A stretch of DNA of 64,000 bases from the IMG/VR virus record IMGVR_UViG_3300011442_000009, positions 1-64,000 of that record. One strand, 5' to 3'. A program made the translations under genes and the position numbers. Position 1 is the stretch's first letter. Each line of letters starts with the position of its first letter. Of this stretch, positions 1 to 64,000 are shown one piece after another. The notes below the pieces were generated by a model. It was not told the origin of the DNA, made no database searches, and worked only from the letters and a program-made list of their open reading frames with translations. Source of the stretch: a virus. Taxonomy: Duplodnaviria > Caudoviricetes.

Positions 1-50
1 TAGGCGATACCCTACTGATTCACTAGAGTTACCAATCATGAGTAAGTCAC

Positions 51-905
51 TTAGGATGGTGGAGATTGAACTGTATCTGTCACGGACTGAGCTGCTAGTC
101 GTGCGGCCTCTTCAGCTCTGTTCTGCTTCCGCACTTCCTCCATGGCACGCGTGATGTTCATGTGCACTGCCGTGGCAGTTTTGTTCTCGTCTGGCTCGTC
201 TCCGCGCTCCCGGCGCTCAGTGGCAGTATCATTTAGAGCTGAGTAGGACATCGCGTGGCACTTCTCCATTGCGCTGGAAAGATCTGCGAACGCTCGCGTA
301 TTCAATTTCTTGCTGACGTTGCCCGCCTTGTCCACGGTTACGCTGCAAATCATTTCATCAAGCTCTTCGTCGCCCATGTTGATCAGCTTATTCATCACGC
401 GTTGCAGATGGTTACGCCATCGGTGGGCCTGAACAAAATTGACTGCGCGATTGATACCACGCTCGCCATCGCCGGGCCTCGAGCTGGTCTTGAGATCAAT
501 CAGAATCTTGATCTTGTCTCGCCAGCCTCCGATCAATGCCTTGGCCTCTACTGTGGCCTCGTCAAGATTGGCAGCCAATGCACAACGCTTCACATCGCCG
601 CAATAGATTGCGAAGAGCTGAAAAAGCTGCTCGTCATCAACGCGCTCCGGGGCTGCGACAACGTCCGGCATCATGCTAGCCTCGCGAGCTATCCCAGTCT
701 CTGGGTGCTCGAGTGCGATCTCGATTGCTTTGTCCACTGCGTTCTGCGCCATAAATTGAACTTCCTTCAAAACCTCGTCACGGAGCTTGGCCCCGAATTG
801 GTTGTGGCTATTGTTGACTGCGTCTCTCACATCACTCGGGAGAGAGGTGCTCACGTTGCGAACACGGAGCTTGTACGGGTCGCGTATCTGCGGCTTGCGA
901 GCCAT
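51..905 (-). CDS. hypothetical protein, possible terminase small subunit
   Basis: ORF 51..938; start moved to ATG 905 (MARKPQ), just after the stop of the small upstream ORF. HTH-like segment LFAIYCGDVKRCALAANLDEATVEAKALIGGW. Lies at the start of a late-promoter-driven minus-strand operon. Confidence 0.4.
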   Translation of the reverse strand: MARKPQIRDPYKLRVRNVSTSLPSDVRDAVNNSHNQFGAKLRDEVLKEVQFMAQNAVDKAIEIALEHPETGIAREASMMPDVVAAPERVDDEQLFQLFAIYCGDVKRCALAANLDEATVEAKALIGGWRDKIKILIDLKTSSRPGDGERGINRAVNFVQAHRWRNHLQRVMNKLINMGDEELDEMICSVTVDKAGNVSKKLNTRAFADLSSAMEKCHAMSYSALNDTATERRERGDEPDENKTATAVHMNITRAMEEVRKQNRAEEAARLAAQSVTDTVQSPPS

Positions 906-907
906 AG

Positions 908-1051
908 TTACTTGGTGGGTTTGTTCTTGGCCCACCATTCCGCTCGAGCTTGCACTCGGCTGTTCTTCGACGCCTCGCGAGCAAGCTTCTGGACGCCGGG
1001 CGGGCTCGACTTAAAAAGTGGGTTGATGTTGCTGTTCTGCTTCTTGCTCAC
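908..1051 (-). CDS. small basic hypothetical protein (47 aa, GTG start)
   Basis: C-terminal part of ORF 908..1228 (VSKKQNSNINPLFKSS...KPTK). The GTG lies 5 nt after a late-promoter motif and the stop abuts the next ATG. Confidence 0.5.
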   Translation of the reverse strand: MSKKQNSNINPLFKSSPPGVQKLAREASKNSRVQARAEWWAKNKPTK

Positions 1052-1056
1052 ACAGA

Positions 1057-1085
1057 ACAGTCGAAGACCAAAACCGTGAGCGCTA
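1057..1085 (-). promoter_or_regulatory. putative phage late promoter TAGCGC-N16-CGACTGT
   Basis: Member of a spacing-conserved motif family with eight minus-strand copies. Confidence 0.6.
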
Positions 1086-1129
1086 CTGAATCTCACGGAC
1101 CGGCGGACCATGGCACTTCGTTTGGTCGG

Positions 1130-1176
1130 GGCTCTGAGAAACGAAAACGTGTTGGCTCTAGGGAACGAAAACGTGT
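1130..1176. repeat. tandem 23-bp direct repeat (period 24) in the divergent intergenic region
   Basis: ggctctgagaaacgaaaacgtgt / ggctctagggaacgaaaacgtgt, 20/23 identical. Confidence 0.8.
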
Positions 1177-1485
1177 CAGGTCCAATCGAACCGGCGAACC
1201 GACTGACCGGCGCACCACGATCCCTCATATTTCGTGCAAGTCGACCATTTCTTTACGGGCATCTTCCACCGGATACGATAGGCCAGCTCTACACTCCTGA
1301 TTATACCATGCACTACACATAACAACTATAATAAGTACTCGCACACTTCTGTGATGGTAAGTAAATAGTATAAACACAGTGGTGCTCAATTCTAATCGTA
1401 TTCAGGAGAGTATGCTGGGATAAAAATGGTCGAGTTGATGTAGAAAGTGTTGCTGACGCCTCGGGGATTGTGCGACTGTATCGGC

Positions 1486-2634
1486 ATGAGTAATACACAA
1501 AAACCAGCAGCTCTGACTGCTGAAGAAGCACAGAAACAAGCTCACGATGCCCTCCTTGGCGGAACTGAGCCCTTTAACGATGGGGAGACACCTGAGCGCA
1601 TCGCAGCTCGCAATCAGCGTGTCGCCGAATACATGGCAAAGAAAAACAGACAGCTCACGCAGCAGCAAGAGCGTGCAGCGTTGGTCGCCAGAACGCCGAT
1701 ATTGCGGATAGCCAAAGCGATTAGCGAATACCAGTTCTGGACTCAGCCCACCGAGGCCGAGATCAAAAGGTCGTACATTTTTAAGAGGTTCGACGACGTG
1801 CCGCGGCGGGATCCTGCGGGCAATCCAATGCTCGATGAGAACAAAGAGCCGGTGATGTATAACCCGGGGAAGGAAGCGCGGAAAGGATTCAACGTGGCGC
1901 TCATGCGCTACTGGCGCGCGCAGTTCTACGCCGGACGCGAAATGAACGTGCTGTGCACGCGGAGACTTTTCGACACCGTCGCGGTGGCCCGCATCGTGGA
2001 TCTCGCACGCTACATCTTTTGGAAGTACCGCAAGCCGGGCTGCCTCGGCATCGAGATATCAGATGCAGACCTGAACTTTTCGTTGCAGCGTGTCCAGAGT
2101 GACTTTGTGAGCGAAGAGGGCTTGGTGGGCCTATTGAATCAGTTCCGAGATGACCTGCTCGCACGAGGAATCTTTTCGGAGGATCCTACGAAGTATCTAG
2201 CGCCCGCCACTCGTGACCGCAAGAAAAGGTATTTTCAATCGACATCTCTCATGGCTGAAATGAAAGCTCTGAGAGCGAAGGTCGAGGAGTATACTGCACC
2301 GGCGAATCTCGCACCGGCGGTCGCCAAGCTCGATGAAGACCTGAAGGCGGCAGTGTCTCATTACACCACTGCGCACGGGGTCACAATCAACGCACTGAAT
2401 GAGCTGCAGAAAAAAGAGGAAGCGGACGCGAAGGCCGTCGTGTTCCTCACTAACACTGTGCTGCGACTTCTTACGCGCGTCGAAGAGCTCGAACGAAGGC
2501 CATCGCCAATGTTCATTCCTCCTGCTCCAATACTCGAGCCGGGTTACACTCCGCATTACCCGGCTCCGGGCTGGGAGACCACCTGTGAAAATAAATCAGA
2601 AAGTGTTGCTGAGAATCCGCCGAGTGTGCAATAG
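1486..2634 (+). CDS. hypothetical protein with C-terminal coiled coil
   Basis: Long ORF 1447..2634. ATG 1486 (MSNTQK) lies 6 nt after CGACTGT. Confidence 0.75.
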   Translation: MSNTQKPAALTAEEAQKQAHDALLGGTEPFNDGETPERIAARNQRVAEYMAKKNRQLTQQQERAALVARTPILRIAKAISEYQFWTQPTEAEIKRSYIFKRFDDVPRRDPAGNPMLDENKEPVMYNPGKEARKGFNVALMRYWRAQFYAGREMNVLCTRRLFDTVAVARIVDLARYIFWKYRKPGCLGIEISDADLNFSLQRVQSDFVSEEGLVGLLNQFRDDLLARGIFSEDPTKYLAPATRDRKKRYFQSTSLMAEMKALRAKVEEYTAPANLAPAVAKLDEDLKAAVSHYTTAHGVTINALNELQKKEEADAKAVVFLTNTVLRLLTRVEELERRPSPMFIPPAPILEPGYTPHYPAPGWETTCENKSESVAENPPSVQ

Positions 2635-2673
2635 TGCAAACTACGATAGGAACAACTGACAGAAAAAACTAAT

Positions 2674-3111
2674 ATGCAAAAACCGCTAGAATTAGAAAAG
2701 GGCAAGCAGATCATCGATTCAATCGACAGGCTTGCACAACTGCAGAGCATGAAGGATAAAACTCCTAACGATGCCGCGGAAGCAAACGGTCTCGTGGAGT
2801 TTTTGAAGAACGCTCTCTTCGAGCACGCAGCAAACCTCATGGGATGCTGGTATGCCGTCCGCACTGAGTATGAGCCACTGTGCAACGCTTTCGCTCATAT
2901 CGCCAGCCGAGCGGACAGCATCAACAGGCAGAAGGCCGCTATCGAGCGGAAGGTGCGTGGACAGGTCGAAGAGGCCGCAGCGCCGGTGATTACTGAGGGG
3001 GAGTTGCCTCCAGCGGATCCCATGGCCCCGGTAGCGGGGGAATCAAATCTGATTGCACCAGAAGGTGCGCCGATGATTCTCACGCCACAGTTCCGCAAAG
3101 GAAAGAAATAA
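2674..3111 (+). CDS. hypothetical protein
   Basis: 145-aa ORF with AT-rich start context; fits operon packing. Confidence 0.75.
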   Translation: MQKPLELEKGKQIIDSIDRLAQLQSMKDKTPNDAAEANGLVEFLKNALFEHAANLMGCWYAVRTEYEPLCNAFAHIASRADSINRQKAAIERKVRGQVEEAAAPVITEGELPPADPMAPVAGESNLIAPEGAPMILTPQFRKGKK

Positions 3112-3157
3112 TAGAACGCATCGCCGGAGGAGACTAACGGCGGCGCTAATCTTCAAA

Positions 3158-3247
3158 ATGGAAACTCAACTATGGATCGTGGCTTTCCCGTTGGTCGCAC
3201 TTTTTCTGGTGTTGGTCATCGGGGACATGATTAGGAGAGGCCGATAG
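3158..3247 (+). CDS. 29-aa single-pass membrane peptide
   Basis: Read manually: METQLWIVAFPLVALFLVLVIGDMIRRGR*. The stop is 2 nt before the next ATG. Confidence 0.5.
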   Translation: METQLWIVAFPLVALFLVLVIGDMIRRGR

Positions 3248-3249
3248 AA

Positions 3250-3813
3250 ATGATCACACCAGATGCCATCAAAGCCGAAGTCAGAGACACCCACGGCGTC
3301 CCGGGGATGCCCGCGGTTCTCCGAACGGTGATCGCAAGCATTCAGATTCAGTGCGTCGCGCAACTTGGGTATCCCGGAAGATGCGGCCTCGTTGAAGAGG
3401 ATTACGCCAAGGACAATTGTGCACGCCATATCTGGCATCAACTATACGGCGACCTCGACAAGGAGCTCTGCATCCTTTCGGACTACGTTTACTTCAACGC
3501 CGGACCGCAGCTCGATTACGGCGCTTTTTACGATCTCATTTCAAACCTCCGGAACAAAATCAGTTTCACATACCAACAAAAATTATGCCATCAAAAAAAT
3601 CAGCAGCTCGCAACACTCGAAACCTTTTCGACACGTCACACGGTGCCGGTAAAGGATCAAAACCTCGACCAGTGCAGCAGCCTGCCTATCGCGACAACTA
3701 TGACGCCATCGACTGGGGCCGCAGTGACAAACGAGGAAGCAGAGTCGTCCTCTTCCCCGGCTTCGACAACTTCGATAAATTCGGAGCCCGAGGCGTCTGA
3801 AGAAAAAAAGTAG
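3250..3813 (+). CDS. hypothetical protein (C-terminus overlaps the next gene)
   Basis: 187-aa ORF whose last ~76 codons are Ser/Thr-rich and overprint 3585..3800. Confidence 0.55.
   Translation: MITPDAIKAEVRDTHGVPGMPAVLRTVIASIQIQCVAQLGYPGRCGLVEEDYAKDNCARHIWHQLYGDLDKELCILSDYVYFNAGPQLDYGAFYDLISNLRNKISFTYQQKLCHQKNQQLATLETFSTRHTVPVKDQNLDQCSSLPIATTMTPSTGAAVTNEEAESSSSPASTTSINSEPEASEEKK
3585..3800 (+). CDS. small conserved phage protein (GKGSKPRP...YRDNYDAIDW motif)
   Basis: Internal ATG of ORF 3417..3800 with AAAAATT context. The motif is recalled from many small phage proteins. Confidence 0.6.
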   Translation: MPSKKSAARNTRNLFDTSHGAGKGSKPRPVQQPAYRDNYDAIDWGRSDKRGSRVVLFPGFDNFDKFGARGV

Positions 3814-3842
3814 TTGTGCAATTCAATAAACTCTGATATCCT
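3814..3842 (+). promoter_or_regulatory. putative host sigma70-type promoter TTGTGC-N17-TATCCT
   Basis: 17-nt spacing; preceded by AAAAGTAG as at 8917 and 29374; 9 nt before ATG 3852. Confidence 0.45.
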
Positions 3843-3851
3843 CTTTTCAAT

Positions 3852-4412
3852 ATGAAAAATCTACTGTCAAAATTAATCGGCCAAAAACAACCAATCGTAA
3901 CCTCACCCATGGTCAGCCGTGCTGAGCGCCGTCGCAAAACGGTGCACGCATCTAAGATTGCCCAGAACGTCGGAGTCGAAGAGCGCGACGGCATACCTAT
4001 CGAGGTTGCCAACTCGATGCTTTTCACTCCGGGCACGAAACTCACAAACGCGATGCGGAAGAACTGCCTCGCTGCTCGTGAGACTGTGTATATCTCCACG
4101 CTGGAAGGCAAGGAGTATAAGATCCGTCTCGCGGAGCGCGCACGGAAGGCGTCCGCAGCGCAGTTGGTTAAATGGGCTCGCCGCGTTGTGGTAGAGAGGG
4201 CCAAGGTCACCCGCGACTATATGAAGCTCTCCATCAAAAAGTCGCAGCTGGACCCTCTCAAGCTGCACGATATCGCCAAGGCGAACCGCGTGCTGGCGAT
4301 TATGGATGTCAATGCGCAGCAGCTCGACCTGCAAATGGCCAGCTACCGCACCGAAGCTGAGCGCCGCTTACTGTTCGTCGGCACACTTTTCGAACCAGTC
4401 GCGAGGGACTAA
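3852..4412 (+). CDS. hypothetical protein
   Basis: 186-aa basic ORF after a promoter-like site. Confidence 0.75.
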   Translation: MKNLLSKLIGQKQPIVTSPMVSRAERRRKTVHASKIAQNVGVEERDGIPIEVANSMLFTPGTKLTNAMRKNCLAARETVYISTLEGKEYKIRLAERARKASAAQLVKWARRVVVERAKVTRDYMKLSIKKSQLDPLKLHDIAKANRVLAIMDVNAQQLDLQMASYRTEAERRLLFVGTLFEPVARD

Positions 4413-4416
4413 TCTT

Positions 4417-4629
4417 ATGTCTAGAGACACTGAAGATAAAGATTTTTACCCGCGCCGGGTGATGATTAACCGTTCGGTAGCCGACCAGAAACATGCGGAT
4501 ATGGTAGAAAAGTTCGTTGTGGCCGCTATCGTTCGCCACGGCTTGGTTACGCTCGATGATACCGGCATCGCCTTTGCGATGGAAGCCGCCACGAAGGTGA
4601 TCAACGCAAACTACATCGTGAGGTTCTGA
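4417..4629 (+). CDS. hypothetical protein
   Basis: Internal ATG (MSRDTEDK) 4 nt after the previous stop. Confidence 0.6.
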   Translation: MSRDTEDKDFYPRRVMINRSVADQKHADMVEKFVVAAIVRHGLVTLDDTGIAFAMEAATKVINANYIVRF

Positions 4630-4916
4630 TGTTGCACACTACTGAAATAGCCGGAGGCCCCGACTTAAAAAGTCAGGTCACCCTCGAAGTGCTGAGGCCG
4701 GGCACCGATGTATTCTTCCTCGAAGACAACCAGATCTTTGAAGGAGAAATCCAACAGGTTCAGATGGACGTTACCAAGGATCACAATCGCACTCTTTTCT
4801 ACACGTGCTCGTATCGCATCAAGTATCGCCGCCTCGACGCACACGGGTATACTGAAGCAACGGTGCCTCACCAGCGCGTGGAAAGAACCAAGGCTGCACT
4901 ACTCGCAACACTATGA
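4629..4916 (+). CDS. hypothetical protein (SH3-like beta pattern)
   Basis: 95-aa ORF with TGATG overlap with the previous gene. Confidence 0.65.
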   Translation: MLHTTEIAGGPDLKSQVTLEVLRPGTDVFFLEDNQIFEGEIQQVQMDVTKDHNRTLFYTCSYRIKYRRLDAHGYTEATVPHQRVERTKAALLATL

Positions 4917-5152
4917 GCCAATACTCAGCACCGCAAGACCAGCTCGAGCAGATCATTAAGCAGGCGCTGAAGATCGAGACCGAGCGAGCCATACAAAACG
5001 CGATCACCGCAGCCCAGAAAGAGGTTGAGAAAAAGATTCGGGAGGCTACCGCGTCCATCGTGGCGCAAGTCCAGACCCGCATGTCTTTCGAACGCTTCGG
5101 GCACGAGCTCGTCATCCGAGTCAACTTCGACAACACCCAAAAAACCTCATGA
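4913..5152 (+). CDS. hypothetical coiled-coil protein
   Basis: 79 aa with ATGA overlaps on both sides. Confidence 0.65.
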   Translation: MSQYSAPQDQLEQIIKQALKIETERAIQNAITAAQKEVEKKIREATASIVAQVQTRMSFERFGHELVIRVNFDNTQKTS

Positions 5153-5451
5153 AGAAACCGCGAGATCACAACGCTCAGCGCTGGGGTTATCTCGATGCAA
5201 TTGAACGCGCTGGAAACCTCGATTGCGATACGACTCTCAATCGATTAACTGAACAGCAACGCAAACCGATAACAGAACTGAATACCTATGGAAGAGCTGA
5301 CACCGACGCCGCTGAAGCGGCCTTTAACAACGACCAACAACGACGCCGCAGTGCTGCGTGCGCTCGTTACGGATATCAATGCGCGGCTTCCCGGAGCTGG
5401 GGTGCAGCCCGTGGCCCCGGTGCTAACGCCGGAGCAGAAGGCGCAAAGTGA
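5149..5451 (+). CDS. hypothetical protein
   Basis: ATGA-coupled start; the 3' half overlaps the 5288 gene. Confidence 0.4.
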   Translation: MKKPRDHNAQRWGYLDAIERAGNLDCDTTLNRLTEQQRKPITELNTYGRADTDAAEAAFNNDQQRRRSAACARYGYQCAASRSWGAARGPGANAGAEGAK

Positions 5452-6280
5452 AAGCGTGCTCGCTACCGAGTTTGCTAAGGCGGAGTCCGTCGAAAACATT
5501 CCAGTCGAAGCTCAACGCGCGGCGTCCTCTCGGCGCAATAATGTGCAGACTAATGCGACGCCGCAAGTTCCCGAAACTGGACCCGCTACAACGCCGGATA
5601 TGGTATTGCAAGCGCCTAATACTCCGGTAGCGAGGCCCGCAAGGCTTTTCGTGACTGGGCATCCCGGCGCAATCGACAGGCTCGTGAAGCTGGACGTGCC
5701 CGGCACACGTGTCGTGAGTCTCAGCGTCACCGCACTCGAGATCTTGAAAGATCTGTGCTTCCTAAAAGGAACGCCACCGGCGAAGGTGATCTCGGAATTC
5801 CGCAAGTTCGGAGACGGGGAATTCGAGCCCACTCTCGAGAAGCTTTTGTCCCTCGGCCGGATTCGGACGAGCTGGGTGGGTTTCGCATCACCCGGGTTCT
5901 GGGCTCAGTGCGTTCTGGACGCAACGCCGGACAACACGGAGGACCAGCTCATTGTGGTTGGCGTCCGCACCTCTGTGGAATTCAAAGCGCTGCAGGCCGC
6001 GGGCTTCAAGCACTTCCACGTAATGGCGACCCCCGGAACGGCGCAGCGCCGCACTCCCACCGGCTACAACGGAGAGCTCTCAGCTCTCTCACAGGCCCTT
6101 GATAGTAGCACACACAAGCAGATCTCCGCACAAAGGAATGGACAGCGTTTAAACGTAGTCTGGAATGATGATTCCAATCCGCCGTCCGGGAGATTCATTT
6201 CAGCAGCGCAGTTCCAAAAAGAAGTTTTGGGCCGCGAGGAAACTGTGGTAGAGTCAGATAACGTCAGTCAAATATTATAA
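5288..6280 (+). CDS. dNMP-kinase-like protein with degenerate P-loop
   Basis: FWAQCVL...LIVVGVRTSVEFKALQAAGFKHFHV resembles phage deoxynucleoside monophosphate kinases (FWV...VISDVRFPNE..AI). The Walker A position reads VTGHPGAIDR, with no GK[ST]. Confidence 0.5.
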   Translation: MEELTPTPLKRPLTTTNNDAAVLRALVTDINARLPGAGVQPVAPVLTPEQKAQSESVLATEFAKAESVENIPVEAQRAASSRRNNVQTNATPQVPETGPATTPDMVLQAPNTPVARPARLFVTGHPGAIDRLVKLDVPGTRVVSLSVTALEILKDLCFLKGTPPAKVISEFRKFGDGEFEPTLEKLLSLGRIRTSWVGFASPGFWAQCVLDATPDNTEDQLIVVGVRTSVEFKALQAAGFKHFHVMATPGTAQRRTPTGYNGELSALSQALDSSTHKQISAQRNGQRLNVVWNDDSNPPSGRFISAAQFQKEVLGREETVVESDNVSQIL

Positions 6281-6283
6281 GCT

Positions 6284-6847
6284 ATGAGTGATATGGATAA
6301 AGCAATCAAACAACTTAGTGAAGAAGCGCTCGCGATAGCCGGGAAAGCCGGGCACAAGAAATCGATTTTAGACGGTTGCCCGCCGTTTCACAAAAAGGTT
6401 TTGGAGACCTGCCTCGGTGTGGAAACGCCAAAGCCGAAGATCGATCTCGACCTGCCCATACAGTGCGTGTCGAATCCATCGCGACACGTTCGGCTGCTCA
6501 CGAAGCAGATAAATTTGGACGGCCACAACGCGGCGTTGATCTCAGTGGTGCACGACCACCTCGAGCTGGAGGGTCTCTACTTGCTGGACCCGGTTACCGG
6601 CGCCGGTCGGGGGGTTCGCACTAGCTACGCTGCGGAGTTTCAGAATATACCCGAGATCAAGGAGAGCGTCCAGTATATCAACTATTACGGAAACGGGCGC
6701 GCGCAGGAGGACGTGTTCGAGAGCTTCGACACTCTCGACGACGCGGACCAGAGCAACATTTTCTATTCTCGGGATTGTTGTATCCGGCTCGTCGTGAAGA
6801 ACACCAACGGAGTGTTTTCCGCCAGCGCCGAAGTCATGTTTCAATAA
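6284..6847 (+). CDS. hypothetical protein
   Basis: 187-aa ORF with tight packing. Confidence 0.7.
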   Translation: MSDMDKAIKQLSEEALAIAGKAGHKKSILDGCPPFHKKVLETCLGVETPKPKIDLDLPIQCVSNPSRHVRLLTKQINLDGHNAALISVVHDHLELEGLYLLDPVTGAGRGVRTSYAAEFQNIPEIKESVQYINYYGNGRAQEDVFESFDTLDDADQSNIFYSRDCCIRLVVKNTNGVFSASAEVMFQ

Positions 6848-6851
6848 AGCT

Positions 6852-7238
6852 ATGCCTCTCGATTTATCTAAACCGATTCGTGCGGCGGGCTGGCCCGATA
6901 AAGTGGCGTGGATATACCACGCATGCGGTCACTCCCTAGTGTTTGCTATGGAAAGCCCGAACCCGGGTGAATCTCTCCGGGTGTTTTTCGTCGACCCGAA
7001 CACTGGACAAGGGCAGCTCGCCAATTGTCCCGCGGGGGTCGTCCAGTTCGAGAATGTCCCGCAGCCGATTGAGGCGGCTCCGTTCTTCGTGAACATCTAC
7101 CCCTCGGGGCCTGTTGGTCAATGGGACACTCTTTCGCAAGCTAACAGATCCGCCGGTGCGAGTCGTGTTGCGTGCGCTAAGATAAAGCTGACAGTAACAC
7201 CGGAGGGAGCAGTCCTCGCAACCGTGGAGAAAGTATGA
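6852..7238 (+). CDS. hypothetical protein, paralog of 7235..7639
   Basis: Shared blocks KPI, FxVDxxTG, QFEN..PIE...F(V/L)NIY, (K/R)xKL. Confidence 0.7.
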   Translation: MPLDLSKPIRAAGWPDKVAWIYHACGHSLVFAMESPNPGESLRVFFVDPNTGQGQLANCPAGVVQFENVPQPIEAAPFFVNIYPSGPVGQWDTLSQANRSAGASRVACAKIKLTVTPEGAVLATVEKV

Positions 7239-7639
7239 TCAACTGGGCAAAGCCAATTCTGATTAACGGGCTCCATGAGACTTTCAAACTCACAGGAACC
7301 CTCAACGGAAAACAGCTCGTCGTCACCACTGCCGGGCCGCAGGCAATTCAGACGCTGTTCCTCGTCGACAACGATACTGGGGAGTCTATCCGGATGTCCC
7401 CACTGAACGCGTATGACCCAATCCGCGGGCCGCAGTTCGAGAACGAACACAAGCCTATCGAGTTTGAGCATTTCTTGAACATCTATGAAGACAGCCACGT
7501 GGCCTATCACACCACTGAAGCCAGCGCCGAGGCGGGCACGCGCATCGCGGGTCATCTCAGGGCGCGTGTGAAGCTGAGCATACACGTGTCCGGGAACGGT
7601 TCTGTCACCGGGTCAATCCTCAACTGCACAGCACAATGA
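7235..7639 (+). CDS. hypothetical protein, paralog of 6852..7238
   Basis: Same shared blocks as 6852..7238; ATGA overlap. Confidence 0.7.
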   Translation: MINWAKPILINGLHETFKLTGTLNGKQLVVTTAGPQAIQTLFLVDNDTGESIRMSPLNAYDPIRGPQFENEHKPIEFEHFLNIYEDSHVAYHTTEASAEAGTRIAGHLRARVKLSIHVSGNGSVTGSILNCTAQ

Positions 7640-8034
7640 AAAAGCACAAAATTACCAGCGACGAAGCAGATACCACCTTGCGCGGCGAACCGTGGCCGAA
7701 GGCGACACCCGAAGCAATTGTGGAACGCCACCGCGCCATTGCGCTGCCGCCGGGAGTCCCTACCCCGGACACCAACTCACCCACGTGGGCATTCGTTTTC
7801 GCGTTCGCGTGCGTGATGGAATACAAGCTCTCCCAGAACCGGAAGAAGGGGGATTCCGCGGGCTGGCGGAAATTAGGAGCTGCGAAGCTTCAGGATCGTC
7901 TTGATGACGAGATTGAAGAGCTTGACGCCGCACTCTGGGATGGTGTAACGCCGGACAAGCGTGACGTTTTGCTCGAAGCCGCTGATGTAGCTAACTTCGC
8001 CCTCATGATAGCCGACAGTGTCCAACAACGGTGA
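7636..8034 (+). CDS. MazG-like nucleotide pyrophosphohydrolase
   Basis: RLDDEIEELDAAL...LLEAADVANFALMIAD matches the EExxEL...ExxDV MazG-fold metal-binding pattern. Confidence 0.7.
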   Translation: MKKHKITSDEADTTLRGEPWPKATPEAIVERHRAIALPPGVPTPDTNSPTWAFVFAFACVMEYKLSQNRKKGDSAGWRKLGAAKLQDRLDDEIEELDAALWDGVTPDKRDVLLEAADVANFALMIADSVQQR

Positions 8035-8495
8035 AGATCTGCTGCACATGCCAGTTGCCCAAAGCTCCCAAAGAGTTTTGTAAAAATTCCGCGCACCCGG
8101 ACGGCGTCAACAAGCAGTGCAGAAGCTGCGCGAGGGAGTCCGGGAAAAAGGTAAGGCTAGCGGACCGGCTTGACGCTCTGATTCACTACGGGGGAAACCC
8201 ACCGGCGTGCGCCTGTTGCGGGGAAAGCAAGTGGGAATTCCTTTCGTTCGATCACGAGGCGGGCGGCGGAAAGGCCCACCTATCAAGCATCGGCTACAAC
8301 ATAGTGCGATGGTTCAAGGCGAACAGGTATCCGAAAGGTTTTCGGGTTCTCTGTCACAATTGCAATTTCGCATTGGGACATTACGGGTACTGCCCGCATA
8401 AGCGGGTATCCGATATGTTCACCAGAGCTCGCGCCCACTCGAGGAAGCGCGGAGGAGACCGTAAAAGTTATGAAACAAAAACAGCTAGACTTTAA
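8031..8495 (+). CDS. HNH endonuclease with zinc fingers
   Basis: CxxC motifs plus CACCGE..EFLSFDH...FRVLCHNCNFALGHYGYCPH. Confidence 0.8.
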   Translation: MKICCTCQLPKAPKEFCKNSAHPDGVNKQCRSCARESGKKVRLADRLDALIHYGGNPPACACCGESKWEFLSFDHEAGGGKAHLSSIGYNIVRWFKANRYPKGFRVLCHNCNFALGHYGYCPHKRVSDMFTRARAHSRKRGGDRKSYETKTARL

Positions 8496-8625
8496 TGCGC
8501 TGGTGCTCCGGCTGCTCGTAGCAATACTCCGGCACATCGCCGGGAACGTGACCACGAGCCACCAAGAGGAGCGCTGTATGAACCGCGCTCTGGATCTGGC
8601 TGACGACTTTGAAGATCGTAGGTGA
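8470..8625 (+). CDS. small hypothetical protein (51 aa)
   Basis: Read manually: MKQKQLDFNALVLRLLVAILRHIAG...DRR*. Confidence 0.45.
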   Translation: MKQKQLDFNALVLRLLVAILRHIAGNVTTSHQEERCMNRALDLADDFEDRR

Positions 8626-8722
8626 TGCGAGCGCCAACGTGCCCGGCTCTCCTCCGGGCGGAAGCGCAGGGCTTAAAGTTTTCTCCCTCGCTCGCTCGCG
8701 TCACCGTTTCCCTTAAAAATAT

Positions 8723-8920
8723 ATGACCAAGTGTGGGTGCCCAAAATGCGGTGGACAAGACTGCGAAGTTGTGCAGGATGAGATCGACATCGGCGTCGGC
8801 GTTCAGATCTGCATTCGTGGTTTCGAATGCACGAATTGCGGGCAGATCAGTCTGTGCATGGAATGCGGCCAGCCGGACTTCAAAGACCACGCAAAATGGT
8901 GCTCGCAAAAAAGTAGTTGA
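8723..8920 (+). CDS. small zinc-finger protein
   Basis: CPKC, CTNC, CMEC and HAKWC motifs. Confidence 0.7.
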   Translation: MTKCGCPKCGGQDCEVVQDEIDIGVGVQICIRGFECTNCGQISLCMECGQPDFKDHAKWCSQKSS

Positions 8921-8945
8921 GTGAAGCTCTGGGGCATGCTACATT
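8917..8945 (+). promoter_or_regulatory. putative sigma70-type promoter TTGAGT-N17-TACATT (leaderless gene follows)
   Basis: 17-nt spacing; ATG 8951 lies 5 nt downstream. Confidence 0.5.
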
Positions 8946-8950
8946 CGGGT

Positions 8951-9211
8951 ATGCAAATAGCAGACTTAATCAACGGCGGGTTCGAAATCTTCGGCGGAGC
9001 GGCAATGGCGCTTAACGTCCTCAAGCTCTACAAAGACAAAAAGACCCGGGGCGTCAACTGGTCAACGCAGGTCTTCTTTACCTCTTGGGGATTCTGGAAC
9101 CTCTACTATTACCCGAGTCTCGGACAGTGGGTATCCTTCATCGGTGGGTTGTCCTTGGTGATTGCAAACGCTTTTTACATCGCGCTCATGTGGCGCTATC
9201 GAAAGAACTGA
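8951..9211 (+). CDS. 3-TM PQ-loop/SemiSWEET-like membrane protein
   Basis: Three hydrophobic helices with loop KLYKDKKTRGVNW and WGFWNLYYYP. The canonical PQ dipeptide is absent. Confidence 0.55.
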   Translation: MQIADLINGGFEIFGGAAMALNVLKLYKDKKTRGVNWSTQVFFTSWGFWNLYYYPSLGQWVSFIGGLSLVIANAFYIALMWRYRKN

Positions 9212-9212
9212 T

Positions 9213-9410
9213 ATGATTATAAAACTCTTCAGATACCTGCTCGACAACATGACCGAATTCCAGTGGCACTGCATTAAGTTCGCGCTGGCTTTGGTAGTGG
9301 TTGTCGGGGTTCCCCTCGTGGTGGTCTACCATCTGGTCGTTTTAGGTATCTGCGCTCTGGCGCTTTTCGCCGGGTTAGTGTTCTTCGCACTTTGGAGAAT
9401 CGTAGATTAA
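9213..9410 (+). CDS. small 2-TM membrane protein
   Basis: Highly hydrophobic 65 aa; starts 1 nt after the previous stop. Confidence 0.6.
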   Translation: MIIKLFRYLLDNMTEFQWHCIKFALALVVVVGVPLVVVYHLVVLGICALALFAGLVFFALWRIVD

Positions 9411-9413
9411 TTT

Positions 9414-10076
9414 ATGAGTAAGACAACAGTAAAAGACCCATGGTGCCAGCTCGCAGGAGGCTACAAGTGCTTCCTCGACCGGCCGCGATATTCCCTGACC
9501 AGCAGGGAAATCATCAGGGAAGTAGTGCCCAAGGCTGCTTCCAAAATATGCCGCTTCGGCGGACAAATCGAAGAATTCTACTCGCTCGCCCAGCACGTGT
9601 GCGGAGTCGAAAGCTGGGTGCAGAACAACGGCGGGAATACCGCGCAGCGCCTGCAAGCGCTACTGCACGATAGCGCTGAGGCGATTCTAGGCGGGGACAT
9701 ACCGAAGCCCGTCAGGGAGAAAGTTTTCGGATACGATTTGCTCGAGGATAGTTTTCTCGACCAGATAATGAGGCTATACGAGCTCCCGGTAGATATCGAT
9801 GACTTGGTGTGGGACGGCGATGTCGCGCTCTTGGTAGTCGAAGCGGAACAGCTTCTAGAAGGCGGCCCGATTGAGAAGTGGACCGACAGATACCTGAAGC
9901 CGGAAATCGACCGCACGAAGATTGTCCAGCAGGCGTTCGTGACCTGTCACCCGACGTTTCCGATATGGACCTTCAAGGATGCCGAGAGGAACTTTCGTCA
10001 CCGGCTCGACAGCCTAACACAGCGGCACCTCAAGGAAGTGCTGGAACTGCAGCAGAAAGACCTAACCGAAAGCTAA
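9414..10076 (+). CDS. HD-domain phosphohydrolase (YfbR/5'-deoxynucleotidase-like)
   Basis: SKICRFGG..FYSLAQH...ALLHDSAEA..GDIPKPV. Confidence 0.85.
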   Translation: MSKTTVKDPWCQLAGGYKCFLDRPRYSLTSREIIREVVPKAASKICRFGGQIEEFYSLAQHVCGVESWVQNNGGNTAQRLQALLHDSAEAILGGDIPKPVREKVFGYDLLEDSFLDQIMRLYELPVDIDDLVWDGDVALLVVEAEQLLEGGPIEKWTDRYLKPEIDRTKIVQQAFVTCHPTFPIWTFKDAERNFRHRLDSLTQRHLKEVLELQQKDLTES

Positions 10077-10082
10077 CACAAT

Positions 10083-10862
10083 ATGGAAGACAACGGCACA
10101 ATACGGAAGTTCGAAACCGGGGCGACCCGGGACACCTCACAGAATAAAAACGACTACGAAGGCTTTTTGTCACCTCTGGTGATAGAGGCATTCGGGGACT
10201 ACATGAGCGAGAACCGCAAGCAGTCTGACGGGTCTATTCGGGACTCCGACAACTGGCAGAAAGGAATTCCGCCGATGGTCTACATGAAGAGCGGCTGGCG
10301 GCATTTCGTCCAATGGTGGAAGCTTCACCGCGGGCTGGCTTGCAAAGACGAGCGCGGTCGACCGGTCGACATGCACCACGCGATATGTGGGCTGCTTTTC
10401 AACGCCATGGGCTATTTCCACGAGTATCTAAAAGCGGAAGCGCTGAAGTCTGCCGGGTCGGCGGGAAACGCACTGGATAAAATAGCGGCTCAGGTTCGCG
10501 CTGAGAAGGAGCGAGACGCTTTTGATAAATCGCTCATGCCGAAACCGCCGGAGTATCCCCGGTATTTCGAGTCCCAAGGAGACGTTTTCGTGCTGACTTC
10601 TCCTAGCATTGGCCGGAGATACGATTCCGTTGGGCACTGGGGGGTCTCCAACTGGAGCCTGAGGAACCTCGAAGGTTTGTCCGTTACCGAGGAGATCCAC
10701 GCCAGTGAGGCCGTCTGCAGGGGTCTTCCAAATCAAATCAGCGAATGGCCGCAGCAGCTCCGGGACGACTACTACAGCCACAACAACGGCCTGTACGCCA
10801 CGCCCATGCCCGGCACTCCAGTGGAATGCCAGCTGGAGAGAGCGAGTGTGCTCAATGACTAA
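10083..10862 (+). CDS. dATP/dGTP diphosphohydrolase-like protein (DUF5664-type N-terminal domain)
   Basis: RKFETGATRD...DYEGFLSPLV..FGDYM...DNWQKGIP..YMKS..RH...CGLLFNAMGY. Confidence 0.75.
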   Translation: MEDNGTIRKFETGATRDTSQNKNDYEGFLSPLVIEAFGDYMSENRKQSDGSIRDSDNWQKGIPPMVYMKSGWRHFVQWWKLHRGLACKDERGRPVDMHHAICGLLFNAMGYFHEYLKAEALKSAGSAGNALDKIAAQVRAEKERDAFDKSLMPKPPEYPRYFESQGDVFVLTSPSIGRRYDSVGHWGVSNWSLRNLEGLSVTEEIHASEAVCRGLPNQISEWPQQLRDDYYSHNNGLYATPMPGTPVECQLERASVLND

Positions 10863-11211
10863 GCCGCCATTCTGCACGAGCTACGACGAGGCCCGGCAGA
10901 TTTACATCGAGGGCGAACTGCAGGCGTGGGACGGCACTCGCTGGGAAGACATCCCAGCCGGTAGCACTCCGTTCTTTTCGCGCCGGGTCGAAGAATACCG
11001 TCGGCGTCCTACTGCGCAGCACGCAGCGCCGAAGTACCTTGTCTGGAGCCCCGACCAAGAGCAGAGCAAACGCGTCAGACATTTCGATTCCGCGCACGGA
11101 GTCGCCCTCTTTTTGTGGGGGAAAGATCCGAAAGAAACGGTAGTGTTTAAACGCTGCGAGCTCTCTGGATACGACCTTAGAAAACTCGAAGAGCAGCTCA
11201 AGAAAGCATGA
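10855..11211 (+). CDS. hypothetical protein
   Basis: Internal ATG (MTKPPF) overlapping the previous stop. Confidence 0.65.
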   Translation: MTKPPFCTSYDEARQIYIEGELQAWDGTRWEDIPAGSTPFFSRRVEEYRRRPTAQHAAPKYLVWSPDQEQSKRVRHFDSAHGVALFLWGKDPKETVVFKRCELSGYDLRKLEEQLKKA

Positions 11212-11459
11212 GACTCTTTACAAAACTTGGCTGGCTATCAGATACCCAGCCTTTCAACTTCCTGCGGCAAGCGGTAGCGCCGTGCGGCTGCCAGCTCGCG
11301 GTGCACAGCACGTCCGCCATTCTGCCCTTGCCGCAGGTTGATTTCGGCTCTGGGCACGGCGGCGGTCGACGCGCCATACCCGGAGCTTTTGGCAGCCCTA
11401 ACGGCCGCAGGCTGCGCCGATGGATGCGCAAGTTCGTGGTTAAACCCATCCGGAGGTAA
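11208..11459 (+). CDS. hypothetical protein
   Basis: ATGA-coupled 83-aa ORF; the sequence is weakly protein-like. Confidence 0.35.
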   Translation: MRLFTKLGWLSDTQPFNFLRQAVAPCGCQLAVHSTSAILPLPQVDFGSGHGGGRRAIPGAFGSPNGRRLRRWMRKFVVKPIRR

Positions 11460-11468
11460 AAATAGTTC

Positions 11469-11497
11469 TTGCAATCCATCCAGCTATCTGCGACTCT
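11469..11497 (+). promoter_or_regulatory. promoter-like site TTGCAA-N16-CGACTCT
   Basis: Same geometry as the capsid-gene motif (TTGCGC-N16-CGACTCT); preceded by AAAATAGTTC. Confidence 0.45.
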
Positions 11498-11546
11498 TAG
11501 GGTAGCTAGTAATAGTAAACAATAACAAATAACAGTAGACAAAATT

Positions 11547-11822
11547 ATGCACTCATTATCTGGAATCCGCGCCATGAACCGCAAAGCCGTTGCTCGTTAT
11601 AACCGCGCCGAGCAGCCGGAGTCTGAAACCTCCCGGCATTGCTCCTATCAGGGCAACCCCGAAGACGGGATCGTCCTTCACTCCGCCAAGCTGCGGAATA
11701 CTGCGTTCATCATCGGCAAAAAGGCCAAGCTGTTTCTGACCGAGTGGTTCGGGACCAACTCCGCCGACCGCCGGGACAAAATCGTGGAGAGCTATTTTCA
11801 CACCTCTCCTTCTGCCTCCTAA
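11547..11822 (+). CDS. hypothetical protein
   Basis: 91 aa after an AT-rich leader (AAAATTATG). Confidence 0.6.
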   Translation: MHSLSGIRAMNRKAVARYNRAEQPESETSRHCSYQGNPEDGIVLHSAKLRNTAFIIGKKAKLFLTEWFGTNSADRRDKIVESYFHTSPSAS

Positions 11823-11893
11823 CCGCCCCAACCTCGCCGCCCGCGTCCGGAGGGATACACCTCCGGCCGGGTGGCAACCAATTAAATAAATTT

Positions 11894-12361
11894 ATGTACG
11901 TTGTAAGAGCTATCCGAAACACGAAAACTCACATCACCCGCTACTGCGCAGTCGATCTCAGCCAAGGTTCCATCATTCCGTTCGTTTCCGTAGACTGGGC
12001 GGGCCGCATCACCGCGGAGCTCAACTCCGGGAAAGAGGATTCCAAAGGCTACATGACTTGGGAAGTCGCCGACTGCTATTTCGCCAGTGACGGTTCCCCG
12101 CTCCGGCCGAAGACTCTGGACGATCCAGTGCTCGCGCCGGTCAACGTGATGGGCCTCGACTACTCCGTGCCCAAACCCGTGGCGGACTACCTCGCCCACT
12201 TGAAGAACACTGTGTTCAACTTGGCACTGAAGATTGACGAGCTACAGGAACAGCGCAAAGGCATCCACGCGACGGGGCGCTACTTTGTGAATGGCGAATC
12301 GGTCTCTGAAGCGGCATACCGCGCCACAATCGAAAAGTTCTATAACGAAAAGAACGCATGA
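11894..12361 (+). CDS. hypothetical protein
   Basis: Internal ATG (MYVVRA) with AAATAAATTT context in ORF 11639..12361. Confidence 0.7.
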   Translation: MYVVRAIRNTKTHITRYCAVDLSQGSIIPFVSVDWAGRITAELNSGKEDSKGYMTWEVADCYFASDGSPLRPKTLDDPVLAPVNVMGLDYSVPKPVADYLAHLKNTVFNLALKIDELQEQRKGIHATGRYFVNGESVSEAAYRATIEKFYNEKNA

Positions 12362-12699
12362 AAAAAATCCTAGTGTTGTTGGCGCTAGGGTTTGGGTTGC
12401 CTTTGCAGGCGGGGCTCCGGGATTCAGTCACTCTAGAGTGGACCTTCGACGGGGCTGCTCCGGATACCTTCATAGTTCACACGAGCACTGACCCCGACCT
12501 GCCGCTGGCAGAGTGGCCGGTGCTTCTGGAGATCCCGGCCACCGAGGCCGGAAAGCTGGTGCTCGAGGTTACCATAAAAATGGTGCCGGGCTCCCACTTT
12601 TTCTACCTCACCGCAAAAAACTTTTGGGGTGAGTCGGACCCTTCTAATACCGTGAACACCCCGGCAGCACCGGGTCGCGGTTTCTTGCGCATACGGTAG
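12358..12699 (+). CDS. secreted fibronectin type III-like protein
   Basis: Signal peptide MKKILVLLALGFGLPLQA, followed by SVTLEW...HFFYLTAKNFWGESDPSNTV. Confidence 0.75.
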   Translation: MKKILVLLALGFGLPLQAGLRDSVTLEWTFDGAAPDTFIVHTSTDPDLPLAEWPVLLEIPATEAGKLVLEVTIKMVPGSHFFYLTAKNFWGESDPSNTVNTPAAPGRGFLRIR

Positions 12700-12715
12700 C
12701 TGCCGACCGGAGTGT

Positions 12716-14191
12716 ATGCGCCCGGAGATTTTAGAAAAGCTTAGAGCCCACCAGAGAGCACCAGCAGAGCAGCTCCTCCAGATCCTAAAGTCTGGGGGAG
12801 TTGCTTTTGATCTCTCAGACACTGGCACTGGGAAAACTTTTGTGGGCGCGGCAATCGCTGCAGAGCTGCAGGTCCCGGCACTGGCGATTGTCCCAAAGAT
12901 CGCAGAGACCGCGTGGCACGAAGCCGCCGCGCATTTCGGTGATAAGATCTCAGTGGTAGGCTGGGAGCTTCTGCGCACCGGTAACACTCTGTATGGACGC
13001 TGGGAGAACGGCCCGCCTCCTCCACGGGATGAGAGAATGTTTTTCAAGTGCCCGAATTGCCTTTGCAAATTAGACCCGGCGAAAATGATTCCGTGTTCTG
13101 CGCACTGGGCCGGGATCCATTGCCTTGAGGTAAAGACGAATCCCCACAAGTACGGTAAATTCATTTTCAACCCGGCTATCCGCCTTTTAATTTTTGACGA
13201 GATCCACCGCGCCGCCGGAGACAGTTTAAACGCGGACATGGTCATCGGCGCAAAACGATCCGGCATACCGACGCTCGGTCTTACCGCGACTTTGGCGCAC
13301 TCTCCTCTGCACCTGAGGGCGACCGGCTACCTCGCAGGGCTTCACCAGCTCGGCAATTTTGACCAGTGGTGCGGACAACGCGGTTGCCGAAGGGTGCCGA
13401 TGCGCGGGGTCCAGTGGCTCGCACCGAAAGAGAAGCAGGACGAGATAATGCGAGCGATAGGCCGCTCTATCATCCCCTCGAAAGGCGTTCGCGTCCTTCG
13501 GTCGGAGATCCCGGACTTCCCGGGGCGCAGCATACAGGCGGAGCTCTTCGATCTCCCGAAGGAGGATACCGACGAGCTCAATGCACTCTACGAGATACTT
13601 TCTGTGCCGCTGGCTGACCTTGAGGCGCGCGCGGCCGCAGATGTGGACCCAGAGCTCGCCATAACCAAACGGCTGCGTGCAAGGCAACGTATAGAGCTCC
13701 TGAAGGTCGGCGTAGCGGAGGAGCTGGGGACAGACTACCTCCAGAAGAACCACAGTGTCGTTTTCTTCGTCAATTTCCAGCAGACCGTGGATGAGCTCCT
13801 GCGCCGCTTCCCCGGGGCCGGGCTGATTACCGGCCAGATTACCGGGAAAAGGCGTCAGGACGGCGTGGCGGCCTTCCAGAGCAACAGGAACCGCGCTTTA
13901 ATCGTCAATAACCAAGCTGGAGGCATCGCCCTGAGCCTTCAGGACCTTCATGGAGACTTTCCCCGGGTCGGAATTGTCTTCCCGGCCGACTCTCCGGTCG
14001 TAATGGAACAGCTTTTCGGCCGTTTGGCGCGTTCCGGAGGAAAATCGGATGCACTTTATCGAATTATTTTCGCATCCCGGTCCGTCGAAGTGCCGATGCG
14101 CCGCTCCTTAGAGCTGTCCTACAACAACTTAGCGGCCCTGAAAATTCCTGAAGAAATATCTTGCAATCCTTTCGTCATTGAGGCAAAGTAG
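12716..14191 (+). CDS. SF2 (SNF2/DEAD-like) helicase
   Basis: Motif I DTGTGKT, motif II DEIH, motif III LTAT, motif VI QLFGRLARSG. Confidence 0.9.
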   Translation: MRPEILEKLRAHQRAPAEQLLQILKSGGVAFDLSDTGTGKTFVGAAIAAELQVPALAIVPKIAETAWHEAAAHFGDKISVVGWELLRTGNTLYGRWENGPPPPRDERMFFKCPNCLCKLDPAKMIPCSAHWAGIHCLEVKTNPHKYGKFIFNPAIRLLIFDEIHRAAGDSLNADMVIGAKRSGIPTLGLTATLAHSPLHLRATGYLAGLHQLGNFDQWCGQRGCRRVPMRGVQWLAPKEKQDEIMRAIGRSIIPSKGVRVLRSEIPDFPGRSIQAELFDLPKEDTDELNALYEILSVPLADLEARAAADVDPELAITKRLRARQRIELLKVGVAEELGTDYLQKNHSVVFFVNFQQTVDELLRRFPGAGLITGQITGKRRQDGVAAFQSNRNRALIVNNQAGGIALSLQDLHGDFPRVGIVFPADSPVVMEQLFGRLARSGGKSDALYRIIFASRSVEVPMRRSLELSYNNLAALKIPEEISCNPFVIEAK

Positions 14192-14197
14192 GGGCAC

Positions 14198-14659
14198 GTG
14201 AAGAGCAGATTTAAAAAGGGCGACGAAGTATACCGCGTGAGCTTCTGGTCTGAGGAAGCCGACGGCAAGTGCATCTTCTGGGCCGAGAAGGTCGTGCTCC
14301 AGAGCTGGGGCAAGCGGCAGGGGACGGCCGTAAACCACAAGGACGGAGAGCTCTGCCGCCATCGTTTTTACAATCACCCCGTGGAGCACTTCTTGCGGGT
14401 CCGGGGCGAGCGTCAGGTAGCCTTGCGCATCGTCGCACCGGCGGTCTTCCGTAGCGCATTCATGGTGGAAGCTTTTGCTGCAGCAGTCGGCCCGATGGAA
14501 TCCGCTTCTGCCATCGCCCGGAATATCTGGATTGAGTCCGACTGGCTCGCTAATCATCAGCACCGCGCCAAACCCGCTATCGATATTGTCGAAAACGCCC
14601 GGCGCAAGCTGGCCGTCCTGCAGGCTGCGGTCCCCGCTTACGAAATTCGCTGGCGATGA
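14198..14659 (+). CDS. hypothetical protein
   Basis: 153 aa with GTG start; fits packing. Confidence 0.6.
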   Translation: MKSRFKKGDEVYRVSFWSEEADGKCIFWAEKVVLQSWGKRQGTAVNHKDGELCRHRFYNHPVEHFLRVRGERQVALRIVAPAVFRSAFMVEAFAAAVGPMESASAIARNIWIESDWLANHQHRAKPAIDIVENARRKLAVLQAAVPAYEIRWR

Positions 14660-14859
14660 AACTGGAAGAATTCAACAGCGAGCGCGAGGCCCGGGAGTAT
14701 CTCGGATACCGGGGCTGGGTCCAGCAGCCGGGCACGCAGGTCTACACGAACGCCGACCTGTCCGGTCATCGTCGGGTAATTGTTCGGTGCGACGAGCGAA
14801 TTTCACACAGTACTTTCGAGCACAGTATTTCATCAAAATGGGAGTTACACAGTCTATGA
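14656..14859 (+). CDS. small hypothetical protein (EFxS..A..YL...GW family)
   Basis: ATGA overlaps; similar to 15068..15220. Confidence 0.6.
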   Translation: MKLEEFNSEREAREYLGYRGWVQQPGTQVYTNADLSGHRRVIVRCDERISHSTFEHSISSKWELHSL

Positions 14860-15059
14860 GTATTCAATCAAGCAGAACCCGGGCCGCGATGCGCGAATTC
14901 CTCGAGCTTAACGCCGAAGAGCGCGCTCAGTTCGACGCCATGCGCGAGGAGCTAAACAACCTCGTTAAGCGCGGCAATTTTCTTCCGTGGAATCATCCGG
15001 ACAAAGCGGATATTTACGCTGCCGGAGTCCGCCAATTTCAAGAGATCCACGACCTGTGA
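14856..15059 (+). CDS. hypothetical protein
   Basis: Internal ATG (MSIQSS) overlapping the previous TGA. Confidence 0.55.
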   Translation: MSIQSSRTRAAMREFLELNAEERAQFDAMREELNNLVKRGNFLPWNHPDKADIYAAGVRQFQEIHDL

Positions 15060-15067
15060 AGACCTTT

Positions 15068-15220
15068 ATGGAATTCGACAGTCGCGCAGCCGCCGAGACT
15101 CACCTTATCCGCCAAGGATGGAAGGTCAAAAAGGGCGACACGTGGGAGCACTGGAATCGCCCCAAGGAAACCCGCACCGTGAAAAAGGTTAAAGGCAACC
15201 TCTGGAAGTTCGTGCTATGA
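15068..15220 (+). CDS. small hypothetical protein (EFxS..A..HL...GW family)
   Basis: MEFDSRAAAETHLIRQGW resembles 14656..14859. Confidence 0.55.
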   Translation: MEFDSRAAAETHLIRQGWKVKKGDTWEHWNRPKETRTVKKVKGNLWKFVL

Positions 15221-15309
15221 AGGCCGCAGATTATCTTCCCTACGCGCACCCAGACCGCGCTGCCCAACTTTCTCGAGGGTGCCCGCAGATTCCGAGAGGA
15301 GCATGACCT

Positions 15310-15966
15310 ATGAAGTCCTGTGCTAATTTAACATGCTCAAATACTTGGGAAGTGACGTCCACGACGTCGCCCAAAAAACGCTTTTGCTCTCTCGCGTGCC
15401 GAAGGAAATCGGACTGGGCCGCTGAGCTCGCCAGTCGGGCAAAAGTTATCCGCTTTTGTGCTATCTGTGGAGACGAGTTTGTCCCCAAAGTTAACCAGCT
15501 CGTTTGCCGCTCTCCGCGGTGCGTTCATTTGAATTTCCACTTGGGGAGACTTGTGGTTTTTTATAAGCGTGCTCGCAGAACCAACGTCCAGAAATATGGC
15601 GTAAAAAGATGCATGCGCTGCCGTTGCCTTTTCAAAAGCCAGACCCCCAACCAAACGGTCTGTGCTCCCTGTTCCCATTTACGGGAAGTTAGAGCTTTGA
15701 TGACATATCAATGCCAAGTGAAAAAGCAGGTCGAGAAGGGACAGAAACCGCTATCTCCGCACTCTTTCGTAAAATGCGAAGTATGTGCCGCGTCGGTGCC
15801 GTATCGAAATGTGCGATACTGTTCGCCGGAATGCCGCTATTCTGCCGAGCTTTTGGCGCAAAACCGCACTCGCGCTGCCGCCGTTCAAGCGTCTAATTTA
15901 TTTCGGGTCCTTGCGATCAGTTCAACATTAACAAATACAAACACAAACATAAAAAATGAATGCTAA
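15310..15966 (+). CDS. Cys-rich multi-zinc-finger protein
   Basis: Repeated CxxC...(F/Y)CSxxC units. Confidence 0.65.
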   Translation: MKSCANLTCSNTWEVTSTTSPKKRFCSLACRRKSDWAAELASRAKVIRFCAICGDEFVPKVNQLVCRSPRCVHLNFHLGRLVVFYKRARRTNVQKYGVKRCMRCRCLFKSQTPNQTVCAPCSHLREVRALMTYQCQVKKQVEKGQKPLSPHSFVKCEVCAASVPYRNVRYCSPECRYSAELLAQNRTRAAAVQASNLFRVLAISSTLTNTNTNIKNEC

Positions 15967-16576
15967 TACTGCGTTAGTGACGGTTCCGTCTCTTAAAGAA
16001 TTCGGTGCCCGGTTTATAGCTGGGTTCAACAAAGGAAAAGCGGGCTGGCAAGAGGCCGCGGAAACCGCCCGGGAGGCCCTTAAGGCCTACCCAGAATTCC
16101 CGGCGCATATCTCAGAGATTCTCCCCGAGGTGCCCGAAGAATTCGTCTATCGGTTCTGCGGTATCGGAGTCAAATACATGGCCGAGCTGTGCATTATGGA
16201 GTGCCCCGGAGCAAAGCGGCTCCGAAAACTCCCGTTGCAGATTCAAGAGCGGTGTATGGCCGACAGCGTAGAGGTGGCTATCCAAGACCGGGAAGGCCGG
16301 TGGACGTCGCTGTTTATCGCGGTCCAGAACTTGACCAAAGCACAGGCCGAACAAGTTTTCGCCAAAGACCGAGTGCGCTCCCTTGCGGAGCAGCGTGCAT
16401 GGTTGGAAGATCGGCGCGAGCAGAAACGCCAAGCTCAGAGCCAAACCGCGATTGCTCTAGCGAACACCGGGCTTCCGTATCGAGTGACGCGCACGCACTT
16501 TATTTTCGGAGAGCACTCGGTTACTTGGAAGGAAATCCTTCGGCTCGCTAAAGACGCGAAATCCCTCAAGGCGTGA
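15956..16576 (+). CDS. hypothetical protein
   Basis: 206-aa ORF. Confidence 0.75.
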   Translation: MNANTALVTVPSLKEFGARFIAGFNKGKAGWQEAAETAREALKAYPEFPAHISEILPEVPEEFVYRFCGIGVKYMAELCIMECPGAKRLRKLPLQIQERCMADSVEVAIQDREGRWTSLFIAVQNLTKAQAEQVFAKDRVRSLAEQRAWLEDRREQKRQAQSQTAIALANTGLPYRVTRTHFIFGEHSVTWKEILRLAKDAKSLKA

Positions 16577-16590
16577 AAGGCTGCAACGCA

Positions 16591-16752
16591 ATGACGTGTC
16601 CGCGGTGCCATAGCACGCGCTCCCGGGTCCTCGATAAAAGGAATTCCTACGGAGGGATCCGGAGGCGGCGCTGGTGCTTCCAGTGCCACTTCCGGTTCAC
16701 GACTGAAGAGAAGATTGTATTTCTTAATAAGACGAAACAGCCGACTGTATAG
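16591..16752 (+). CDS. NrdR-like zinc-ribbon protein (53 aa, no ATP cone)
   Basis: Read manually: MTCPRCHSTRSRVLDKRNSYGGIRRRRWCFQCHFRFTTEE matches the NrdR N-terminus (MxCPxC..TRVIDSR..IRRRRxCxxCxxRFTTxE). Confidence 0.75.
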   Translation: MTCPRCHSTRSRVLDKRNSYGGIRRRRWCFQCHFRFTTEEKIVFLNKTKQPTV

Positions 16753-16757
16753 CCGCT

Positions 16758-16937
16758 ATGCCTGTCAAAATTAAAGCTCTGGGCCACGGTAAAGTGCAGG
16801 TCCGAACGCCCGGCGGAGTGAAATCTAAGTCGACGACTCCCGAGAAAGCGAAGAAGCAGAAGCGCCTTCTTAACGCAGTGGAGCACGGCTGGAAGCCGAC
16901 AAACTCTCTCGAGAAAAGAGTGATGAAAAAGTACTGA
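16758..16937 (+). CDS. small basic conserved phage protein (59 aa)
   Basis: Read manually: MPVKIK...VRTPGGVKSKSTTPEKAKKQKRLLNAVEHGWKP. ATG lies 9 nt after CGACTGT. Confidence 0.65.
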   Translation: MPVKIKALGHGKVQVRTPGGVKSKSTTPEKAKKQKRLLNAVEHGWKPTNSLEKRVMKKY

Positions 16938-17019
16938 AAATTTCGCCACGAATTTAGCTGCGTTCGTGGCGAGAAAGTGTTGCAGCCCCAAATTAAATCC
17001 TGATACAGTTAGAAAAATT

Positions 17020-17139
17020 ATGAGTGAACAGATATATATCCCGCCTACCGAGAAGGTCATCAAACGCCTCTCAAAAACCAAAGAAACCAAGTGCATGAAA
17101 GCTTTTTATGTGGTCGCCAATTCCCGAAACTCCAAGTGA
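17020..17139 (+). CDS. small hypothetical protein (39 aa)
   Basis: Read manually: MSEQIYIPPTEKVIKRL...; AT-rich start; the stop abuts the next ATG. Confidence 0.35.
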   Translation: MSEQIYIPPTEKVIKRLSKTKETKCMKAFYVVANSRNSK

Positions 17140-17140
17140 T

Positions 17141-17383
17141 ATGCGAACGGCACACGGCAAAGCGATTCTCAAGGAACGTCTGGCAATCGGAGAACGGCTG
17201 GCCGCATGCCTCCAGCCCAAAATGACTCAGGAGGAAGTCGGTGAAATCCTCGGGGTCTCTGCTACCTACGTCTCCTACGTCGAACGGCTGGCGCTCTGGA
17301 AAATCGCTCACCGCATGCGCCAACTCGATTCAATCACCCACCCTCTTGACCGCATTCCCGAGCATGAATCAATCGCCACCTAA
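17141..17383 (+). CDS. helix-turn-helix DNA-binding protein
   Basis: MTQEEVGEILGVSATYVSYVERLALWKI (sigma region 4/XRE-like HTH). Confidence 0.75.
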   Translation: MRTAHGKAILKERLAIGERLAACLQPKMTQEEVGEILGVSATYVSYVERLALWKIAHRMRQLDSITHPLDRIPEHESIAT

Positions 17384-18716
17384 TATTGTGCCGACGGATC
17401 TCGCCTCTCCCAGCACCCCGGAAAAAATTAAAAACACCCCGGCTGCTGAGACCGTGGCGGGAACGTCGGCGCTCCTCGCTACCGAGACCCGGGCACACCA
17501 TCCCTACAGCCCCAGCACGCTGCAGTCGATAGAGGCGTGCCCGCTGTTCCGGTCCCGCCAGAACGTGAAGGAGCATGAACGCACCACTGCCGGGACTCGC
17601 GCACACAACTCTGCCGATTCCGAGACTGATGACGAGCGCCTGAGCGACGACGACGCCGCGGCCGTAGCAGAATGCTTGGACTACGTCGACAAACTGAAAC
17701 AGAACTTTAGTCTCGAGGCGCAGCTCGCACGCAAAAGACTTGAGATGGTTCCGTGCGAAGGCGGCGTCTCGGTCAAGTTTGCTCCTGCAGATTTCGAAGG
17801 AAAGGTGCGGGAGATCAACGAGCCCTACTTGCCGATTGATGACCTTATTTTCCCGGACGCCACCGCAACGACCGCAGGATACGCAGACAAGATTCTGATT
17901 TCGTATTGCGGAAAATACGCCCACGTCGTCGACTACAAGTTCGGCATGTGGCCGGTCACAGAGGCCGATAGCAATCTGCAGGGGCTCGCGTATGCCCTTG
18001 GCGTGTTCAAGGCGAACCCGAAGGTGGAGGAGATCATCATCCACTTCCTGCAGCCGCTCCTGCAGCACAAAACCGCGGCGCTAGTGAAGCGCTCAGATAT
18101 TCCAAAGCACTATTTTCGAATCTGCGCAGTGGTCGCGCGCGCCCGGCTCGCCCGGGAGGCTCTAGAGAAGACCGGCTCGTGGGCCGCGGCCCAATGCTGG
18201 GCTCCGGTGTGCAGTTTTTGTGACCACCTCGGCAAGTGTGACAGGGCGCTCGAGGTTGCAATTCAAGTGGGCCAGAAATTCTACCCGCTCGGCATCCCGG
18301 CAGATCTTACGCCCTCGACGATCCACAACGACCGGGACACCCAGCTCGCTTTGCGGCTGTCCATGGTTGTCGCTACGTGGGCGAAAGCTTTTCGCACGGT
18401 CATCACGAACCGCGTGGTCAACGGCGACGCAGAGATACCTGAGGGTTTTAGATTGATGTCCCAAGCGAAGCGCGAGCTGGTGGACCTGGCACTCTACCGG
18501 AAGGCCGCAATCAAAATCATCGGCGCAAAGGCGTTCGAGGAGACCTTGGAGACTACCTTCGGCGCAGTCGAAAAGTTGATTGCCGAGAAAGCTCCTCGTG
18601 GAATCAAGGAAAAGGTTGTCCTGCAGTTCCAAAAAGAAACTGAAGAAAGTGGTGCAGTTGCGCGCCAACTTCCGATAACCTTCCTCAAAGCGATACCGAA
18701 GAAAGACAAAGAATGA
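17364..18716 (+). CDS. PD-(D/E)XK exonuclease (DUF2800/Cas4-like phage nuclease)
   Basis: HHPYSPST...CP, GTRAH, GYAD...VVDYKFG, NLQ..AYALG, and a C-terminal Cys cluster CxFCxHxxxC. Confidence 0.8.
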   Translation: MNQSPPNIVPTDLASPSTPEKIKNTPAAETVAGTSALLATETRAHHPYSPSTLQSIEACPLFRSRQNVKEHERTTAGTRAHNSADSETDDERLSDDDAAAVAECLDYVDKLKQNFSLEAQLARKRLEMVPCEGGVSVKFAPADFEGKVREINEPYLPIDDLIFPDATATTAGYADKILISYCGKYAHVVDYKFGMWPVTEADSNLQGLAYALGVFKANPKVEEIIIHFLQPLLQHKTAALVKRSDIPKHYFRICAVVARARLAREALEKTGSWAAAQCWAPVCSFCDHLGKCDRALEVAIQVGQKFYPLGIPADLTPSTIHNDRDTQLALRLSMVVATWAKAFRTVITNRVVNGDAEIPEGFRLMSQAKRELVDLALYRKAAIKIIGAKAFEETLETTFGAVEKLIAEKAPRGIKEKVVLQFQKETEESGAVARQLPITFLKAIPKKDKE

Positions 18717-18937
18717 ACGTGACACCAGACATGGTAGCAGCAGTGACGGAAAGGCTGAAGGAGATCAATTGCCCGGTGAGCCATTACGAAGATGCCTCAT
18801 TTATTTTGGGCACTGGAAAAGTGCTCGTCGTTCTTGAAGTACCAAAGGGAAAATGGATGTGCATGATGGACCCAGAGAGGCCCGCAGATTCGGCTTTTCA
18901 GAGCATCACCAAGACGCTCGCAGATCATAAAATTTGA
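18713..18937 (+). CDS. hypothetical protein
   Basis: 74 aa with ATGA overlap. Confidence 0.6.
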   Translation: MNVTPDMVAAVTERLKEINCPVSHYEDASFILGTGKVLVVLEVPKGKWMCMMDPERPADSAFQSITKTLADHKI

Positions 18938-18979
18938 CGACAACACCGCAAACAAAAACCGATAGTTAAATACACCAGT

Positions 18980-19972
18980 ATGGAAGTATCATTCAGCAAA
19001 GACAGTACTAATCCGGCCACGCCGGTAGTCGCGGCTACACCCGCTCCCGCAATCGAAGTCGCCGCAGTGGTGACTCCTGCCGCAACAGCCGCCGTGGCTG
19101 CTGCCGCTGCGGTTCCCACCACGCAAGTCACCGAGCCGGTCACCACGCAAGTCACCCCTCAGGTCGCTCCTCAAGTCGCCCCTCAAGTCCCGGCGGTCAC
19201 CGGTGCTGGCGCTGTTGCCACGCAGAACAACGCGCTTCTCCTTGGAGACACGCTCCCCAACTTCTCGGAAATGATTCTTCCGAGAATCAACCTCGTGCAG
19301 TTCTCCGGCGTCCTCAAGGACTCCTTCGAGCCCGGCACGATCCTGTTCAACCAGCAGGTTCCTTTGCACATCCCGGCGAAGATTAACGAGAAGGATAAGA
19401 CCCTTCTGCGCACGGCAACTCCTCCGGTGACGATGACGTTCCTCGGTTGGAAGAACACCCGGTATGTCGAAAAGGTCCCGGGCGGCGGCAAGGGCCTTTT
19501 GGTTAACACCGAAGCCGCAGTCACGGCGAATGGCGGAACACTCGACTACAACGAGTGGAAACTGAAACGCGACTCCGGCATGAAGCGCTTCGAGTATTAC
19601 AAGGAGTGCATGGTGCTTATCGAGCGTCCCGAGCTCGTCGCCGATGACGACAGCGTTTTCACCTTCGAGCTCGAAGGGAAAAAGTTCACCATCGCCATGT
19701 GGGCGCTCAAGGGCTCCGCTTACACGAATCTTTACAAAAAGATTTTGGCTCCGGCACGGCGCATGGGTCCTCTGGCGAAGGCCGGGTTCCCCTCGTGGTC
19801 CTTCAGCCTCTCCTCCCGGGAGCAGATCACCGAAGGCAATAAATACTTCATTCCGTTCGCGCTCCCGAAGGCGAAGACCAGCGCGGAAGTAATGGAATTC
19901 ATCCGGGGAGTTATCACCGGCGCACCGACGGCGTCCACCGGCGCTGAGGAAAGCGCGGACACCGCGGAATAA
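18980..19972 (+). CDS. putative single-stranded DNA-binding/recombination protein
   Basis: Located between nuclease and polymerase; ILPRINLVQ motif, acidic C-terminal tail and Ala/Pro/Thr-rich N-terminus. Confidence 0.5.
   Translation: MEVSFSKDSTNPATPVVAATPAPAIEVAAVVTPAATAAVAAAAAVPTTQVTEPVTTQVTPQVAPQVAPQVPAVTGAGAVATQNNALLLGDTLPNFSEMILPRINLVQFSGVLKDSFEPGTILFNQQVPLHIPAKINEKDKTLLRTATPPVTMTFLGWKNTRYVEKVPGGGKGLLVNTEAAVTANGGTLDYNEWKLKRDSGMKRFEYYKECMVLIERPELVADDDSVFTFELEGKKFTIAMWALKGSAYTNLYKKILAPARRMGPLAKAGFPSWSFSLSSREQITEGNKYFIPFALPKAKTSAEVMEFIRGVITGAPTASTGAEESADTAE
19120..19195 (+). repeat. 12-bp-period coding repeats (TQVT/PQVA)
   Basis: acgcaagtcacc twice, plus cctcaggtcgct/cctcaagtcgcc/cctcaagtcccg. 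Confidence 0.7.
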
Positions 19973-19995
19973 GCTTCCTCCCTACCCAGTAGCAC

Positions 19996-20030
19996 GCCCC
20001 TGCAGTGAACCGCTGCAGGGGCTCTTTTCT
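19996..20030 (+). terminator. rho-independent terminator
   Basis: 10-bp stem gcccctgcag/ctgcaggggc followed by tcttttct. Confidence 0.8.
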
Positions 20031-20094
20031 TATGAGATTTACTTGGAAGATAGTTCTTGATTTGTTTAAACGACCTGCTAGTCTTGATTCAGAT

Positions 20095-20241
20095 ATGAAC
20101 GTCAAATGCGACTGGGAAGTCCGGAAGGCGGAGGCAGACCACTACCGCTTTGTGCCCTGCGGATGCCCGGCCAAGGTCTGCACGACCGGCCCGAAGTGGC
20201 AGCTTGGAAAACCTCGCTGCCGGAAGCACACCAAAAAGTAA
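20095..20241 (+). CDS. small Cys/His-rich protein
   Basis: MNVKCDWEV...CGCPAKVC...RCRKH, downstream of a promoter-like TTGATT-N16-TAGTCT (20057..20084). Confidence 0.5.
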   Translation: MNVKCDWEVRKAEADHYRFVPCGCPAKVCTTGPKWQLGKPRCRKHTKK

Positions 20242-20244
20242 TTT

Positions 20245-20856
20245 ATGAACAAAAGCAAAAACGCAGTAATCACACGCGAGCAATGGCTGCAAAACGCCGT
20301 GGTCGCAATGGAGCCGCTCTTTAATCGAGTCGGCTATAAAATCCCGGCCGTCCGGGTCTCCTGTGGGTTCCCCTACGCCAGCAAGAACGCCATTGGCCAA
20401 TGCTGGGACAAGTCTGCCGCGTCCGATAAGGTCGCGCAGCTATTCGTCTCTCCGCAGGTCAAGGACGAGCTCGCCCCGCAGGGGGTGCTGCCCATCCTCG
20501 TGCACGAAGTGGTGCACGGCGTCGTGGGCAACGACCAGAAGCATAACAAGGTTTTCGGCAAGTGCGCTCGAGCCGTGGGGCTCGAAGGCAAATTGACTGA
20601 GACTGTCGCCAGTGCCGCCCTCATCGAGGAAATGAAGGGCTGGATGAAAAAGCTGGGAGAGTATCCTCACGCCACGCTGAACCCGGGCAAGCGTCCAACG
20701 AAGAAGCAGACCACGCGCATGATCAAGTGCGAGTGCAAGGAGTGCGGCTACGTGGTCCGGACGTCCGCCAAGTGGCTCGAGATCGGCGCTCCGATCTGTC
20801 CCTGCAACCAGCAGCCGATGTTCTTCAAAGGCTGCGAAGAGAAAGGCGACGAGTGA
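20245..20856 (+). CDS. SprT-like zinc metalloprotease with C-terminal zinc ribbon
   Basis: LVHEVVH...H...F motif, then CECKEC and CPC. Confidence 0.8.
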   Translation: MNKSKNAVITREQWLQNAVVAMEPLFNRVGYKIPAVRVSCGFPYASKNAIGQCWDKSAASDKVAQLFVSPQVKDELAPQGVLPILVHEVVHGVVGNDQKHNKVFGKCARAVGLEGKLTETVASAALIEEMKGWMKKLGEYPHATLNPGKRPTKKQTTRMIKCECKECGYVVRTSAKWLEIGAPICPCNQQPMFFKGCEEKGDE

Positions 20857-21074
20857 AAAAGTATCTCGTATTCATCCGAAGGAGTGACCCGCAGTCGCAA
20901 CCGGCCTCTTGGGAATTCGCTACGCCGGAGGAAGTGGCAAAGTTTCTCGTGAACGAAGATCCGCATCGCGTATCTATCTTTATCCAAGTCGAGGGTTTGG
21001 ACTTTACGAAGGGATCTGCCCGACTCGCGGGGCAACTTTTCGGCGTGGCGCTGGAAACTGATTTAAACCCATGA
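20853..21074 (+). CDS. hypothetical protein
   Basis: GTGA-coupled start (VKKYLVFIRR). Confidence 0.55.
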   Translation: MKKYLVFIRRSDPQSQPASWEFATPEEVAKFLVNEDPHRVSIFIQVEGLDFTKGSARLAGQLFGVALETDLNP

Positions 21075-21406
21075 ATGAAGCAACACTAAGATTCGTAAAC
21101 GAATCCGCGATACGGGAGCACGCCTTGAAGTGCTCGAAACAGTTTCGCGCCGGAAAGTTCACACGGGTCGGCGAGGATTTCATGGATGAGGTAAAGGCCG
21201 ACGTGGCTGCGTTTGTCCGGGATCTTAGGGTCCTGCGCAATAATACCACGGTGCATGAGCCCCTCGAACGCGGAGAGCTTCAGTTTGCCACCGGGGCGCT
21301 CATGGACGCCACTCAGGACGCTCTGAACCAATATATCGGCCGGATAATCCAGAACAAGGTGCAGAAGCAGCCTAGCTGCGGCTGCACGCTCAGCAGGACC
21401 CGATAA
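21071..21406 (+). CDS. hypothetical protein
   Basis: 111 aa with ATGA overlap. Confidence 0.7.
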   Translation: MNEATLRFVNESAIREHALKCSKQFRAGKFTRVGEDFMDEVKADVAAFVRDLRVLRNNTTVHEPLERGELQFATGALMDATQDALNQYIGRIIQNKVQKQPSCGCTLSRTR

Positions 21407-21416
21407 AACACCCTCC

Positions 21417-21458
21417 GGCCGGGCCTGAAAAAAGAACTTCAGGCCCGGCCCTTCTTCT
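21417..21458 (+). terminator. strong hairpin/terminator
   Basis: 13-bp stem ggccgggcctgaa/ttcaggcccggcc followed by cttcttct. Confidence 0.65.
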
Positions 21459-21475
21459 GCTAGGGTGCTTCCACT

Positions 21476-21646
21476 ATGTTGAATCTATGCAGCGAATTAC
21501 ACAGCCCCGTGGTGCACGATACTCATCAATGCCCAGTATGCGCAGCGATAGAGGAACGCGATGAAGTCTTGCGAAAGCTTGACGAAAAAACCCAAGAGGT
21601 GGTCGATCTGAACACCCAAATCTCGAACATGCGAGGAACACTTTGA
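21476..21646 (+). CDS. small zinc-finger/coiled-coil protein (56 aa)
   Basis: Read manually: MLNLCSELH...CPVCAAIEERDEV...; the TGA overlaps the polymerase TTG. Confidence 0.55.
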   Translation: MLNLCSELHSPVVHDTHQCPVCAAIEERDEVLRKLDEKTQEVVDLNTQISNMRGTL

Positions 21647-23622
21647 ACCCCATTGCAATCGACTTTGAAACCTTCTACTCCAAAAAACTCAAGTGCACGG
21701 TCTTCGGAAACCTTCCTGAGGAATATGTTTCGCATCCACTTTTTGACACCTACATGGTGTCCGTGTGTGATGGGAGTCAGGCATGGTCCGGACACCCGAA
21801 GGATTTTAATTGGAGTGCTCTGGAAGGGAAAACTTTACTCTCTCACAATCGGCGCTTCGATAATACGGTGCTGAATAAAGAGATCAAGGAAGGCCGCATT
21901 CCGAGGGTCAACTGGAAGGCGTGGCACTGCACCGCGAACCTGACGAGCTACCTCTGCAACCGGCGCTCTCTCGACCAAGCAATCGAGAACCTCTACAAGA
22001 TTAAAGTCGACAAGTCCGCTCGCTCAGACGCTAACGGTAAACGCTGGCCGCAGGATTTTACCGACGAAGAGCGCAAGCAGATGCTGGCCTACGCGAAGGA
22101 TGACGCCATCATATGTCATAAGCTTTGGATGGATTACTCTCACAAAATGCCGGAGATCGAGCACCGGCTGTCTGACCTGACAATCGAACAGGGCATGCGC
22201 GGGGTCCAGATTGACGTAGGTCGTTTAAACGAATACCTCGTCCGCTCCCACGAAATGCTCGGGGAGACCACAAAGCTGATTCCTTGGATGCAAGATGACG
22301 CCTCGGACGACTGGGACGAGTTCAACCTTACGCCCACCGCTACGTTCTGCATCGAAGAGCAATGCCGCCGGGCTGGGATCGTGCCGCCTCCGAAAAAGAC
22401 CAAGGATGCCGAAGGTTACCTCGAATGGGAGGCTCTCCACGTCAAGAACCACCCTTGGATCACCGCAGTGAGCTCTTGGCGCTCCATTAATAAGCTTTAC
22501 AAGACTTTCGTCCTCGTGAAGCGGCGGCTGGACGAGAACGACGTAATGCCGTTCTCATTAAAATATTTTGGTGCTCATACCGGCCGCTGGTCTGGCGACG
22601 CTCGCCTGAACATGCAAAATATGAGGAAGCTCCCGGTCGTCTGCAACGAGAACGGCCTGATGGAAACCAATGAGCGGAGGGTCTTGAACGCCATTGACAC
22701 ATTTGAACAGGACGGAGCCTTCCCTAGCTGGGTGCGCCACACGCTCGATTTTCGTGCTCTGATTATCCCTCGGCCCGGGAAGAAAATGATAGTGTCCGAC
22801 CTGAGCCAGATCGAGCCTCGAGTGCTCGCGTGGGTTGCGGGAAATCAAAAGTTCCTCGAACTTGTTGCTCAGGGATATTCTCCCTACGAAGCGCACGCGA
22901 AGGCGTCCATGAAGTATACCGAGCCAACACCTTTGAAAGATACCGACGCCGGAATGTATAAGCTGGCGAAGGCGCGCGTGCTCGGTCTGGGCTATGGCTG
23001 CGGCTGGGAAAAGTTCATCACGGTCGCCTACGCCATGGCGCGTCTGGACATCACCAAGGATGACCCGGAGTTTATCGACGAAACGAACCCGTACACCGGC
23101 GTGGTGACCAAGGACTCTGGTTACGGAGCGGGGAGCAAGGCCATCGTGAAACAGTTTAGAGCGGATAACCCAGAGATCACCAACCTTTGGAAAAGCCTCG
23201 ACGAGAAATTCAAAGGAAGTGTTGGGGAAGACTTCAAGGTTACGCTACCTTCTGGGCGCGTGATGCGATACGAAGACGTGAGAGCGTCCCTTGCAATTGA
23301 ACAGGACCGTGTGACTAAAAAGCCTACCAAGACTTGGAAGTTCACCGCGATGTCCGACGCCCGCCGGAAAGCATACTACGGCGGAAAACTCACCGAGAAT
23401 ATCGTTCAAGCGATAGCTAGGGACGTTTTCGGAGTGCACGTTATCCGCATGGAAGACCGCGGCTGGCGGAATCTTTTCTCCGCACACGACGAAGCCATTC
23501 TGGAAGTCGACCAGTCCGTTACTGCGAAGGATGTCGAAAAAGAAATGGGCCACTGTCCGGAATGGTTGAAGGGTTGCCCAATCGCAGCGGAGGCGAAGGA
23601 AGTTAGTCATTACCTGAAATGA
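21643..23622 (+). CDS. family A DNA polymerase with 3'-5' exonuclease domain
   Basis: Exo I IDFETF; AHTGRWSG; motif A DLSQIEPR; motif B KARVLGLGYG; ENIVQAIARD; motif C HDE. Confidence 0.95.
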   Translation: MNPIAIDFETFYSKKLKCTVFGNLPEEYVSHPLFDTYMVSVCDGSQAWSGHPKDFNWSALEGKTLLSHNRRFDNTVLNKEIKEGRIPRVNWKAWHCTANLTSYLCNRRSLDQAIENLYKIKVDKSARSDANGKRWPQDFTDEERKQMLAYAKDDAIICHKLWMDYSHKMPEIEHRLSDLTIEQGMRGVQIDVGRLNEYLVRSHEMLGETTKLIPWMQDDASDDWDEFNLTPTATFCIEEQCRRAGIVPPPKKTKDAEGYLEWEALHVKNHPWITAVSSWRSINKLYKTFVLVKRRLDENDVMPFSLKYFGAHTGRWSGDARLNMQNMRKLPVVCNENGLMETNERRVLNAIDTFEQDGAFPSWVRHTLDFRALIIPRPGKKMIVSDLSQIEPRVLAWVAGNQKFLELVAQGYSPYEAHAKASMKYTEPTPLKDTDAGMYKLAKARVLGLGYGCGWEKFITVAYAMARLDITKDDPEFIDETNPYTGVVTKDSGYGAGSKAIVKQFRADNPEITNLWKSLDEKFKGSVGEDFKVTLPSGRVMRYEDVRASLAIEQDRVTKKPTKTWKFTAMSDARRKAYYGGKLTENIVQAIARDVFGVHVIRMEDRGWRNLFSAHDEAILEVDQSVTAKDVEKEMGHCPEWLKGCPIAAEAKEVSHYLK

Positions 23623-25784
23623 AAATATTCACACTCAAGAATCTTACGGACCGCGCCGGTGCATTCGACCGGGTTCCGTGGGATTTTAAATTTGCGTCAG
23701 AGACAATCTCCGCGGAGGTGCGCAAGAATAAAGTAAAGCGGCAGGCGTGGTGCACAGACCCCTCAGTCGAGCATTGTTTCTACTCCGCGTTTATCGGCGT
23801 CGCTGAGAGCGGGCGCGTGAACAAGGAGAACCCTCCGAAGCTCCTGTGGCTCTTCGTCGCGGACTACGACTGCGTGATTTCCGACGAGCGGATGAAGGAG
23901 GCAATCGAGCAGATGCCCATCAAGCCGACGTATATTGAAACCTCCATCGGAGGCAATCGCCGGTTGATTTGGGTTCTGGAAGAACCGATTTTGCTAGGCT
24001 CGAATGAGTTTGCGACTTTCCTCCTGCAGAAGGCTGAGACTTGGCTCCGGCTCAATCAGCTCCCCATGCTCGACCAACCGGCTTTCATCACCACTACCCG
24101 GCTGTTCTGCTGCGGTGACAAGTGGGAGCCCACCGGCTACGGCCCGGTGCCGCTCGCGAAGTCGCAAACATTTTTCTGCGACTGTGGGAAAGAGTATCGT
24201 TTCAGAAGTTACGATGAGATTTTGATTCCGCTGGACGTCGCTGCAGCAGAATTCGCGAAAAAGTATCCGGAGACTTTCTCGAAATGGCCCGGGGAATTCG
24301 TATTGGGAAGCCAAGGTCCCAGCTTCTGGGTGCCCGGCTCGGAGTCCGCTGGCTCTGCAATCGTAAAGACTGAGGGTATCTTCACGTTCGCAGCACACGC
24401 AGAGAAGGCGTTCTTTACTTGGGGTGACCTTCTCGGACAAGACTTCGTTAAACAATATCGCGACACCGCCATCGCCCGGGCCTCTCACGACATCTGGTGG
24501 GACAACCTGAAATTCCACCGCAAAATCGATGGGGAGTATGTGTCGATGACGAAGGAAATTTTCGTGAACTATCTCCGGGTAGACTGCGGCCTCTCCGAGA
24601 AAGCGGACTCCTCCGGCACATCACCTATCGCCCAGACCATCCAGCACATCTACAATCACCAGAGGGTCGCCGGGGCAGCTCCGCACGTTCCGCTTCCTAC
24701 CGGCATTATTTATTCTCAGGGAAAGCGCTGCTTGAACACTTACACCGGGCGCGTGGTGGAGCCCGCGACGGGAGTGCACCACTGGGGAGATCTGGGAATG
24801 TTCCCGTGGATCTCCAGAATGATCGACACACTTTTATACCCAAAGCTGCAGAAAGAGTATCTGTTGGCGTGGTATAAGTACTACTATCAGGGCATGCGAA
24901 AAAAGCTATGCCGTCCCGGACAGATTCTGATTATCCAAGGTCAGGCCGGTTGCGGAAAGTCACTGCTCAGTCGTGAGATCATCGGCCGGTCCGTCGGCGG
25001 GTTCTGCGATCCTTCCTCTTTCGTGCTTAACGGCAGCAATTTCAACTCAGAGCTTTTCGAGATTCCGCACTGGGCGCTGGACGACGATGCCCCTAGCGCA
25101 AGTCAGCACGCCGCCGGAGGAGCTCACGCAACGATGAAGAAACTCGTGGCGAATGACTTCTTCATGTATAGCAAGAAATACGAAGTCCCCAGCATGGTTC
25201 AGCGTGGCGGTCGGCTGATTGCTACGATTAATCCCGACGTGATTAGCCTCAAGTTGATTCCCAGTCTGGACGATGGAATGCACCAAAAGTTTTCGCTGTT
25301 CCGTTGCGCAGACTTCGGTCCCGAAAAAGACAACTTCACGTTCCCCATGGACCGCGAGGAGATCCAACGCATCATCGAAAGAGAGCTCCCGTATTTTCTG
25401 GCATGGCTCGAGGCGTGGGAAGTGCCGGACCATATTTCCCGCGGCGACGGCCGCTTCGGTTTCGCAGCCTACCACGATCCCTCCATGGCAGAAACCTCTA
25501 AGCAAGCCGGTTCTGCTGCGCCGTTCAAAGAGATTTTGCTGGAGACCCTGATAGAGCACTTCCGGCAAAATCCGGAGGATACGACTTGGACAGGATCCTC
25601 CAACCGGGTCATGCACCTTTTGGAAAACGATATCAGAAACCAGCTCGCGCTCCGCTCTTACAAACCCGAAAAAATCAATTCCAATCTCGAAACACTGTCG
25701 AAGGAAAATTTCCTCGGCCTAACAACCTCCTCAGATCCCAGCACCGGCATCCGCCTCTGGACCTTTAAAAAACCCACCGCATGA
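23619..25784 (+). CDS. primase-helicase (primase-like N-terminus plus SF3/D5-like NTPase)
   Basis: N-terminal ADYD...ETSIGG.RLIW primase-like motifs; Walker A GQAGCGKS; GSNFNSEL; ALDDD. Confidence 0.85.
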   Translation: MKIFTLKNLTDRAGAFDRVPWDFKFASETISAEVRKNKVKRQAWCTDPSVEHCFYSAFIGVAESGRVNKENPPKLLWLFVADYDCVISDERMKEAIEQMPIKPTYIETSIGGNRRLIWVLEEPILLGSNEFATFLLQKAETWLRLNQLPMLDQPAFITTTRLFCCGDKWEPTGYGPVPLAKSQTFFCDCGKEYRFRSYDEILIPLDVAAAEFAKKYPETFSKWPGEFVLGSQGPSFWVPGSESAGSAIVKTEGIFTFAAHAEKAFFTWGDLLGQDFVKQYRDTAIARASHDIWWDNLKFHRKIDGEYVSMTKEIFVNYLRVDCGLSEKADSSGTSPIAQTIQHIYNHQRVAGAAPHVPLPTGIIYSQGKRCLNTYTGRVVEPATGVHHWGDLGMFPWISRMIDTLLYPKLQKEYLLAWYKYYYQGMRKKLCRPGQILIIQGQAGCGKSLLSREIIGRSVGGFCDPSSFVLNGSNFNSELFEIPHWALDDDAPSASQHAAGGAHATMKKLVANDFFMYSKKYEVPSMVQRGGRLIATINPDVISLKLIPSLDDGMHQKFSLFRCADFGPEKDNFTFPMDREEIQRIIERELPYFLAWLEAWEVPDHISRGDGRFGFAAYHDPSMAETSKQAGSAAPFKEILLETLIEHFRQNPEDTTWTGSSNRVMHLLENDIRNQLALRSYKPEKINSNLETLSKENFLGLTTSSDPSTGIRLWTFKKPTA

Positions 25785-26461
25785 GCACCATCTTTGACCA
25801 ATTAGATTCCCGCGGTTTGACACAAAAAGAGACCGACATCGCCTCGCGCAAGGTCCGGTTCGGGAAACCGGCGGAGCGCGCGGAGGGCATCGAGTTTTTA
25901 GTCGTGCGCTCCCTCCGAGAGTCCGTGCTGCTCCTGCGCAAAATGAGCAAGGGGCGTCTGGATGACGGAGAGCTCATCAGCATCGCGTACAAAGCGCTCG
26001 AGAGATCTGCGCGCTCCTACAATCCCAGCAAGGGCAAGCGCTTTTTCTACTTCTCGAAAAAGGCCCTCCGAGGAGTCCTGATCGAACACTTCCGGGGCAA
26101 CGAGGTAGTGAAGCACGCCGAAAAGCCTGCGGCGTCTTGGGAGGAGGCCGTATCCACTTCCCGGCCGCGGAAGAGCCATCCGGATCTCGAGGATCCGGAG
26201 ACCACGAGCGAGCTCGAGGGCCGGAGCGACGCAGACTTCTCGACGATCTATCAGAAGGAAGATTTCGAACAGGTGACGCGGGCAATGAAGTGTTTAAACC
26301 ACTTCGAAAAAGCCATTGTGCTTTTCATCCGCGCTACTGGCTACTCCTTCCGGGAGACCGCCGAAGAATTCGGTTGCTCTCGCGCGTGGGTCGGACTTTG
26401 CTATAACCGGGCCATCGAAAAATTACGTGCCGTTTTGGTCCCGGGGCGCGATAGTATTTAG
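25781..26461 (+). CDS. phage-encoded sigma-70 family RNA polymerase sigma factor
   Basis: Region 2 ELISIAYKALERSARSYNPSKGKRFFYFSKKALRG; region 4 LNHFEKAIV...GYSFRETAEEFGCSRAWV...RAIEKLR. Confidence 0.85.
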   Translation: MSTIFDQLDSRGLTQKETDIASRKVRFGKPAERAEGIEFLVVRSLRESVLLLRKMSKGRLDDGELISIAYKALERSARSYNPSKGKRFFYFSKKALRGVLIEHFRGNEVVKHAEKPAASWEEAVSTSRPRKSHPDLEDPETTSELEGRSDADFSTIYQKEDFEQVTRAMKCLNHFEKAIVLFIRATGYSFRETAEEFGCSRAWVGLCYNRAIEKLRAVLVPGRDSI

Positions 26462-27069
26462 TGAAAATACTTGCGATAGATCTTGGTACCAACATGGGTT
26501 GGTGCCTCGGTGAACCCGGAAAGACTCCGACCTATGGAACAGTTACCCTCGCAAAACCCAAAGAAATCGCAGAGTCCCGGGCATTCAGGGACAACCGACG
26601 GGAAGATCTCCGGATCCGACGACTCTGGAAATGGGTCCGCGAGCTTGTCCTACGGGAGCAACCTAACATTGTCGTCTGGGAGGACGTCGAGTTTTCTACC
26701 TATACATATCAAGTGCAGCTCTGGTCTTCACTGCGCACCGTCCTGCAATTGGGGGCACGTAGCGTTCACGACAGCAAGCAGCCGATGATTTTCGAATGCG
26801 TCCCCGTCGCCACCTTGAAAGTTTTTGCTGCGCATCACGGCGCAACCAAGGAGTCGATGAAAAAGGCGCTGAAGAAAAAACATTCAGAAATCGATATTAG
26901 TACTTCAGACGACAACGCGATTGATGCAATATGGCTCTACAAGTGGGCCGAGTTCCACATGGCTAGAATATTTAAACCTTATGAGCGAACCGCAGAGACC
27001 AGCAAAGCAACCAACGTCCCAACTGATCTTCCCCAATGCAGAGGCAACGACGACGAACCAACTGAATAA
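26461..27069 (+). CDS. RuvC-like Holliday junction resolvase
   Basis: ILAIDLGTNMGW, VVWED, TLKVFAAHHGATKE and DDNAIDA catalytic pattern. Confidence 0.85.
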   Translation: MKILAIDLGTNMGWCLGEPGKTPTYGTVTLAKPKEIAESRAFRDNRREDLRIRRLWKWVRELVLREQPNIVVWEDVEFSTYTYQVQLWSSLRTVLQLGARSVHDSKQPMIFECVPVATLKVFAAHHGATKESMKKALKKKHSEIDISTSDDNAIDAIWLYKWAEFHMARIFKPYERTAETSKATNVPTDLPQCRGNDDEPTE

Positions 27070-27688
27070 TCTGCTCTCCGTCGGAGCCTTTGCGTTGCAC
27101 GCGCTGATACGCCCCGGGAATGGAGAGGTTCGGCCGGACTTTCCCAAGGAAGCCGAGATCGCCGCGGAAAATACCTTCATCAAAGTGCTAGAGACTTTCG
27201 ACTCGATCCTCGAGGACCGAAGCCGGTGGAATCTGGACACCCAGCGCCACCTCGCAAAACGATTCGAGGACGCGCACACTCTCAATCTGAAATACCTCGA
27301 TGAGCAGGCCAAGTTCGCTGAGGAACTGAACACCCCCCATTTTCGTTTCAAGCCAAGTCTGATGCGCCTAAAGGATGGGCGCTTTTTGGCGATCATCGGC
27401 AACGTCGATGATCTCGACAACGCGCTCATTGGAGTCGGAGAGACCGCTGCAGAAGCGCTCTCGCAATTCGACCAGATCTTTAACCGGGGACTCCCGGCGG
27501 TCTTGGCGGAGCACCTCGCGAAACGTGAAGCGGCCCTCGAGGCTGGGCACGCACCGGAATCTTTCCCCATAATCCAAAAACAAAACACAGATACAAAACA
27601 TGAAGAACAAAAACCCGTGGTCGCCCGAAGAAACAAACAGACTCCTAAAGCTCCGAAGCGAAGGAAAAACCAATCAGGAAATAGCTGA
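26981..27688 (+). CDS. hypothetical protein with HicB-like C-terminal segment
   Basis: DGRFLAII...LIGVGETAAEALSQF resembles the HicB partial RNase H fold (GxGxTxEEA). Confidence 0.55.
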   Translation: MSEPQRPAKQPTSQLIFPNAEATTTNQLNNLLSVGAFALHALIRPGNGEVRPDFPKEAEIAAENTFIKVLETFDSILEDRSRWNLDTQRHLAKRFEDAHTLNLKYLDEQAKFAEELNTPHFRFKPSLMRLKDGRFLAIIGNVDDLDNALIGVGETAAEALSQFDQIFNRGLPAVLAEHLAKREAALEAGHAPESFPIIQKQNTDTKHEEQKPVVARRNKQTPKAPKRRKNQSGNS

Positions 27689-28877
27689 GGCTCTCGGACG
27701 ATCTTACCGGTCAGTCACTGGCAGGGTGCTGGGCCTTCCAAGCGCCGCACCGGCGACTCCCAAACCGTTGGAACACGAGCCCGACTACACGGCGGACCAA
27801 GAACGCGCCGCTGCGATGCACTGGCAGACCCGTTACAAACAACTCAAAGGCAAGTATGAAAAAATCCTCCATGAGAGCACTGTCATTGACTCTCTCGTTA
27901 CTGATATCCGGAGCCTCGCTCCCACCAGCTATTCCTCCGCACCGGCGGTTATCAAAAACCGCACCACGTCGGGAACTTCGCAGAGTGCCCTGCTACTGTT
28001 TTCCGACACCCACGTGGGGCAAACCATTTCGCCTGACCAGACTCTTGGCTTCGGGGAATATAATTTTTCGGTGTTCCTTTCTCGGCTCAAATACCTCGAA
28101 GAGTCGGTCATTTCCATACTTGAGAACCATACGACTACGAAGATCGACGAGCTCGTCATCGCAATGCTTGGAGATATGCTCCATGGAGCGCTTAACCACG
28201 GAGCAGAAGCAGACCAGCAGGTCACCCTCTTCGAACAGTATTACTCCGCCGGGCATGCTATCGCTCAGTTCTTCCGAAATCTCGCACCCCATGTTCCGGT
28301 CCTGAAAATTAAGACCGTCGTGGGAAACCACACCCGGTGGATGAATCAGCACAAAATGCCGGCGGGGAATCGATTCTCCAATCTCGATATGTTCCTCTAC
28401 GCCCTCACGGAGGCGCTCACGAGCGACATCAAAAACATCGAGTGGGACCTGAACAAGCAGCCCTTTTCGGTGTTCACAATTCAGGGGCATGTTATCCGCG
28501 CCAGCCACGGTGACCATCTCCGGGGAGGCGATAAATCTTTAGGTATCCCGAATCACGCAATCGCCCGAGAGATCTCGGCGACGACACAATTATTCGCTAA
28601 GCACGGGCAGCAAGCACCGCATCTATACGTCTGCGGACACCTCCACAGGTCGATTCAACTCCCGCACGCGCTGGGAGAAGTAATTGTGAACGGCGGATTC
28701 CCGGGTCTAGACGGGTATGCGCTGGCCGGTAATTTCAACCCCATAGATCCTACGCAACGTCTGCTCTTCGTGCACCCGAAATACGGCCGGACTGCCGAGT
28801 ATACCCTGTCTTTGAAGTTTGCTGAGAAATTCGAGGAACCCCCCTACGCCATTCCGGGTAATTTTGCTGCGGCATGA
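27600..28877 (+). CDS. calcineurin-like metallophosphoesterase with N-terminal HTH
   Basis: WSPEET...GKTNQEIAEALGRS HTH; SDTH, GDMLHG, GNH, HGD and GHLH motifs. Confidence 0.85.
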   Translation: MKNKNPWSPEETNRLLKLRSEGKTNQEIAEALGRSYRSVTGRVLGLPSAAPATPKPLEHEPDYTADQERAAAMHWQTRYKQLKGKYEKILHESTVIDSLVTDIRSLAPTSYSSAPAVIKNRTTSGTSQSALLLFSDTHVGQTISPDQTLGFGEYNFSVFLSRLKYLEESVISILENHTTTKIDELVIAMLGDMLHGALNHGAEADQQVTLFEQYYSAGHAIAQFFRNLAPHVPVLKIKTVVGNHTRWMNQHKMPAGNRFSNLDMFLYALTEALTSDIKNIEWDLNKQPFSVFTIQGHVIRASHGDHLRGGDKSLGIPNHAIAREISATTQLFAKHGQQAPHLYVCGHLHRSIQLPHALGEVIVNGGFPGLDGYALAGNFNPIDPTQRLLFVHPKYGRTAEYTLSLKFAEKFEEPPYAIPGNFAAA

Positions 28878-29392
28878 AAGAGATTCCGCTAACTCAAGGA
28901 AAAGTCGCATTAGTTGACGACGCTGATTTCGAGTTCCTCAATCAGTGGAAATGGTACGCCATGCTAAACAAACGGGTTTGGTATGCCGTACGAGACGTCC
29001 GGACTTCTGACGGGAGCCGGAGGCTCGAGCAGATGCACCAGATACTCATACCGTCGCCCCAAGTCGACCACCGAGATCACGACGGGTTAAATAATCAACG
29101 CGCCAATCTTCGAGCATGCTCGGTTCGCCAAAACGGGGCCAACAAACGGAGATGGTTATCAAAAACCACGAGCCGATTTAAAGGGGTATTTGAACGCAAA
29201 AACCGAAGAACTGGTGAGCCTAACGGTCAATACCGGGCACAGATACGCGTCGACTATAAACTGCATAATCTGGGGACATTTGGCACGGAATATGAAGCTG
29301 CTCAGGTGTATGATGCCGCCGCAAAGGAGCATTTTGGGGAATTCGCCCACCTCAATTTTCCTGAAAATAGTTCTTGCACTTTGACCGGCTAG
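28874..29392 (+). CDS. HNH-AP2 homing endonuclease
   Basis: VDHRDHDGLNNQRANLR..S..QNGAN plus AP2 domain (YRAQI...LGTF..E.EAA..YD.AA...FGEFA.LNF). Confidence 0.9.
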   Translation: MKEIPLTQGKVALVDDADFEFLNQWKWYAMLNKRVWYAVRDVRTSDGSRRLEQMHQILIPSPQVDHRDHDGLNNQRANLRACSVRQNGANKRRWLSKTTSRFKGVFERKNRRTGEPNGQYRAQIRVDYKLHNLGTFGTEYEAAQVYDAAAKEHFGEFAHLNFPENSSCTLTG

Positions 29393-29402
29393 GCCCCATA
29401 CT
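29374..29402 (+). promoter_or_regulatory. putative sigma70-type promoter TTGCAC-N17-CATACT (leaderless uvrD-like gene)
   Basis: 17-nt spacing, upstream AAAATAGTTC, ATG 6 nt downstream. Confidence 0.5.
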
Positions 29403-29408
29403 GGGGGC

Positions 29409-31214
29409 ATGATAAACAATATCGATTCGTTAGTAGCTTGGTCGCAGCCGGTGCTCGTGAATACGGTCCGGGGTACCCGGAACCTCTCAGTAGCCTCTCC
29501 CAATTCCTCATTCTGGCGTCTCTGGAACAGCAGCAAGCGAGAATTGCAGGACGCCGGGATCTCCTGCCGCAAGGACGGCAGTGGACAATGGGAAGTTTGC
29601 CGTTGGCAGGACGCCTCCGCGCCAGTAGTTCCCGAGCCGAAGTATCCCGCCGGTGCCCACGTCGCCCCGGTTGCCGCTCCCTGTGACCACAAATTTGTGG
29701 ACAGCAACAAATGCCTCAAGTGCGACTGGGAAGCTCCTGCCAAATCCGAGCGCGTTTGGTCCGACGAGCAGAACGCCATTTTCGCCCATTTCAAAGGCGT
29801 CCAACGCAACGCAGTGGTTCGTGCCCGCGCCGGAACGGGCAAAACCACCACGATCAAAGCGGCATTCGCGCACGCCCCGGAAGAGTCGATGCTTTACGCG
29901 GTGTTCAACAAGAAAAATCAGGTCGAAGCCGAATCCGCGATTCGCGACCCCCGTGTCGACATCAAGACCCTCCACGGCCTCGGTTACATGTTCATTCGCC
30001 AGATGTGGCCCTACGCGAAGCCTGACGACTCTGTCGAAAAGGAGCGCATCGTTAAAGCTTGCGGCCAGCAGGCCCCGGACGCCGCAGTCGCTGCGGTTGC
30101 CCGCCTTGTGGGTTTCGCCAAGAACATTTTCGTCTCTCCCTCCGCCGCAGACTTGATTGAGCTCTGCGAGGACCGCGGGATTGACTGTCAGGATTTCGAA
30201 GATCTCGGCTGGGTAGTTTCCAAGCTCGCCGCATGCGCGCTGGAAGTTCTCGAGCTGTCCAAGGTGCAGGACCCGGCTGGCCGCATTTCTTTCAACGACA
30301 TGGTTTGGCTCCCGGTCGCTATGTCTTGGGTGCACGCGTGGTATGAGCTCGTGGTTATCGACGAGGCGCAGGACATGAACCTTCCCCAGCTCATTATGGC
30401 CCGCAAAGCCTGCCACGAAGGCGGACGGGTTATCGTAGTGGGCGACGACCGCCAAGCGATTTACGGTTTTCGCGGTGCGGCGCAGGACGGGATGAATCTC
30501 ATGGTGAAAGAGCTGAACGCCGTCGAGCTGAGCCTCACCATCACCTACCGTTGCCCGAAAAAAGTGGTTGCTCTCGCCGCTCAGCTCGTGCCCGATTATC
30601 GCGCCGCGGATGCCGCTCCTGAAGGCGAAATCAGCTACATGGGTTCTAACGCCCTTCCGAAGTCCGTGCAGGTCGGTGACGCCATCCTGAGCCGGGCCAA
30701 TGCCCCGCTGATGCCCATCTGCCTCGCACTCCTCCGCGCCGGAGTCCCTGCCCGCATCGAAGGCCGCGAGATTGGCAAACAGCTCCTCGGCATCGTCCGC
30801 AGCCTCAAAGCGAAAACGGTTCCCAACTTCCTTTTCAAGCTCAACGCTTGGGGCCAGAAGCAACGCAACCGCATCAAACAGTCAGAGCATGCGGAAGCTC
30901 GCATCGGCGTCATCGACGACCAAGTCGCGGTGCTCGTGGCAGTCGCGGAAGGCGTCTCCGGCGTGTCTGAAATCGAAGCGCGTATCTCGGAGCTCTTTCA
31001 GGACTCCAACGGCTTTGCAAAGCCTGCAGTGGTCCTGAGCTCGGTCCACAAAGCGAAGGGTCTCGAGTGGAATAAAGTTCACCTCCTCTCAAAGACCTTC
31101 AAGCCCGGCGCTGAGGGCGAAGAGGCCAACATTTTCTACGTGGCACTCACACGCGCCAAAAAGTCGCTGGTGTTCGTCTCCGACGAGCGCCCTGAAGATG
31201 AGGAGGGAATATGA
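29409..31214 (+). CDS. UvrD/Rep family SF1 helicase
   Basis: ARAGTGKT, IDEAQD, GDDRQAIYGFRGA, SVHKAKGLEW and YVALTRAK. Confidence 0.95.
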   Translation: MINNIDSLVAWSQPVLVNTVRGTRNLSVASPNSSFWRLWNSSKRELQDAGISCRKDGSGQWEVCRWQDASAPVVPEPKYPAGAHVAPVAAPCDHKFVDSNKCLKCDWEAPAKSERVWSDEQNAIFAHFKGVQRNAVVRARAGTGKTTTIKAAFAHAPEESMLYAVFNKKNQVEAESAIRDPRVDIKTLHGLGYMFIRQMWPYAKPDDSVEKERIVKACGQQAPDAAVAAVARLVGFAKNIFVSPSAADLIELCEDRGIDCQDFEDLGWVVSKLAACALEVLELSKVQDPAGRISFNDMVWLPVAMSWVHAWYELVVIDEAQDMNLPQLIMARKACHEGGRVIVVGDDRQAIYGFRGAAQDGMNLMVKELNAVELSLTITYRCPKKVVALAAQLVPDYRAADAAPEGEISYMGSNALPKSVQVGDAILSRANAPLMPICLALLRAGVPARIEGREIGKQLLGIVRSLKAKTVPNFLFKLNAWGQKQRNRIKQSEHAEARIGVIDDQVAVLVAVAEGVSGVSEIEARISELFQDSNGFAKPAVVLSSVHKAKGLEWNKVHLLSKTFKPGAEGEEANIFYVALTRAKKSLVFVSDERPEDEEGI

Positions 31215-31804
31215 TGCTAGATAAGATAATCAGTCCGGAGCTGGCCTTTCTGGCCAGCACGGACGCCCGGCTACCGATACCCGAAAACTGGAAGCCGATA
31301 CCCGAGGTGGACGGTTACGAAATCAGCGACTTGGGTCGGCTACGGTCGATTAACAGGATCGTCGAAACCTCAGACGGCCGGTCCTGCTTCTATCGCGGAC
31401 GGGTTCGAAAACTTGCTGTGATGCCTTCGGGGGAGGTGCGAATGACAAATTTGACTGTGAGTGGGGTACCCCATTCGGTAGGTATCGCTGCGACAGTTCT
31501 CACGGCGTTCGTGGGACCGGTGCCTCACCCGGGATGGTGGGCCTCCCACAAGTCGGAGAACTGGTTGGATAACCGTGTCACGAACCTCCAGTGGGCCTCG
31601 AGAGCCTCGGTCATCCAAGCGTCTATTTTGAACCAGACGAGCAATATCACGAAGCTCTCGGTAACTGACGTGCACGACATCCGGGAGCTCTATAAGATCG
31701 GTGTTTCGAAGGCGGAGATAGCTGCGCATTACCGGGTCCACTACGATCACATCACCAACATTCTTTCAGGAGCCCGGTGGGGTTTCCTCCCGGCGAGATC
31801 TTAA
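31211..31804 (+). CDS. NUMOD4-HNH homing endonuclease (HNH motif partly degenerate)
   Basis: WKPIPEVDGYEISDLGRLRS (NUMOD4); HKSENWLDNRVTNLQWAS lacks the usual final Asn/His. Confidence 0.75.
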   Translation: MMLDKIISPELAFLASTDARLPIPENWKPIPEVDGYEISDLGRLRSINRIVETSDGRSCFYRGRVRKLAVMPSGEVRMTNLTVSGVPHSVGIAATVLTAFVGPVPHPGWWASHKSENWLDNRVTNLQWASRASVIQASILNQTSNITKLSVTDVHDIRELYKIGVSKAEIAAHYRVHYDHITNILSGARWGFLPARS

Positions 31805-31806
31805 AA

Positions 31807-31946
31807 TGCGAGGCGGGTCTACAGGAGAGACCCGCCGGTGCCCGCGTGGGATGTTTATCATCCGTTTACGGCCCACGCAGCCGCTTGTTGTGGCAAGGGT
31901 CATTAGCCCGGTGTCCCCGGCTCAGTCCGGGGTGACCCGCCTCGCA
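31807..31946. ncRNA. candidate structured RNA (unclassified)
   Basis: Perfect 13-bp terminal pairing 31807-31819/31934-31946, internal hairpins, a competing helix and a tRNA-like minihelix; followed by cctttttc. Confidence 0.45.
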
Positions 31947-31960
31947 CCTTTTTCTAAATA

Positions 31961-31990
31961 AAGAACCCGGCCACTTGGCCGGGTTTTTCC
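31961..31990. terminator. bidirectional rho-independent terminator between convergent arms
   Basis: aacccggcc-actt-ggccgggtt with A-rich 5' flank and T-rich 3' flank. Confidence 0.8.
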
Positions 31991-32018
31991 TTTGGTAGCG
32001 AAGGACCGTCGGAAAGCT

Positions 32019-32732
32019 TTACACAATTGGTTTGGTGATCGCGTTTAAGATCGCACCTTGCCCCGGGGCGGTCCCGGCGGTCGGCGCGGTCGGAGCCATA
32101 TTCGAAACTCTCGCACCGGCGACTCGGCGTTGCGCGCTGGAGCTCATTGGCGCGACGTTTGGCGCTCCACGCCCCAACGGCGTTGGTGCACCGCTAATCC
32201 TGTCAGCAAGGGCCTGTTGCGTTGCAGACTGAGGCGCTATAGCGGCACTTCTGGCCCTCGCTGGGGTCAGGGGGGCATCGCCAGCATGAAGTATGGGGTG
32301 CGCCGGTCCGGATTTCGCCACCGCGTGGTTCACGGCATCGAAGTCAGGAGCTATGAGATTCAGTTTCCCAGCCTTGTCGGCCGCAGCGAGATCCTCCGGG
32401 TGGATGTGGAGCGCGTTATAGAGCACGCCACGTTCGCCAGAGAGGGTCTTGTACGTCCGGAAACCGGCCTCTGAGAGGTATCCGGCGTTATCTTCTGCCA
32501 CTTTGCGCTCCTCGCGGTCCGACTTGTTGGAGAGGTCATAGGACACCGCAGGAGGGCTCCCAGCGAAGAGAGCCTGAAAAGCAGGTATCTTGAGAAGCTC
32601 CGGGGGAGGCGCGGCACCCTCTTCGGCCGGGAGGGCCTCTTCAGGTATCGGAGCGGGCTGTTCGGCCATAGGGTCGACCGGGGGAGCCATTGGGGCTGCT
32701 TCCGGCAAAGGTGTAACAAGTGGTTCAGGCAT
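32019..32732 (-). CDS. hypothetical Pro/Ala-rich late protein
   Basis: ORF 32019..32741; ATG 32732 lies 7 nt after CGACTGT. Confidence 0.7.
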   Translation of the reverse strand: MPEPLVTPLPEAAPMAPPVDPMAEQPAPIPEEALPAEEGAAPPPELLKIPAFQALFAGSPPAVSYDLSNKSDREERKVAEDNAGYLSEAGFRTYKTLSGERGVLYNALHIHPEDLAAADKAGKLNLIAPDFDAVNHAVAKSGPAHPILHAGDAPLTPARARSAAIAPQSATQQALADRISGAPTPLGRGAPNVAPMSSSAQRRVAGARVSNMAPTAPTAGTAPGQGAILNAITKPIV

Positions 32733-32739
32733 ACTCAAC

Positions 32740-32768
32740 ACAGTCGTGGCTAATCGCGTTCTTCGCGA
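32740..32768 (-). promoter_or_regulatory. putative late promoter TCGCGA-N16-CGACTGT
   Basis: Motif family member with a weaker upstream hexamer. Confidence 0.45.
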
Positions 32769-32896
32769 GGCCGAACAAGCGGCTTTTCATCTTCCTCGAG
32801 GATCTTGTCCACTTCATCCCAAAAGGAATCCCTGTGGACGTCATCGCTCGCCAGCCGGGCAAGACGAGTCAATTCAACTTTTTCGCTATCTTTCAT
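32750..32896 (-). CDS. small acidic protein (48 aa)
   Basis: Read manually: MKDSEKVELTRLARLASDDVHRDSFWDEVDKILEE...; ATGA overlap with the giant gene. Confidence 0.5.
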   Translation of the reverse strand: MKDSEKVELTRLARLASDDVHRDSFWDEVDKILEEDEKPLVRPREERD

Positions 32897-35800
32897 TTTT
32901 CGGGTCTCTTCGTTATTTTGTCGGCAAGGCGTTCTGCGATGCCTTCTCGAATCATACCAGCTTTTTTGAGCTCAGTCAAGTAGGATCCGAGATCCAACCG
33001 GCTCCAGTTACGGTCGGCCCAAAGCTTCTTCTCGGCAAACCAGAGACCACCTTGGAGTGCGTCCGGGAGCACGCCCAGCTGCTCAGCGGCGTCCGCAAAA
33101 GCTTTCTGTGAAAAGAAAAAGTCTGGGTCAGTCACGGCGGCTTCGTTGCCCGGCAGAATCCGCCAGCGGTCCTGAAAACCCTCGTATCCCAACCGGCGCA
33201 TGGTGCGCTGAGCCCAGACGTCAATCGTCGCGCCGTGTCCGGTTCCCACGAGGTTCTGGATGAAGTTCGAGACCTTCGGGCCTTCGACGTTCTGGAGCCA
33301 AGCGCGCGCCAAAACTTTCAACACGTGTGTCGAGTGCATCCCGTAAAGTTTGTCATTGCTCTTGCGGGGCTGGAGATCGTGCTCCTTGATCCACTGCGCC
33401 ATAAAGGCGGGCTCAGTGGCTGCGCGCTTGCCTTTCACTTTCTTCGCGGCGAGCTGTTCGTCGTACCAAGTTTTCCAGCTACCATCCTCGAGCATCCGGG
33501 AGCCTTCCAGAAATTTCTGGATCTTCTCGTCGAACTGACCGGCCTTGAAGCCTTCGAGGGCCTCCATCGCGAGCTGGAAATTCTCCAGAGGTTTATTCCG
33601 AGGACTCGTCGCCGCGAGTAGCTCAGCAAATATCTGAGCGTGCTCACCGAATTCCGCATTCAGCTTCGGCACGAAGTCGGAGTACCATTTGAGACCCTCC
33701 TTAAACGCATCTGAGTCGAAGTATTGCTTTGCAAATTCCACGAGCTTATCCGAAAACGCTTTGATCGCGGCTTCCTCGGACCCGGCCTTTTTCGCGAGAG
33801 GAGAATTTTTGATGTCGGAGCGTATCACGGCATCTGCCGTCTTCGGTTCCACGGATTCAGGATACACACGGGCCTTCTGGGCGCGCGTGAGTTGCTTGGT
33901 GATTGTGGACGGTAGCGGCTTGCCAGTCTTGAAGTACTCGGCAGCCTTTTCCTCGGTAGCGGCGTCCGGTATGAGAGGAGGTTCGCCCTTCAAAAGAGGC
34001 TTGAGTGCGTCGTGTGCGTCGCGATAGTCAGTGATCGCGGTCTCGCCGGTGCCGCCAGTTTTTACTTCCTCGCCCAGCACAGGATCCCAGATCGAAACTT
34101 GATTGTTTCGCTCCGCGAAGTCGACGGAATTTTCACGATGCTTCTGAGAGGGTAACGCATTGACGTCCACGCTAACGCGGTTGCCATCGGGCATAGCGAA
34201 AACTCCGAGTGCGGTGCCCTTCTCGTCCAGAATTCTGCCGTAGTCGCCAAGGGCTTTGATCACGTTCTCGCGTGTGAGCTCCTCCTTCGGGAGGTTGACG
34301 CTGGCGAGTGTCACGACGTCCGTAGGAGACTTCTTGCTGACGGTCCAGACGGTGCCGTCCTTGTTGAACGTTTGCCCAAAGTTTGCGCCGGTGCGGACCT
34401 TCTCGAGCTCCGCATCGAATTCTTTGGACTTGTAGCCGGGCGTGAACTGAACGCTTGGTTCCCGAGTTACTCGCCGCTTTCCGCCAACGTCCGAGATCAC
34501 TCCATAGCCGTTTGTTTCGGCAACGTCAGAGATCGCCTTTTCCTGAGCGGGAGTTAGATCCCCTTTGGAGACGTACAAGTGGTCATCCTCACGGATCACT
34601 CGAGCCCAGCCTTTGCTGGTTTCCAAAACTCGCTGATTCGGATTAGTCTCCCGGGCACTCTCCGGCTGGGCCTCTTTCCCAAGGAGCTCGCGGGCGGTCG
34701 TTTCGTGATCTTCCGCGACGGTCTTCCAGTTGCCGGAGCGATCCAAATAGAACTTGTCTTCCCGCTTGTCGAATTCTCCCGGAGAAAACTGTGCACGGTC
34801 CCGGGTCAGAGCCCCGGACGTAGCCTGCGCGCTCATTTCAGTGGTCTCCTTCGGAGCGGAAATGAGCGGGAGATTGTCCAGTTTCTCGTGCTCGTCGTAC
34901 GTGAAGAGCTGTACGCCTTCAGACTCCACCGTGCGTTTAGCTTTGTCGTCAAGCAGATGCACATCCATGTTGTCGATCTTGCCGAGGTTTGTTTTCACAA
35001 ACTCTTTGATGTGTGGCGCGAGATTCTCCCAATCCCGCTGGCGCGCCTCGACGGTCAACGTGCCGTTGTTCTTGGAGTAGTTGATCCGGGCAAAACCTTT
35101 TTGGAGGGCCTCGAGGCGATTGTCTTCGCCCTTGCTCTTAACCTTCAAGCCATACTTGCTGATGACGTCGGCGTTCTCGTTCAAGTAGTCGTGGTGCCAT
35201 TGGTCCCCGAGCTGCGCCATCTTGCCGTCAGGGAAGAGCCACGCCTTCGAAAAGGTGCCGCGCCCTTCTTTCAGTTTGTAATCGGGTTTTGATTTGCGCT
35301 CTTTGCCGCCAGCCATGAATTGGATCCGGGAGTCCCCGGCGCTGAACGTGCCCCGGTTCTCCACAGCTTTAACTTGGTCACCTCTGAATGCTATGTAATG
35401 GTCGGTGTTCGGCGCGAGAGCCATCCCGCGAAAACGCTTTTCGACGTTCGTCATTTTTATACCGTCGAATCCCATGGCTTCCATCGTCCGGCGAGCCAGT
35501 TCGCTACCCATCAGGTGTCCATCATATACGTCGAGGATCGCCTCGCTGTTCCCAATAGCGTGAATAGCGTCCTCGGCCGTAATTGATTCTCCGTCGAACT
35601 TTTCGATAACGTCTTCCCAGACCCTTTGGCCGTCTACGTCGAGTTTCTCGGCCTCTGCCAAAAGCGCATCATGAAGCTTTATGACCAATCCCGACTCGTT
35701 TCCATCTTCGTCGTACTTGAGTTCGAAACGAGTACCACCCTTCTTATCCATCACGACGGGATTCTCGAGCTTCAGAAAGGCCGATATCACTCGAGGAGAC

Positions 35801-38800
35801 TTCCCCACGAGCTCGGCTCTCGCCTGTTTGACAGCTTCGTCGAGGATCGCGTCGGGGTCTAGATTTAATTCGAACCCAAGCTCCGTTTTTTCGGTAGTCG
35901 GGAGCTGTTGCTCGAGCTCATCCGCTCTGCGACCAATTCGAATCTCTAAATCGGGTCCAACTCCGGCGTAGTTCCGACGGGCGTCGGAAACGTCAGTCGA
36001 AAAATAATGACCGGCACCGACCGCATTTTCGACATTCGCTTTCTCTTTTAAGAATTCGTCAAACTTGTGCGTAGTGCCGTGATACACTTCAATCGGTTGA
36101 CCCTCTTCGTCAACGACCTTACTGTCGCCAAACCATTTTTTGAAGTACGGAGAGTCCGTGCCCTTCTCTTTCCAAAGCTTTTTGGCCTCGCGAATTTCTT
36201 TCGGCTTTGTCACACCGGCGGATTCGGCCGGAGAGAATTGCGCATTGGTATAGTGGTTCTCGATGATCCGGTTCTTCGCTTCATCGCTCTTCGCCGATTC
36301 GATCTTTCTGAGGAGCTCCTTTGCTTCCGGACCGGGGCTCACGAAAATGGTATTGCGGTGCTTGGCGCTGTGCAGAATCATCCCATCTTTGTCGTCTCCG
36401 GCATAGCTGCTGATGCGGGTCGTCTCACCCTCCGCGCCGCGACGTTGCCGGGCCACTTCCTCGTCGTTCATCTTTTTGATGCCTTCGGGGGAGTGCATGA
36501 ACTGAACCTTCGGCTGGGTACCCAGATCTTCGGTACCCAAGTCAAAAACTTTCCCGTCCCCAAGTTCTACCGGCTCAGCTTTGCGCACCCATTCGTCGGG
36601 TAGCACCAGATCAGTCAGGGGGCGGCCCGCTTTACGGGATTGGTCTTGCAGCATGTCGAAAACATCCTGCGGCAGCTCGACTTTCATCGTTTTGCCGCCG
36701 AAGGTCCGGGCTCGTCCCGGGTTTAAAGTAAACCAAGAACTGCCGACGCCTTCGGAGCCGCTATAAACCGGAACGGTCCTACTCTCCAATTCTGGAATTT
36801 TGAATCCTTTTTTCTCGAGAGTGTTCGAGTACGTGGTGCCCTTCGCCGGTGCCACTCCCGGGATATCCTCGAGCGCCGTGATCTGCGCAAACTTGCCTTT
36901 GCCGATTGCAGTGAAGTCCTGATAGCCATCGAAAGTGGCGCGGTACTTTTTGCCGTCCGGTCCAGTTACTGCGATTTCGCGCTTGCCTTCGCCGGGCATG
37001 AAACTGACATTGCCCTCTTTGAGGCTATTGGTTGCCCGGCGCACTGCGCTCATAACATCCAGCCGGGAGCCTGACGGGTCTGCTCCTATCTGTTTTGCTA
37101 CCTGCTGCAAAAGGTGAGTGGGCAAGGTCTCGGTAAGAGAGCTCATGTCCGCATTGTTCAGACCGGGAAGAGCGTCTACGAAAGCAGACACCGGCAATGT
37201 CCCGTTCTTCATCCGCTCGACTACGCTCTTCCGCTGTTCTTTCGTGAGAGCGGTATACTTTTCCCCGGGCATGAACCCGGCGGAGAGCGTGAGAGTATTT
37301 CCACGGAACTGCGGCACCTCGGGGGCGTGGTCCGCTTCCAAAATGCGTTCGAGGTTCAGCTTCTGGATTACCTCGATGAAAGAGGGCATCGTCGCACCCG
37401 CGGCTTTCGCAGCAGCTTCCATCTGATTGCGTAGCGGATTGACTTCCAAGATCGGTCGTCCTTCGATACCGAGCTCCTGCGCGCGTTCACCGGTAAAGGT
37501 GCCGCGAGGCTCAATCGGCTGCACCAACCGGCCCGGCATAGTCGCCGCGCTGATGTCCTGTCCTGCGATGTTCAACGGGAACTTTCCGTGACCGAGCTTA
37601 TTCGTCGCGGGAAGTTTGAAATTGAAGAGCATGTTGACGAAGTCCGCTCGATTCTGATCGAGAGCGAGAACTGCATCAGCGCGCACCGGCGGTTTGAAAA
37701 ATCCACGACCCTGCGTCTCGCTAGGGACTACCAACGGCGCACCGGAGCCCGTCGTACCGGACATCTGGTTCTGGACGAACCGCTGAGTGTCTTCATAGAG
37801 AGACAGCCAAGCGTCCTTAGTGAAAGAGCCGGTAGCGGGATCGATTTCGTACGGAGAAAGCTTCGCCATGTCCGGGTTCTTCGCCAGTACTTCCGCCAGC
37901 TTCTGTGCATTGGCGGCGAAAACTTCCGGAGCCCACCCTTGTACTTGGTATTTGCCATCTTTAGTACGTCCGACGGACTCCGGAAAAAAGGTCTTCTCCC
38001 AGAGCTTGCGCGCGTCCTCCGGCATGCGCCGGTAAAGCTCGATCATTTCCCGGCGGGTCTTCCTTTTGGAAGAGATCGCCGCGGCCGGTTCGTCTGGAGC
38101 GGAAAGGTAGTTTAACTTCATCCCGGAGCGTCCTGCAATCGCTTCCGCGGTGATGCCGAGAATTTCACGCTGGGTCTTCGATGCGCCGGGCAAAGCTACG
38201 TCAGGGGCCTCCTGTGCGAGCGTGGCGGCGCTCTGTGCGGACTGTTCTACTTCCTGCTGAGTGCGGGGAAGGCTTGCAGCGCCGCCGGTACGCGCCGGTT
38301 GAGCAGGCTGCACGACCGGTTTCTCCGGGGCGAGCTCACGACCCTGCGCTCCGACCTTTTTCGCGAGATCGAGATTGAGAGGAATTTTCAGACCTTCTGA
38401 AACGCGCCCTTCGATAGGATTTTTTCCGACGAATTCCATCAGGTGCCCAACGGTACGAGCAAGCACTTCAGGGACCTGATTACCCGGCTTCAGGGTGTTG
38501 CCAGTGCGTTTAAACCACGCGTCGAAATTCTCAGCGGCGATCTCTCGAGCGATGTACCGTTCAGCGGACGCTTTCTGCTCTTCAGGAGTGAGAATCTCTC
38601 TCCAGTTGAATTGCACGCCCTGTTGTTCAATGCCGTGGTTGACAACCTGTCGGATTTCAGTGTCAGAAGGCGGAGGATTGCCAGCACGACGAGCTTCGTC
38701 GTGGTATTGCGTGAGAGCATCCTGAAAAAGTTTCTCGGCGGCATCCTGACGTCCCCAGCCCGTGTCTTCCAAAATGGTCTGATGCCAGCTCTCGCCCGGC

Positions 38801-40761
38801 ACAACTCCACCGAGTCGATCAGCGTAGTTGCTGCCGATCTCGTCCATATTGTGATTCGCGATGATCTCTTGGTCGAGCTCTCGCATGGCATCTTCGCCAA
38901 GGACGTTCTCCATCGCGTGCCGTGCCTCATGCGGAGCCGCATCGATGCCACTGACTGAGCCAGTCGCCGGTTTGTCGATCAGGATTATAACCTTGCGACC
39001 TTTGTGGTCGAAAGCCATTCCGTTTTGCTGCGCCATTTTTCTGGCAGCGTTAGGAGCAACCCCGGCTTTGAGCAACGCAGCTTCGGCGCTCGGTGCATCT
39101 GCTGCGGCGAAGACGTCGATCTTGTTGTCGACCCCAGTGGAGAAATCCTGCACGGAATTGATGCGAACTTTCCGTCCGTCAGTGAGGTTCGGGAAAGCCG
39201 CCTTATTCATCGCGACAAAAGCGGGATCCGAAGCGGGGCTCGCCACCCGGGGCTGAGAGTTACCAGCGAACCAACGCGGTGCGATAATCTGACCGCTAAC
39301 GACGTCACGAAAAGTCTTACCAGCGCCGCCTGCGAGGCCAAAAGCGACGCCCATACCCAGCCCCTGTCTTTCCTGAGGCGTGTCAGAGGCGGCTGCGAGG
39401 CCGATATCAAGAGCTGCGCCGTGCGCGACCTTCCCGAGAGCCCCGGGAGTGGAGCGGGCGACATCTTTTACGAGTTGCTCATACGAACCCGTGATCTGGT
39501 TCTTTACGAGGTTCTCTCCGGCTTGTGTAAAACCGGTTTTGACTTTCTGGCCAATCTTGTGAAGGTCCGTCGCGATACTCTTGCCAAGTTTGTACCCAGT
39601 GGCGGCACCCAAAAAATTGGAGACAATAGGAATCTCTCCGACTCCCGGTACGGCGTGCGCAACGGCCGCGCCAGATACCGCGCCAACGAGAGGAGCAGTT
39701 TTCTCACCAGCTTTAATACCCAGCTCTGCGGTTTTACCCGTGCCTTGGATTACCCTGCCAGCTACCTTTTGAGCGACGTCCGCCGGGCTCTTAATTTTTG
39801 CGGCTAGCGCGGCGACATTTTCGGTTTGCCCAGCGAGATCAATCGCGCCACGTGTGAGTGCTTTCGCACCGGCTCCCGTGGCGTTCATCCCGGCTCCGAA
39901 AAGCAGGAAGGACACTGGTTCTCCGCCAGCCATAGCGCCAACCTCTTCAGGGCGCACCGGCATACCGGCGGTTTCCAGATTGCGGACATTCTCAGCGGCG
40001 ATAGGGACGTTCGACAGTATCGGCCCATGGCCGGACATCGTCTCCTTCTGGATCTGGTGCCGGGAAAGCGCATCAAGAAAATCGGCCTGCTTATCTTCTG
40101 GAGTGTAGTCCGCGAGCTGCTTCGTGAGGTGAGCTCCTCGTGCAAGGGAACCGACGACCTGTCCAGCTTGGTGAATGAGACCCCCCACCCCTGCTTCGGT
40201 GGCTGCGATTGCTTCCGCGGCCCGGCGCTGGGTTTCAAGTTCGTTCTGTGCACGCGTGGCTTCATCGACACCGAAAAGGGGTGCCACTAGACCGGCCGCA
40301 TGCCCTACGGCGACGCCTGCGACATTACCGATCCACTTGCCCGCACCGGCTGCCGTGCTTCCAATCGTACCAGCTACTTGCTTTGCTCCTTCGAGGGTCT
40401 TTCCGAGATCTCCCTCGACGATTCCACTGACTACCGGGGTGCTCTTGTACCACGGCTGCTGCCGGATCTGATTGTACACGTCCTGTACCTTGGATAGTAG
40501 CTCAGGAGTGCGTTGGGCTTGGGGAATGGCGTCGTACGCGGCAACCACGTCGAAAGAATGATCCTGACCAGCGAGTGCGACGATCTGATCCGGGGTAAAA
40601 TCCCGGAGGACATCAAAAGCGGGTGCTTGCTGATTCTCGTCAGGGACGAAAGAAGCGATCTGTTCTGGGGAGAGAGCTACGGGGACTCCCGGCGCTTCAG
40701 AGGGCGCGGGAGCGTCAGGAGTAAAACTGGCAACCTGTTCCGGACTTAGTGTAAGCGGCAT
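32893..40761 (-). CDS. giant (2622 aa) polyvalent virion/ejection protein with metallopeptidase, ART-PolyVal-like and other domains
   Basis: HEARH zincin motif (38917-38931) with downstream EIAAENF; FKKWFGDSKVVDEEGQPIEVYHGT...GAGHYFS...FLKLENP (ART-PolyVal-like, ~35360-36160); C-terminal KWY..LAATSP..KVSNF.QNL..TIDVW domain. Confidence 0.85.
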   Translation of the reverse strand: MPLTLSPEQVASFTPDAPAPSEAPGVPVALSPEQIASFVPDENQQAPAFDVLRDFTPDQIVALAGQDHSFDVVAAYDAIPQAQRTPELLSKVQDVYNQIRQQPWYKSTPVVSGIVEGDLGKTLEGAKQVAGTIGSTAAGAGKWIGNVAGVAVGHAAGLVAPLFGVDEATRAQNELETQRRAAEAIAATEAGVGGLIHQAGQVVGSLARGAHLTKQLADYTPEDKQADFLDALSRHQIQKETMSGHGPILSNVPIAAENVRNLETAGMPVRPEEVGAMAGGEPVSFLLFGAGMNATGAGAKALTRGAIDLAGQTENVAALAAKIKSPADVAQKVAGRVIQGTGKTAELGIKAGEKTAPLVGAVSGAAVAHAVPGVGEIPIVSNFLGAATGYKLGKSIATDLHKIGQKVKTGFTQAGENLVKNQITGSYEQLVKDVARSTPGALGKVAHGAALDIGLAAASDTPQERQGLGMGVAFGLAGGAGKTFRDVVSGQIIAPRWFAGNSQPRVASPASDPAFVAMNKAAFPNLTDGRKVRINSVQDFSTGVDNKIDVFAAADAPSAEAALLKAGVAPNAARKMAQQNGMAFDHKGRKVIILIDKPATGSVSGIDAAPHEARHAMENVLGEDAMRELDQEIIANHNMDEIGSNYADRLGGVVPGESWHQTILEDTGWGRQDAAEKLFQDALTQYHDEARRAGNPPPSDTEIRQVVNHGIEQQGVQFNWREILTPEEQKASAERYIAREIAAENFDAWFKRTGNTLKPGNQVPEVLARTVGHLMEFVGKNPIEGRVSEGLKIPLNLDLAKKVGAQGRELAPEKPVVQPAQPARTGGAASLPRTQQEVEQSAQSAATLAQEAPDVALPGASKTQREILGITAEAIAGRSGMKLNYLSAPDEPAAAISSKRKTRREMIELYRRMPEDARKLWEKTFFPESVGRTKDGKYQVQGWAPEVFAANAQKLAEVLAKNPDMAKLSPYEIDPATGSFTKDAWLSLYEDTQRFVQNQMSGTTGSGAPLVVPSETQGRGFFKPPVRADAVLALDQNRADFVNMLFNFKLPATNKLGHGKFPLNIAGQDISAATMPGRLVQPIEPRGTFTGERAQELGIEGRPILEVNPLRNQMEAAAKAAGATMPSFIEVIQKLNLERILEADHAPEVPQFRGNTLTLSAGFMPGEKYTALTKEQRKSVVERMKNGTLPVSAFVDALPGLNNADMSSLTETLPTHLLQQVAKQIGADPSGSRLDVMSAVRRATNSLKEGNVSFMPGEGKREIAVTGPDGKKYRATFDGYQDFTAIGKGKFAQITALEDIPGVAPAKGTTYSNTLEKKGFKIPELESRTVPVYSGSEGVGSSWFTLNPGRARTFGGKTMKVELPQDVFDMLQDQSRKAGRPLTDLVLPDEWVRKAEPVELGDGKVFDLGTEDLGTQPKVQFMHSPEGIKKMNDEEVARQRRGAEGETTRISSYAGDDKDGMILHSAKHRNTIFVSPGPEAKELLRKIESAKSDEAKNRIIENHYTNAQFSPAESAGVTKPKEIREAKKLWKEKGTDSPYFKKWFGDSKVVDEEGQPIEVYHGTTHKFDEFLKEKANVENAVGAGHYFSTDVSDARRNYAGVGPDLEIRIGRRADELEQQLPTTEKTELGFELNLDPDAILDEAVKQARAELVGKSPRVISAFLKLENPVVMDKKGGTRFELKYDEDGNESGLVIKLHDALLAEAEKLDVDGQRVWEDVIEKFDGESITAEDAIHAIGNSEAILDVYDGHLMGSELARRTMEAMGFDGIKMTNVEKRFRGMALAPNTDHYIAFRGDQVKAVENRGTFSAGDSRIQFMAGGKERKSKPDYKLKEGRGTFSKAWLFPDGKMAQLGDQWHHDYLNENADVISKYGLKVKSKGEDNRLEALQKGFARINYSKNNGTLTVEARQRDWENLAPHIKEFVKTNLGKIDNMDVHLLDDKAKRTVESEGVQLFTYDEHEKLDNLPLISAPKETTEMSAQATSGALTRDRAQFSPGEFDKREDKFYLDRSGNWKTVAEDHETTARELLGKEAQPESARETNPNQRVLETSKGWARVIREDDHLYVSKGDLTPAQEKAISDVAETNGYGVISDVGGKRRVTREPSVQFTPGYKSKEFDAELEKVRTGANFGQTFNKDGTVWTVSKKSPTDVVTLASVNLPKEELTRENVIKALGDYGRILDEKGTALGVFAMPDGNRVSVDVNALPSQKHRENSVDFAERNNQVSIWDPVLGEEVKTGGTGETAITDYRDAHDALKPLLKGEPPLIPDAATEEKAAEYFKTGKPLPSTITKQLTRAQKARVYPESVEPKTADAVIRSDIKNSPLAKKAGSEEAAIKAFSDKLVEFAKQYFDSDAFKEGLKWYSDFVPKLNAEFGEHAQIFAELLAATSPRNKPLENFQLAMEALEGFKAGQFDEKIQKFLEGSRMLEDGSWKTWYDEQLAAKKVKGKRAATEPAFMAQWIKEHDLQPRKSNDKLYGMHSTHVLKVLARAWLQNVEGPKVSNFIQNLVGTGHGATIDVWAQRTMRRLGYEGFQDRWRILPGNEAAVTDPDFFFSQKAFADAAEQLGVLPDALQGGLWFAEKKLWADRNWSRLDLGSYLTELKKAGMIREGIAERLADKITKRPEK

Positions 40762-40766
40762 ACACC

Positions 40767-40795
40767 ACAGTCGTCTATCCTGCCACTGGGTGCCA
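40767..40795 (-). promoter_or_regulatory. putative late promoter TGGCAC-N16-CGACTGT
   Basis: 5 nt upstream of the giant gene ATG. Confidence 0.6.
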
Positions 40796-42259
40796 CATAT
40801 TATCTGCGCCTAGGTACCCTCTACCGAGCCCGGGAATGGTCCCGATAATCCTCCCGGCGGGCACTCCAGCGGCCGGGGCCGCTGTCGATTTCCGCAAAAC
40901 TTTATCTGCAGCGACGCGTTCGTCATCCGAAGTGAAAACCGTTTTGGGATTCACGTTGGGATTCGTGTTAGCCTGCTCCATGGCCTTCATGATCGCCGGG
41001 CGCGCAGCTTCCTCACGTCCGCGGATCACTTCGTCACCCATTTCCAACAAGAGCTGCCGGGTAGCGGGAGTGAAAGAACCTCTGCGATTGACCGCGAGAT
41101 CCCAAGCGTTTTTAAGAAGGTCCATTCGAGGCTGCTGCGTCTCGAATTTTTCCCACTTGAATTCTCGGATCACGCCTTCGGGATCGTACAATTTAATGAG
41201 CGACTCCGCGAGGCCGAGATCGGTCATATTCATGTTCGCTTTGCCCTGTTGCTCGGGAGTCAGTCTCCGAACACGATCCGCGTTTTTCTCGAAGGTCGTG
41301 GCGTACGGGACGGACTTCTGCCAGCTCTGGTACGGGAGCTCTTTCAAGAGGTTCTCACGGATCTTGTCCGCAGTGAAAATGGTTTGCTCTTTTTGCTTAA
41401 TCGGGATGCCCTGCAGCTTCGGTTTGATCACCGGAGGAGTCTGAGGCGGGGCCGGGAGCGTCCCAGGAGTAACCACGGGCAACGCAGCGGGAGCCTGTGC
41501 GGCCGCGGCAACGACATCCTTTTTGAGATCCTCGACTCGAGGAACTACTGCACCGGTAGGATGCCCAGCCGCGGATGCCGTGCTATCTTTGGGATCGTAC
41601 GGACGGAGCGACGGATCGTATTTCGTGGGATAGACTCCCGCGAGAGGGTGCGACTTGGGCATGAAAGCTTCGAGCTGGGTAACGTAATGCCAGTACTGCT
41701 CAGAACCATCGTACCCATCCGCAGGAGGAGTCACGTCTTGGTTCAGAGAATTCAGATACTGCACGACTTCGCTGCCGTCACCGAGTTTGACGACGCGGCT
41801 GGAAACTGGCTTGAGCATGTTCGCCCACTTGTCCACCTGCCCCAGAGTAGCGACGCGTTGAGCTCCGACCTTTGCGAGCTTTTGAAAATCCGTACGGCCC
41901 GTCGTGGGATCGATGTAGTTGTTGATGTCATCACCAAACCAACCCATCGTTTCCTGCGCGGTCTTCAGACTGGTCTGTCCCCAGTTCGTTTGTGCAAGCT
42001 CAGCGGCGGTCTTGGCCTGCTGCAATTGCGCAGTGGGTTCTACCAACGGGAGCGCGGCTTCCGCTTGCGCGGTGCCTAGCTGCGTCTCTGCGCGGGCGCG
42101 CATTCCAAAACGGTCGACGATTTCTTGCGAGGTGATCTGTCCCTTGCGAAAAGCGTCGATCATGGAATTGACTGCATCCTGTCCCACCGGCATTGCCGGA
42201 GTGACGAGCGGCCCTTGGGGGACGCTGATGCCCTGTTGATCTTGACCAAGTCCTGCCAT
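40775..42259 (-). CDS. putative internal virion/ejection protein
   Basis: Gln/Ala-rich helical protein in the podovirus-like ejection-gene position; ATG MAGLGQDQQ. Confidence 0.55.
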   Translation of the reverse strand: MAGLGQDQQGISVPQGPLVTPAMPVGQDAVNSMIDAFRKGQITSQEIVDRFGMRARAETQLGTAQAEAALPLVEPTAQLQQAKTAAELAQTNWGQTSLKTAQETMGWFGDDINNYIDPTTGRTDFQKLAKVGAQRVATLGQVDKWANMLKPVSSRVVKLGDGSEVVQYLNSLNQDVTPPADGYDGSEQYWHYVTQLEAFMPKSHPLAGVYPTKYDPSLRPYDPKDSTASAAGHPTGAVVPRVEDLKKDVVAAAAQAPAALPVVTPGTLPAPPQTPPVIKPKLQGIPIKQKEQTIFTADKIRENLLKELPYQSWQKSVPYATTFEKNADRVRRLTPEQQGKANMNMTDLGLAESLIKLYDPEGVIREFKWEKFETQQPRMDLLKNAWDLAVNRRGSFTPATRQLLLEMGDEVIRGREEAARPAIMKAMEQANTNPNVNPKTVFTSDDERVAADKVLRKSTAAPAAGVPAGRIIGTIPGLGRGYLGADNMWHPVAG

Positions 42260-42261
42260 AA

Positions 42262-42699
42262 TTATCGAATGTTGAGTGTTGCACCCGGTGCCATCCATCC
42301 AGAGACGGAAGCGATCTTAGGAATCCCTTCATCGGGAGTCCCCGGGATCTGCGTCGCCAAATTCGTGTCGATTCCCGGCTGCACCACTTTCACCGGGGTC
42401 TGCGTTACGTTCGTACCCGGCGTCGGTTTAGGCGTCGGCTGATTCAAAATCGTTCCGGCTCCGTCTGCCTTCACTGCCGGTTGTACCACTGGCGACTGAG
42501 TCCCCATATTTAAGATCGACCTTTCCAGTGGAGAGCGCATCTGTGTTACCGGCCGAATGGGCGCAGGAGCTTGACCCGCGAGCACCTGATTCTGCATCCG
42601 GCTCCCAGTCAAACGAACGGCATTGTTCATCCGCGCGAGCTGCGCGTGCACCGGTGCCTGCAGGGAGGAAGCCGACCATATAAATCCTACGTTGCTCAT
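42262..42699 (-). CDS. hypothetical Pro/Gln/Thr-rich protein
   Basis: ATG 42699 lies 1 nt after the previous stop. Confidence 0.6.
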   Translation of the reverse strand: MSNVGFIWSASSLQAPVHAQLARMNNAVRLTGSRMQNQVLAGQAPAPIRPVTQMRSPLERSILNMGTQSPVVQPAVKADGAGTILNQPTPKPTPGTNVTQTPVKVVQPGIDTNLATQIPGTPDEGIPKIASVSGWMAPGATLNIR

Positions 42700-42700
42700 A

Positions 42701-43306
42701 TTAAAATCCAAACCAACCAGATTGCAGCGGCGCGGATTTCGCACCGGTTTGCGCGCGGTTATTAAACATGTTCAAAACGGCGTCGCTCGTCTGTTGCTGC
42801 TGAGCGTTTAAACGCATTCTCGCTGCCTTCTGCGGGAAGCGAGTAGTGAAAAGGTCGGTACCCGGCTGCAACGATTGCAACCTCTGCTGCTCGATCAGAT
42901 CCGCGGCGGTCGGCTGTGCTGCGCCTGCTACTGGGGCTCCCAATACTCCCGGGAGCGCCGGTTGAACCAACGGATTCGCAACCAAAGGATTCTGCTGGCC
43001 CATGATCCGGTTCTTCAAGATCTCGAGGTTCGCGGCAGTCGTTGGCTGGCCCGGGTATCGTGCCGGAGCTAGAGGGACCTTGCCCTTCGCCGCCAAAGCT
43101 TTTTGTTCAGCGGCTAGCTGCGCCGCTTTCGCCTTCGCGAGTGTCGCTGCCTGCAAAGAACTGGGTTTGTATCCCCATTTCAAAAGAGATCCCTTGACCG
43201 GCGGAGTCGCCACTTTTGGCAACACCTCTTTACCGGCGGCATCCAAATGGAGACGCTTCCCCGGTTTCTGGGGACGCCCCGCGTAGTCTATGTGATCGTG
43301 GGCCAT
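42701..43306 (-). CDS. hypothetical late protein
   Basis: 201 aa with tight packing. Confidence 0.65.
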   Translation of the reverse strand: MAHDHIDYAGRPQKPGKRLHLDAAGKEVLPKVATPPVKGSLLKWGYKPSSLQAATLAKAKAAQLAAEQKALAAKGKVPLAPARYPGQPTTAANLEILKNRIMGQQNPLVANPLVQPALPGVLGAPVAGAAQPTAADLIEQQRLQSLQPGTDLFTTRFPQKAARMRLNAQQQQTSDAVLNMFNNRAQTGAKSAPLQSGWFGF

Positions 43307-43308
43307 GG

Positions 43309-44280
43309 TTAGTACACAGGTGCGTCAACCGGTCCTGCCGCTACCGAAGCGTCAACCGCGGCAGAAGTAGCCGCAGGAGTAGTCGCGGGGGTCGAGCTGA
43401 AGATCTTTTTGCCAAGATCAATTGCCTGATTCAAATTAACCCCGGCGCTTCCCATCGCATTGGAGAAAATATTTCCCTGAGCGAGGGCGGCGTTCGAAGC
43501 CACATTCCCCTGCTGCTGAGTGAGAGAATTCGCTGCGCCGACACGGGCAAGCCAGATGTTGGCTACGTCCGTACCGGACATGCCAGCATTCGGCATCGCA
43601 GACTGTGAGAGATTGAAAACTCCCGCATCACGCGCGAGGTTCTGGGACTGCAGCGAGGAAAGATTGGGGAAAAGCGTATTGAGTACGTTCTGGCGTTGTG
43701 CCTCGAGGTTCGAAGCGGAGGCCAAAAGGTTTTCGGCCTGCTGCTGGCGCTGCATCTGCAGATTGAGCCCAGCTTGACCGAGGATCGTACGCAGCATCGT
43801 ACCGCCGATGCCCTGAGCGCTGGACCGGCCGGTAACCATGCCGGACTTTTCCAGACCGGCCTGTACCAGCTCCGCTTGTACGTCGGGAGGAAGCGTAGCG
43901 CCCTGCTTGAGGTGATCCAAAGCGGCATCGATCAAAGCGCTCTTGGCCTCGACGGATTGCCCGGGTGCCATAGCTTCCTTGGCAGCCTGCTCCGCCACCT
44001 GTCCGGAAAGCACGCCATTCTTCTGCAGCTCGTCCAGCATCTGCTGCTGGGAAAGAGCGCGGCCAGCGGCAAGAGCTGGATCCATTTGCTCCTGCAGTGC
44101 TCGCTGGTTTTTTGCTCGTGCGATATCAGCCGCGAGTACCGCGGGCTGCATCGCTTCGGGGTTGAGGTTCTCGAAGAGAAATTTGCGCTGTTCCTTGATC
44201 GCACGCATCTGGGCCTGCGTTGCGGCCTTCTGCGCTTTCGCCTGCGACAATGTACCAATAAATCCGAGATCTACGCTCAT
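43309..44280 (-). CDS. putative DNA ejection/pilot-like protein
   Basis: Ala/Gln-rich helical protein beginning GFIGTLSQAKAQKAATQAQ, directly after a GNAT gene as in many podoviruses. Confidence 0.5.
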   Translation of the reverse strand: MSVDLGFIGTLSQAKAQKAATQAQMRAIKEQRKFLFENLNPEAMQPAVLAADIARAKNQRALQEQMDPALAAGRALSQQQMLDELQKNGVLSGQVAEQAAKEAMAPGQSVEAKSALIDAALDHLKQGATLPPDVQAELVQAGLEKSGMVTGRSSAQGIGGTMLRTILGQAGLNLQMQRQQQAENLLASASNLEAQRQNVLNTLFPNLSSLQSQNLARDAGVFNLSQSAMPNAGMSGTDVANIWLARVGAANSLTQQQGNVASNAALAQGNIFSNAMGSAGVNLNQAIDLGKKIFSSTPATTPAATSAAVDASVAAGPVDAPVY

Positions 44281-44729
44281 AGGTTTTTCCTAACAATGGT
44301 GAATGACTTTCGATAGCCCAGCCGGTCGTACATCTGCGCCATCTTATCTGGCGAAAGTTCCATCGAAAAACCGAACTGAACCATCGTGCATCCTGCCGCC
44401 TTGCACTCAATCTCGAATGCTTTCAAGAGAGTCAAAGGCGCTCGAGTGTGCCTCCACTTCGGAGACACTACCCAAACAAACTCATTGCCGTAGAGCTCAC
44501 CCGTTTGCGGATCCTCTTGAATCGTTCCGATCAAGTATCCATGGAGCTCTCCGGCCTTATCAAAATACCCAAAAATTCGAACCCCGGAGGCGTCCCCGAG
44601 ATCTTTCCAAAAATTCACCATCGGCTCGACCCGTACCGGGGGATCCTGCCATTCGATCTCTGGACACTCGACGCCCATCTTTCGAAGGGCGTCCTCAATC
44701 TCTTCCGGCGTAACTAATCGGCGAACCAT
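44277..44729 (-). CDS. GNAT-family acetyltransferase
   Basis: EFVWVVSPKWRHTRAPLTLLKAFEIECKAAGC...MYDRLGY. Confidence 0.8.
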   Translation of the reverse strand: MVRRLVTPEEIEDALRKMGVECPEIEWQDPPVRVEPMVNFWKDLGDASGVRIFGYFDKAGELHGYLIGTIQEDPQTGELYGNEFVWVVSPKWRHTRAPLTLLKAFEIECKAAGCTMVQFGFSMELSPDKMAQMYDRLGYRKSFTIVRKNL

Positions 44730-44736
44730 GCTCAAC

Positions 44737-44765
44737 ACAGTCGCCGAATCATGTCGGCGGCGCTA
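44737..44765 (-). promoter_or_regulatory. putative late promoter TAGCGC-N16-CGACTGT
   Basis: 7 nt upstream of ATG 44729. Confidence 0.6.
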
Positions 44766-45587
44766 TTGTTTCAAAAGGTGCCAAAGCGCTACTCCAGCCG
44801 GGAGGGTCTGGGTGTCCGCAGGATCGTCCACATACCCCAGATCGGTGCCGTAGATCTCACCGGCGGCTCGAGGGTTCACGCCGTCGCCGGGAGTAACCTG
44901 ATCGACCGGCGTCGTCCCGGCGTCTTTCGTCGCTTGGGAGATCGTACGGCCATAAAACTGCGGAGAGGTGGACCCAAGCAGGATCCAGCCGGGATTGTGA
45001 TCCAGAGCGTCCTGCAGAGTCGAAAAAATGACTGCCTTGATGTCACCGGGCACGCCGGAGTACGTTCTCCACTGACCGCGCTCAAACCAAAGCTGCACGT
45101 TGATCGTGGTGTCGTAGAACATCGTACCTTCTCCCGGGGAGACGGGGCGCTCTGCAGTGGTGCCGAGACCGTTGGCTGCCAGAAAGGCAACCCACGCGGA
45201 GCCATTCCACAGTGCCCAGTATAGGGCACTGCCGTACGTCGGATCGACGTCAGAGGCGTCCTGTGTGGTCTTGAGCCATAGAGGCGGGTTCGTGCCGGTC
45301 GGAAGCGAGGACCCGATCCAGTACGGTGCAGTGATCGACGGCGAAACATCCAGAGGAACGTAGTCATTGACAGAAGCGTCCCAAACGTACCACTGGGTGC
45401 CGCCCTTCAACCATGGCCCCACATTGGAAGTAGGCTTCGTGTCGCCGGTGAAGATGAAAGAGCTCCCGTCGGGGGAAAGGATTTTCATTCTCGCCAGCAT
45501 CTGGTTCGCGAGATCTTGGGGGGTACCCCGGAACGTCGCGGGCAAGGCCCCCATCTGGATTGTTAAGTTGGTTGATTTCAAGCTCAT
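44763..45587 (-). CDS. putative tail/fibre-associated protein
   Basis: Trp-rich short beta repeats (WYVWDAS, LWLKT, WNGSAW, TAERPVSP.EG.MFYDT) typical of fibre proteins. Confidence 0.55.
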   Translation of the reverse strand: MSLKSTNLTIQMGALPATFRGTPQDLANQMLARMKILSPDGSSFIFTGDTKPTSNVGPWLKGGTQWYVWDASVNDYVPLDVSPSITAPYWIGSSLPTGTNPPLWLKTTQDASDVDPTYGSALYWALWNGSAWVAFLAANGLGTTAERPVSPGEGTMFYDTTINVQLWFERGQWRTYSGVPGDIKAVIFSTLQDALDHNPGWILLGSTSPQFYGRTISQATKDAGTTPVDQVTPGDGVNPRAAGEIYGTDLGYVDDPADTQTLPAGVALWHLLKQ

Positions 45588-45593
45588 AATTTT

Positions 45594-46769
45594 CTATGCT
45601 ACACAATCGATTAAACACCACTTGGGCCGCAAGTAACCCTCCACAAGGGACAGGAGATCGCTATCAGAGACTCCGGTATCGAACAGAAATACTTCTCCGA
45701 AATTTCCGTTCAGCGGATGGTTCTGCACTCCCGCAACGTAGCCGCCCAAGCGCGTGAAGGTGTGAAAACAAGCGTCCGAAACCGATCCCAAATTCATTCC
45801 GTTATTGAAAAACGTCAACGTATTGCCGATGCGGCGGAAAATCGCCACGTTGGCGTTTCCAGAAAAGCTTCCTCCGTCTTCGCAAGCATCCGAAGGTGAC
45901 GCCGTCGACCCACAAAATTCTCCGTCTTTTTTGTAGCTTCCACCCTCCGCATAAACCACGTCTGCGACTCGGGGGAACGGAACTTCGGTCCCTAGAAATA
46001 CGTTAAGCACTCCAGTGGGAGCCGACTTGTACAGAAATACGAGAGTGAAGTTCCCGGGGGTAGTGAATGTGGGGATCTCAAAACTTCCGTTATCTCCAAT
46101 TCCGCATTGTATGCTTGGCAATCCGGGACCGGTGAAAACCGCACCGGGGGCTCGATAGAGTGGCTGAGGCTGACCAGTTGTCGCGTGCCGACCGTTGCCG
46201 CTCTGGTCCTCCCAGACTAACCCGGGTCCGCCGACCGCGGTATTGTCCGCCATCACCGGAAAGCTATCCGCTTTCCACCATGCCCACGGAGTAAGACTGG
46301 CCGGATCAAACGGCATCGGACCGCACGCGCCTTCCGGTATGGGAGGACCCACTGGACAAAAGTGAATGGGATCACATGCCGGGCTATCCCCCGCCGGAGT
46401 GATCGCAGATACGATGATACTCTCGCAATCAATCGGGAGAACTGAGACCGGGATGTTGGAGTGCGTCAAAACAAAGTTCATGGGGTCCGTATCGGACGCA
46501 GAGTAGACGTTGTATCCCGTCGCTTCCGGGTACGGATCCCATGTAAAATCCGAGGCCGACTCAGTCGTGTTTACCAGATAATAATTCGCGCACGGAAGAT
46601 TGCTGGGGGGAATCGGGGGAGTCGGACCGGAAGCTTGGCACACCGGATCACAGAAGGGAGTTTCTCCCGCACCGGTGACCGCAGTCACAACAAAGCAGCC
46701 GCGCCCAACCGGAAGGCGTCCTTGCCTTGCCACGCAGCTCTGGATAGGAATATAGACTCTATTTGCCAT
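45594..46769 (-). CDS. virion protein with FN3-like and LamG/concanavalin-like domains
   Basis: FTWDPYPEATGYNVY; WWKADS...WEDQSGNGRHA...GNFGEVFLFDTGVSD. Confidence 0.7.
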   Translation of the reverse strand: MANRVYIPIQSCVARQGRLPVGRGCFVVTAVTGAGETPFCDPVCQASGPTPPIPPSNLPCANYYLVNTTESASDFTWDPYPEATGYNVYSASDTDPMNFVLTHSNIPVSVLPIDCESIIVSAITPAGDSPACDPIHFCPVGPPIPEGACGPMPFDPASLTPWAWWKADSFPVMADNTAVGGPGLVWEDQSGNGRHATTGQPQPLYRAPGAVFTGPGLPSIQCGIGDNGSFEIPTFTTPGNFTLVFLYKSAPTGVLNVFLGTEVPFPRVADVVYAEGGSYKKDGEFCGSTASPSDACEDGGSFSGNANVAIFRRIGNTLTFFNNGMNLGSVSDACFHTFTRLGGYVAGVQNHPLNGNFGEVFLFDTGVSDSDLLSLVEGYLRPKWCLIDCVA

Positions 46770-46773
46770 AAAA

Positions 46774-48330
46774 TTATGCGTATCCGCCGCCGAAGGCTAC
46801 ACGTAGTGCTTGGATCGCGTTGTAGAATGCTTGCGCCTCTGCCGCAGAAAGTCCGGTGTGGATCGCAAAAAAGCTGTGTCGAGTGGTGACCACATCGGAA
46901 GCAACTCCTCCGCTATTCGTGCTAAAAGCGTATATTTCCAGAGGAGCGTTCGCGCGAGTGCCTATAGAAGACTGCGTTGTACTGCTGAGCACCGAACTAA
47001 ACGCCGCGATGGAGCTGGCTCGATATACTGCCGCGGAAGTCGCGTTAGTTCTATTGCCGCTTATGAAACCGGCCTCCGCGGGCATCCCGCCGATCAACCG
47101 TCCTCCTACGGCGTTCCAGCAATCGAAAATTACTAGGCTGATGTAGTCCATCGCCAAAATAAAATTGGCGGTTCCGCAGCCGATTTTTTGCTCTGCGGTA
47201 GATACGGGTCTGTAGTACGTCAATCCGGCAGAGTTGTCTCCGGCATAGTCCGAGGCCGGTATGACGCCCGACTTTAAATATTTGGTTCCATCACTGATGA
47301 GACCGTTTACCGTGAGATCTCCAGAAAGGAATCCCATGTTAGTCCACGGCGTATTCCCGGCGGTCTTAGTGATAGGAGTGATCGCCGCGATCAAATTGTC
47401 GGGAGCCATGACCACTACCGAGATCATTTTCGTATGGATCCCCGCAGAAATGAGCGAAGTCCAGAAAGTGCTAACCGCGGATTTCGATCCGCTGGACGGG
47501 GCCGCGCCGCCGTTCGTCACAACCTGATTTGACCAAGTATACGCGAGGTAATCCCCGGCTGAGAGCACTGTGAGAACCGCAGCGTCGCTCAACACGGAAC
47601 CGGCGGCATTAGTAACCAAAACGGTATACGAACCCGTATCTCCCAGCGCGGGGGACGCGAAGGTAAGAGTACTTCCGGTTTCTCCGCCGATATCCACTCC
47701 CGCCTTTTTCCATTGGTAGGTAAGCGGGGCGGTTCCTGTTGCAGTTACTGAGAGAACCGTGGCCGTGCCCACTTCCACCGTCTGGGATTGCGGCTGAACG
47801 GTAATCGTCGGAGCGATAATCGCTGGATTTACCACTAGCGAGACGGTATCGCTGACAACGGTCCCCGCTTCGTTTGTAATGATAACCCGGTAATCTCCGG
47901 AATCGGAAGGAACCGCATTCGAAATAGAAAATGAACTTGAAGTCGCTCCGGGGATGTCGACGCCGTTCTTCTGCCACTGGTATGCGAGCGGCGCAGTTCC
48001 GGATGCAGTGACTGAGAAAAGTGCCGTTTCTCCTTCGTCAAGGACTTCCGATTCCGGCTGCCCGGTAACCTCTGGAGAAACCGGGGGCACCGGGGGCTCA
48101 ATAAACGGAGTCATGTACACGTTATAGCAAACCGCTCCGGGGTATTCGTCCCACGTCAGGAACCCATCCTCTGTTATGCGATACTGGACGCACGCGAGAG
48201 GATTGACTGGCTCGATTGAGACCGAGGGAGAGCCGGAACTTGTGGGGACGAATTGCACTCCGCAGATCGGAGGGCACACGTAATGGATCTTCGGACGCCG
48301 GGCGTACAAATTGTCAAGTAAGACGTTCAT
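46774..48330 (-). CDS. virion protein with two immunoglobulin-like (I-set) domains
   Basis: Two repeats P..T.QP.S..V..G....FSVTA.GTAPL.YQW.K.G.DI.G.T.S...D.G.Y.V.ITN.AG.V.S...L.V. Confidence 0.85.
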   Translation of the reverse strand: MNVLLDNLYARRPKIHYVCPPICGVQFVPTSSGSPSVSIEPVNPLACVQYRITEDGFLTWDEYPGAVCYNVYMTPFIEPPVPPVSPEVTGQPESEVLDEGETALFSVTASGTAPLAYQWQKNGVDIPGATSSSFSISNAVPSDSGDYRVIITNEAGTVVSDTVSLVVNPAIIAPTITVQPQSQTVEVGTATVLSVTATGTAPLTYQWKKAGVDIGGETGSTLTFASPALGDTGSYTVLVTNAAGSVLSDAAVLTVLSAGDYLAYTWSNQVVTNGGAAPSSGSKSAVSTFWTSLISAGIHTKMISVVVMAPDNLIAAITPITKTAGNTPWTNMGFLSGDLTVNGLISDGTKYLKSGVIPASDYAGDNSAGLTYYRPVSTAEQKIGCGTANFILAMDYISLVIFDCWNAVGGRLIGGMPAEAGFISGNRTNATSAAVYRASSIAAFSSVLSSTTQSSIGTRANAPLEIYAFSTNSGGVASDVVTTRHSFFAIHTGLSAAEAQAFYNAIQALRVAFGGGYA

Positions 48331-50369
48331 TAGTCGAGTCCCACACCGGTTGAATAGCTAGCAGGCTGAACCGCGGATAATTCCTGCTCCGCGAATTTCG
48401 TTGCGATAATTTTTGCCACACGATCCGCCGCGCGTTGGGACACAATACTCTCGGCTACTCCGGCACCCGTCGCTACAAAACCGTTCTGCTCGAGTGTTGC
48501 AGTTGCCACTGCCAAAAAATGATTCTCGGGGGCGTTAGCTAGGCCCGCTACTAGTTCCGGATACGTATCCGCTTTCACGGCCTCGCCATCATAGCGCACC
48601 GCGCGTTTGCCTTCTTCGTCCTCGCAGGCTTTCGGATTGCCATCGAGATCAGGATTCTCCAGAATCGAGACTGGGCGAATCCATCGGATCGTAGCTGGGC
48701 CATGCCCAGATATGAGGATCTGGAAATTCGTATCGATATTGTCCCGCTCGCTCTTTTCGACTGGACACGCGCCGCTCTGAGTAGCGGTCTGCTCGTCGGC
48801 ATCCTGAGTCCTCACTGTGCGAGACTGCGGCTTGAAAGAAAAGATCTGCGAGTCGAGATCTATGGGCAAATCGTAGGATAGACTCCCGCGCTCTGCGTTC
48901 AATTTCGTCACTAGAAATGGTTCAAAGGACCCGCTCATTCCACCGGCGTAGAACGCGCCGAGATCTAAATCTTCCTCGATTGCGCTTAGCGCGACGTCGA
49001 CCCATTTGAGTCGGCACTTGCTTCCGGGAGGTTTTGCTTGAACCGCGGCCGTCTGTCCGAAATAACCGCGAGTAAAGATCGCCCACGCGATAGGACAACC
49101 GTTGTCGAGCCGGTTTGGCTGGAAGGTTTCCCAGAGGCGATTTTTTCCGTCTTCGTCGTGTGCAACGTGAAAGGCTCTTTCTACTCCGCCGACTTGCCCG
49201 CACATCCACTGAACCGGCCGGGTGCCGAGCCAGTAGCCGTTCCAGCACGGACCAGAGTCGTCTGACATGCTGGTGAAGCTGGCGTTGTTTATGATCCACG
49301 TAGTGCGGTTGTACGTATCCTCTGAAGGCAGAGAAAGCATGATGAACTGACCGAACTTGCCGGAGGCCGCAAAAGAGAGATCATCGCTCAAACGGCTTTT
49401 GTCCTCGAGCATTTCGGAATCCCGAATCGGGAGCCGGGTCGTCAGCTTGGCCGAAGTAGCCGGATCGTAAATTGCCACGCCAGCCGGAGAGTACCAAATC
49501 AATTTTCCAAAGTGAGAGATAACCGATCTGTGGGACCAGCAGCCGACCTGAATAATTTCCTCTTGAAAATTGATGGTCGTAGGCCAGAGGCTGCGATCCC
49601 GGATGCTCGCCTGAACGAGGGATCCATTGGCCTGCGTGAACACCATGAGCTGCGGCGCTTCTGCCGCGGGAGTGCGAGACATCGCAGTAATCTTTCCGAT
49701 GAATCGAAAGCTGGATTGCCCGCCAAGATAAACATTTTCCCGGAAAGAAAACGGGTTCGAGTTGTCGCTCGCGAAAAGCTCGTCGTCCACTGCGACCCAG
49801 AGACGATCTCCTACCCAAACCATCGGCCCGCCTGACGGAGTGCCGTACAGGTTTCCTTTGATGTGCCCGGCATTCAGACCGTCGTACCAACCGGGGGCTG
49901 TCTCGCTACCGTCTTGGATCATCAGGACCGCCTTACTGGGAATTACCTCAATCGCCGATCCGAGATCGGTAGTCAGGCGCTGCGCGGACTGTAAAGTCTG
50001 CTCGAAAAATACTTCACCGGCGTACGGAGAAAACTGGAGGCCCGGGATTTTCGTGAATGTGGTAAACGGCCACAGGCTCTGGTAGATCTCACCGTTGACC
50101 GCGACCACCGCGATCTCAGCTCCTATGAGGGGCCGGAAAATAAACCCGCCTTGGAGGTTGCCATCTGGTAGCGTCGCCCAACACTTATATCCGGGACGGC
50201 AGGACCAGAGCCCGCCGATGTTCGTCATGTTGATCACCTGCCAAGCGTACCCTTGCGGGAGCTGGGCGGGATCCATGTCTGAGCGCACGCCAGAAGGCCA
50301 GCTCGAGTCCATATCGAGCAGCCTCGTCCCGGCAATGACCGTATCGAACGTAGTTGCAGCGGAAGCCAT
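48330..50369 (-). CDS. putative tail tubular B/stabilisation (nozzle) protein
   Basis: 679 aa, beta-propeller-like, in the canonical position after the adaptor. Confidence 0.55.
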   Translation of the reverse strand: MASAATTFDTVIAGTRLLDMDSSWPSGVRSDMDPAQLPQGYAWQVINMTNIGGLWSCRPGYKCWATLPDGNLQGGFIFRPLIGAEIAVVAVNGEIYQSLWPFTTFTKIPGLQFSPYAGEVFFEQTLQSAQRLTTDLGSAIEVIPSKAVLMIQDGSETAPGWYDGLNAGHIKGNLYGTPSGGPMVWVGDRLWVAVDDELFASDNSNPFSFRENVYLGGQSSFRFIGKITAMSRTPAAEAPQLMVFTQANGSLVQASIRDRSLWPTTINFQEEIIQVGCWSHRSVISHFGKLIWYSPAGVAIYDPATSAKLTTRLPIRDSEMLEDKSRLSDDLSFAASGKFGQFIMLSLPSEDTYNRTTWIINNASFTSMSDDSGPCWNGYWLGTRPVQWMCGQVGGVERAFHVAHDEDGKNRLWETFQPNRLDNGCPIAWAIFTRGYFGQTAAVQAKPPGSKCRLKWVDVALSAIEEDLDLGAFYAGGMSGSFEPFLVTKLNAERGSLSYDLPIDLDSQIFSFKPQSRTVRTQDADEQTATQSGACPVEKSERDNIDTNFQILISGHGPATIRWIRPVSILENPDLDGNPKACEDEEGKRAVRYDGEAVKADTYPELVAGLANAPENHFLAVATATLEQNGFVATGAGVAESIVSQRAADRVAKIIATKFAEQELSAVQPASYSTGVGLD

Positions 50370-50370
50370 T

Positions 50371-51378
50371 TTATCGTATGTCGTAGTCGTACTTATCCCG
50401 AGGGCTGTTCCAATCCAAGATTTGAGGCGGCATGTACGTCGGCGGCTCCAGCTTCAATTGCGCCTCGAGCTCCAGCCGGGCCGCATTGGCTTCGAATTGC
50501 TGCCCATTGGCAAGCTGCTGCTCGCTGTAGAGCTTCCGCGCGCGGAGCGCCATGAGGAACGCCACTCTGCTGCTCATCGGAATGTGATCCCAACGAGAAC
50601 GAAATTCATTGATCGATTTGATGTACGCGATACGCACCCAAGAGCAGGACCTGTTTAAACGTATCCTTCGGTACTGGGGCAAAGTCTCGTCGGGTTCGTA
50701 AACGCCGAGGAGCAGCCCGGGGCTGTTCGTGCTGCCGTCATCGATTGTGGAGAGCCGGATCTGTCCAACAGAAAGACCCTTCTGGACGCTGGTGATCCTC
50801 GCCACGATTGGCGCGGTGTCATCGGGGACTGCAACGCCGTAGATCGTCGGCACTCGGTACCCGTTCAGCCAGACGCCATTTTCCAGACGCCGAAGAACAT
50901 TGCCGTTGCTGTCGTACCCGAAAACGATCAAAGCCACTCCATTGTCCGCCGGTGTCGCGGTATACGCTACGAGCTTCGCCGGTGTGATAAGGTCCCGGTA
51001 GGTCGGCCAGCCGTATCCCTTGTCGTCGTACGACCATTCGCAGACCGTACGGCAAGAGCCGGTGCCGTTCAAATGGAATTCGAAAAGTTGGCTGCGGCCT
51101 AAGAGAGGTTGACCGCCGATGTTCACCCCAATAACTGTCAGAACCTCTCTCGGGAGGGAGAGGCATCTGCGACCGCAGCCGGAGGAGTTGCCGCAATTCA
51201 TTCCGCTCTGACAAGAGCAGCCCACCGTGCAGATATCCGCCCAGCCCTTAATGCCCTCTAGATCCTCTTTGTTCGCGACAAGAGAGACCGCGTCTCCGAC
51301 CCAGCGCAAAAGCTTGGCATCGTCACAGGTGCCGATGACCTGCTTGGCGTCTTCCCAGATCGAGTCTACGGTGAACAT
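50371..51378 (-). CDS. putative head-tail adaptor/tail tubular A-like protein
   Basis: Helical N- and C-termini flanking a beta insert; position upstream of the nozzle-like gene. Confidence 0.45.
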   Translation of the reverse strand: MFTVDSIWEDAKQVIGTCDDAKLLRWVGDAVSLVANKEDLEGIKGWADICTVGCSCQSGMNCGNSSGCGRRCLSLPREVLTVIGVNIGGQPLLGRSQLFEFHLNGTGSCRTVCEWSYDDKGYGWPTYRDLITPAKLVAYTATPADNGVALIVFGYDSNGNVLRRLENGVWLNGYRVPTIYGVAVPDDTAPIVARITSVQKGLSVGQIRLSTIDDGSTNSPGLLLGVYEPDETLPQYRRIRLNRSCSWVRIAYIKSINEFRSRWDHIPMSSRVAFLMALRARKLYSEQQLANGQQFEANAARLELEAQLKLEPPTYMPPQILDWNSPRDKYDYDIR

Positions 51379-51381
51379 ATT

Positions 51382-51720
51382 TTAGTAGGATTCTTTGTCT
51401 TTGCCGAAAGCTTTTGCCAGTGCGTCGAGAGCATCCTCCGCGGAGGTGTCGCGCTTCGAAGGGCGGTTGTCTTTCTCGCCCTTCACTTTTTCAATCGAAA
51501 GAACTTCGACGGTGCATGTGTACCGGCCTTCCCGTACGTCCTCGGTCTCGCGCACAGTCCGGAACTTGATCACCATTTCTCCTTCCTCCGGGAGCTCGAG
51601 CTCCTTGTCGCCGGAGTAAGTAAATTCAGGGTAATAAACACGGTCCCGGTCGTTGATCGGGGTCGCGATGCTGCCGCCGCCAAATTCGCTAGCACGGCCG
51701 AGATCTATTGGAGTACTCAT
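51382..51720 (-). CDS. hypothetical late protein
   Basis: 112 aa; ATG lies 8 nt after CGACTGT. Confidence 0.7.
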   Translation of the reverse strand: MSTPIDLGRASEFGGGSIATPINDRDRVYYPEFTYSGDKELELPEEGEMVIKFRTVRETEDVREGRYTCTVEVLSIEKVKGEKDNRPSKRDTSAEDALDALAKAFGKDKESY

Positions 51721-51724
51721 AGTA

Positions 51725-51765
51725 TAGAACAGTCGGAGGTTACCGTATCTCGCGCCAGTTAAAAG
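51725..51765. repeat. 41-bp direct repeat, copy 1 (contains late-promoter motif 51729..51757)
   Basis: 37/41 identical to 53364..53404. Confidence 0.85.
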
Positions 51766-53341
51766 TAGCCATCGCCGCGGTCGTCCCGCCGATCCCAGTA
51801 ACCAACAAGGAAAGAGTGCCTAGAGAACGCGCCACCCCGGCGGCGTCCAGTGTAATCGGATATCTATTGTTCAGCGACACGGAGGGAGCGCTTCGACTGC
51901 CTCCATTGGCCGCGACATACCCACTTTGGAGAACAATAGATGGGGAACCGCTGATCGTCCCGGCAGTGTTAAACTCCGTCGTCGAGTAGCCCGTATTCAC
52001 GTTAGTGAATGCGGTAGTGCCGCTTATCGCCTGCCCCAGCACAAGTTCCCACTGAATTGGTCGGTCTCCGGTGCCGGTAATCTCTATCGATTCCAGTACG
52101 AACTTAGACCGAGTTGTTATAGAATTGAAAGTCGCTCTCGGGCGGACCGAGAGGAGATGCACGCGCGTACCGTTTCCTGCTGTGGCAGCACCGGAGATCG
52201 AAAAGGAGAGCCCGGGTATGTCTTCTTGCCCTCCGTTTGAAGAGACGCTGGCGCATACAAAACGCATCGTGGTCGAGACCGTTCCGGTGCAAGTCATCCC
52301 GGCTCTGATCGGCAGGTTCGCGCTCTGGATGTATGGGAAGGCCACTGTATTCGCATGGCGAAACTCGTGCACCGGAACTATGCGGCCGTCGATGTCAAAA
52401 CCGACGCGAACCCGGCCGGTATACAGCGCTTGAATATCGATGACAAAAATCTGAGCCTTTGTGAGATCGAGAGTCTCGCCGCTAATCCCAGTTCCGTCAA
52501 GTTTGTCGATGTTCCAATTGGCTTTCGTGACTATCTGGTTGCCGTTTCCGGTGCCGGACAGCAGGGCCAACTGAACCGTAGTGCCGTCCTGCTGGAGCTC
52601 TACCCCGTTCACCCCGTCGGAGTATCCTATAAACTTCAAGGTGTTCACCACGGCCTCTATAAAATTGAACGTAACAAAAACCTCGAGAGACCTGCCCGGC
52701 TGATACCGGAAGCACTCGAAGCTTTGAAGAAAAGATTTACCTCCGGTCGGCGTGCTCGCAAAGGTCATGAGCGCGCTTCGGTTCGTGGAATCGTGGGCCA
52801 CGGTCGCGCCGGTCCCGAGAACTATTGTCTCATACACGAGAGGCGGGATCTCGTAAGTGAGTTGAGAATCGAAAACATACGTTGGAGTCGCTACTCTGAG
52901 CCGAGAGAACGCGTCGAGCGTGTCCGGAATGGTAACCGTGACCGGGTCGGTTATGTGGCTAATCGGCACCTCTGCGGCAATCGATACTGGGACCGTTCCG
53001 GCTATCGATACCGGGGCCGCTACCGACACCGGGACCGTTCCGGCTATTGATACCGGGGTCGCGATGCTGCTAACCGCGACCGGATTCGTGATGCTACTCA
53101 CTGCGACTGTTCCGCCCACCGTAGCCAAAATCGGTTGCGGAAACGATACCGGCAGCGGAGCATCGGCCGTTACGTGCCACAGAGCCCCGGATGGATCCGG
53201 GAAAACTCCCAGAGGCTGGGTGATGTTTACGTTATCGAAGTGGATTGCGTCAATTGGTATGCCCTCGTTTAAACGCGTTAGAACTTTTCGAAGCAGGTTG
53301 TTGTCTGAATCTGCCTGTTTGTACGTAGTGTCTGTTGCCAT
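51740..53341 (-). CDS. putative virion decoration/fibre protein with Ser/Thr/Val/Pro repeats and a lectin-like domain
   Basis: DAFSRLRV...FRYQPG...WNIDKLDGTG.SG.TLDLTKAQIF.ID...GRVRVGF pattern; 14-aa repeats VSIAGTVPVS. Confidence 0.65.
   Translation of the reverse strand: MATDTTYKQADSDNNLLRKVLTRLNEGIPIDAIHFDNVNITQPLGVFPDPSGALWHVTADAPLPVSFPQPILATVGGTVAVSSITNPVAVSSIATPVSIAGTVPVSVAAPVSIAGTVPVSIAAEVPISHITDPVTVTIPDTLDAFSRLRVATPTYVFDSQLTYEIPPLVYETIVLGTGATVAHDSTNRSALMTFASTPTGGKSFLQSFECFRYQPGRSLEVFVTFNFIEAVVNTLKFIGYSDGVNGVELQQDGTTVQLALLSGTGNGNQIVTKANWNIDKLDGTGISGETLDLTKAQIFVIDIQALYTGRVRVGFDIDGRIVPVHEFRHANTVAFPYIQSANLPIRAGMTCTGTVSTTMRFVCASVSSNGGQEDIPGLSFSISGAATAGNGTRVHLLSVRPRATFNSITTRSKFVLESIEITGTGDRPIQWELVLGQAISGTTAFTNVNTGYSTTEFNTAGTISGSPSIVLQSGYVAANGGSRSAPSVSLNNRYPITLDAAGVARSLGTLSLLVTGIGGTTAAMATFNWREIR
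52989..53058. repeat. 42-bp-period coding duplication
   Basis: gggaccgttccggctat[ct]gataccgggg twice, 27/28 identical. Confidence 0.8.
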
Positions 53342-53363
53342 AACTTACCTTTCCTCCGAGCAT

Positions 53364-53404
53364 TAGAACAGTCGAAGGTTACCGAACCTTGCGCCAGTTA
53401 AAAG
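53364..53404. repeat. 41-bp direct repeat, copy 2 (contains late-promoter motif 53368..53396)
   Basis: 37/41 identical to 51725..51765. Confidence 0.85.
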
Positions 53405-53586
53405 AGAGGAGTGACTTGCGTAGGGACGAGGGTGTCAGGAGGAAGATTCCCGGAATCGTCCGGGTTCGTCACCGCGAGCGTGTAGCCCGGAGGACGAATG
53501 GTCATAGCGCCGCCACGCGTTCCTTCGCAGGGTCCTGCGAGGACGTGATCGACATCTTTGATCAATGGAAAATTGCTACCGTTCAT
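53398..53586 (-). CDS. small hypothetical protein
   Basis: 62 aa; starts 1 nt after the previous stop and has its own promoter-like motif at 53610..53638. Confidence 0.55.
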   Translation of the reverse strand: MNGSNFPLIKDVDHVLAGPCEGTRGGAMTIRPPGYTLAVTNPDDSGNLPPDTLVPTQVTPLF

Positions 53587-53587
53587 T

Positions 53588-54640
53588 TTAGGTTACCCGT
53601 ACCCACGTAACAGTCGTACGAGGAGCGATCAGGCGACAGTCTTTCCCGAAGGACTGAAGCTCGATAGTCGTGTAGTTGCTCGTGGTCGTTACTATCGCAC
53701 AGGAGGAAATCGGGACGTACGAACCGCCGGAAAATCCGGTCAGCGCGACGAAAGACCCGGGAAGGAACTTTGGATCCTGCGTAGGATCCGGAGAAGTGTT
53801 GTTTGCGGGGTTTGTGGTATCGACGAGCCCCGCATAAACCGTGGGATTGCTCCCTGTGGCGTACACCATCGTGACGAACCGGAAAAGATACTTCCCGGCA
53901 GAAGTCAGTCTAAACGTCACTTTCCCAGTATCTGCGCTAGGAGTGAAATTCACCAGAGTCGCCGCGGCCGTCGGTACGAAATCTGTCTGATCGTCCGCGC
54001 CGACGAAGCTGCCGGTTTGCTGTGTGGGACCCGCAGACAGCGTTTCCCCATTTTCGCCGTCGATGCCCTTGTCCCCCGGAAGTCCTTTGTCTCCCTTGTC
54101 TCCAGTAAGCCCGAGATCGCCGTGTGGGCCTTGCAGATCCTGTCCTTTAGGCCCGGTGGGTATGATCAGCTTACCGGCCGCTATGACGCCGCTTGCGCCA
54201 AGCTGGGGCTGTACTAGGGTCACCGTGAGGTTCCCATAATCGTCCGCAACGAGGACCTGATACCACCCGGAACTTCCCACGAAAATTATTTCGTTGACCT
54301 TGATCACCGGGTTGAAAATGGTGCGTAGGATGAACGGCGTGCTGTTCGTGGGTTGGGTGAAGGACGCGATTGAAACCGTGTAGCCGTTGAACCCGTTCAG
54401 GCCCATGAGCCCCGGCTCGCCTTTGGGGCCGCGCAATGCTTCAATCTCCTCACGCAGGAGGCGCAGGAAATAACAAGCCACTCCTTCGTCCGCGCTGCGC
54501 GGGTCGTCCGGAAGACCGGTATCGAGACTGCACGGAAGCTCCCACGCCACTATCCCGGGAGAAACGTCTACCTTCGTAACGCCATCCCCGAACAACGAGA
54601 AGGTGAAATTGTTTACTTGGCTTTGAAGTGATTCGGCCAT
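53588..54640 (-). CDS. collagen-repeat fibre protein (paralog B)
   Basis: Two Gly-X-Y tracts; N-domain W.LPC.LDTGLP...E..ACYFLRL shared with 54640..55761. Confidence 0.75.
   Translation of the reverse strand: MAESLQSQVNNFTFSLFGDGVTKVDVSPGIVAWELPCSLDTGLPDDPRSADEGVACYFLRLLREEIEALRGPKGEPGLMGLNGFNGYTVSIASFTQPTNSTPFILRTIFNPVIKVNEIIFVGSSGWYQVLVADDYGNLTVTLVQPQLGASGVIAAGKLIIPTGPKGQDLQGPHGDLGLTGDKGDKGLPGDKGIDGENGETLSAGPTQQTGSFVGADDQTDFVPTAAATLVNFTPSADTGKVTFRLTSAGKYLFRFVTMVYATGSNPTVYAGLVDTTNPANNTSPDPTQDPKFLPGSFVALTGFSGGSYVPISSCAIVTTTSNYTTIELQSFGKDCRLIAPRTTVTWVRVT
53610..53638 (-). promoter_or_regulatory. putative late promoter TGTCGC-N16-CGACTGT
   Basis: Motif family member embedded in the 3' end of 53588..54640. 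Confidence 0.45.
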
Positions 54641-55761
54641 TAGCTTAGTTGGACAAAGGTGATCGTAGTGTTCTCAGGGTAGACCTTACCCTGTTTCCCG
54701 AAAGCTTCAAGCCGCACAATCTGGTTCGGGACAGTAGTGACGTGAATCGCGGACATCGGAATAATTCGCACGGTATTCGAGGCGTTGAATTCCTCGGTTC
54801 CGGTTACTGCGGCCGCGGCGGTCTCGTCATAGAGCCGCACCGAGAACGCGACACCAGACGTATGGGAGGAGATCGCAGTGGTTACCGTCAGAAGGTACGT
54901 CCCGGCGGTCGTGAGAGTCACCTTCGGCATCGAGGACGTAAAATCAACAGGAGTCCATGCCGGGCCAGTGTTGGGATTCGTATAGAGCGTACCGGCGTCA
55001 TCGTGGTACTGACCATTGTTATTCGTGGTGCCAGAAGTCGGGCCGCTCAATCCGGGAAGACCCTGATCGCCCTGCTCTCCCTTATCACCGTCATCGCCCT
55101 TCAAACCCTTCTGTCCGGGATCGCCCTTTTCGCCGGGAACTGAAAGACCTTGTGCACCCGCTGGAAGAACCAAACTCCCCGCGGCAATCGTTACCGGGGG
55201 ATTCGTTACAATCGCCAGAAGCGCCAGAAAAAGGGTTCCATCCGCGATGTTCGCGTCCACGCGATACCACCCAGAAGACTCAATGAAAACCTGCATGCCC
55301 GGTAAGATCGCCGGGTTGTACGAGGTTCTGACTTGGATCTGCGGGTTCTGGAGAGTCGGCTGCGTGAACGACTGCGTAAGTGCCGTGTACGCGTTGCGTC
55401 CATCCGCGCCGGGATTCCCACGATCTCCGGGAAGACCGGGAGTGCCGAGTATGCCGTCCGCAAAGAGTCGGAGAAAATAGCATGCCAAAGGCTCGGTAGC
55501 GCCGCGCGCGTTATTCGGCAGACCGGTGTCGAGAGTGCACGGCAGAGACCAGCTCACGACGCCGTTGATTTCGGTCTTGATTACTTCACCGAAAAACTGC
55601 TTGGTGAAATTCTCGATCTGGCTCGGAAGCGTTTCGCTGGCTGCCGTGTTGGTCGGATCCGTTCGGCACGGATTGCCGCAGGACATGAACCCGTTCGTAC
55701 ACGTGTCTAGCGGGTTTACGTTAGAATTCTCGGTCCCGTCACCGCAGCTTGTGCAAGGCAT
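54640..55761 (-). CDS. collagen-repeat fibre protein (paralog A)
   Basis: Same architecture as 53588..54640; GEKGDPGQKGLKGDDGDKGEQGDQG. Confidence 0.75.
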   Translation of the reverse strand: MPCTSCGDGTENSNVNPLDTCTNGFMSCGNPCRTDPTNTAASETLPSQIENFTKQFFGEVIKTEINGVVSWSLPCTLDTGLPNNARGATEPLACYFLRLFADGILGTPGLPGDRGNPGADGRNAYTALTQSFTQPTLQNPQIQVRTSYNPAILPGMQVFIESSGWYRVDANIADGTLFLALLAIVTNPPVTIAAGSLVLPAGAQGLSVPGEKGDPGQKGLKGDDGDKGEQGDQGLPGLSGPTSGTTNNNGQYHDDAGTLYTNPNTGPAWTPVDFTSSMPKVTLTTAGTYLLTVTTAISSHTSGVAFSVRLYDETAAAAVTGTEEFNASNTVRIIPMSAIHVTTVPNQIVRLEAFGKQGKVYPENTTITFVQLS

Positions 55762-55764
55762 AAA

Positions 55765-56514
55765 TTATTTCAGTAAATGGTCTACCACCGACTTGACGTC
55801 TCCGTCCTGCGCCTTTTTATGCGACTCGACGAAGGCATCCAAAATTGACTGCCGAAGAACCGGGTCCTCGAGAGTATCGTTGGCCCACTTCATAAATTTC
55901 TTTCCGCCGTCTACGAGCTGTACCACTCCCCTCGAGGCCGTAGAGCTCGCGACATTCATCGCCCCTACTCCAACCATCGCCGCGGGATTCGCCGCGGAAG
56001 CCGCAGTCAATACCAGCTTGAGGACATGAAATCCAAGAAAAGCAAAAAGCGCTGCAGCGCCCAGCCATACAAAGTACGGAACCTGCACGAGGCCGGTGCC
56101 TTCAATCTTTTTGCCGACGTTCTCGTTACTATCATCCTTAAAAGAATCGACCTTTTTGGAAAGCACCGCGAGCGTTTTGCGCACCTCATCCGCCAGCGCC
56201 ACGGTGTCAATCGTGGGCCGCTTAGCCGGAGGCCCGAGGACGTCCGCGACCGCGTCGGTCAGCACGACCGTTTCAGTAGCGGGGGAAATGACGAACGGGC
56301 TCGCCTTTTCTGCGACGGCGGCGACTAGCGTCTCGCTCGCCTTTTCTTTTGCGCGCTGCGCGGCCTGCCTTTGTGTCTCCTTCGCCGCCTGCGTCGCCTC
56401 TGGGAACTTTTTCACCTTGTCCTGAAAGAGTTCCACCTTCTTGGGTATTAGTGTCCCGCAGCCGGTAAGAAAGACCAAGGCGACGAGCGATAAAAGATAG
56501 GATGTTTTTTTCAT
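55765..56514 (-). CDS. lipoprotein with internal TM segment (possible spanin)
   Basis: Lipobox MKKTSYLLSLVALVFLTG-C, coiled-coil region, then hydrophobic VPYFVWLGAAALFAFLGFHVLKLVL. Confidence 0.6.
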   Translation of the reverse strand: MKKTSYLLSLVALVFLTGCGTLIPKKVELFQDKVKKFPEATQAAKETQRQAAQRAKEKASETLVAAVAEKASPFVISPATETVVLTDAVADVLGPPAKRPTIDTVALADEVRKTLAVLSKKVDSFKDDSNENVGKKIEGTGLVQVPYFVWLGAAALFAFLGFHVLKLVLTAASAANPAAMVGVGAMNVASSTASRGVVQLVDGGKKFMKWANDTLEDPVLRQSILDAFVESHKKAQDGDVKSVVDHLLK

Positions 56515-56701
56515 TTTTCTTGATGAGGTGGCGAATGGTGAGGATGCCAATCGCAATTTGGATTAGGGTTAGGGTGAAGCTCAAAAAAGGTCCTAGATTC
56601 TGCATGACCGCTTGGACTCCCGCGAGCGAAATGTTCACTCCGAGGAATCCAAAAAGTTTGCGTTCGTGTTCTATCACAAAAGAAATATCTTGTACTTGCA
56701 T
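56273..56701 (-). CDS. holin-like 2-TM protein (ORF runs on into the next gene)
   Basis: The first ~62 aa hold two TM helices ending in the basic tail RHLIKK; located just upstream of the lipoprotein. Confidence 0.45.
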   Translation of the reverse strand: MQVQDISFVIEHERKLFGFLGVNISLAGVQAVMQNLGPFLSFTLTLIQIAIGILTIRHLIKKNEKNILSFIARRLGLSYRLRDTNTQEGGTLSGQGEKVPRGDAGGEGDTKAGRAARKRKGERDASRRRRRKGEPVRHFPRY

Positions 56702-56707
56702 TGGGGG

Positions 56708-57028
56708 TTATATGGCCTCGAGCCACTTTCGCAAAAGGTCATTGAATGTGTCGGCCGGTTTGGGGGTGCCCCCCGTGAGTACGACAATTTTTCTCACGAT
56801 TGTGTATATCAAGTCTCCCGGCGAAAAGGTCCCGCCGTACGTTACCAAAATCTTTCGGAGGATGTTGCTTCGAAGATCTCCCGGGGAAAAAGTGCCGCCC
56901 CGGGCAACCAGAATTTTTCGAAGTAAGACGTTCTCCAGATCGCCCGGTGAGAAGGTCCCGCCATAGACGGCAAGAATTTTCCTCATGACGGTCGAGTCAA
57001 GGTCGGCCTGTCTGTAGGTTGTAGCCAT
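56708..57028 (-). CDS. tandem 19-aa repeat protein (GDL...LRKIL..GGTFSP), possible capsid decoration protein
   Basis: About five repeat units; immediately downstream of the capsid gene. Confidence 0.75.
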   Translation of the reverse strand: MATTYRQADLDSTVMRKILAVYGGTFSPGDLENVLLRKILVARGGTFSPGDLRSNILRKILVTYGGTFSPGDLIYTIVRKIVVLTGGTPKPADTFNDLLRKWLEAI

Positions 57029-57045
57029 GGTTTTTTAAAGAGAAT

Positions 57046-57078
57046 GGGGGCTGTCGGCTGTTAGGCCGGACAGCCCCC
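57046..57078 (-). terminator. hairpin after the capsid gene (partial terminator or processing site)
   Basis: gggggctgtc/gacagccccc stem; followed on the minus strand by ATTCTCTTT. Confidence 0.55.
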
Positions 57079-57132
57079 AAGGGTTTCCCTACCCCGATGA
57101 CCCGAGCGAGTCACCGAAAGGGTGTGATTTGA

Positions 57133-58449
57133 TTACAGCGTCGGATAACCGGGTCCGATCACAGGAGTCTCGTCGTCACCGCAAACACCAATGTTGGTGA
57201 AGCTGTCCGCACCACTGTAGGAGCTGGAGTTGGACGACGCGCAGGCGATCAAGCCGAGATCAGCTTGGCAGCGCTTGTAGAGGATCGGGATGATCCATTG
57301 AGGGCGCAGCGGGCGATAGGCCCGGGTGATCTGGTACTGGTGCCAGCCGAAGTCGCCGCGGCTATTGCACTCGTTGTCGATGACATAGTGCCATTCGAGC
57401 TCACCCATGTGCAACTGCGGGGAGAACTTGAAGCTGCCTTCGCCGACATACTTCTCGGGCACGAGGCGCTCGAAGCTTCCGTCGGCAATCAGCACGCCGA
57501 CTTCGTAGTCAGCGGCCAGCCAAGCGGGATTCGGTTTCGCAAAGGCCACGCCCCGGGAAGGGTTCGCGACGATCACGACTGGGTCAACCAGTGCGAGGGT
57601 GCCGTCTTCGTTGAAGCCAGTGGCCCGGAGGGGACGCTGATCAACACCGAAGGCAATACCACGGTAAGCCGGGCTCTGCTCGAAGGAGTAGGCCGTCAAG
57701 GTCTGCTCGCCGAGTTTGTACCCGCCAGTGGTCAAGGCAACCATGACGTTCTGCACGCCGACTTCCGAGCGAAAATACTCGATCTGGTCGGTGCCGCCGA
57801 TGAAGCGGAAGTGAGGCATTCCCTCGCTCTGGCTGTACCACTCGCCGAAGAGCACCTCTTTGAGGTACCGGGCAATGTAGTGCAGCGCCTTGAAGGTCAT
57901 CGGACCCGTAGGCAACAGCGGGGCGAACTTCACGCCGAGATCTGTTTCCAGACCGCCGGTGAAAAGCGAATTGAAATCGTAGTTCGCGTTGGCCGTGAAC
58001 TTCGAAGCGGATCGCAGGTACAGCTGGGCGCGGATGTCCGCGTTGATGTACTGGGTGACCAGTTTCTTCATGGAGTCTTCCGCCGTGCCGTACGAGCTCT
58101 TAAACGCGGCGTACCCCTGCTTGACGCAGATGTTCGGGCCGCGGCCACGGAAGCTCTCGAGGCGGAGCGTGAATTCGACAGTGTCAGTCAGATCCTGATT
58201 ACCAGTCTGGCCGCAAATGTCGGTATCGCACACGAAGTTGGGGATCGCCAGTGAATCACCGGGAGCCGCCTGCATCTGGACGATGCTTCGAATGGCGTCA
58301 GACGTGCCGGACGGGAAGGTCCCGCCGCCGATGACGTTCATGTATACGCTGTTTGCAGCGACCGCCTTGGCCACTTGACCAACAATTCTGTTGGTGTCCT
58401 TACTGGCTATGTCGCTGATATCAGAGGGGTTATCGCAAAAAAATGCCAT
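57133..58449 (-). CDS. major capsid protein (putative)
   Basis: 438 aa with strongly biased codons, its own promoter and a downstream hairpin; HK97-like length and pattern; first structural gene after the glycosylation cassette. Confidence 0.75.
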   Translation of the reverse strand: MAFFCDNPSDISDIASKDTNRIVGQVAKAVAANSVYMNVIGGGTFPSGTSDAIRSIVQMQAAPGDSLAIPNFVCDTDICGQTGNQDLTDTVEFTLRLESFRGRGPNICVKQGYAAFKSSYGTAEDSMKKLVTQYINADIRAQLYLRSASKFTANANYDFNSLFTGGLETDLGVKFAPLLPTGPMTFKALHYIARYLKEVLFGEWYSQSEGMPHFRFIGGTDQIEYFRSEVGVQNVMVALTTGGYKLGEQTLTAYSFEQSPAYRGIAFGVDQRPLRATGFNEDGTLALVDPVVIVANPSRGVAFAKPNPAWLAADYEVGVLIADGSFERLVPEKYVGEGSFKFSPQLHMGELEWHYVIDNECNSRGDFGWHQYQITRAYRPLRPQWIIPILYKRCQADLGLIACASSNSSSYSGADSFTNIGVCGDDETPVIGPGYPTL

Positions 58450-58617
58450 AAACGTGATGTGGTTAAACTACGGGTGACTACATAAATCCGGGTCACTTGT
58501 CCGGGCACAGAAAGTTTTCCCCTGTGCGGGAGTTATGTTTGTCGCCGTAGGCCAAACAGCGGAGAGCTCAGGCCGTTCTCGGTGAAGTCAAACCGAGCAT
58601 CTTTTAGACTTCAGAAG

Positions 58618-58646
58618 AGAGTCGAAGGGAATCGAAAAAAGCGCAA
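58618..58646 (-). promoter_or_regulatory. putative late promoter TTGCGC-N16-CGACTCT for the capsid gene
   Basis: Motif family member, followed by a ~165-nt structured leader. Confidence 0.55.
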
Positions 58647-58653
58647 GTGCGTT

Positions 58654-59157
58654 TTAGTGGGTTTGGAGATAGATAGCTGCTTTCTGAAGAATTTCGGGCT
58701 GATCTTTCGCGTATCCCAAAAGCGTATTGCAGTCTTTGCACAAGAGTCCGCGCACGCGGTCGGTGCTGTGGCAATGATCGACGTGGAGTCTGCGGCCTTT
58801 TGAATCTGCGTTCTCTGCGCCGCAAATCGCGCATCCGCTGTTCTGGTTTTTCAAAAGAACTTCATACTCCTCGAGTGTGATCCCGTACGCGCGGCGCAAA
58901 ACTGCTGACTTGTGTTTCCGGGGGTGCGCTTTGTTCCACGCTCTGCGCGTCGCGGCATGCTGCTCCGGGTGCTTCTTCGCCCATTCGCGGGCTTGTCTCG
59001 CGTCTTCTCCCGGGTGGGCGAGTCTCCATACGTCTTTCGCCGCGCATTCACATACACGACAGCTATGACGAAACCCGGGCGCGTGTCCGTGCGGCCGAAA
59101 GTTTTGAGCGTTCAGTTCTTTTTCGGTCCCGCACTTTTTGCAAACCCGAATACTCAT
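58654..59157 (-). CDS. endonuclease VII-like homing endonuclease
   Basis: YGITLEEY..LL..Q..GCAIC...LHVDHCH...VRGLLCxxCN..LG...D. Confidence 0.9.
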   Translation of the reverse strand: MSIRVCKKCGTEKELNAQNFRPHGHAPGFRHSCRVCECAAKDVWRLAHPGEDARQAREWAKKHPEQHAATRRAWNKAHPRKHKSAVLRRAYGITLEEYEVLLKNQNSGCAICGAENADSKGRRLHVDHCHSTDRVRGLLCKDCNTLLGYAKDQPEILQKAAIYLQTH

Positions 59158-59882
59158 CGAGGATGCGTCTGGTTATATCGGAGCCGGGCGTTCGCCATCT
59201 GAAGAACTACCCCGCGATCCTTGATCGCATGAAGCATGATCCCACCGGCGTTCGTAATCCGATCCAGCATGTGCGCTACCCCGGGCGCGTCGTTACGCGT
59301 AGGGCAGCTAACTCCTCCCGGAAAAGTTTTGTGGGGTTCCTTGGCTTCCGCGGTGAGGCGCATTAAATAGTGGTCAATAAATTGTAGTTTCATATCCTCG
59401 AACGGGAGCCGGGCGCAGGCGTCGAAGTGGGCCTGAAGGCTCCGGCGCGAACAGAAGTACGGAGGTTGCGCCGCGTATCGGGGGAAAGAATACCCCTCGG
59501 GCATCGTGTGCATGTGATCAGAAGCTTCGTTCGACCAAAACACATCTTCGTCATAGAGGTACCTCGGCAACTGCGGCGAAAGGCAGACCGAGTCCGAGTC
59601 GTTCATGAGAATGTGTTTAAACGAGAATTCGAGCATCACCCTCATGTGCTGTTTCTGCCGTTCAAGTGACGCAGGGCCAATATACGCCCGCTCTCCCGCA
59701 GTCCGGAAAATTAACTGCTTGCTGGTTGATCCGAGAGCTTGGGGAGTTATAGGTGCATCGTTGGGGGAGAGTATCAGCACCGGGCACTGATGGTGCAGAT
59801 AGTACGGCAACAAGTTTTTGATTTGGTGAGCGTCTCCGGCGTATCCGCAGACGGCAACGAGCGTGTCAGGATTCAGGGGCAT
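59154..59882 (-). CDS. putative GT-A fold glycosyltransferase
   Basis: [11 protein letters not shown] (DxD after a beta strand); located in the gmd/fcl cluster. Confidence 0.5.
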
Positions 59883-60832
59883 AGCTGTAGTTCTTTCAAG
59901 ACCATTTCACGGACAAGATCTCCGAAGCAGACGGTCGGCTGCCATTTCAAAACCCGCTTAGCTTTCGATGGGTCTCCCAAGAGGACGTCCACTTCGGCCG
60001 GGCGAAAATACTTTGGATCCGTGGTGACATATTCCTGCCAATCGAGATCGACGTAATCGAAAGCGATCTCGCAAAATTCGCGCACGGAATATGTCTCCCC
60101 CGTGGCAATGACGTAGTCATCCGGTTTGTCCTGCTGGAGCATCAGCCACATCGCGTGCACGAAATCTTTAGCGTGCCCCCAATCGCGCTTGGCGTCGAGG
60201 TTTCCTAGCACGAGGTTCTTTTGTCGGCCCCGCTTTATGCGCGCCACGGCCTTCGCGATTTTGCGAGTGACAAACGTCTCGCCACGGCGCGGGGATTCAT
60301 GGTTAAAAAGTATTCCGTTGCTGGTGTGGAGACCGTAAGATTCCCGATAATTCTTGGTAATCCAGTAAGAGTAAACTTTGGCGCACCCGTAAGGACTGCG
60401 CGGATAAAAGGGAGTGTTTTCATGTTGGGGAGGGGGACTCGCCCCGAACATCTCGGAGCTGCTGGCTTGGTAAAATCGGGGATAGCAACCGCCAAGGCTG
60501 CGAATCGCCTCGAGGATACGGATCGTTCCCAGACCCGTCGCGTCACCGGTATACTCCGGCACATCGAAGCTCACCTTCACGTGGCTCTGCGCCGCGAGAT
60601 TATATATCTCGTGCGGAGTCGTGTCGTGAATCACGCGAGTCATGGCGGACCCGTCGGAGAGATCTCCATAGTGGATGTTTAAACGATCAAATATATGATC
60701 GATCCTGCCGGTGCTGAAACTGCTCGACCGGCGCATGATTCCATGCACCTCGTAGCCGTAGCTGAGCAATTCCTCAGCGAGGTAGCTTCCGTCTTGGCCG
60801 GTTATCCCGGTTATTAGTGCTCGTTTCGGCAT
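59873..60832 (-). CDS. gmd: GDP-mannose 4,6-dehydratase
   Basis: [82 protein letters not shown]. Confidence 0.97.
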
Positions 60833-61740
60833 AAGAAGTCTTGATAGGCTAGTTTGATTCCGTCTTTGATGTTAGTTCTGGGTTTCCATCCCAGTTCGAA
60901 AATCTTGTGGCTGTTAAGTAACCGGCGGGGAGTGCCGTCCGGTTTGCTTTTATCCCAGTGAATGTTCCCGGTAAATCCGGTGGCTTCCGCTACTAGACCG
61001 GCCAGCGTGCCGAGCATCAGCTCTTCGCCACTCCCGATATTTGTAAGATCGTCCGCCTTGCCCGCCACGAGAAGTTTTATCGCAGCCTCCGCGAGATCGT
61101 CCGCGAACAAAAATTCTCGGGTCGGCGTGCCGCTTCCCCACAGAATCACGTCGTTTGCCTTGGCTTTCACGGCCTCGTGGAACTTCCGGACCATGCCCGG
61201 CAAAACATGCGAGTGCTCCGGGTGATAGTTGTCCCCAATCCCGTAGAGATTCGTAGGCATGCACGAAATGAAATGGCGTTTGTGCTGCTCCCTAATTGCT
61301 TGGCACATTTCGATGCCCGCGATCTTCGCCACTGCGTAGGCCCGGTTCGTTTCCTCGAGCGGGCCGCACATAAGCTGATTCTCCTGAATGGGGACCTGCG
61401 CGTGCTTCGGGTAGGCACAGGCGCTACCGAAAAACAGAAACCTAGAGACCCCGCAACCTAGAGCTGCCTCCATGGTGTTGGTCTGTATTCTAAGATTGTC
61501 CCGAATAAAATCCGCTCCCAGCCTGCTGTGCGCCATGATGCCCCCGACCTTGGCCGCGGCGTGGAAAACCACGTCCGGTTGGTAAGCTAGAAAATATTCC
61601 CAAGTACGGTCCCAGTCGGTCAGATTGAGGACTCTCGAAGAGGGCGACAGAATTTCATCAGCGCCGTATCCCAAAACTTTGAGTTGTCGAATCAACGCTT
61701 GGCCAACGAGGCCGTGCCCGCCAGTGACTAGAATTCTCAT
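60814..61740 (-). CDS. fcl: GDP-L-fucose synthase (epimerase/reductase)
   Basis: [70 protein letters not shown]. Confidence 0.95.
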
Positions 61741-62474
61741 ATCTTTTCACCTAGAAGGTGACGCCGACCCAGCTCGATTAGCGAAAGGTCCTTGACCCCG
61801 TGGATCCAGATTAACTGACCGCGTTGGGCCTCGTGGAACTTCTCCAGCGTGTAGCCTCTAGTTGCATACCACGATACAATACCGGGGATGTTTGCCCAAC
61901 CTCTTTTTTTAAACTGGGGAGAGAGCGCGTAGTCCCAGCCCACATTAGCTTTCAGGCCGTCCGCGGTCCTGAGCACCCACTTCAGCATGGTTGCTTCTCC
62001 GTTGACGAGAAGGTTGCCGTTCATGTGCTCCGCCGGGATGTACACTACCGGGCCAGCGACGCAGACCGGTTTCGGTTTGTTCGCGTAATCCCACGCCTGA
62101 GACATACGAAGGATCCAGTCAGGGAAAACCGGACACCCGTCAGACTCGCAGGTGAAAATTGCCTTGTACCGCGGGATCCTGCGTGCGGCACTCATCGACT
62201 CCGCCCACCGAATTGTATTTATCCAAAGAGAATTGCAACCGGCGGGCCAGCCGGTGTTCCCCCGGGGCGCAGAGTACTGCCACAAGTTAAACTTGCGAGA
62301 GATCTGCAGGGCAATGGGGCCGGGCAACGAAAGGCAATCGTGCCGGTTTACCAACAGCACGTCCGCCAGATCCGAATGCCTCGGCTCGAGATCAGCGAGG
62401 TACCTTATGAGAGCCTCGGCCTGAGCCTTATCGCCTTCCCAGTACTGAAGTGCGATCAGTATTTTATTGCTCAT
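61737..62474 (-). CDS. putative GT-A fold glycosyltransferase
   Basis: AIFTCESDGCP (ExD), HMNGN and GWDY motifs; ATGA-coupled within the cassette. Confidence 0.5.
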   Translation of the reverse strand: MSNKILIALQYWEGDKAQAEALIRYLADLEPRHSDLADVLLVNRHDCLSLPGPIALQISRKFNLWQYSAPRGNTGWPAGCNSLWINTIRWAESMSAARRIPRYKAIFTCESDGCPVFPDWILRMSQAWDYANKPKPVCVAGPVVYIPAEHMNGNLLVNGEATMLKWVLRTADGLKANVGWDYALSPQFKKRGWANIPGIVSWYATRGYTLEKFHEAQRGQLIWIHGVKDLSLIELGRRHLLGEKI

Positions 62475-63397
62475 CGGCTGAGAACCCCTTGTGGCTTGGG
62501 TGTTGTATTCTTCGGGCCGTAAACGCAGTGGCCAATGTGTCCGCATATTAATCCTAAATCGACGTAAGGCGTGTGCCCGGCCGCTTTGGCCCGAAGACAA
62601 AAGCTTACGTCTTCACCGACACCAAGAGTGTTTTCTGCCTGAGCGAGTGCAATAGCCGATTCCAGACCGCGGAGCGCGTCGTACCCTTTCGCGGCCGTGA
62701 TGGGTCCGTCGGCCAGCGCGTTCCGTACCCTCGCAACTTGATCAAGAAGGCTCGCCTCAGTCGAAGTGAACCAGTTTCCTCCAGCCTTGTTCGGGCCTTG
62801 TCGGGCGATACGCGGGAACACTTTTTCGATGTCCTCGAAAACTGTGCGGTGAGTAAGAAGGCAGCCAGTTCCAACCCATCGAGTTTCCTGAATTTTGTCA
62901 TAGGGACCTTTGCGGTAGTATTCAGCGACCTGCGGATTCGCGCTTCCCTCGTTGGTGACCGGGGGTCCGTACCGGTGACGCCCAAAATACAGTCCGCCGA
63001 CGAGAGACTTTCCGTGGCTCATGAGCCGGTCGAGAGTGTTTAAACCCATAAACTGCTCCGGAAAATCGAAGTTCGTATGAGATCGATACCAGTCGGCATT
63101 CCCGAAGGGAAGCAGCATGTCGTCGTCGACCCAAAGAGCATAATCGCACGGGGACTTTAAAAAGATTTCGGCGCAAGTGTTCCGCGTGTGTGAAATAAAG
63201 GCGTCGCCCCACGATAACAAACAGGATGTTCGCCGACGGTCTATCAATTGAGCGACACAGAAGGCCGTCATTGGCGACACGTTCTTGTGCCACGGCATGA
63301 TAATCATAACCTTCTTCGAGACCATGGCAACCGCCGCAGATTTATCCGCCAGGAGCCCGGGTCCTCCTCCTGTTTTATCTGAAAATCCTAACTCCAT
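62471..63397 (-). CDS. GT2-like glycosyltransferase
   Basis: YALWVDDDM, WVGTGCLL..R.VFE, GEDVSFCLRAKAAG...VDLGLICGHIG. Confidence 0.8.
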   Translation of the reverse strand: MELGFSDKTGGGPGLLADKSAAVAMVSKKVMIIMPWHKNVSPMTAFCVAQLIDRRRTSCLLSWGDAFISHTRNTCAEIFLKSPCDYALWVDDDMLLPFGNADWYRSHTNFDFPEQFMGLNTLDRLMSHGKSLVGGLYFGRHRYGPPVTNEGSANPQVAEYYRKGPYDKIQETRWVGTGCLLTHRTVFEDIEKVFPRIARQGPNKAGGNWFTSTEASLLDQVARVRNALADGPITAAKGYDALRGLESAIALAQAENTLGVGEDVSFCLRAKAAGHTPYVDLGLICGHIGHCVYGPKNTTPKPQGVLSR

Positions 63398-63939
63398 GCT
63401 TTTCCTTTTCGTAAATTCTCTTGTTTAAACAACGGCTGCGTATTTGACCAATTGAAACACTGTCTCTGTTGGCCGGGATCTCTAAGATCGAAACTGGCGC
63501 AAGGGCGTTTGTGATCCACATGCCAAACTCGACCGTAGTTTTCCCAGCTCATCCCCGGTTTGAACTGCCCGGCTAGGTACTCTCGGTACTCTTCGATACC
63601 GCAGCCCAGCAGCTCTATAGAGCTGCCGTGTTTTACGCTATCTCGAAGCGCCGCCCGGACACGGCTCCTGAGAGTCCACATAAGTCGAAACCCACTGTCG
63701 GTTTTTAGCCGATTTTTAATATACCGTCGGTTTGAGGCTCGGTACTTGATCGCGTTCCGGTGATACCGGGCTAGGGACATCTTACGACTCCGGGCCACGT
63801 CAGAATAGTAGCTCTTTTCTTTGTGCCGCCTAGTTCTTTCCGGATTCTCTCGTCTCCGGTCGCGTTGCAGTTTCCACCTACGCCGCACCGCCAATAAGAG
63901 CGCGGCGCGGTGGAAATCGAATGTCAATTCTTGGCCCAC
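63388..63939 (-). CDS. HNH/endonuclease VII-like homing endonuclease (prasinovirus-type)
   Basis: ELLGC...YL..QF..GMSWENYG..WHVDHKRPCASFDL....Q..CFNWSNTQPL...ENL.KG. Confidence 0.85.
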   Translation of the reverse strand: MGQELTFDFHRAALLLAVRRRWKLQRDRRRENPERTRRHKEKSYYSDVARSRKMSLARYHRNAIKYRASNRRYIKNRLKTDSGFRLMWTLRSRVRAALRDSVKHGSSIELLGCGIEEYREYLAGQFKPGMSWENYGRVWHVDHKRPCASFDLRDPGQQRQCFNWSNTQPLFKQENLRKGKAWS

Positions 63940-64000
63940 GCTAGAACCTTATCAGATCTTATGTGTTTTCCCAACTACTTTTTAAGTGGCGGCTCCGGTG

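Follow-up and report, generated by a model that had tools for sequence, protein, structure and literature searches.

A bipartite promoter-like motif at gene starts of an uncultured phage and its probable recognition by a phage-encoded sigma factor

In the 75,330-bp genome of an uncultured phage, a promoter-like motif made of two parts recurs about a dozen times, and we interpret the copies, with a probability of roughly 0.7, as a promoter family for host RNA polymerase directed by the phage's own sigma factor, encoded at 25781-26461. This interpretation, put forward in a first-pass annotation of a 64,000-nt stretch of the genome (hereafter the window), is supported by every test open to sequence analysis; from these tests we infer recognition of the motif by the sigma factor, the sites of transcription initiation and the timing of expression.

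A sigma-70-family protein encoded among replication genes

The gene at 25781..26461 (plus strand) encodes a 226-aa protein comprising a sigma2 domain, a linker and a sigma4 helix-turn-helix, and its earlier annotation as a sigma-70-type gene holds. The curated model TIGR02937 matches residues 40-217 at 49.7 bits (cut-off 42.9) and exceeds its cut-off in all 15 of 15 homologues; Pfam Sigma70_r4 reaches 23.7-24.7 bits (cut-off 24.1), Sigma70_r2 matches with an E value of 0.002, under its gathering score, and the PHROG matches are sigma families. A region 2 signature, RFFYF-KKALRG, is conserved. In the AlphaFold model, a disordered linker of ~46 residues (108-153) joins two helical domains; the top Foldseek hits of the model are all sigma factors (sigma32, sigmaS, sigmaA), and profile hits in the PDB include WhiG (a match to region 4), SigK, FliA and RpoH. 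With both a region 2 domain and a region 4 helix-turn-helix, the protein is assigned to the sigma-70 family by curated model and predicted fold. A tblastn search of 50,697 phage records returned no match to it. The start of the gene overlaps the stop codon of the primase-helicase gene, to which it is probably translationally coupled. A second, small ORF encoding a sigma4-like helix-turn-helix lies at 17108-17383.

An enriched, strand-oriented bipartite motif

The pattern T[GAT]GC[GA]C-N16-CGACT[GC]T has six exact matches in the window, against 0.03 expected, and a check against shuffled sequence proposed in the first-pass annotation found six or more in none of 100 shuffles. All eight minus-strand copies listed there are present with a spacer of exactly 16 nt; six match the pattern exactly and two, at 32740-32768 (TCGCGA) and 53610-53638 (TGTCGC), are one-off variants. 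Together with a site beyond the window (genome 67842-67870, then 7 nt to a start codon), these constitute nine strong sites in the whole genome, all of them on the coding strand and closely upstream of gene starts, as had been claimed, at distances of 5-168 nt. CGACTGT by itself is not enriched (12 copies in the window, 7.9 expected), so what stands out is the pairing of the two blocks, together with their strand and position; of the 16 CGACTGT copies in the 75,330-bp genome, 13 lie on the coding strand.

A weight matrix applied to the whole genome scored the nine sites at 17.9-22.1 bits, a range to be read beside ten shuffled genomes, five of which reached a top score of ~17 or more (maximum 19.6); sites below ~15 bits fall inside the range of shuffled-genome scores. 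The 18 best hits are every one on the sense strand, and an unbiased count of dyads in upstream regions placed GCGC-N16-CGACT among the top dyads. The motif thus presents the features of a sigma-dependent bipartite promoter: two blocks a constant distance apart, with the orientation of the genes and a place at the heads of genes or operons.

Distribution of the sites over the two arms

At the arm junction, TAGCGC-N16-CGACTGT (1057..1085, minus strand; 22.0 bits) heads the minus, late arm, 118 nt from an ATG at 938; its counterpart in the nearest complete relative, G006, is also TAGCGC-N16-CGACTGT and is divergent from a plus-arm site. The remaining minus-strand copies are distributed along the structural arm. 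TTGCGC-N16-CGACTCT (58618..58646) stands 168 nt from the ATG at 58449 of the gene for the most conserved late protein, the presumed capsid protein of 438 aa (TTGCGG-N16-CGACTGT with a 164-nt leader in G006), and TGTCGC-N16-CGACTGT (53610..53638; 19.6 bits) lies 23 nt from the ATG at 53586 of a 62-aa ORF. TGGCGC-N16-CGACTGT occurs both at 53368..53396, 26 nt from the ATG at 53341 of the gene for a 533-aa virion protein, and at 51729..51757, 8 nt from the ATG at 51720 of the gene for a 112-aa protein that heads a run of tail genes; the two copies are nearly identical over ~45 nt, and the former therefore looks like a duplicated promoter. The position of the latter bears a box with an ACT core in 12 of 14 genomes (TTCCGG-N16-CGACTGT-7-ATG in G006). 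TAGCGC-N16-CGACTGT (44737..44765) is 7 nt from the ATG at 44729 of the gene for a 150-aa acetyltransferase-like protein (TAGCGG-N16-CGACTGT-6-ATG in G006), and TGGCAC-N16-CGACTGT (40767..40795) is 5 nt from the ATG at 40761, the first start codon of the ORF for a 2622-aa polyvalent virion protein. The last gene of the late arm, for a 237-aa protein, begins at an ATG at 32732, 7 nt from TCGCGA-N16-CGACTGT (32740..32768); the orthologous sites read TCGCGT-N16-CGACTGT-6-ATG in L004 and TAGCCC-N16-CGACTGT-6-ATG in L005 and G006, with unrelated spacers.

The first-pass annotation regarded the motif as a mark of late genes, with weaker plus-strand copies. These copies exist, and conserved ones (1450-1479 and 16742) head genes of the plus arm, so the motif is not strictly late. 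TTGCTG-N17-CGACTGT (1450..1479, plus strand) heads the plus arm, 6 nt from the ATG at 1486 of the gene for a 382-aa protein, and is TAGCGG-N16-CGACTGT-7-ATG in G006. A CGACTGT with a poor -35 block (TTTCTT; 16720..16748, plus strand) is followed after 9 nt by the ATG at 16758 of the gene for a 59-aa protein, and its ortholog in L005 and G006 is TAGCGC-N16-CGACTAT-7-ATG. The third copy, TTGCAA-N16-CGACTCT (11469..11497, plus strand), scores 13.1 bits, inside the shuffled range; its ATG, at 11547, is 49 nt on, and no counterpart was found in L005 in the 97 nt available upstream of the ortholog. Finally, a degenerate box, CGATAGT (26449..26455, plus strand), lies at the end of the sigma gene, 5 nt before a RuvC-like gene (GTG at 26461). 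At this junction CGACTGT is intact in most relatives; in L001, L003 and L004 the box is preserved with the sigma C-terminus read through it in two different frames (RLS-stop and SDCLK-stop), and in L005 it stays ahead of the RuvC gene despite another gene between box and sigma gene.

Host-type promoters and distance to the start codon

The early arm contains a second promoter-like class, of host type, TTGnnn-N16-17-TAnnnT. The distinction drawn earlier between CGACTGT and the TAnnnT boxes at 3837, 8940, 20079 and 29397 is borne out, all four belonging to this separate class on the plus strand: TTGTGC-N17-TATCCT (3814..3842), 9 nt from an ATG at 3852; the TG-extended TTGAGT-N17-TACATT (8917..8945), 5 nt from an ATG; TTGATT-N16-TAGTCT (20057..20084), 10 nt from an ATG; and TTGCAC-N17-CATACT (29374..29402), 6 nt from the ATG at 29409 of a UvrD-like helicase gene, with TTGCAA-N17-TATTAT-6-ATG as its L004 ortholog. 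TTGnnn-N16-18-TAnnnT followed by an ATG 4-11 nt on was found nine times, against 1.1 in shuffles, and host-type sites adjoining an ATG occur in five of five genomes examined.

The same distance separates CGACTGT from the start codon in seven of its 16 copies, where the first ATG of a real ORF lies 5-9 nt downstream (background probability 0.024 per position). Since the two classes share this distance, CGACTGT occupies the place of a -10 box, and its closeness to the ATG at the seven sites implies leaderless mRNAs, a prediction that both adds to and corrects the first-pass annotation. Copies with longer leaders have Shine-Dalgarno sequences (GGAGG in the leader of the 53368 site, before 53341, and AAGGAG before genome 70857), and among the putatively 'leaderless' orthologs of the giant gene, two have GTG or TTG as their start codon, which would be unusual for leaderless translation.

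Conservation and co-variation among relatives

The phage is one of a large, uncultured family represented by at least 108 contigs. All 11 near-complete genomes searched contain the sigma gene, and every relative has both the gene and the motif. In G006, whose sigma protein is 45% identical, T.GC..-N16-CGACT[GA]T recurs at eight orthologous positions, among them the two divergent sites of the arm junction and the promoter-like site of the capsid gene, so that the conservation anticipated in relatives carrying the sigma gene was found on inspection. The spacers of orthologous sites are unrelated; the motif is thus conserved in place within diverged flanks and spacers in G006, L004 and L005, and as ACT-core boxes across the family. 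When 5-mers were ranked by enrichment before first ATGs in 15 syntenic genomes, the leading ones in 13 of the genomes shared an ACT core, with flanks that differ by lineage, and the box is absent from the positions in relatives that correspond to internal operon genes.

Distant relatives with very different sigma proteins bear variant -10-like boxes at the same positions. Sigma identities are 21-51% (70% in one pair), against 83-92% for the capsid protein, and each of the four closest sigma pairs has a box variant in common (CGACT, GACT, CACT and ACACTGT, respectively), a co-variation judged by eye over few lineages.

Predicted cascade and alternative explanations

On our preferred reading, T.GCGC would be a -35 element contacted by the sigma4 helix-turn-helix, and CGACTGT would contain a -10 element contacted by sigma2; the hexamer GACTGT has A at position 2 and T at position 6, as in a standard -10 box. 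The sigma gene sits within the replication gene run and downstream of a host-type promoter, which suggests a cascade: the site at 20057 is the closest host-type promoter upstream of the polymerase-primase-sigma run, and no class II site (that is, one of the CGACTGT type) with a -35 block was found between it and the sigma gene. Host sigma would transcribe the early genes, the phage sigma gene with them, and the phage sigma would then fire about a dozen promoters, spaced every 2-9 kb along the structural arm and also serving a few genes of the other arm. Transcription would begin at or beside the AUG at seven sites, yielding leaderless mRNAs, and the host-type promoters are arranged likewise.

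That these are real promoters read by a host sigma factor, whether an alternative one or the primary one assisted by a small phage protein, with the phage sigma otherwise employed, is unlikely. The class II -35 block looks like ordinary TTGACA in several relatives (G003 and G004 among them), so that the main difference between the two classes is the -10 box and a host sigma with a phage cofactor might suffice; A2 and T6 of ordinary -10 boxes are also retained. This reading would nevertheless leave a core sigma gene without target promoters unexplained, and it sits poorly with a box that varies between closely syntenic phages despite capsid identities of 83-92%, that goes with the sigma lineage in the four closest pairs of phage sigma proteins, and that coexists with ordinary TAnnnT promoters as a separate class in each genome. 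A further idea, that the blocks bind an activator or repressor and that the sigma-like protein is a DNA-binding regulator in the style of RinA/ArpU-type late activators, is improbable. Proteins with a sigma4-like helix-turn-helix are able to act as activators, late operons are reported to be activated by the RinA family (PMC3152322), and the ORF at 17108-17383 could supply such a protein; against this, the sigma2 domain of the 226-aa protein is complete and bears the region 2 signature, both domains of the protein align with holoenzyme-bound sigma factors, and the seven close-coupled sites have no separate -10 box, with only 5-9 nt left before the ATG.

Least credible is that the motif is an RNA-level processing or translation signal, an N4-type hairpin promoter or a T7-type promoter, even though CGACTGT often adjoins the ATG and a hairpin is possible in three of nine spacers. 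T7 promoters contain CGACTCACTATA, and CGACT is common to them and to the motif. The gap to the ATG varies (5-168 nt) but that between the blocks is always 16 nt, and no common hairpin is present (z-scores +0.5 to -2.8); the three of nine sites that fold better than shuffles do so without a common register, and an N4-type hairpin promoter was rejected. A T7-type promoter was likewise set aside: the genome yielded no candidate for a cognate single-subunit RNA polymerase with PF00940, a model that was silent in control genomes too, and no Pfam or PHROG match to such a polymerase was found among the large ORFs.

Comparison with known systems

As probable promoters of a phage sigma factor, the sites described here are a new example of a strategy already known. 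In size, in having sigma2 and sigma4 with only a short linker, and in lacking region 3, the 226-aa protein resembles cellular ECF (group 4) sigma factors, as does the motif in its ~16-nt spacer and CG-containing -10 box. No curated ECF subgroup could be assigned, no subfamily model being near its cut-off (FliA/WhiG, SigK and ECF models gave 18-30 bits), and the AAC -35 and CGT -10 signature of typical ECF promoters is absent, T.GCGC and CGACTGT standing in its place. Among phage factors, SPO1 gp28 and gp33/34 and T4 gp55 redirect host core polymerase to phage promoters in a temporal cascade, T4 gp55 requiring only a -10-like box and the sliding clamp. Their consensus sequences are unrelated to the present one, and their Gram-positive or enterobacterial hosts use mRNAs led by Shine-Dalgarno sequences, unlike the leaderless mRNAs predicted here.

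The ECF-like sigma gp36 of phiEco32 reads middle and late promoters, tAATGTAtA (PMC4331800, PMC8948821). That phage, too, has two opposed arms (genome ~77 kb), its sigma factor is the product of a middle gene among replication genes, and its sigma-dependent promoters serve the structural arm and part of the other; its promoters consist of one element and region 4 is not recognisable in its sigma, whereas the putative promoters here have two blocks and the sigma a region 4.

The closest tested analogue is SaPh711_gp47 of Salmonella phage 7-11, which reads late promoters of the form GTAAtg-N16-aCTA, with starts 6-9 bp downstream (Viruses 2022, PMC8948821). A sigma of the phiEco32/7-11 type by homology was rejected (hhalign probability 0.5% and 0.1% against SaPh711_gp47), the consensus here is T.GCGC / CGACTGT, and the putative promoters of the present phage abut the ATG in many cases, with leaderless mRNAs as the predicted outcome. 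The two systems have in common a phage-encoded, two-domain protein of the sigma-70 family, promoters, putative here, of two blocks with 16 nt between them and CTA or ACT in the downstream one, about eight copies before late genes, and opposed early and late arms, the early genes being read by host sigma in 7-11 and, by prediction, here; the start sites 6-9 bp downstream in 7-11 match the 5-9 nt that separate box and ATG here.

Genome organization

The phage record comprises 75,330 bp, of which the window is the first 64 kb, and carries an IMG/VR completeness rating of 100%; base composition by codon position divides its genes between two opposed arms, and only 6.2% of the genome is non-coding. 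The plus arm (~1486 to 31935) encodes a helicase, an exonuclease, a family-A DNA polymerase, a primase-helicase, a sigma-like protein, a RuvC-like resolvase, a second exonuclease and a UvrD-like helicase. The minus arm, which runs from 938 through the record end and down to 32019, encodes virion and tail proteins together with a polyvalent protein of 2622 aa; many further products have no family match.

Several features lie apart from the promoters considered below. A direct repeat of ~15 nt (GAAACGAAAACGTGT, two copies 22 nt apart; 1139-1180, plus strand) lies between the two diverging promoters at the arm junction and could be an operator. The gene for a 172-aa protein (28874-29392, plus strand) behaves like a mobile gene of the homing-endonuclease type, as it has up to six scattered, non-syntenic homologues per genome in the related genomes G001-G004 (in G001, at 3530, 43904, 46227, 50100, 57026 and 60432). 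The DNA polymerase ORF, 659 aa here, is longer by ~300 aa in two metagenome contigs of relatives (L002:1191-4097, 968 aa; L004:3651-6542, 963 aa), where homology resumes at residue ~613-617, suggesting an insertion such as an intein or extra domain.

A bipartite motif with fixed spacing

A promoter-like motif, T[GAT]GC[GA]C-N16-CGACT[GC]T (class II), had been described in the first-pass annotation and proposed as a likely regulon of the phage sigma factor. The pattern is real: six matches were found against 0.03 expected, the 16-nt spacing is exact at all minus-strand copies listed in that annotation, and the two non-exact copies are one-base variants. CGACTGT by itself is not over-represented; 13 of its 16 genomic copies nevertheless lie on the coding strand, nine of these with T.GC or a one-base variant at N16 upstream, and a motif-blind dyad count over upstream regions recovered GCGC-N16-CGACT. 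Scored with a weight matrix, nine sites (17.9-22.1 bits) stand apart from the rest, shuffled genomes yield at most one match of that strength, and every one of the best 18 matches is on the sense strand. The ninth strong copy lies outside the window, at genome position 67842-67870; weaker candidates occur at 71074, at 68120 and at 70906, the last of these after a terminator-like hairpin and before an 82-aa gene led by a Shine-Dalgarno (SD) sequence.

Other readings of the motif were considered and set aside. A sigma-54 site (TGGCAC-N5-TTGC), to which the TGGCAC/TGGCGC block might belong, was ruled out because TTGC is absent at N5; hairpin-promoter and T7-type promoter readings were likewise rejected. 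A scan for the sigma-70 consensus of E. coli type returned no enrichment. The copies at 51729-51775 and 53368-53414 (minus strand), which flank the gene for a 533-aa virion protein, are near-identical over ~45 nt (CTTTTAACTGGCGC...CGGTAACCT.CGACTGTTCTA), suggesting a recent duplication of a promoter cassette. The hairpin directly upstream of the 70906 candidate (GCCAGAGG...CCTCTGGC followed by a T run; genome 70940-70975, or ~7940-7975, minus strand, of contig L009) marks an operon boundary before the unannotated 82-aa gene and a 671-aa protein.

Predicted leaderless starts and a putative host-type promoter class

At seven copies of CGACTGT (1473 and 16742 on the plus strand, and 32740, 40767, 44737, 51729 and 67842) a real ORF has its first ATG 5-9 nt downstream of the box, an arrangement with a background probability of 0.024 per position. 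In four of the seven cases no other start codon of the ORF comes before this ATG; in the remaining three the sole earlier one is a GTG located within the motif or immediately 5' of it. An SD sequence is present at the longer-leader copies wherever the leader leaves room for it; SD absence was dropped as a test of leaderless starts, since SD use is weak throughout the genome and its absence is thus uninformative.

The TAnnnT boxes that the first-pass annotation had set apart from CGACTGT form part of a second class, TTGnnn-N16-17-(TGn)TAnnnT, with an ATG 5-10 nt downstream. These class I sites, predicted to be leaderless host-type promoters, lie on the plus strand at 3814-3842, 8917-8945, 20057-20084 and 29374-29402, with a further one in the late arm (genome 71825-71853, minus strand) before a serine recombinase gene. 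A scan found nine such arrangements with an ATG versus 1.1 in shuffles, and all five genomes checked contain the class, frequently in the form TAnnnT-N6-ATG with the ATG directly preceded by GC.

Both classes occupy the same position relative to the start codon, as would be expected of leaderless mRNAs and of a -10 element within CGACTGT. Taken as the hexamer GACTGT, the box matches ordinary -10 hexamers in its A at position 2 and its T at position 6. Phage transcripts without a leader are common (PMC5312081). The predicted leaderless starts would settle which start codon is the true one in several genes, among them the gene for the 2622-aa virion protein, and hint that the host translates leaderless mRNA well.

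The sigma protein

The 226-aa product of the gene at 25781-26461 (plus strand) passes TIGR02937, the curated sigma-70 superfamily model (49.7 bits against a cut-off of 42.9), and each of the 15 close homologues passes too; its individual Pfam domains score at the borderline. Its AlphaFold model consists of two helical domains and a disordered linker, and its top structural neighbours are all sigma factors in holoenzyme complexes. No subfamily model came near its cut-off; the protein is therefore an unclassified two-domain sigma. Its gene overlaps the primase-helicase stop codon, and the class I site at 20057 lies 5.7 kb upstream of the sigma gene, no strong class II site intervening. A small ORF elsewhere in the plus arm (17108-17383, plus strand) encodes a sigma4-like helix-turn-helix (Sigma70_r4, 23 bits; weak match to PHROG sigma family 351) and could be a second regulator; it overlaps the start of the exonuclease gene's longest reading frame and is conserved in the related contig L005.

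Searches of GenBank phage records with the sigma and a 24-kb stretch (nucleotide and protein level) gave no match, and single-protein queries and a close sigma alignment found nothing among viral and genome contigs, where only the capsid protein and a wider alignment of sigmas (A3) reached relatives; a broad alignment (A2) was too diverse for patterns. A sigma profile search returned 209 cluster representatives at E <= 1e-10. A 79%-identical sigma is encoded on a 74-kb contig.

Conservation and co-variation among relatives

IMG/VR contains at least 108 relatives of the presumed capsid protein (57133-58449), and all of the family's near-complete genomes that were searched (11 of 11) carry the sigma gene. 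The contigs L001-L005, whose sigmas are 45-64% identical, retain the motif at orthologous sites. Three genomes have T[CA]GC..-N16-CGACTGT-6/7-ATG before the last late gene, their spacers being unrelated, and the L005 ortholog of the small plus-arm gene at 16758 has TAGCGC-N16-CGACTAT-7-ATG. Upstream of the RuvC-like gene, where this phage has a degenerate CGATAGT, most relatives have CGACTGT, and its overlap with the sigma C-terminus is in two distinct reading frames. In G006, the complete genome of the L005 phage, the bipartite motif stands at eight positions orthologous to sites here, including the arm-junction divergent pair and the long-leader capsid promoter (164 vs 168 nt here).

More widely, an ACT core figures among the top-enriched 5-mers of the 16 nt before first ATGs in 13 of 15 syntenic genomes, and was seen in G003 only at orthologous sites and in G015 weakly. 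The flanks of the box differ by lineage: CGACTGT in this phage and G006, CGACT[GT][TC] in G003, GACTAT in G012, GCACTAA in G004, ACACTGT in G011, G007 and G010, TGACTATT in G001 and G008, and GTAACTA in G002 and G014. Orthologs of the 710-aa, 237-aa and 112-aa genes carry a box in about 12 of 14-15 genomes, as counted from the ortholog table, which was preferred to an automated scan whose narrow window undercounts boxes; internal operon genes mostly have none. Whole-genome dyad counts in relatives were drowned by GC-rich and A/T-rich repeats.

Sigma identity between genomes is 21-51% (70% in one pair), versus 83-92% for the presumed capsid protein, and no other syntenic core protein seen across 15 related genomes (G000-G015) diverges nearly as fast as the sigma. 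In each of the four closest sigma pairs, both members have the same box variant. This clade has T.GCGC as its -35 block, against TTGnnn/TTGACx in the others, and the sigma4 recognition helix differs between the same groups (CSRAWVGLCYNRA versus TRSAIQRTHxRA), a difference we infer to be linked to that in the -35 block. No relative examined lacks the sigma gene, so a reading of the motif by a host sigma factor, or with the help of a cofactor, keeps some probability, though a low one. The proposal that the phage sigma reads the motif is supported at the level of sequence.

The boldest reading, at slightly less than even odds (about 0.45), is that a large uncultured soil-phage family (at least 108 contigs) possesses fast-evolving matched sigma-promoter pairs, in which the -10 box (CGACTGT, GACTAT, CACTAA, ACACTGT, TGACTATT, GTAACTA) drifts with the sigma, and host- and phage-type promoters both fire leaderless mRNAs. 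If so, promoter specificity, not the structural genes, would be the fast-moving part of the phage genome, and the sigma variants with their matching boxes would form a natural set of mutually orthogonal sigma/promoter pairs and could serve as a source of them; the same series could show which sigma2 residues read the bases beside the ACT core. The promoter map gives a readable transcription programme, in predicted form, for an uncultured family poorly annotated by current family libraries: early promoters of host type, a sigma gene of the phage's own within the replication genes, and some dozen predicted sigma-type promoters over the structural arm.

Comparison with known phage sigma factors

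The nearest tested case is Salmonella phage 7-11, where eight late promoters (GTAAtg-N16-aCTA) are recognized by the sigma factor gp47 and transcription begins 6-9 bp downstream (PMC8948821). No specific homology of the sigma to gp47 was found, so the resemblance is functional rather than one of family membership. In phiEco32, gp36 reads a single element, tAATGTAtA (PMC4331800), whereas the promoter here is bipartite. The motif and the phage sigma probably constitute a further case of the known phage sigma/promoter regulons, with starts predicted to be leaderless and a series of co-varying variants running through the family as added features.

Follow-up and report, generated by a model that had tools for sequence, protein, structure and literature searches.

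Gene content and arrangement of the locus

The complete 75 kb genome of an uncultured tailed phage was found to carry a putative glycan-building island in its late head-gene block, consisting of five overlapping ORFs on the minus strand (59154-63397). The ORF coordinates agree with the original prediction of five overlapping genes. Positions refer to the window, the whole stretch of 64,000 nt that was analysed, unless the genome is named. The island and its surroundings include the following features.

63982..64000, minus strand: 3' end of a gene for a 450-aa scaffold-like protein, assigned from composition and position (genome 63982-65334, extending past the window)
63388..63939, minus strand: HNH/endonuclease VII-like homing endonuclease, 183 aa (PHROG 1035 endonuclease VII, weak match, E = 2.7e-5)
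62471..63397, minus strand: gene A, core, putative glycosyltransferase, 308 aa (weak PHROG matches, DDD and G-E-D motifs)
61737..62474, minus strand: gene B, core, predicted GT-A fold glycosyltransferase, 245 aa counted from the ATG common to homologues (AlphaFold2, VIA-align and Foldseek)
60814..61740, minus strand: fcl, GDP-L-fucose synthase (GDP-4-keto-6-deoxymannose 3,5-epimerase/4-reductase; PDB matches)
59873..60832, minus strand: gmd, GDP-mannose 4,6-dehydratase (TIGR01472 and PDB 1n7g)
59154..59882, minus strand: gene C, accessory, GT-A-like glycosyltransferase (Atlas model, D95-x-D97, hhalign against B)
58654..59157, minus strand: Endonuclease VII/HNH homing endonuclease, 167 aa (Pfam Endonuclease_7, PF02945, E = 2e-24)
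58618..58646, minus strand: late-promoter-like motif TTGCGC-N16-CGACTCT, ahead of the capsid-like gene
57133..58449, minus strand: gene for a 438-aa probable major capsid protein (gene order, conservation and its own promoter motif)

Consecutive genes, both flanking endonuclease genes counted, overlap by 10, 4, 4, 19, 10 and 4 nt. The flanking genes are of the homing type that had been foreseen, by a strong family match on one side and a weak one on the other. Inside the five-gene block the counts of sigma-70-like promoters and terminators were not above chance, and no hydrophobic stretch was detected in the island enzymes (Kyte-Doolittle 19-residue mean, maximum <1.3).

The head module and the capsid-like gene

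The order of genes in the head module is a 671-aa Walker-A ATPase (GAASMGKS) that weakly matches terminase, a 710-aa protein that is the probable portal, the 450-aa protein, the island, and the 438-aa protein. The 450-aa protein is rich in Ala (18%), Glu (12%) and Lys (12%) and had no family match; it is weakly conserved (25-67%) and is in every case the gene immediately upstream of the island. No protein of the lineage is more conserved than the 438-aa protein, at 77-92% in close and 52-67% in distant loci. It had no match in Pfam, PHROG, NCBIfam or the PDB, PF05065, looked for as a sign of an HK97-fold capsid protein, is absent from the genome, and an AlphaFold2 model built from 25 close sequences reached a pLDDT of 33.7 with no confident fold. 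Judged by gene order, by conservation that is the highest in the lineage and by having a late promoter to itself, 57133-58449 probably encodes the major capsid protein. The island had been placed directly upstream of the major capsid gene; the adjacency stands, with an endonuclease gene and a 204-nt spacer carrying the late-promoter-like motif in between, while the capsid identity rests on gene order and conservation.

Eight minus-strand copies of the motif TTGCGC-N16-CGACTCT were found, all of them preceding late genes. Going upstream from the copy at the capsid-like gene, the next one is before the 710-aa gene (genome 67870-67842), and as the head module has such motifs only before the 710-aa and 438-aa genes, the island would share a transcript with the portal and scaffold genes. 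This suggests late co-transcription. The position of the island inside the late head-gene block, as described earlier, was supported.

Identity of the enzymes encoded by the island

The gmd and fcl genes were assigned as a GDP-mannose 4,6-dehydratase and a GDP-L-fucose synthase, respectively, as had been predicted. Gmd belongs to TIGR01472 (506 bits over residues 3-317, equivalog cut-off 415) and aligns from end to end with GDP-mannose 4,6-dehydratases of known structure (PDB 1n7g, E = 4e-125). For Fcl, the 18 PDB matches at E ≤ 1e-20 consist only of GDP-L-fucose synthases, and the match is full length (best 8du0, E = 4e-85, residues 2-303); its score against NF047922 was 365 bits, under the equivalog cut-off of 500, and that of the next family was 54 bits. 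Fcl aligns identically with the solved synthases at G-S-x-C-x-Y-P, Y-A-x-A-K and S-H-V-L-P, stretches whose residues we take to have the known catalytic roles.

Gene B is predicted with very high confidence to fold as a GT-A glycosyltransferase, and the structure check bore out the earlier assignment. The AlphaFold2 model (pLDDT 97.7, pTM 0.93) shows a single Rossmann-like alpha/beta/alpha domain of the type that binds nucleotide sugars. It matched GT-A enzymes with a Foldseek probability of 1.0, and VIA-align gave Z of at least 8 for 963 of 999 chains, the best 50 of the 999 all being glycosyltransferases. The best structural matches are GT31-type GT-A enzymes (B3GalT5/6, C1GalT1, Fringe, chondroitin synthase), with Z 15-17 and rmsd 3.4-3.5 over about 200-211 aligned residues; the top one aligned 208 residues at Z 17.0 and rmsd 3.5. 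Gene B has a candidate counterpart of the acidic-x-Asp motif that follows the fourth strand in these enzymes; its sequence identity to them is 8-12%, and it has no Pfam GT31 match. In gene B, D112 is invariant and E110 near-invariant, both following a predicted strand (105-110), while H225, within predicted strand 223-227 and a candidate for the C-terminal metal-ligand His of GT-A enzymes, is invariant and K228 near-invariant. The domain is also a component of long proteins that carry GT2, GT9 and Nucleotid_trans domains as its fusion partners.

Gene C, previously described as a DxD GT-A-like gene, retains this description. Its ESM Atlas model (pTM 0.77) has TM scores of 0.70-0.74 to the Branch, Fringe and Galactosyl_T (GT14/GT31-type) families, and D95-x-D97, H218 and K221 are invariant in the family alignment. 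An hhalign comparison of C with B gave a lengthwise alignment with the motifs in the same order (E = 0.0027, probability 11%). From this motif order and the Atlas model, C appears to be a GT-A-like glycosyltransferase and a probable distant paralogue of B.

The family alignment of gene A has invariant DDD (91-93) and G-E-D (261-263) motifs. Weak matches were obtained to five glycosyltransferase PHROGs, namely 34859 (23 of 26 family members, best E = 1.8e-4), 2456 (18/26), 12406 (18/26), 1579 (11/26) and 842 (19/26), with best E values across the five from 1.8e-4 to 4.7e-3; all 26 members matched PHROG 1574, which is of unknown function. No Pfam (E ≤ 0.01), NCBIfam or PDB match was found, so the label "GT2-like" initially given to gene A was not confirmed. 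Membership of the Pfam GT2 family (Glycos_transf_2) was rejected, PF00535 and PF13641 being absent from the six-frame genome translation at E ≤ 10 and hhalign against three GT2 domains giving a probability of 1.9%. Gene A is regarded as a putative glycosyltransferase outside the curated families.

A fixed core and a variable module in related loci

The related loci comprised 27 close ones, 6 distant ones in which the capsid-like protein is 52-53% identical, and a single MAG contig. Gene A was found in all 34, and gene B adjoins it in each of those whose sequence continues downstream. In loci that include the flanks, A and B sit between the scaffold-like and capsid-like genes, down to 52% identity of the capsid-like protein. 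The glycosyltransferase genes stayed linked to the capsid-like gene in every locus covering the site, and so passed a test that had been set beforehand as one that could refute the proposal.

The genes that vary are gmd, fcl, a GDP-mannose-3,5-epimerase-like gene, a polysaccharide pyruvyl transferase gene, and C with its paralogues. In this sample gmd is always accompanied by C in loci complete across the island, and it is always positioned between B and C. As many relatives have neither gmd nor fcl, fucose cannot be the essential feature, and the emphasis on fucosylation in the original prediction was not supported. The endonuclease gene at 58654-59157 is present at the island site only in three relatives (L010, L022 and L030), and that at 63388-63939 is absent from the island site in the related loci; both are sporadic. 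A Mom-family DNA-modification gene lies in the island of another relative (L005), and several ORFs without known function also occupy the site in some relatives. Since the site also takes unrelated cargo such as the homing endonucleases and the Mom-family gene, position by itself is weaker evidence for the accessory genes.

Proposed function of the island

A and B occupy this position in all relatives analysed, and it is therefore probable that the phage attaches sugars to a virion protein. On balance, we lean towards an island that builds a glycan and attaches it to a virion protein, with a variable sugar module and with the probable capsid protein as the likeliest acceptor. The soluble glycosyltransferases A and B would start the glycan on the virion protein from host nucleotide sugars; Gmd and Fcl (enzyme identities from sequence) would turn host GDP-mannose into GDP-L-fucose, and the accessory GT-A enzyme C may add a 6-deoxyhexose. 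The variable part of the island appears to be all glycan chemistry (fcl, the GDP-mannose 3,5-epimerase-like gene, the pyruvyl transferase and the C paralogues), and as relatives swap this accessory part, related phages would carry different surface glycans.

The acceptor is most likely the probable capsid protein encoded just downstream, though it may instead be a fibre or another virion protein. In most relatives the 438-aa protein ends in a variable Ser/Thr-rich C-terminal tail. This tail was rejected as a universal acceptor because it is missing in a distant subclade that keeps A and B. A Ser/Thr-Gly type motif was not enriched in the late proteins. The acceptor suggested earlier, a Ser/Thr-rich repeat at 52989-53110, was not upheld: the stretch is a Pro/Val/Ser/Ile/Ala repeat in which no 20-residue window reaches 50% Ser+Thr, and the 533-aa protein containing it has no detectable homologue in any related locus, its site being filled by other DNA in several spanning loci, whereas A and B are universal.

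Three other explanations were weighed. Remodelling of the host envelope, in which the enzymes would act on lipid-linked or surface glycans of the host in the manner of auxiliary metabolic genes, and so block superinfection or keep progeny from sticking to debris, is considered unlikely. The combination of gmd, fcl and glycosyltransferases is typical of O-antigen and exopolysaccharide clusters, relatives of gmd occur in many cyanophages, the B domain is found fused to GT2 and GT9 (heptosyltransferase-type) domains, and the gmd, fcl and fucosyltransferase genes of the T4-like cyanophage S-SCSM1 have been read as cell-wall modification genes (PMC9602691). Such a role does not, however, sit well with the unchanged location of A and B in the head operon of deeply diverged relatives, with the late co-transcription suggested by the promoter motifs, or with an island that has neither membrane segments nor a flippase, polymerase or lipid-carrier enzymes, and no above-chance sigma-70-like promoter for expression in a lysogen. 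Still less probable is that the gap between the scaffold and capsid genes is merely a permissive hotspot for cargo, with gmd, fcl and C unrelated to the role of A and B. The homing endonucleases, the Mom-family gene and the ORFs of unknown function at the site would fit a hotspot, but of the inserted genes that could be assigned to a family nearly all act on sugars, gmd keeps its constant partner and place, and all island genes overlap.

Glycosylation of modified bases in the phage DNA, which protects T-even and other phages against restriction, seems very improbable here. No DNA modification is known to depend on GDP-fucose, no thymidylate-synthase-type hydroxymethylase is encoded anywhere in the complete genome or among the 20 largest early-arm ORFs, and the island is in the late head operon, away from the replication genes. 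These points weigh against the weak matches of 19 of 26 gene A family members to a beta-glucosyl-HMC-alpha-glucosyltransferase PHROG (best E = 0.0047), the Mom-family gene in the island of L005, and the hypermodification of DNA by diverse phage glycosyltransferases (Pyle et al. 2024, as cited in PMC12619734).

Virion glycosylation being the preferred reading, a wider form of it is put forward tentatively, as possible rather than probable. Throughout a large, wholly uncultured lineage of tailed phages of about 57-75 kb, capsid glycosylation would be obligatory in head assembly, with the A/B pair fixed in a position as conserved as the scaffold and capsid genes. The donor-sugar module would be swappable, its variants providing fucose, products of the GDP-mannose 3,5-epimerase, pyruvylated sugars or extra transferases, and the resulting "capsid serotypes" would be the virion counterpart of O-antigen diversification.

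Experimental proof that phages glycosylate their virions with enzymes of their own is known only for a few mycobacteriophages. If the proposal is true, it would be a core, lineage-wide trait of an abundant group of environmental phages, over 600 protein clusters each being found for gene A and the capsid-like protein. The variability of the sugar module would then indicate that the virion surface is under selection, from such factors as host defences, adsorption, grazers or particle stability. A, as a putative member, and B would represent two new transferase families without curated annotation.

Comparison with known systems

The chlorovirus PBCV-1 makes its own GDP-L-fucose and uses GT-A transferases to build a fucose-containing capsid glycan. 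It encodes a GDP-mannose dehydratase, a GDP-fucose synthase and glycosyltransferases such as A64R, and the island holds an analogous predicted set. For gene B the A64R structure (2p73) scores Z 13.7, a likeness at the level of the fold only and below that to many cellular GT31 enzymes. Unlike this tailed phage with its clustered island, PBCV-1 is a giant virus of eukaryotes whose capsid is of the double-jelly-roll type and whose glycosylation genes are scattered.

The mycobacteriophages Che8 (gp108-110), Corndog (gp38) and Myrna are likewise tailed and encode their own soluble glycosyltransferases. Their virion glycosylation is proven, whereas here it is proposed from the genes. In the mycobacteriophages, capsid and tail-tube subunits are reported to bear the glycans at their C-terminal ends (Freeman et al. 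2023, cited by PMC12619734 and PMC12363180), and in most relatives of the present phage it is the C-terminus of the capsid-like protein that forms the variable Ser/Thr-rich tail. A sequence relation to the Che8 proteins was not detectable: tblastn with A, B and C found no match among 50,697 phage records, and hhalign comparisons with gp108-110 were not significant (E values of 0.0067-0.57, probabilities <6%). The Che8 genes are located at the right genome end, and the stretch analysed there (50000-59471) has no annotated nucleotide-sugar synthesis gene, whereas the present island is in the head operon and includes gmd and fcl.

Cyanophage S-SCSM1 also encodes both Gmd and Fcl, and the present gmd shares 64-70% DNA identity with cyanophage gmd over part of its length. 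The S-SCSM1 genes belong to an accessory cluster, whereas those of the island occupy the scaffold-capsid gap together with the fixed A and B.

Genome setting and gene arrangement

The source record (IMG/VR, 75,330 bp, rated complete by CheckV; the window is its bases 1-64000) has its early and replication genes on the plus strand, as far as about 31.8 kb, among them genes for a family A DNA polymerase, helicases, a sigma-factor-like protein and HNH endonucleases, while the late genes lie on the minus strand and read from the right end. The five minus-strand ORFs of the original prediction, at 59154-63397, were recovered with identical coordinates. Together with an endonuclease gene on either side, they make up an unbroken run of seven minus-strand genes, in which successive starts overlap the previous stop by 10, 4, 4, 19, 10 and 4 nt. 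Sigma-70-like promoters and terminator-like sites were no more frequent across the island stretch than in shuffled sequences. Elsewhere in the genome, a weak match to PF18909 (dATP/dGTP diphosphohydrolase N-terminal domain) at 10083-10862 of the window (E 3.9e-4, below cut-off) could hint at nucleotide-pool editing, and a 263 aa serine recombinase with a Resolvase and a partial Recombinase domain is encoded near the right end (L002:8063-8854; genome 71062-71853).

Features of the island and its surroundings (window coordinates unless stated).
62471-63397, minus: A, putative glycosyltransferase, from conserved motifs and weak PHROG matches
61737-62474, minus: B, transferase-like, 245 aa counted from the ATG common to homologues
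60814-61740, minus: fcl, from PDB matches to GDP-L-fucose synthases
59873-60832, minus: gmd, TIGR01472 at 506 bits against a cut-off of 415
59154-59882, minus: C, transferase-like, from an ESM Atlas model and motifs common with B
57133-58449, minus: 438-aa probable capsid gene, from its conservation and its position beyond a 204-nt spacer on the downstream side of the island
51740-53341: 533-aa virion structural protein, PHROG 1645 (E 9e-72)
1057-58646, and genome 67842-67870, minus: late-strand copies of a two-part motif

Predicted enzymes encoded by the island

The gmd product aligned over its full length with GDP-mannose 4,6-dehydratases of known structure (E 4e-125), and all 18 PDB matches of the fcl product at E <= 1e-20 were GDP-L-fucose synthases (best 4e-85, residues 2-303). 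Fcl keeps the G-S-x-C-x-Y-P, Y-A-x-A-K and S-H-V-L-P stretches; on the strict NCBIfam equivalog model it scored 365 bits, under the cut-off of 500, with the runner-up family at 54 bits. By these family and PDB matches, a predicted conversion of host GDP-mannose to GDP-L-fucose by Gmd and Fcl is well supported.

The sequence of B had no match in Pfam, NCBIfam, PHROG or PDB, and a full HMMER search gave 470 relatives. An AlphaFold2 model built from an 87-sequence alignment (pLDDT 97.7) is a GT-A fold by both Foldseek and VIA-align, in agreement with the GT-A-like label that B had been given. Structurally the model came closest to GT31-type enzymes, with Z 15-17 over about 200-211 aligned residues; its viral matches were all GT-A transferases, and the PBCV-1 capsid glycosyltransferase A64R scored Z 13.7. 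Residues D112 and H225 are invariant; E110 is almost invariant, and like D112 it follows a predicted strand. The B domain also occurs in long proteins, joined to GT2, GT9 and Nucleotid_trans domains.

No family match was obtained for C, and the model of the identical sequence in the ESM Atlas gave TM 0.70-0.74 to GT14- and GT31-type clusters. The motifs D-x-D, Q-P-P-Y-F and H-x-x-K are common to 12 C homologues, and comparison of the C and B profiles aligned 210 columns (E 0.0027, probability 11%), bringing Y-x-G-D, DxD and H-x-x-K into register; C is probably a distant paralogue of B.

More than 600 homologues of A occur in metagenomes, none carrying a name. Since DDD and G-E-D-x-x-F-C-x-R are invariant, and 11-23 of 26 family members consistently give weak matches to five PHROG glycosyltransferase families (best E 1.8e-4), A is taken with modest confidence as a putative transferase, the weakest of the three assignments. 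Searches of Pfam, NCBIfam and PDB, including a PDB profile search, gave no match to A; a Pfam scan of the 26 members at E <= 10 returned nothing significant (Fringe in three and Anp1 in two, E about 0.07-0.09), nor did hhalign against B, C and three GT2 domains or a search for longer fused forms. The earlier description of A as GT2-like was not borne out by hhalign or by the GT2 models PF00535 and PF13641, which miss A even in a single-genome search. No hydrophobic segments were found in A, B or C, and tblastn of the three against 50,697 phage records gave no match.

Head-gene neighbourhood

Upstream of the island, beyond the window, proteins of 671, 196, 710, 114 and 450 aa are encoded in this order, none of which matched a family. 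A Walker A motif (GAASMGKS) is present in the 671-aa protein, which also gave a weak tblastn match to an annotated large terminase; the 710-aa protein is portal-sized and had no tblastn match in the 50,697 phage records; the 450-aa protein is scaffold-like in composition (Ala 18%, Glu 12%, Lys 12%).

The 438-aa protein is the best conserved of the lineage, and its gene is called the probable capsid gene by its place among the head genes and this conservation only. These two points fit the original designation as the major capsid gene, whereas family and fold searches gave no match: there was none in Pfam, NCBIfam or PHROGs (to E <= 5), nor by tblastn against the 50,697 phage records; profile searches of the PDB from two alignments returned nothing above noise, Pfam Phage_capsid found nothing in the genome, and a structure prediction from 25 close homologues gave no reliable model (pLDDT 33.7). 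At least seven cysteines are invariant across the 25 homologues, four of them still so when homologues down to 52% identity are added, and they may stabilise a shell or loop by disulfides. Homologues also occur on MAG contigs (L030-L033) assigned to four unrelated taxa, Peribacteraceae, Rhodoferax, Microbacteriaceae and Nitrospirota, which are probably binned phage contigs.

A two-part motif (T-N-G-C-G/A-C, 16 nt, CGACT(C/G)T) is present in eight copies on the late strand and one on the other. One copy stands just ahead of the 710-aa gene and the next just ahead of the 438-aa gene. The motif may be the late promoter that the phage sigma-like protein (25781-26461) recognises; if so, the island would share a transcript with the portal and scaffold genes, and expression of the 438-aa gene would start from a promoter of its own.

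The island in related phages

Three sets of loci were compared: 27 from IMG/VR retrieved through A, of which about 13 are distinct; six from a more distant subclade, retrieved through a B homologue of 26% identity; and one MAG contig. One other distant B homologue led to no viral locus. Gene order was the same in all. A was present in every locus, with B next to it wherever downstream DNA was covered, and wherever the flanks were covered the pair lay between the scaffold-like and capsid-like genes, so that its linkage to the capsid-like gene is kept in all relatives covering the site. This placement holds even at identities of 52% for the capsid-like protein, 37-40% for A and 25-28% for B. In L030 and L034-L039 the identities are 52-67% for the 438-aa protein and 37-44% for A.

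The remaining content varies: some islands consist of A and B alone, some add C to the pair, and some add fcl, gmd and C. There are also loci in which gmd precedes fcl, with an additional C paralogue after them. Among loci complete across the island, gmd was found in this sample only where C is present. In L019 (12544-14446) the partner of gmd in the place of fcl is closest to GDP-mannose 3,5-epimerases (E 4e-44), and L014 (10867-12569) has a 240-aa gene of unknown function, a polysaccharide pyruvyl transferase and a divergent B. The 240-aa protein has a relative in L019, an unknown protein of 247 aa (27% identity). A Mom-family gene (PF25680, E 6e-34) lies between gmd and C at L005:13545-14192. 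The overall picture is of two constant enzymes, A and B, combined with an exchangeable module for sugar donors and tailoring.

Proposed function and alternatives

From the enzyme identities and synteny observed, we infer glycosylation of a virion protein: A and B would put host nucleotide sugars onto it during head assembly, and in this phage the GDP-L-fucose made by Gmd and Fcl would feed one more transfer step, for which C is the simplest candidate.

Phage gmd and fcl have been read as host cell-wall modification genes (PMC9602691), a precedent for remodelling of the host envelope by the island enzymes; this we consider rather improbable here, as it leaves unexplained the fixed position in the head operon, the late co-transcription suggested by the motifs and the absence of membrane or lipid-carrier functions. 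Glycosylation of DNA is likewise unlikely, because a thymidylate-synthase-type hydroxymethylase was not found in the complete genome and the island lies away from the replication genes. A third alternative, a hotspot that takes up unrelated cargo, holds in part, for the endonucleases and the Mom gene; nearly all other inserts are sugar-acting.

For virion-protein glycosylation, adjacency to the island makes the capsid-like protein the favoured candidate acceptor. In most relatives it has a variable, Ser/Thr-rich C-terminal tail between conserved cysteines. The tail was rejected as a universal acceptor and is at best one acceptor site, since the distant subclade keeps A and B with a short tail devoid of the Ser/Thr-rich patch. 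The acceptor proposed originally, at 52989-53110, did not hold: the stretch is not strongly Ser/Thr-rich and belongs to the 533-aa protein, which has no detectable homologue in the relatives. In related loci spanning the site its place is filled by other DNA, and it seems to behave like a swappable receptor-binding protein; its N-terminus is a run of P-V-S-I-A-G-T-V-like repeats. Among the late proteins, [ST]-G-[ST], S-G and triple Ser/Thr motifs were not enriched, and collagen-like fibres were discarded, their triplets being Lys-rich and not Thr-rich. A 518-aa late protein (46774-48330 of the window) has Ig-like repeats matching tail and Hoc-like decoration PHROGs (E 1e-39); this exposed virion protein is a further candidate acceptor.

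Comparison with known systems

With chlorovirus capsid glycosylation the parallel is a virus-encoded GDP-fucose pathway, and the likeness to the island is at fold level only. To mycobacteriophage virion glycosylation the likeness would be one of function, and the island is not a member of that family: the Che8 glycosyltransferases gp108-110 have no detectable homology to A, B and C, and their genes are at the genome end, whereas A, B and C lie in the head operon. The Ser/Thr-rich tail of the capsid-like protein recalls the C-terminal glycans reported for mycobacteriophage capsid subunits (Freeman et al. 2023, cited in PMC12619734 and PMC12363180).
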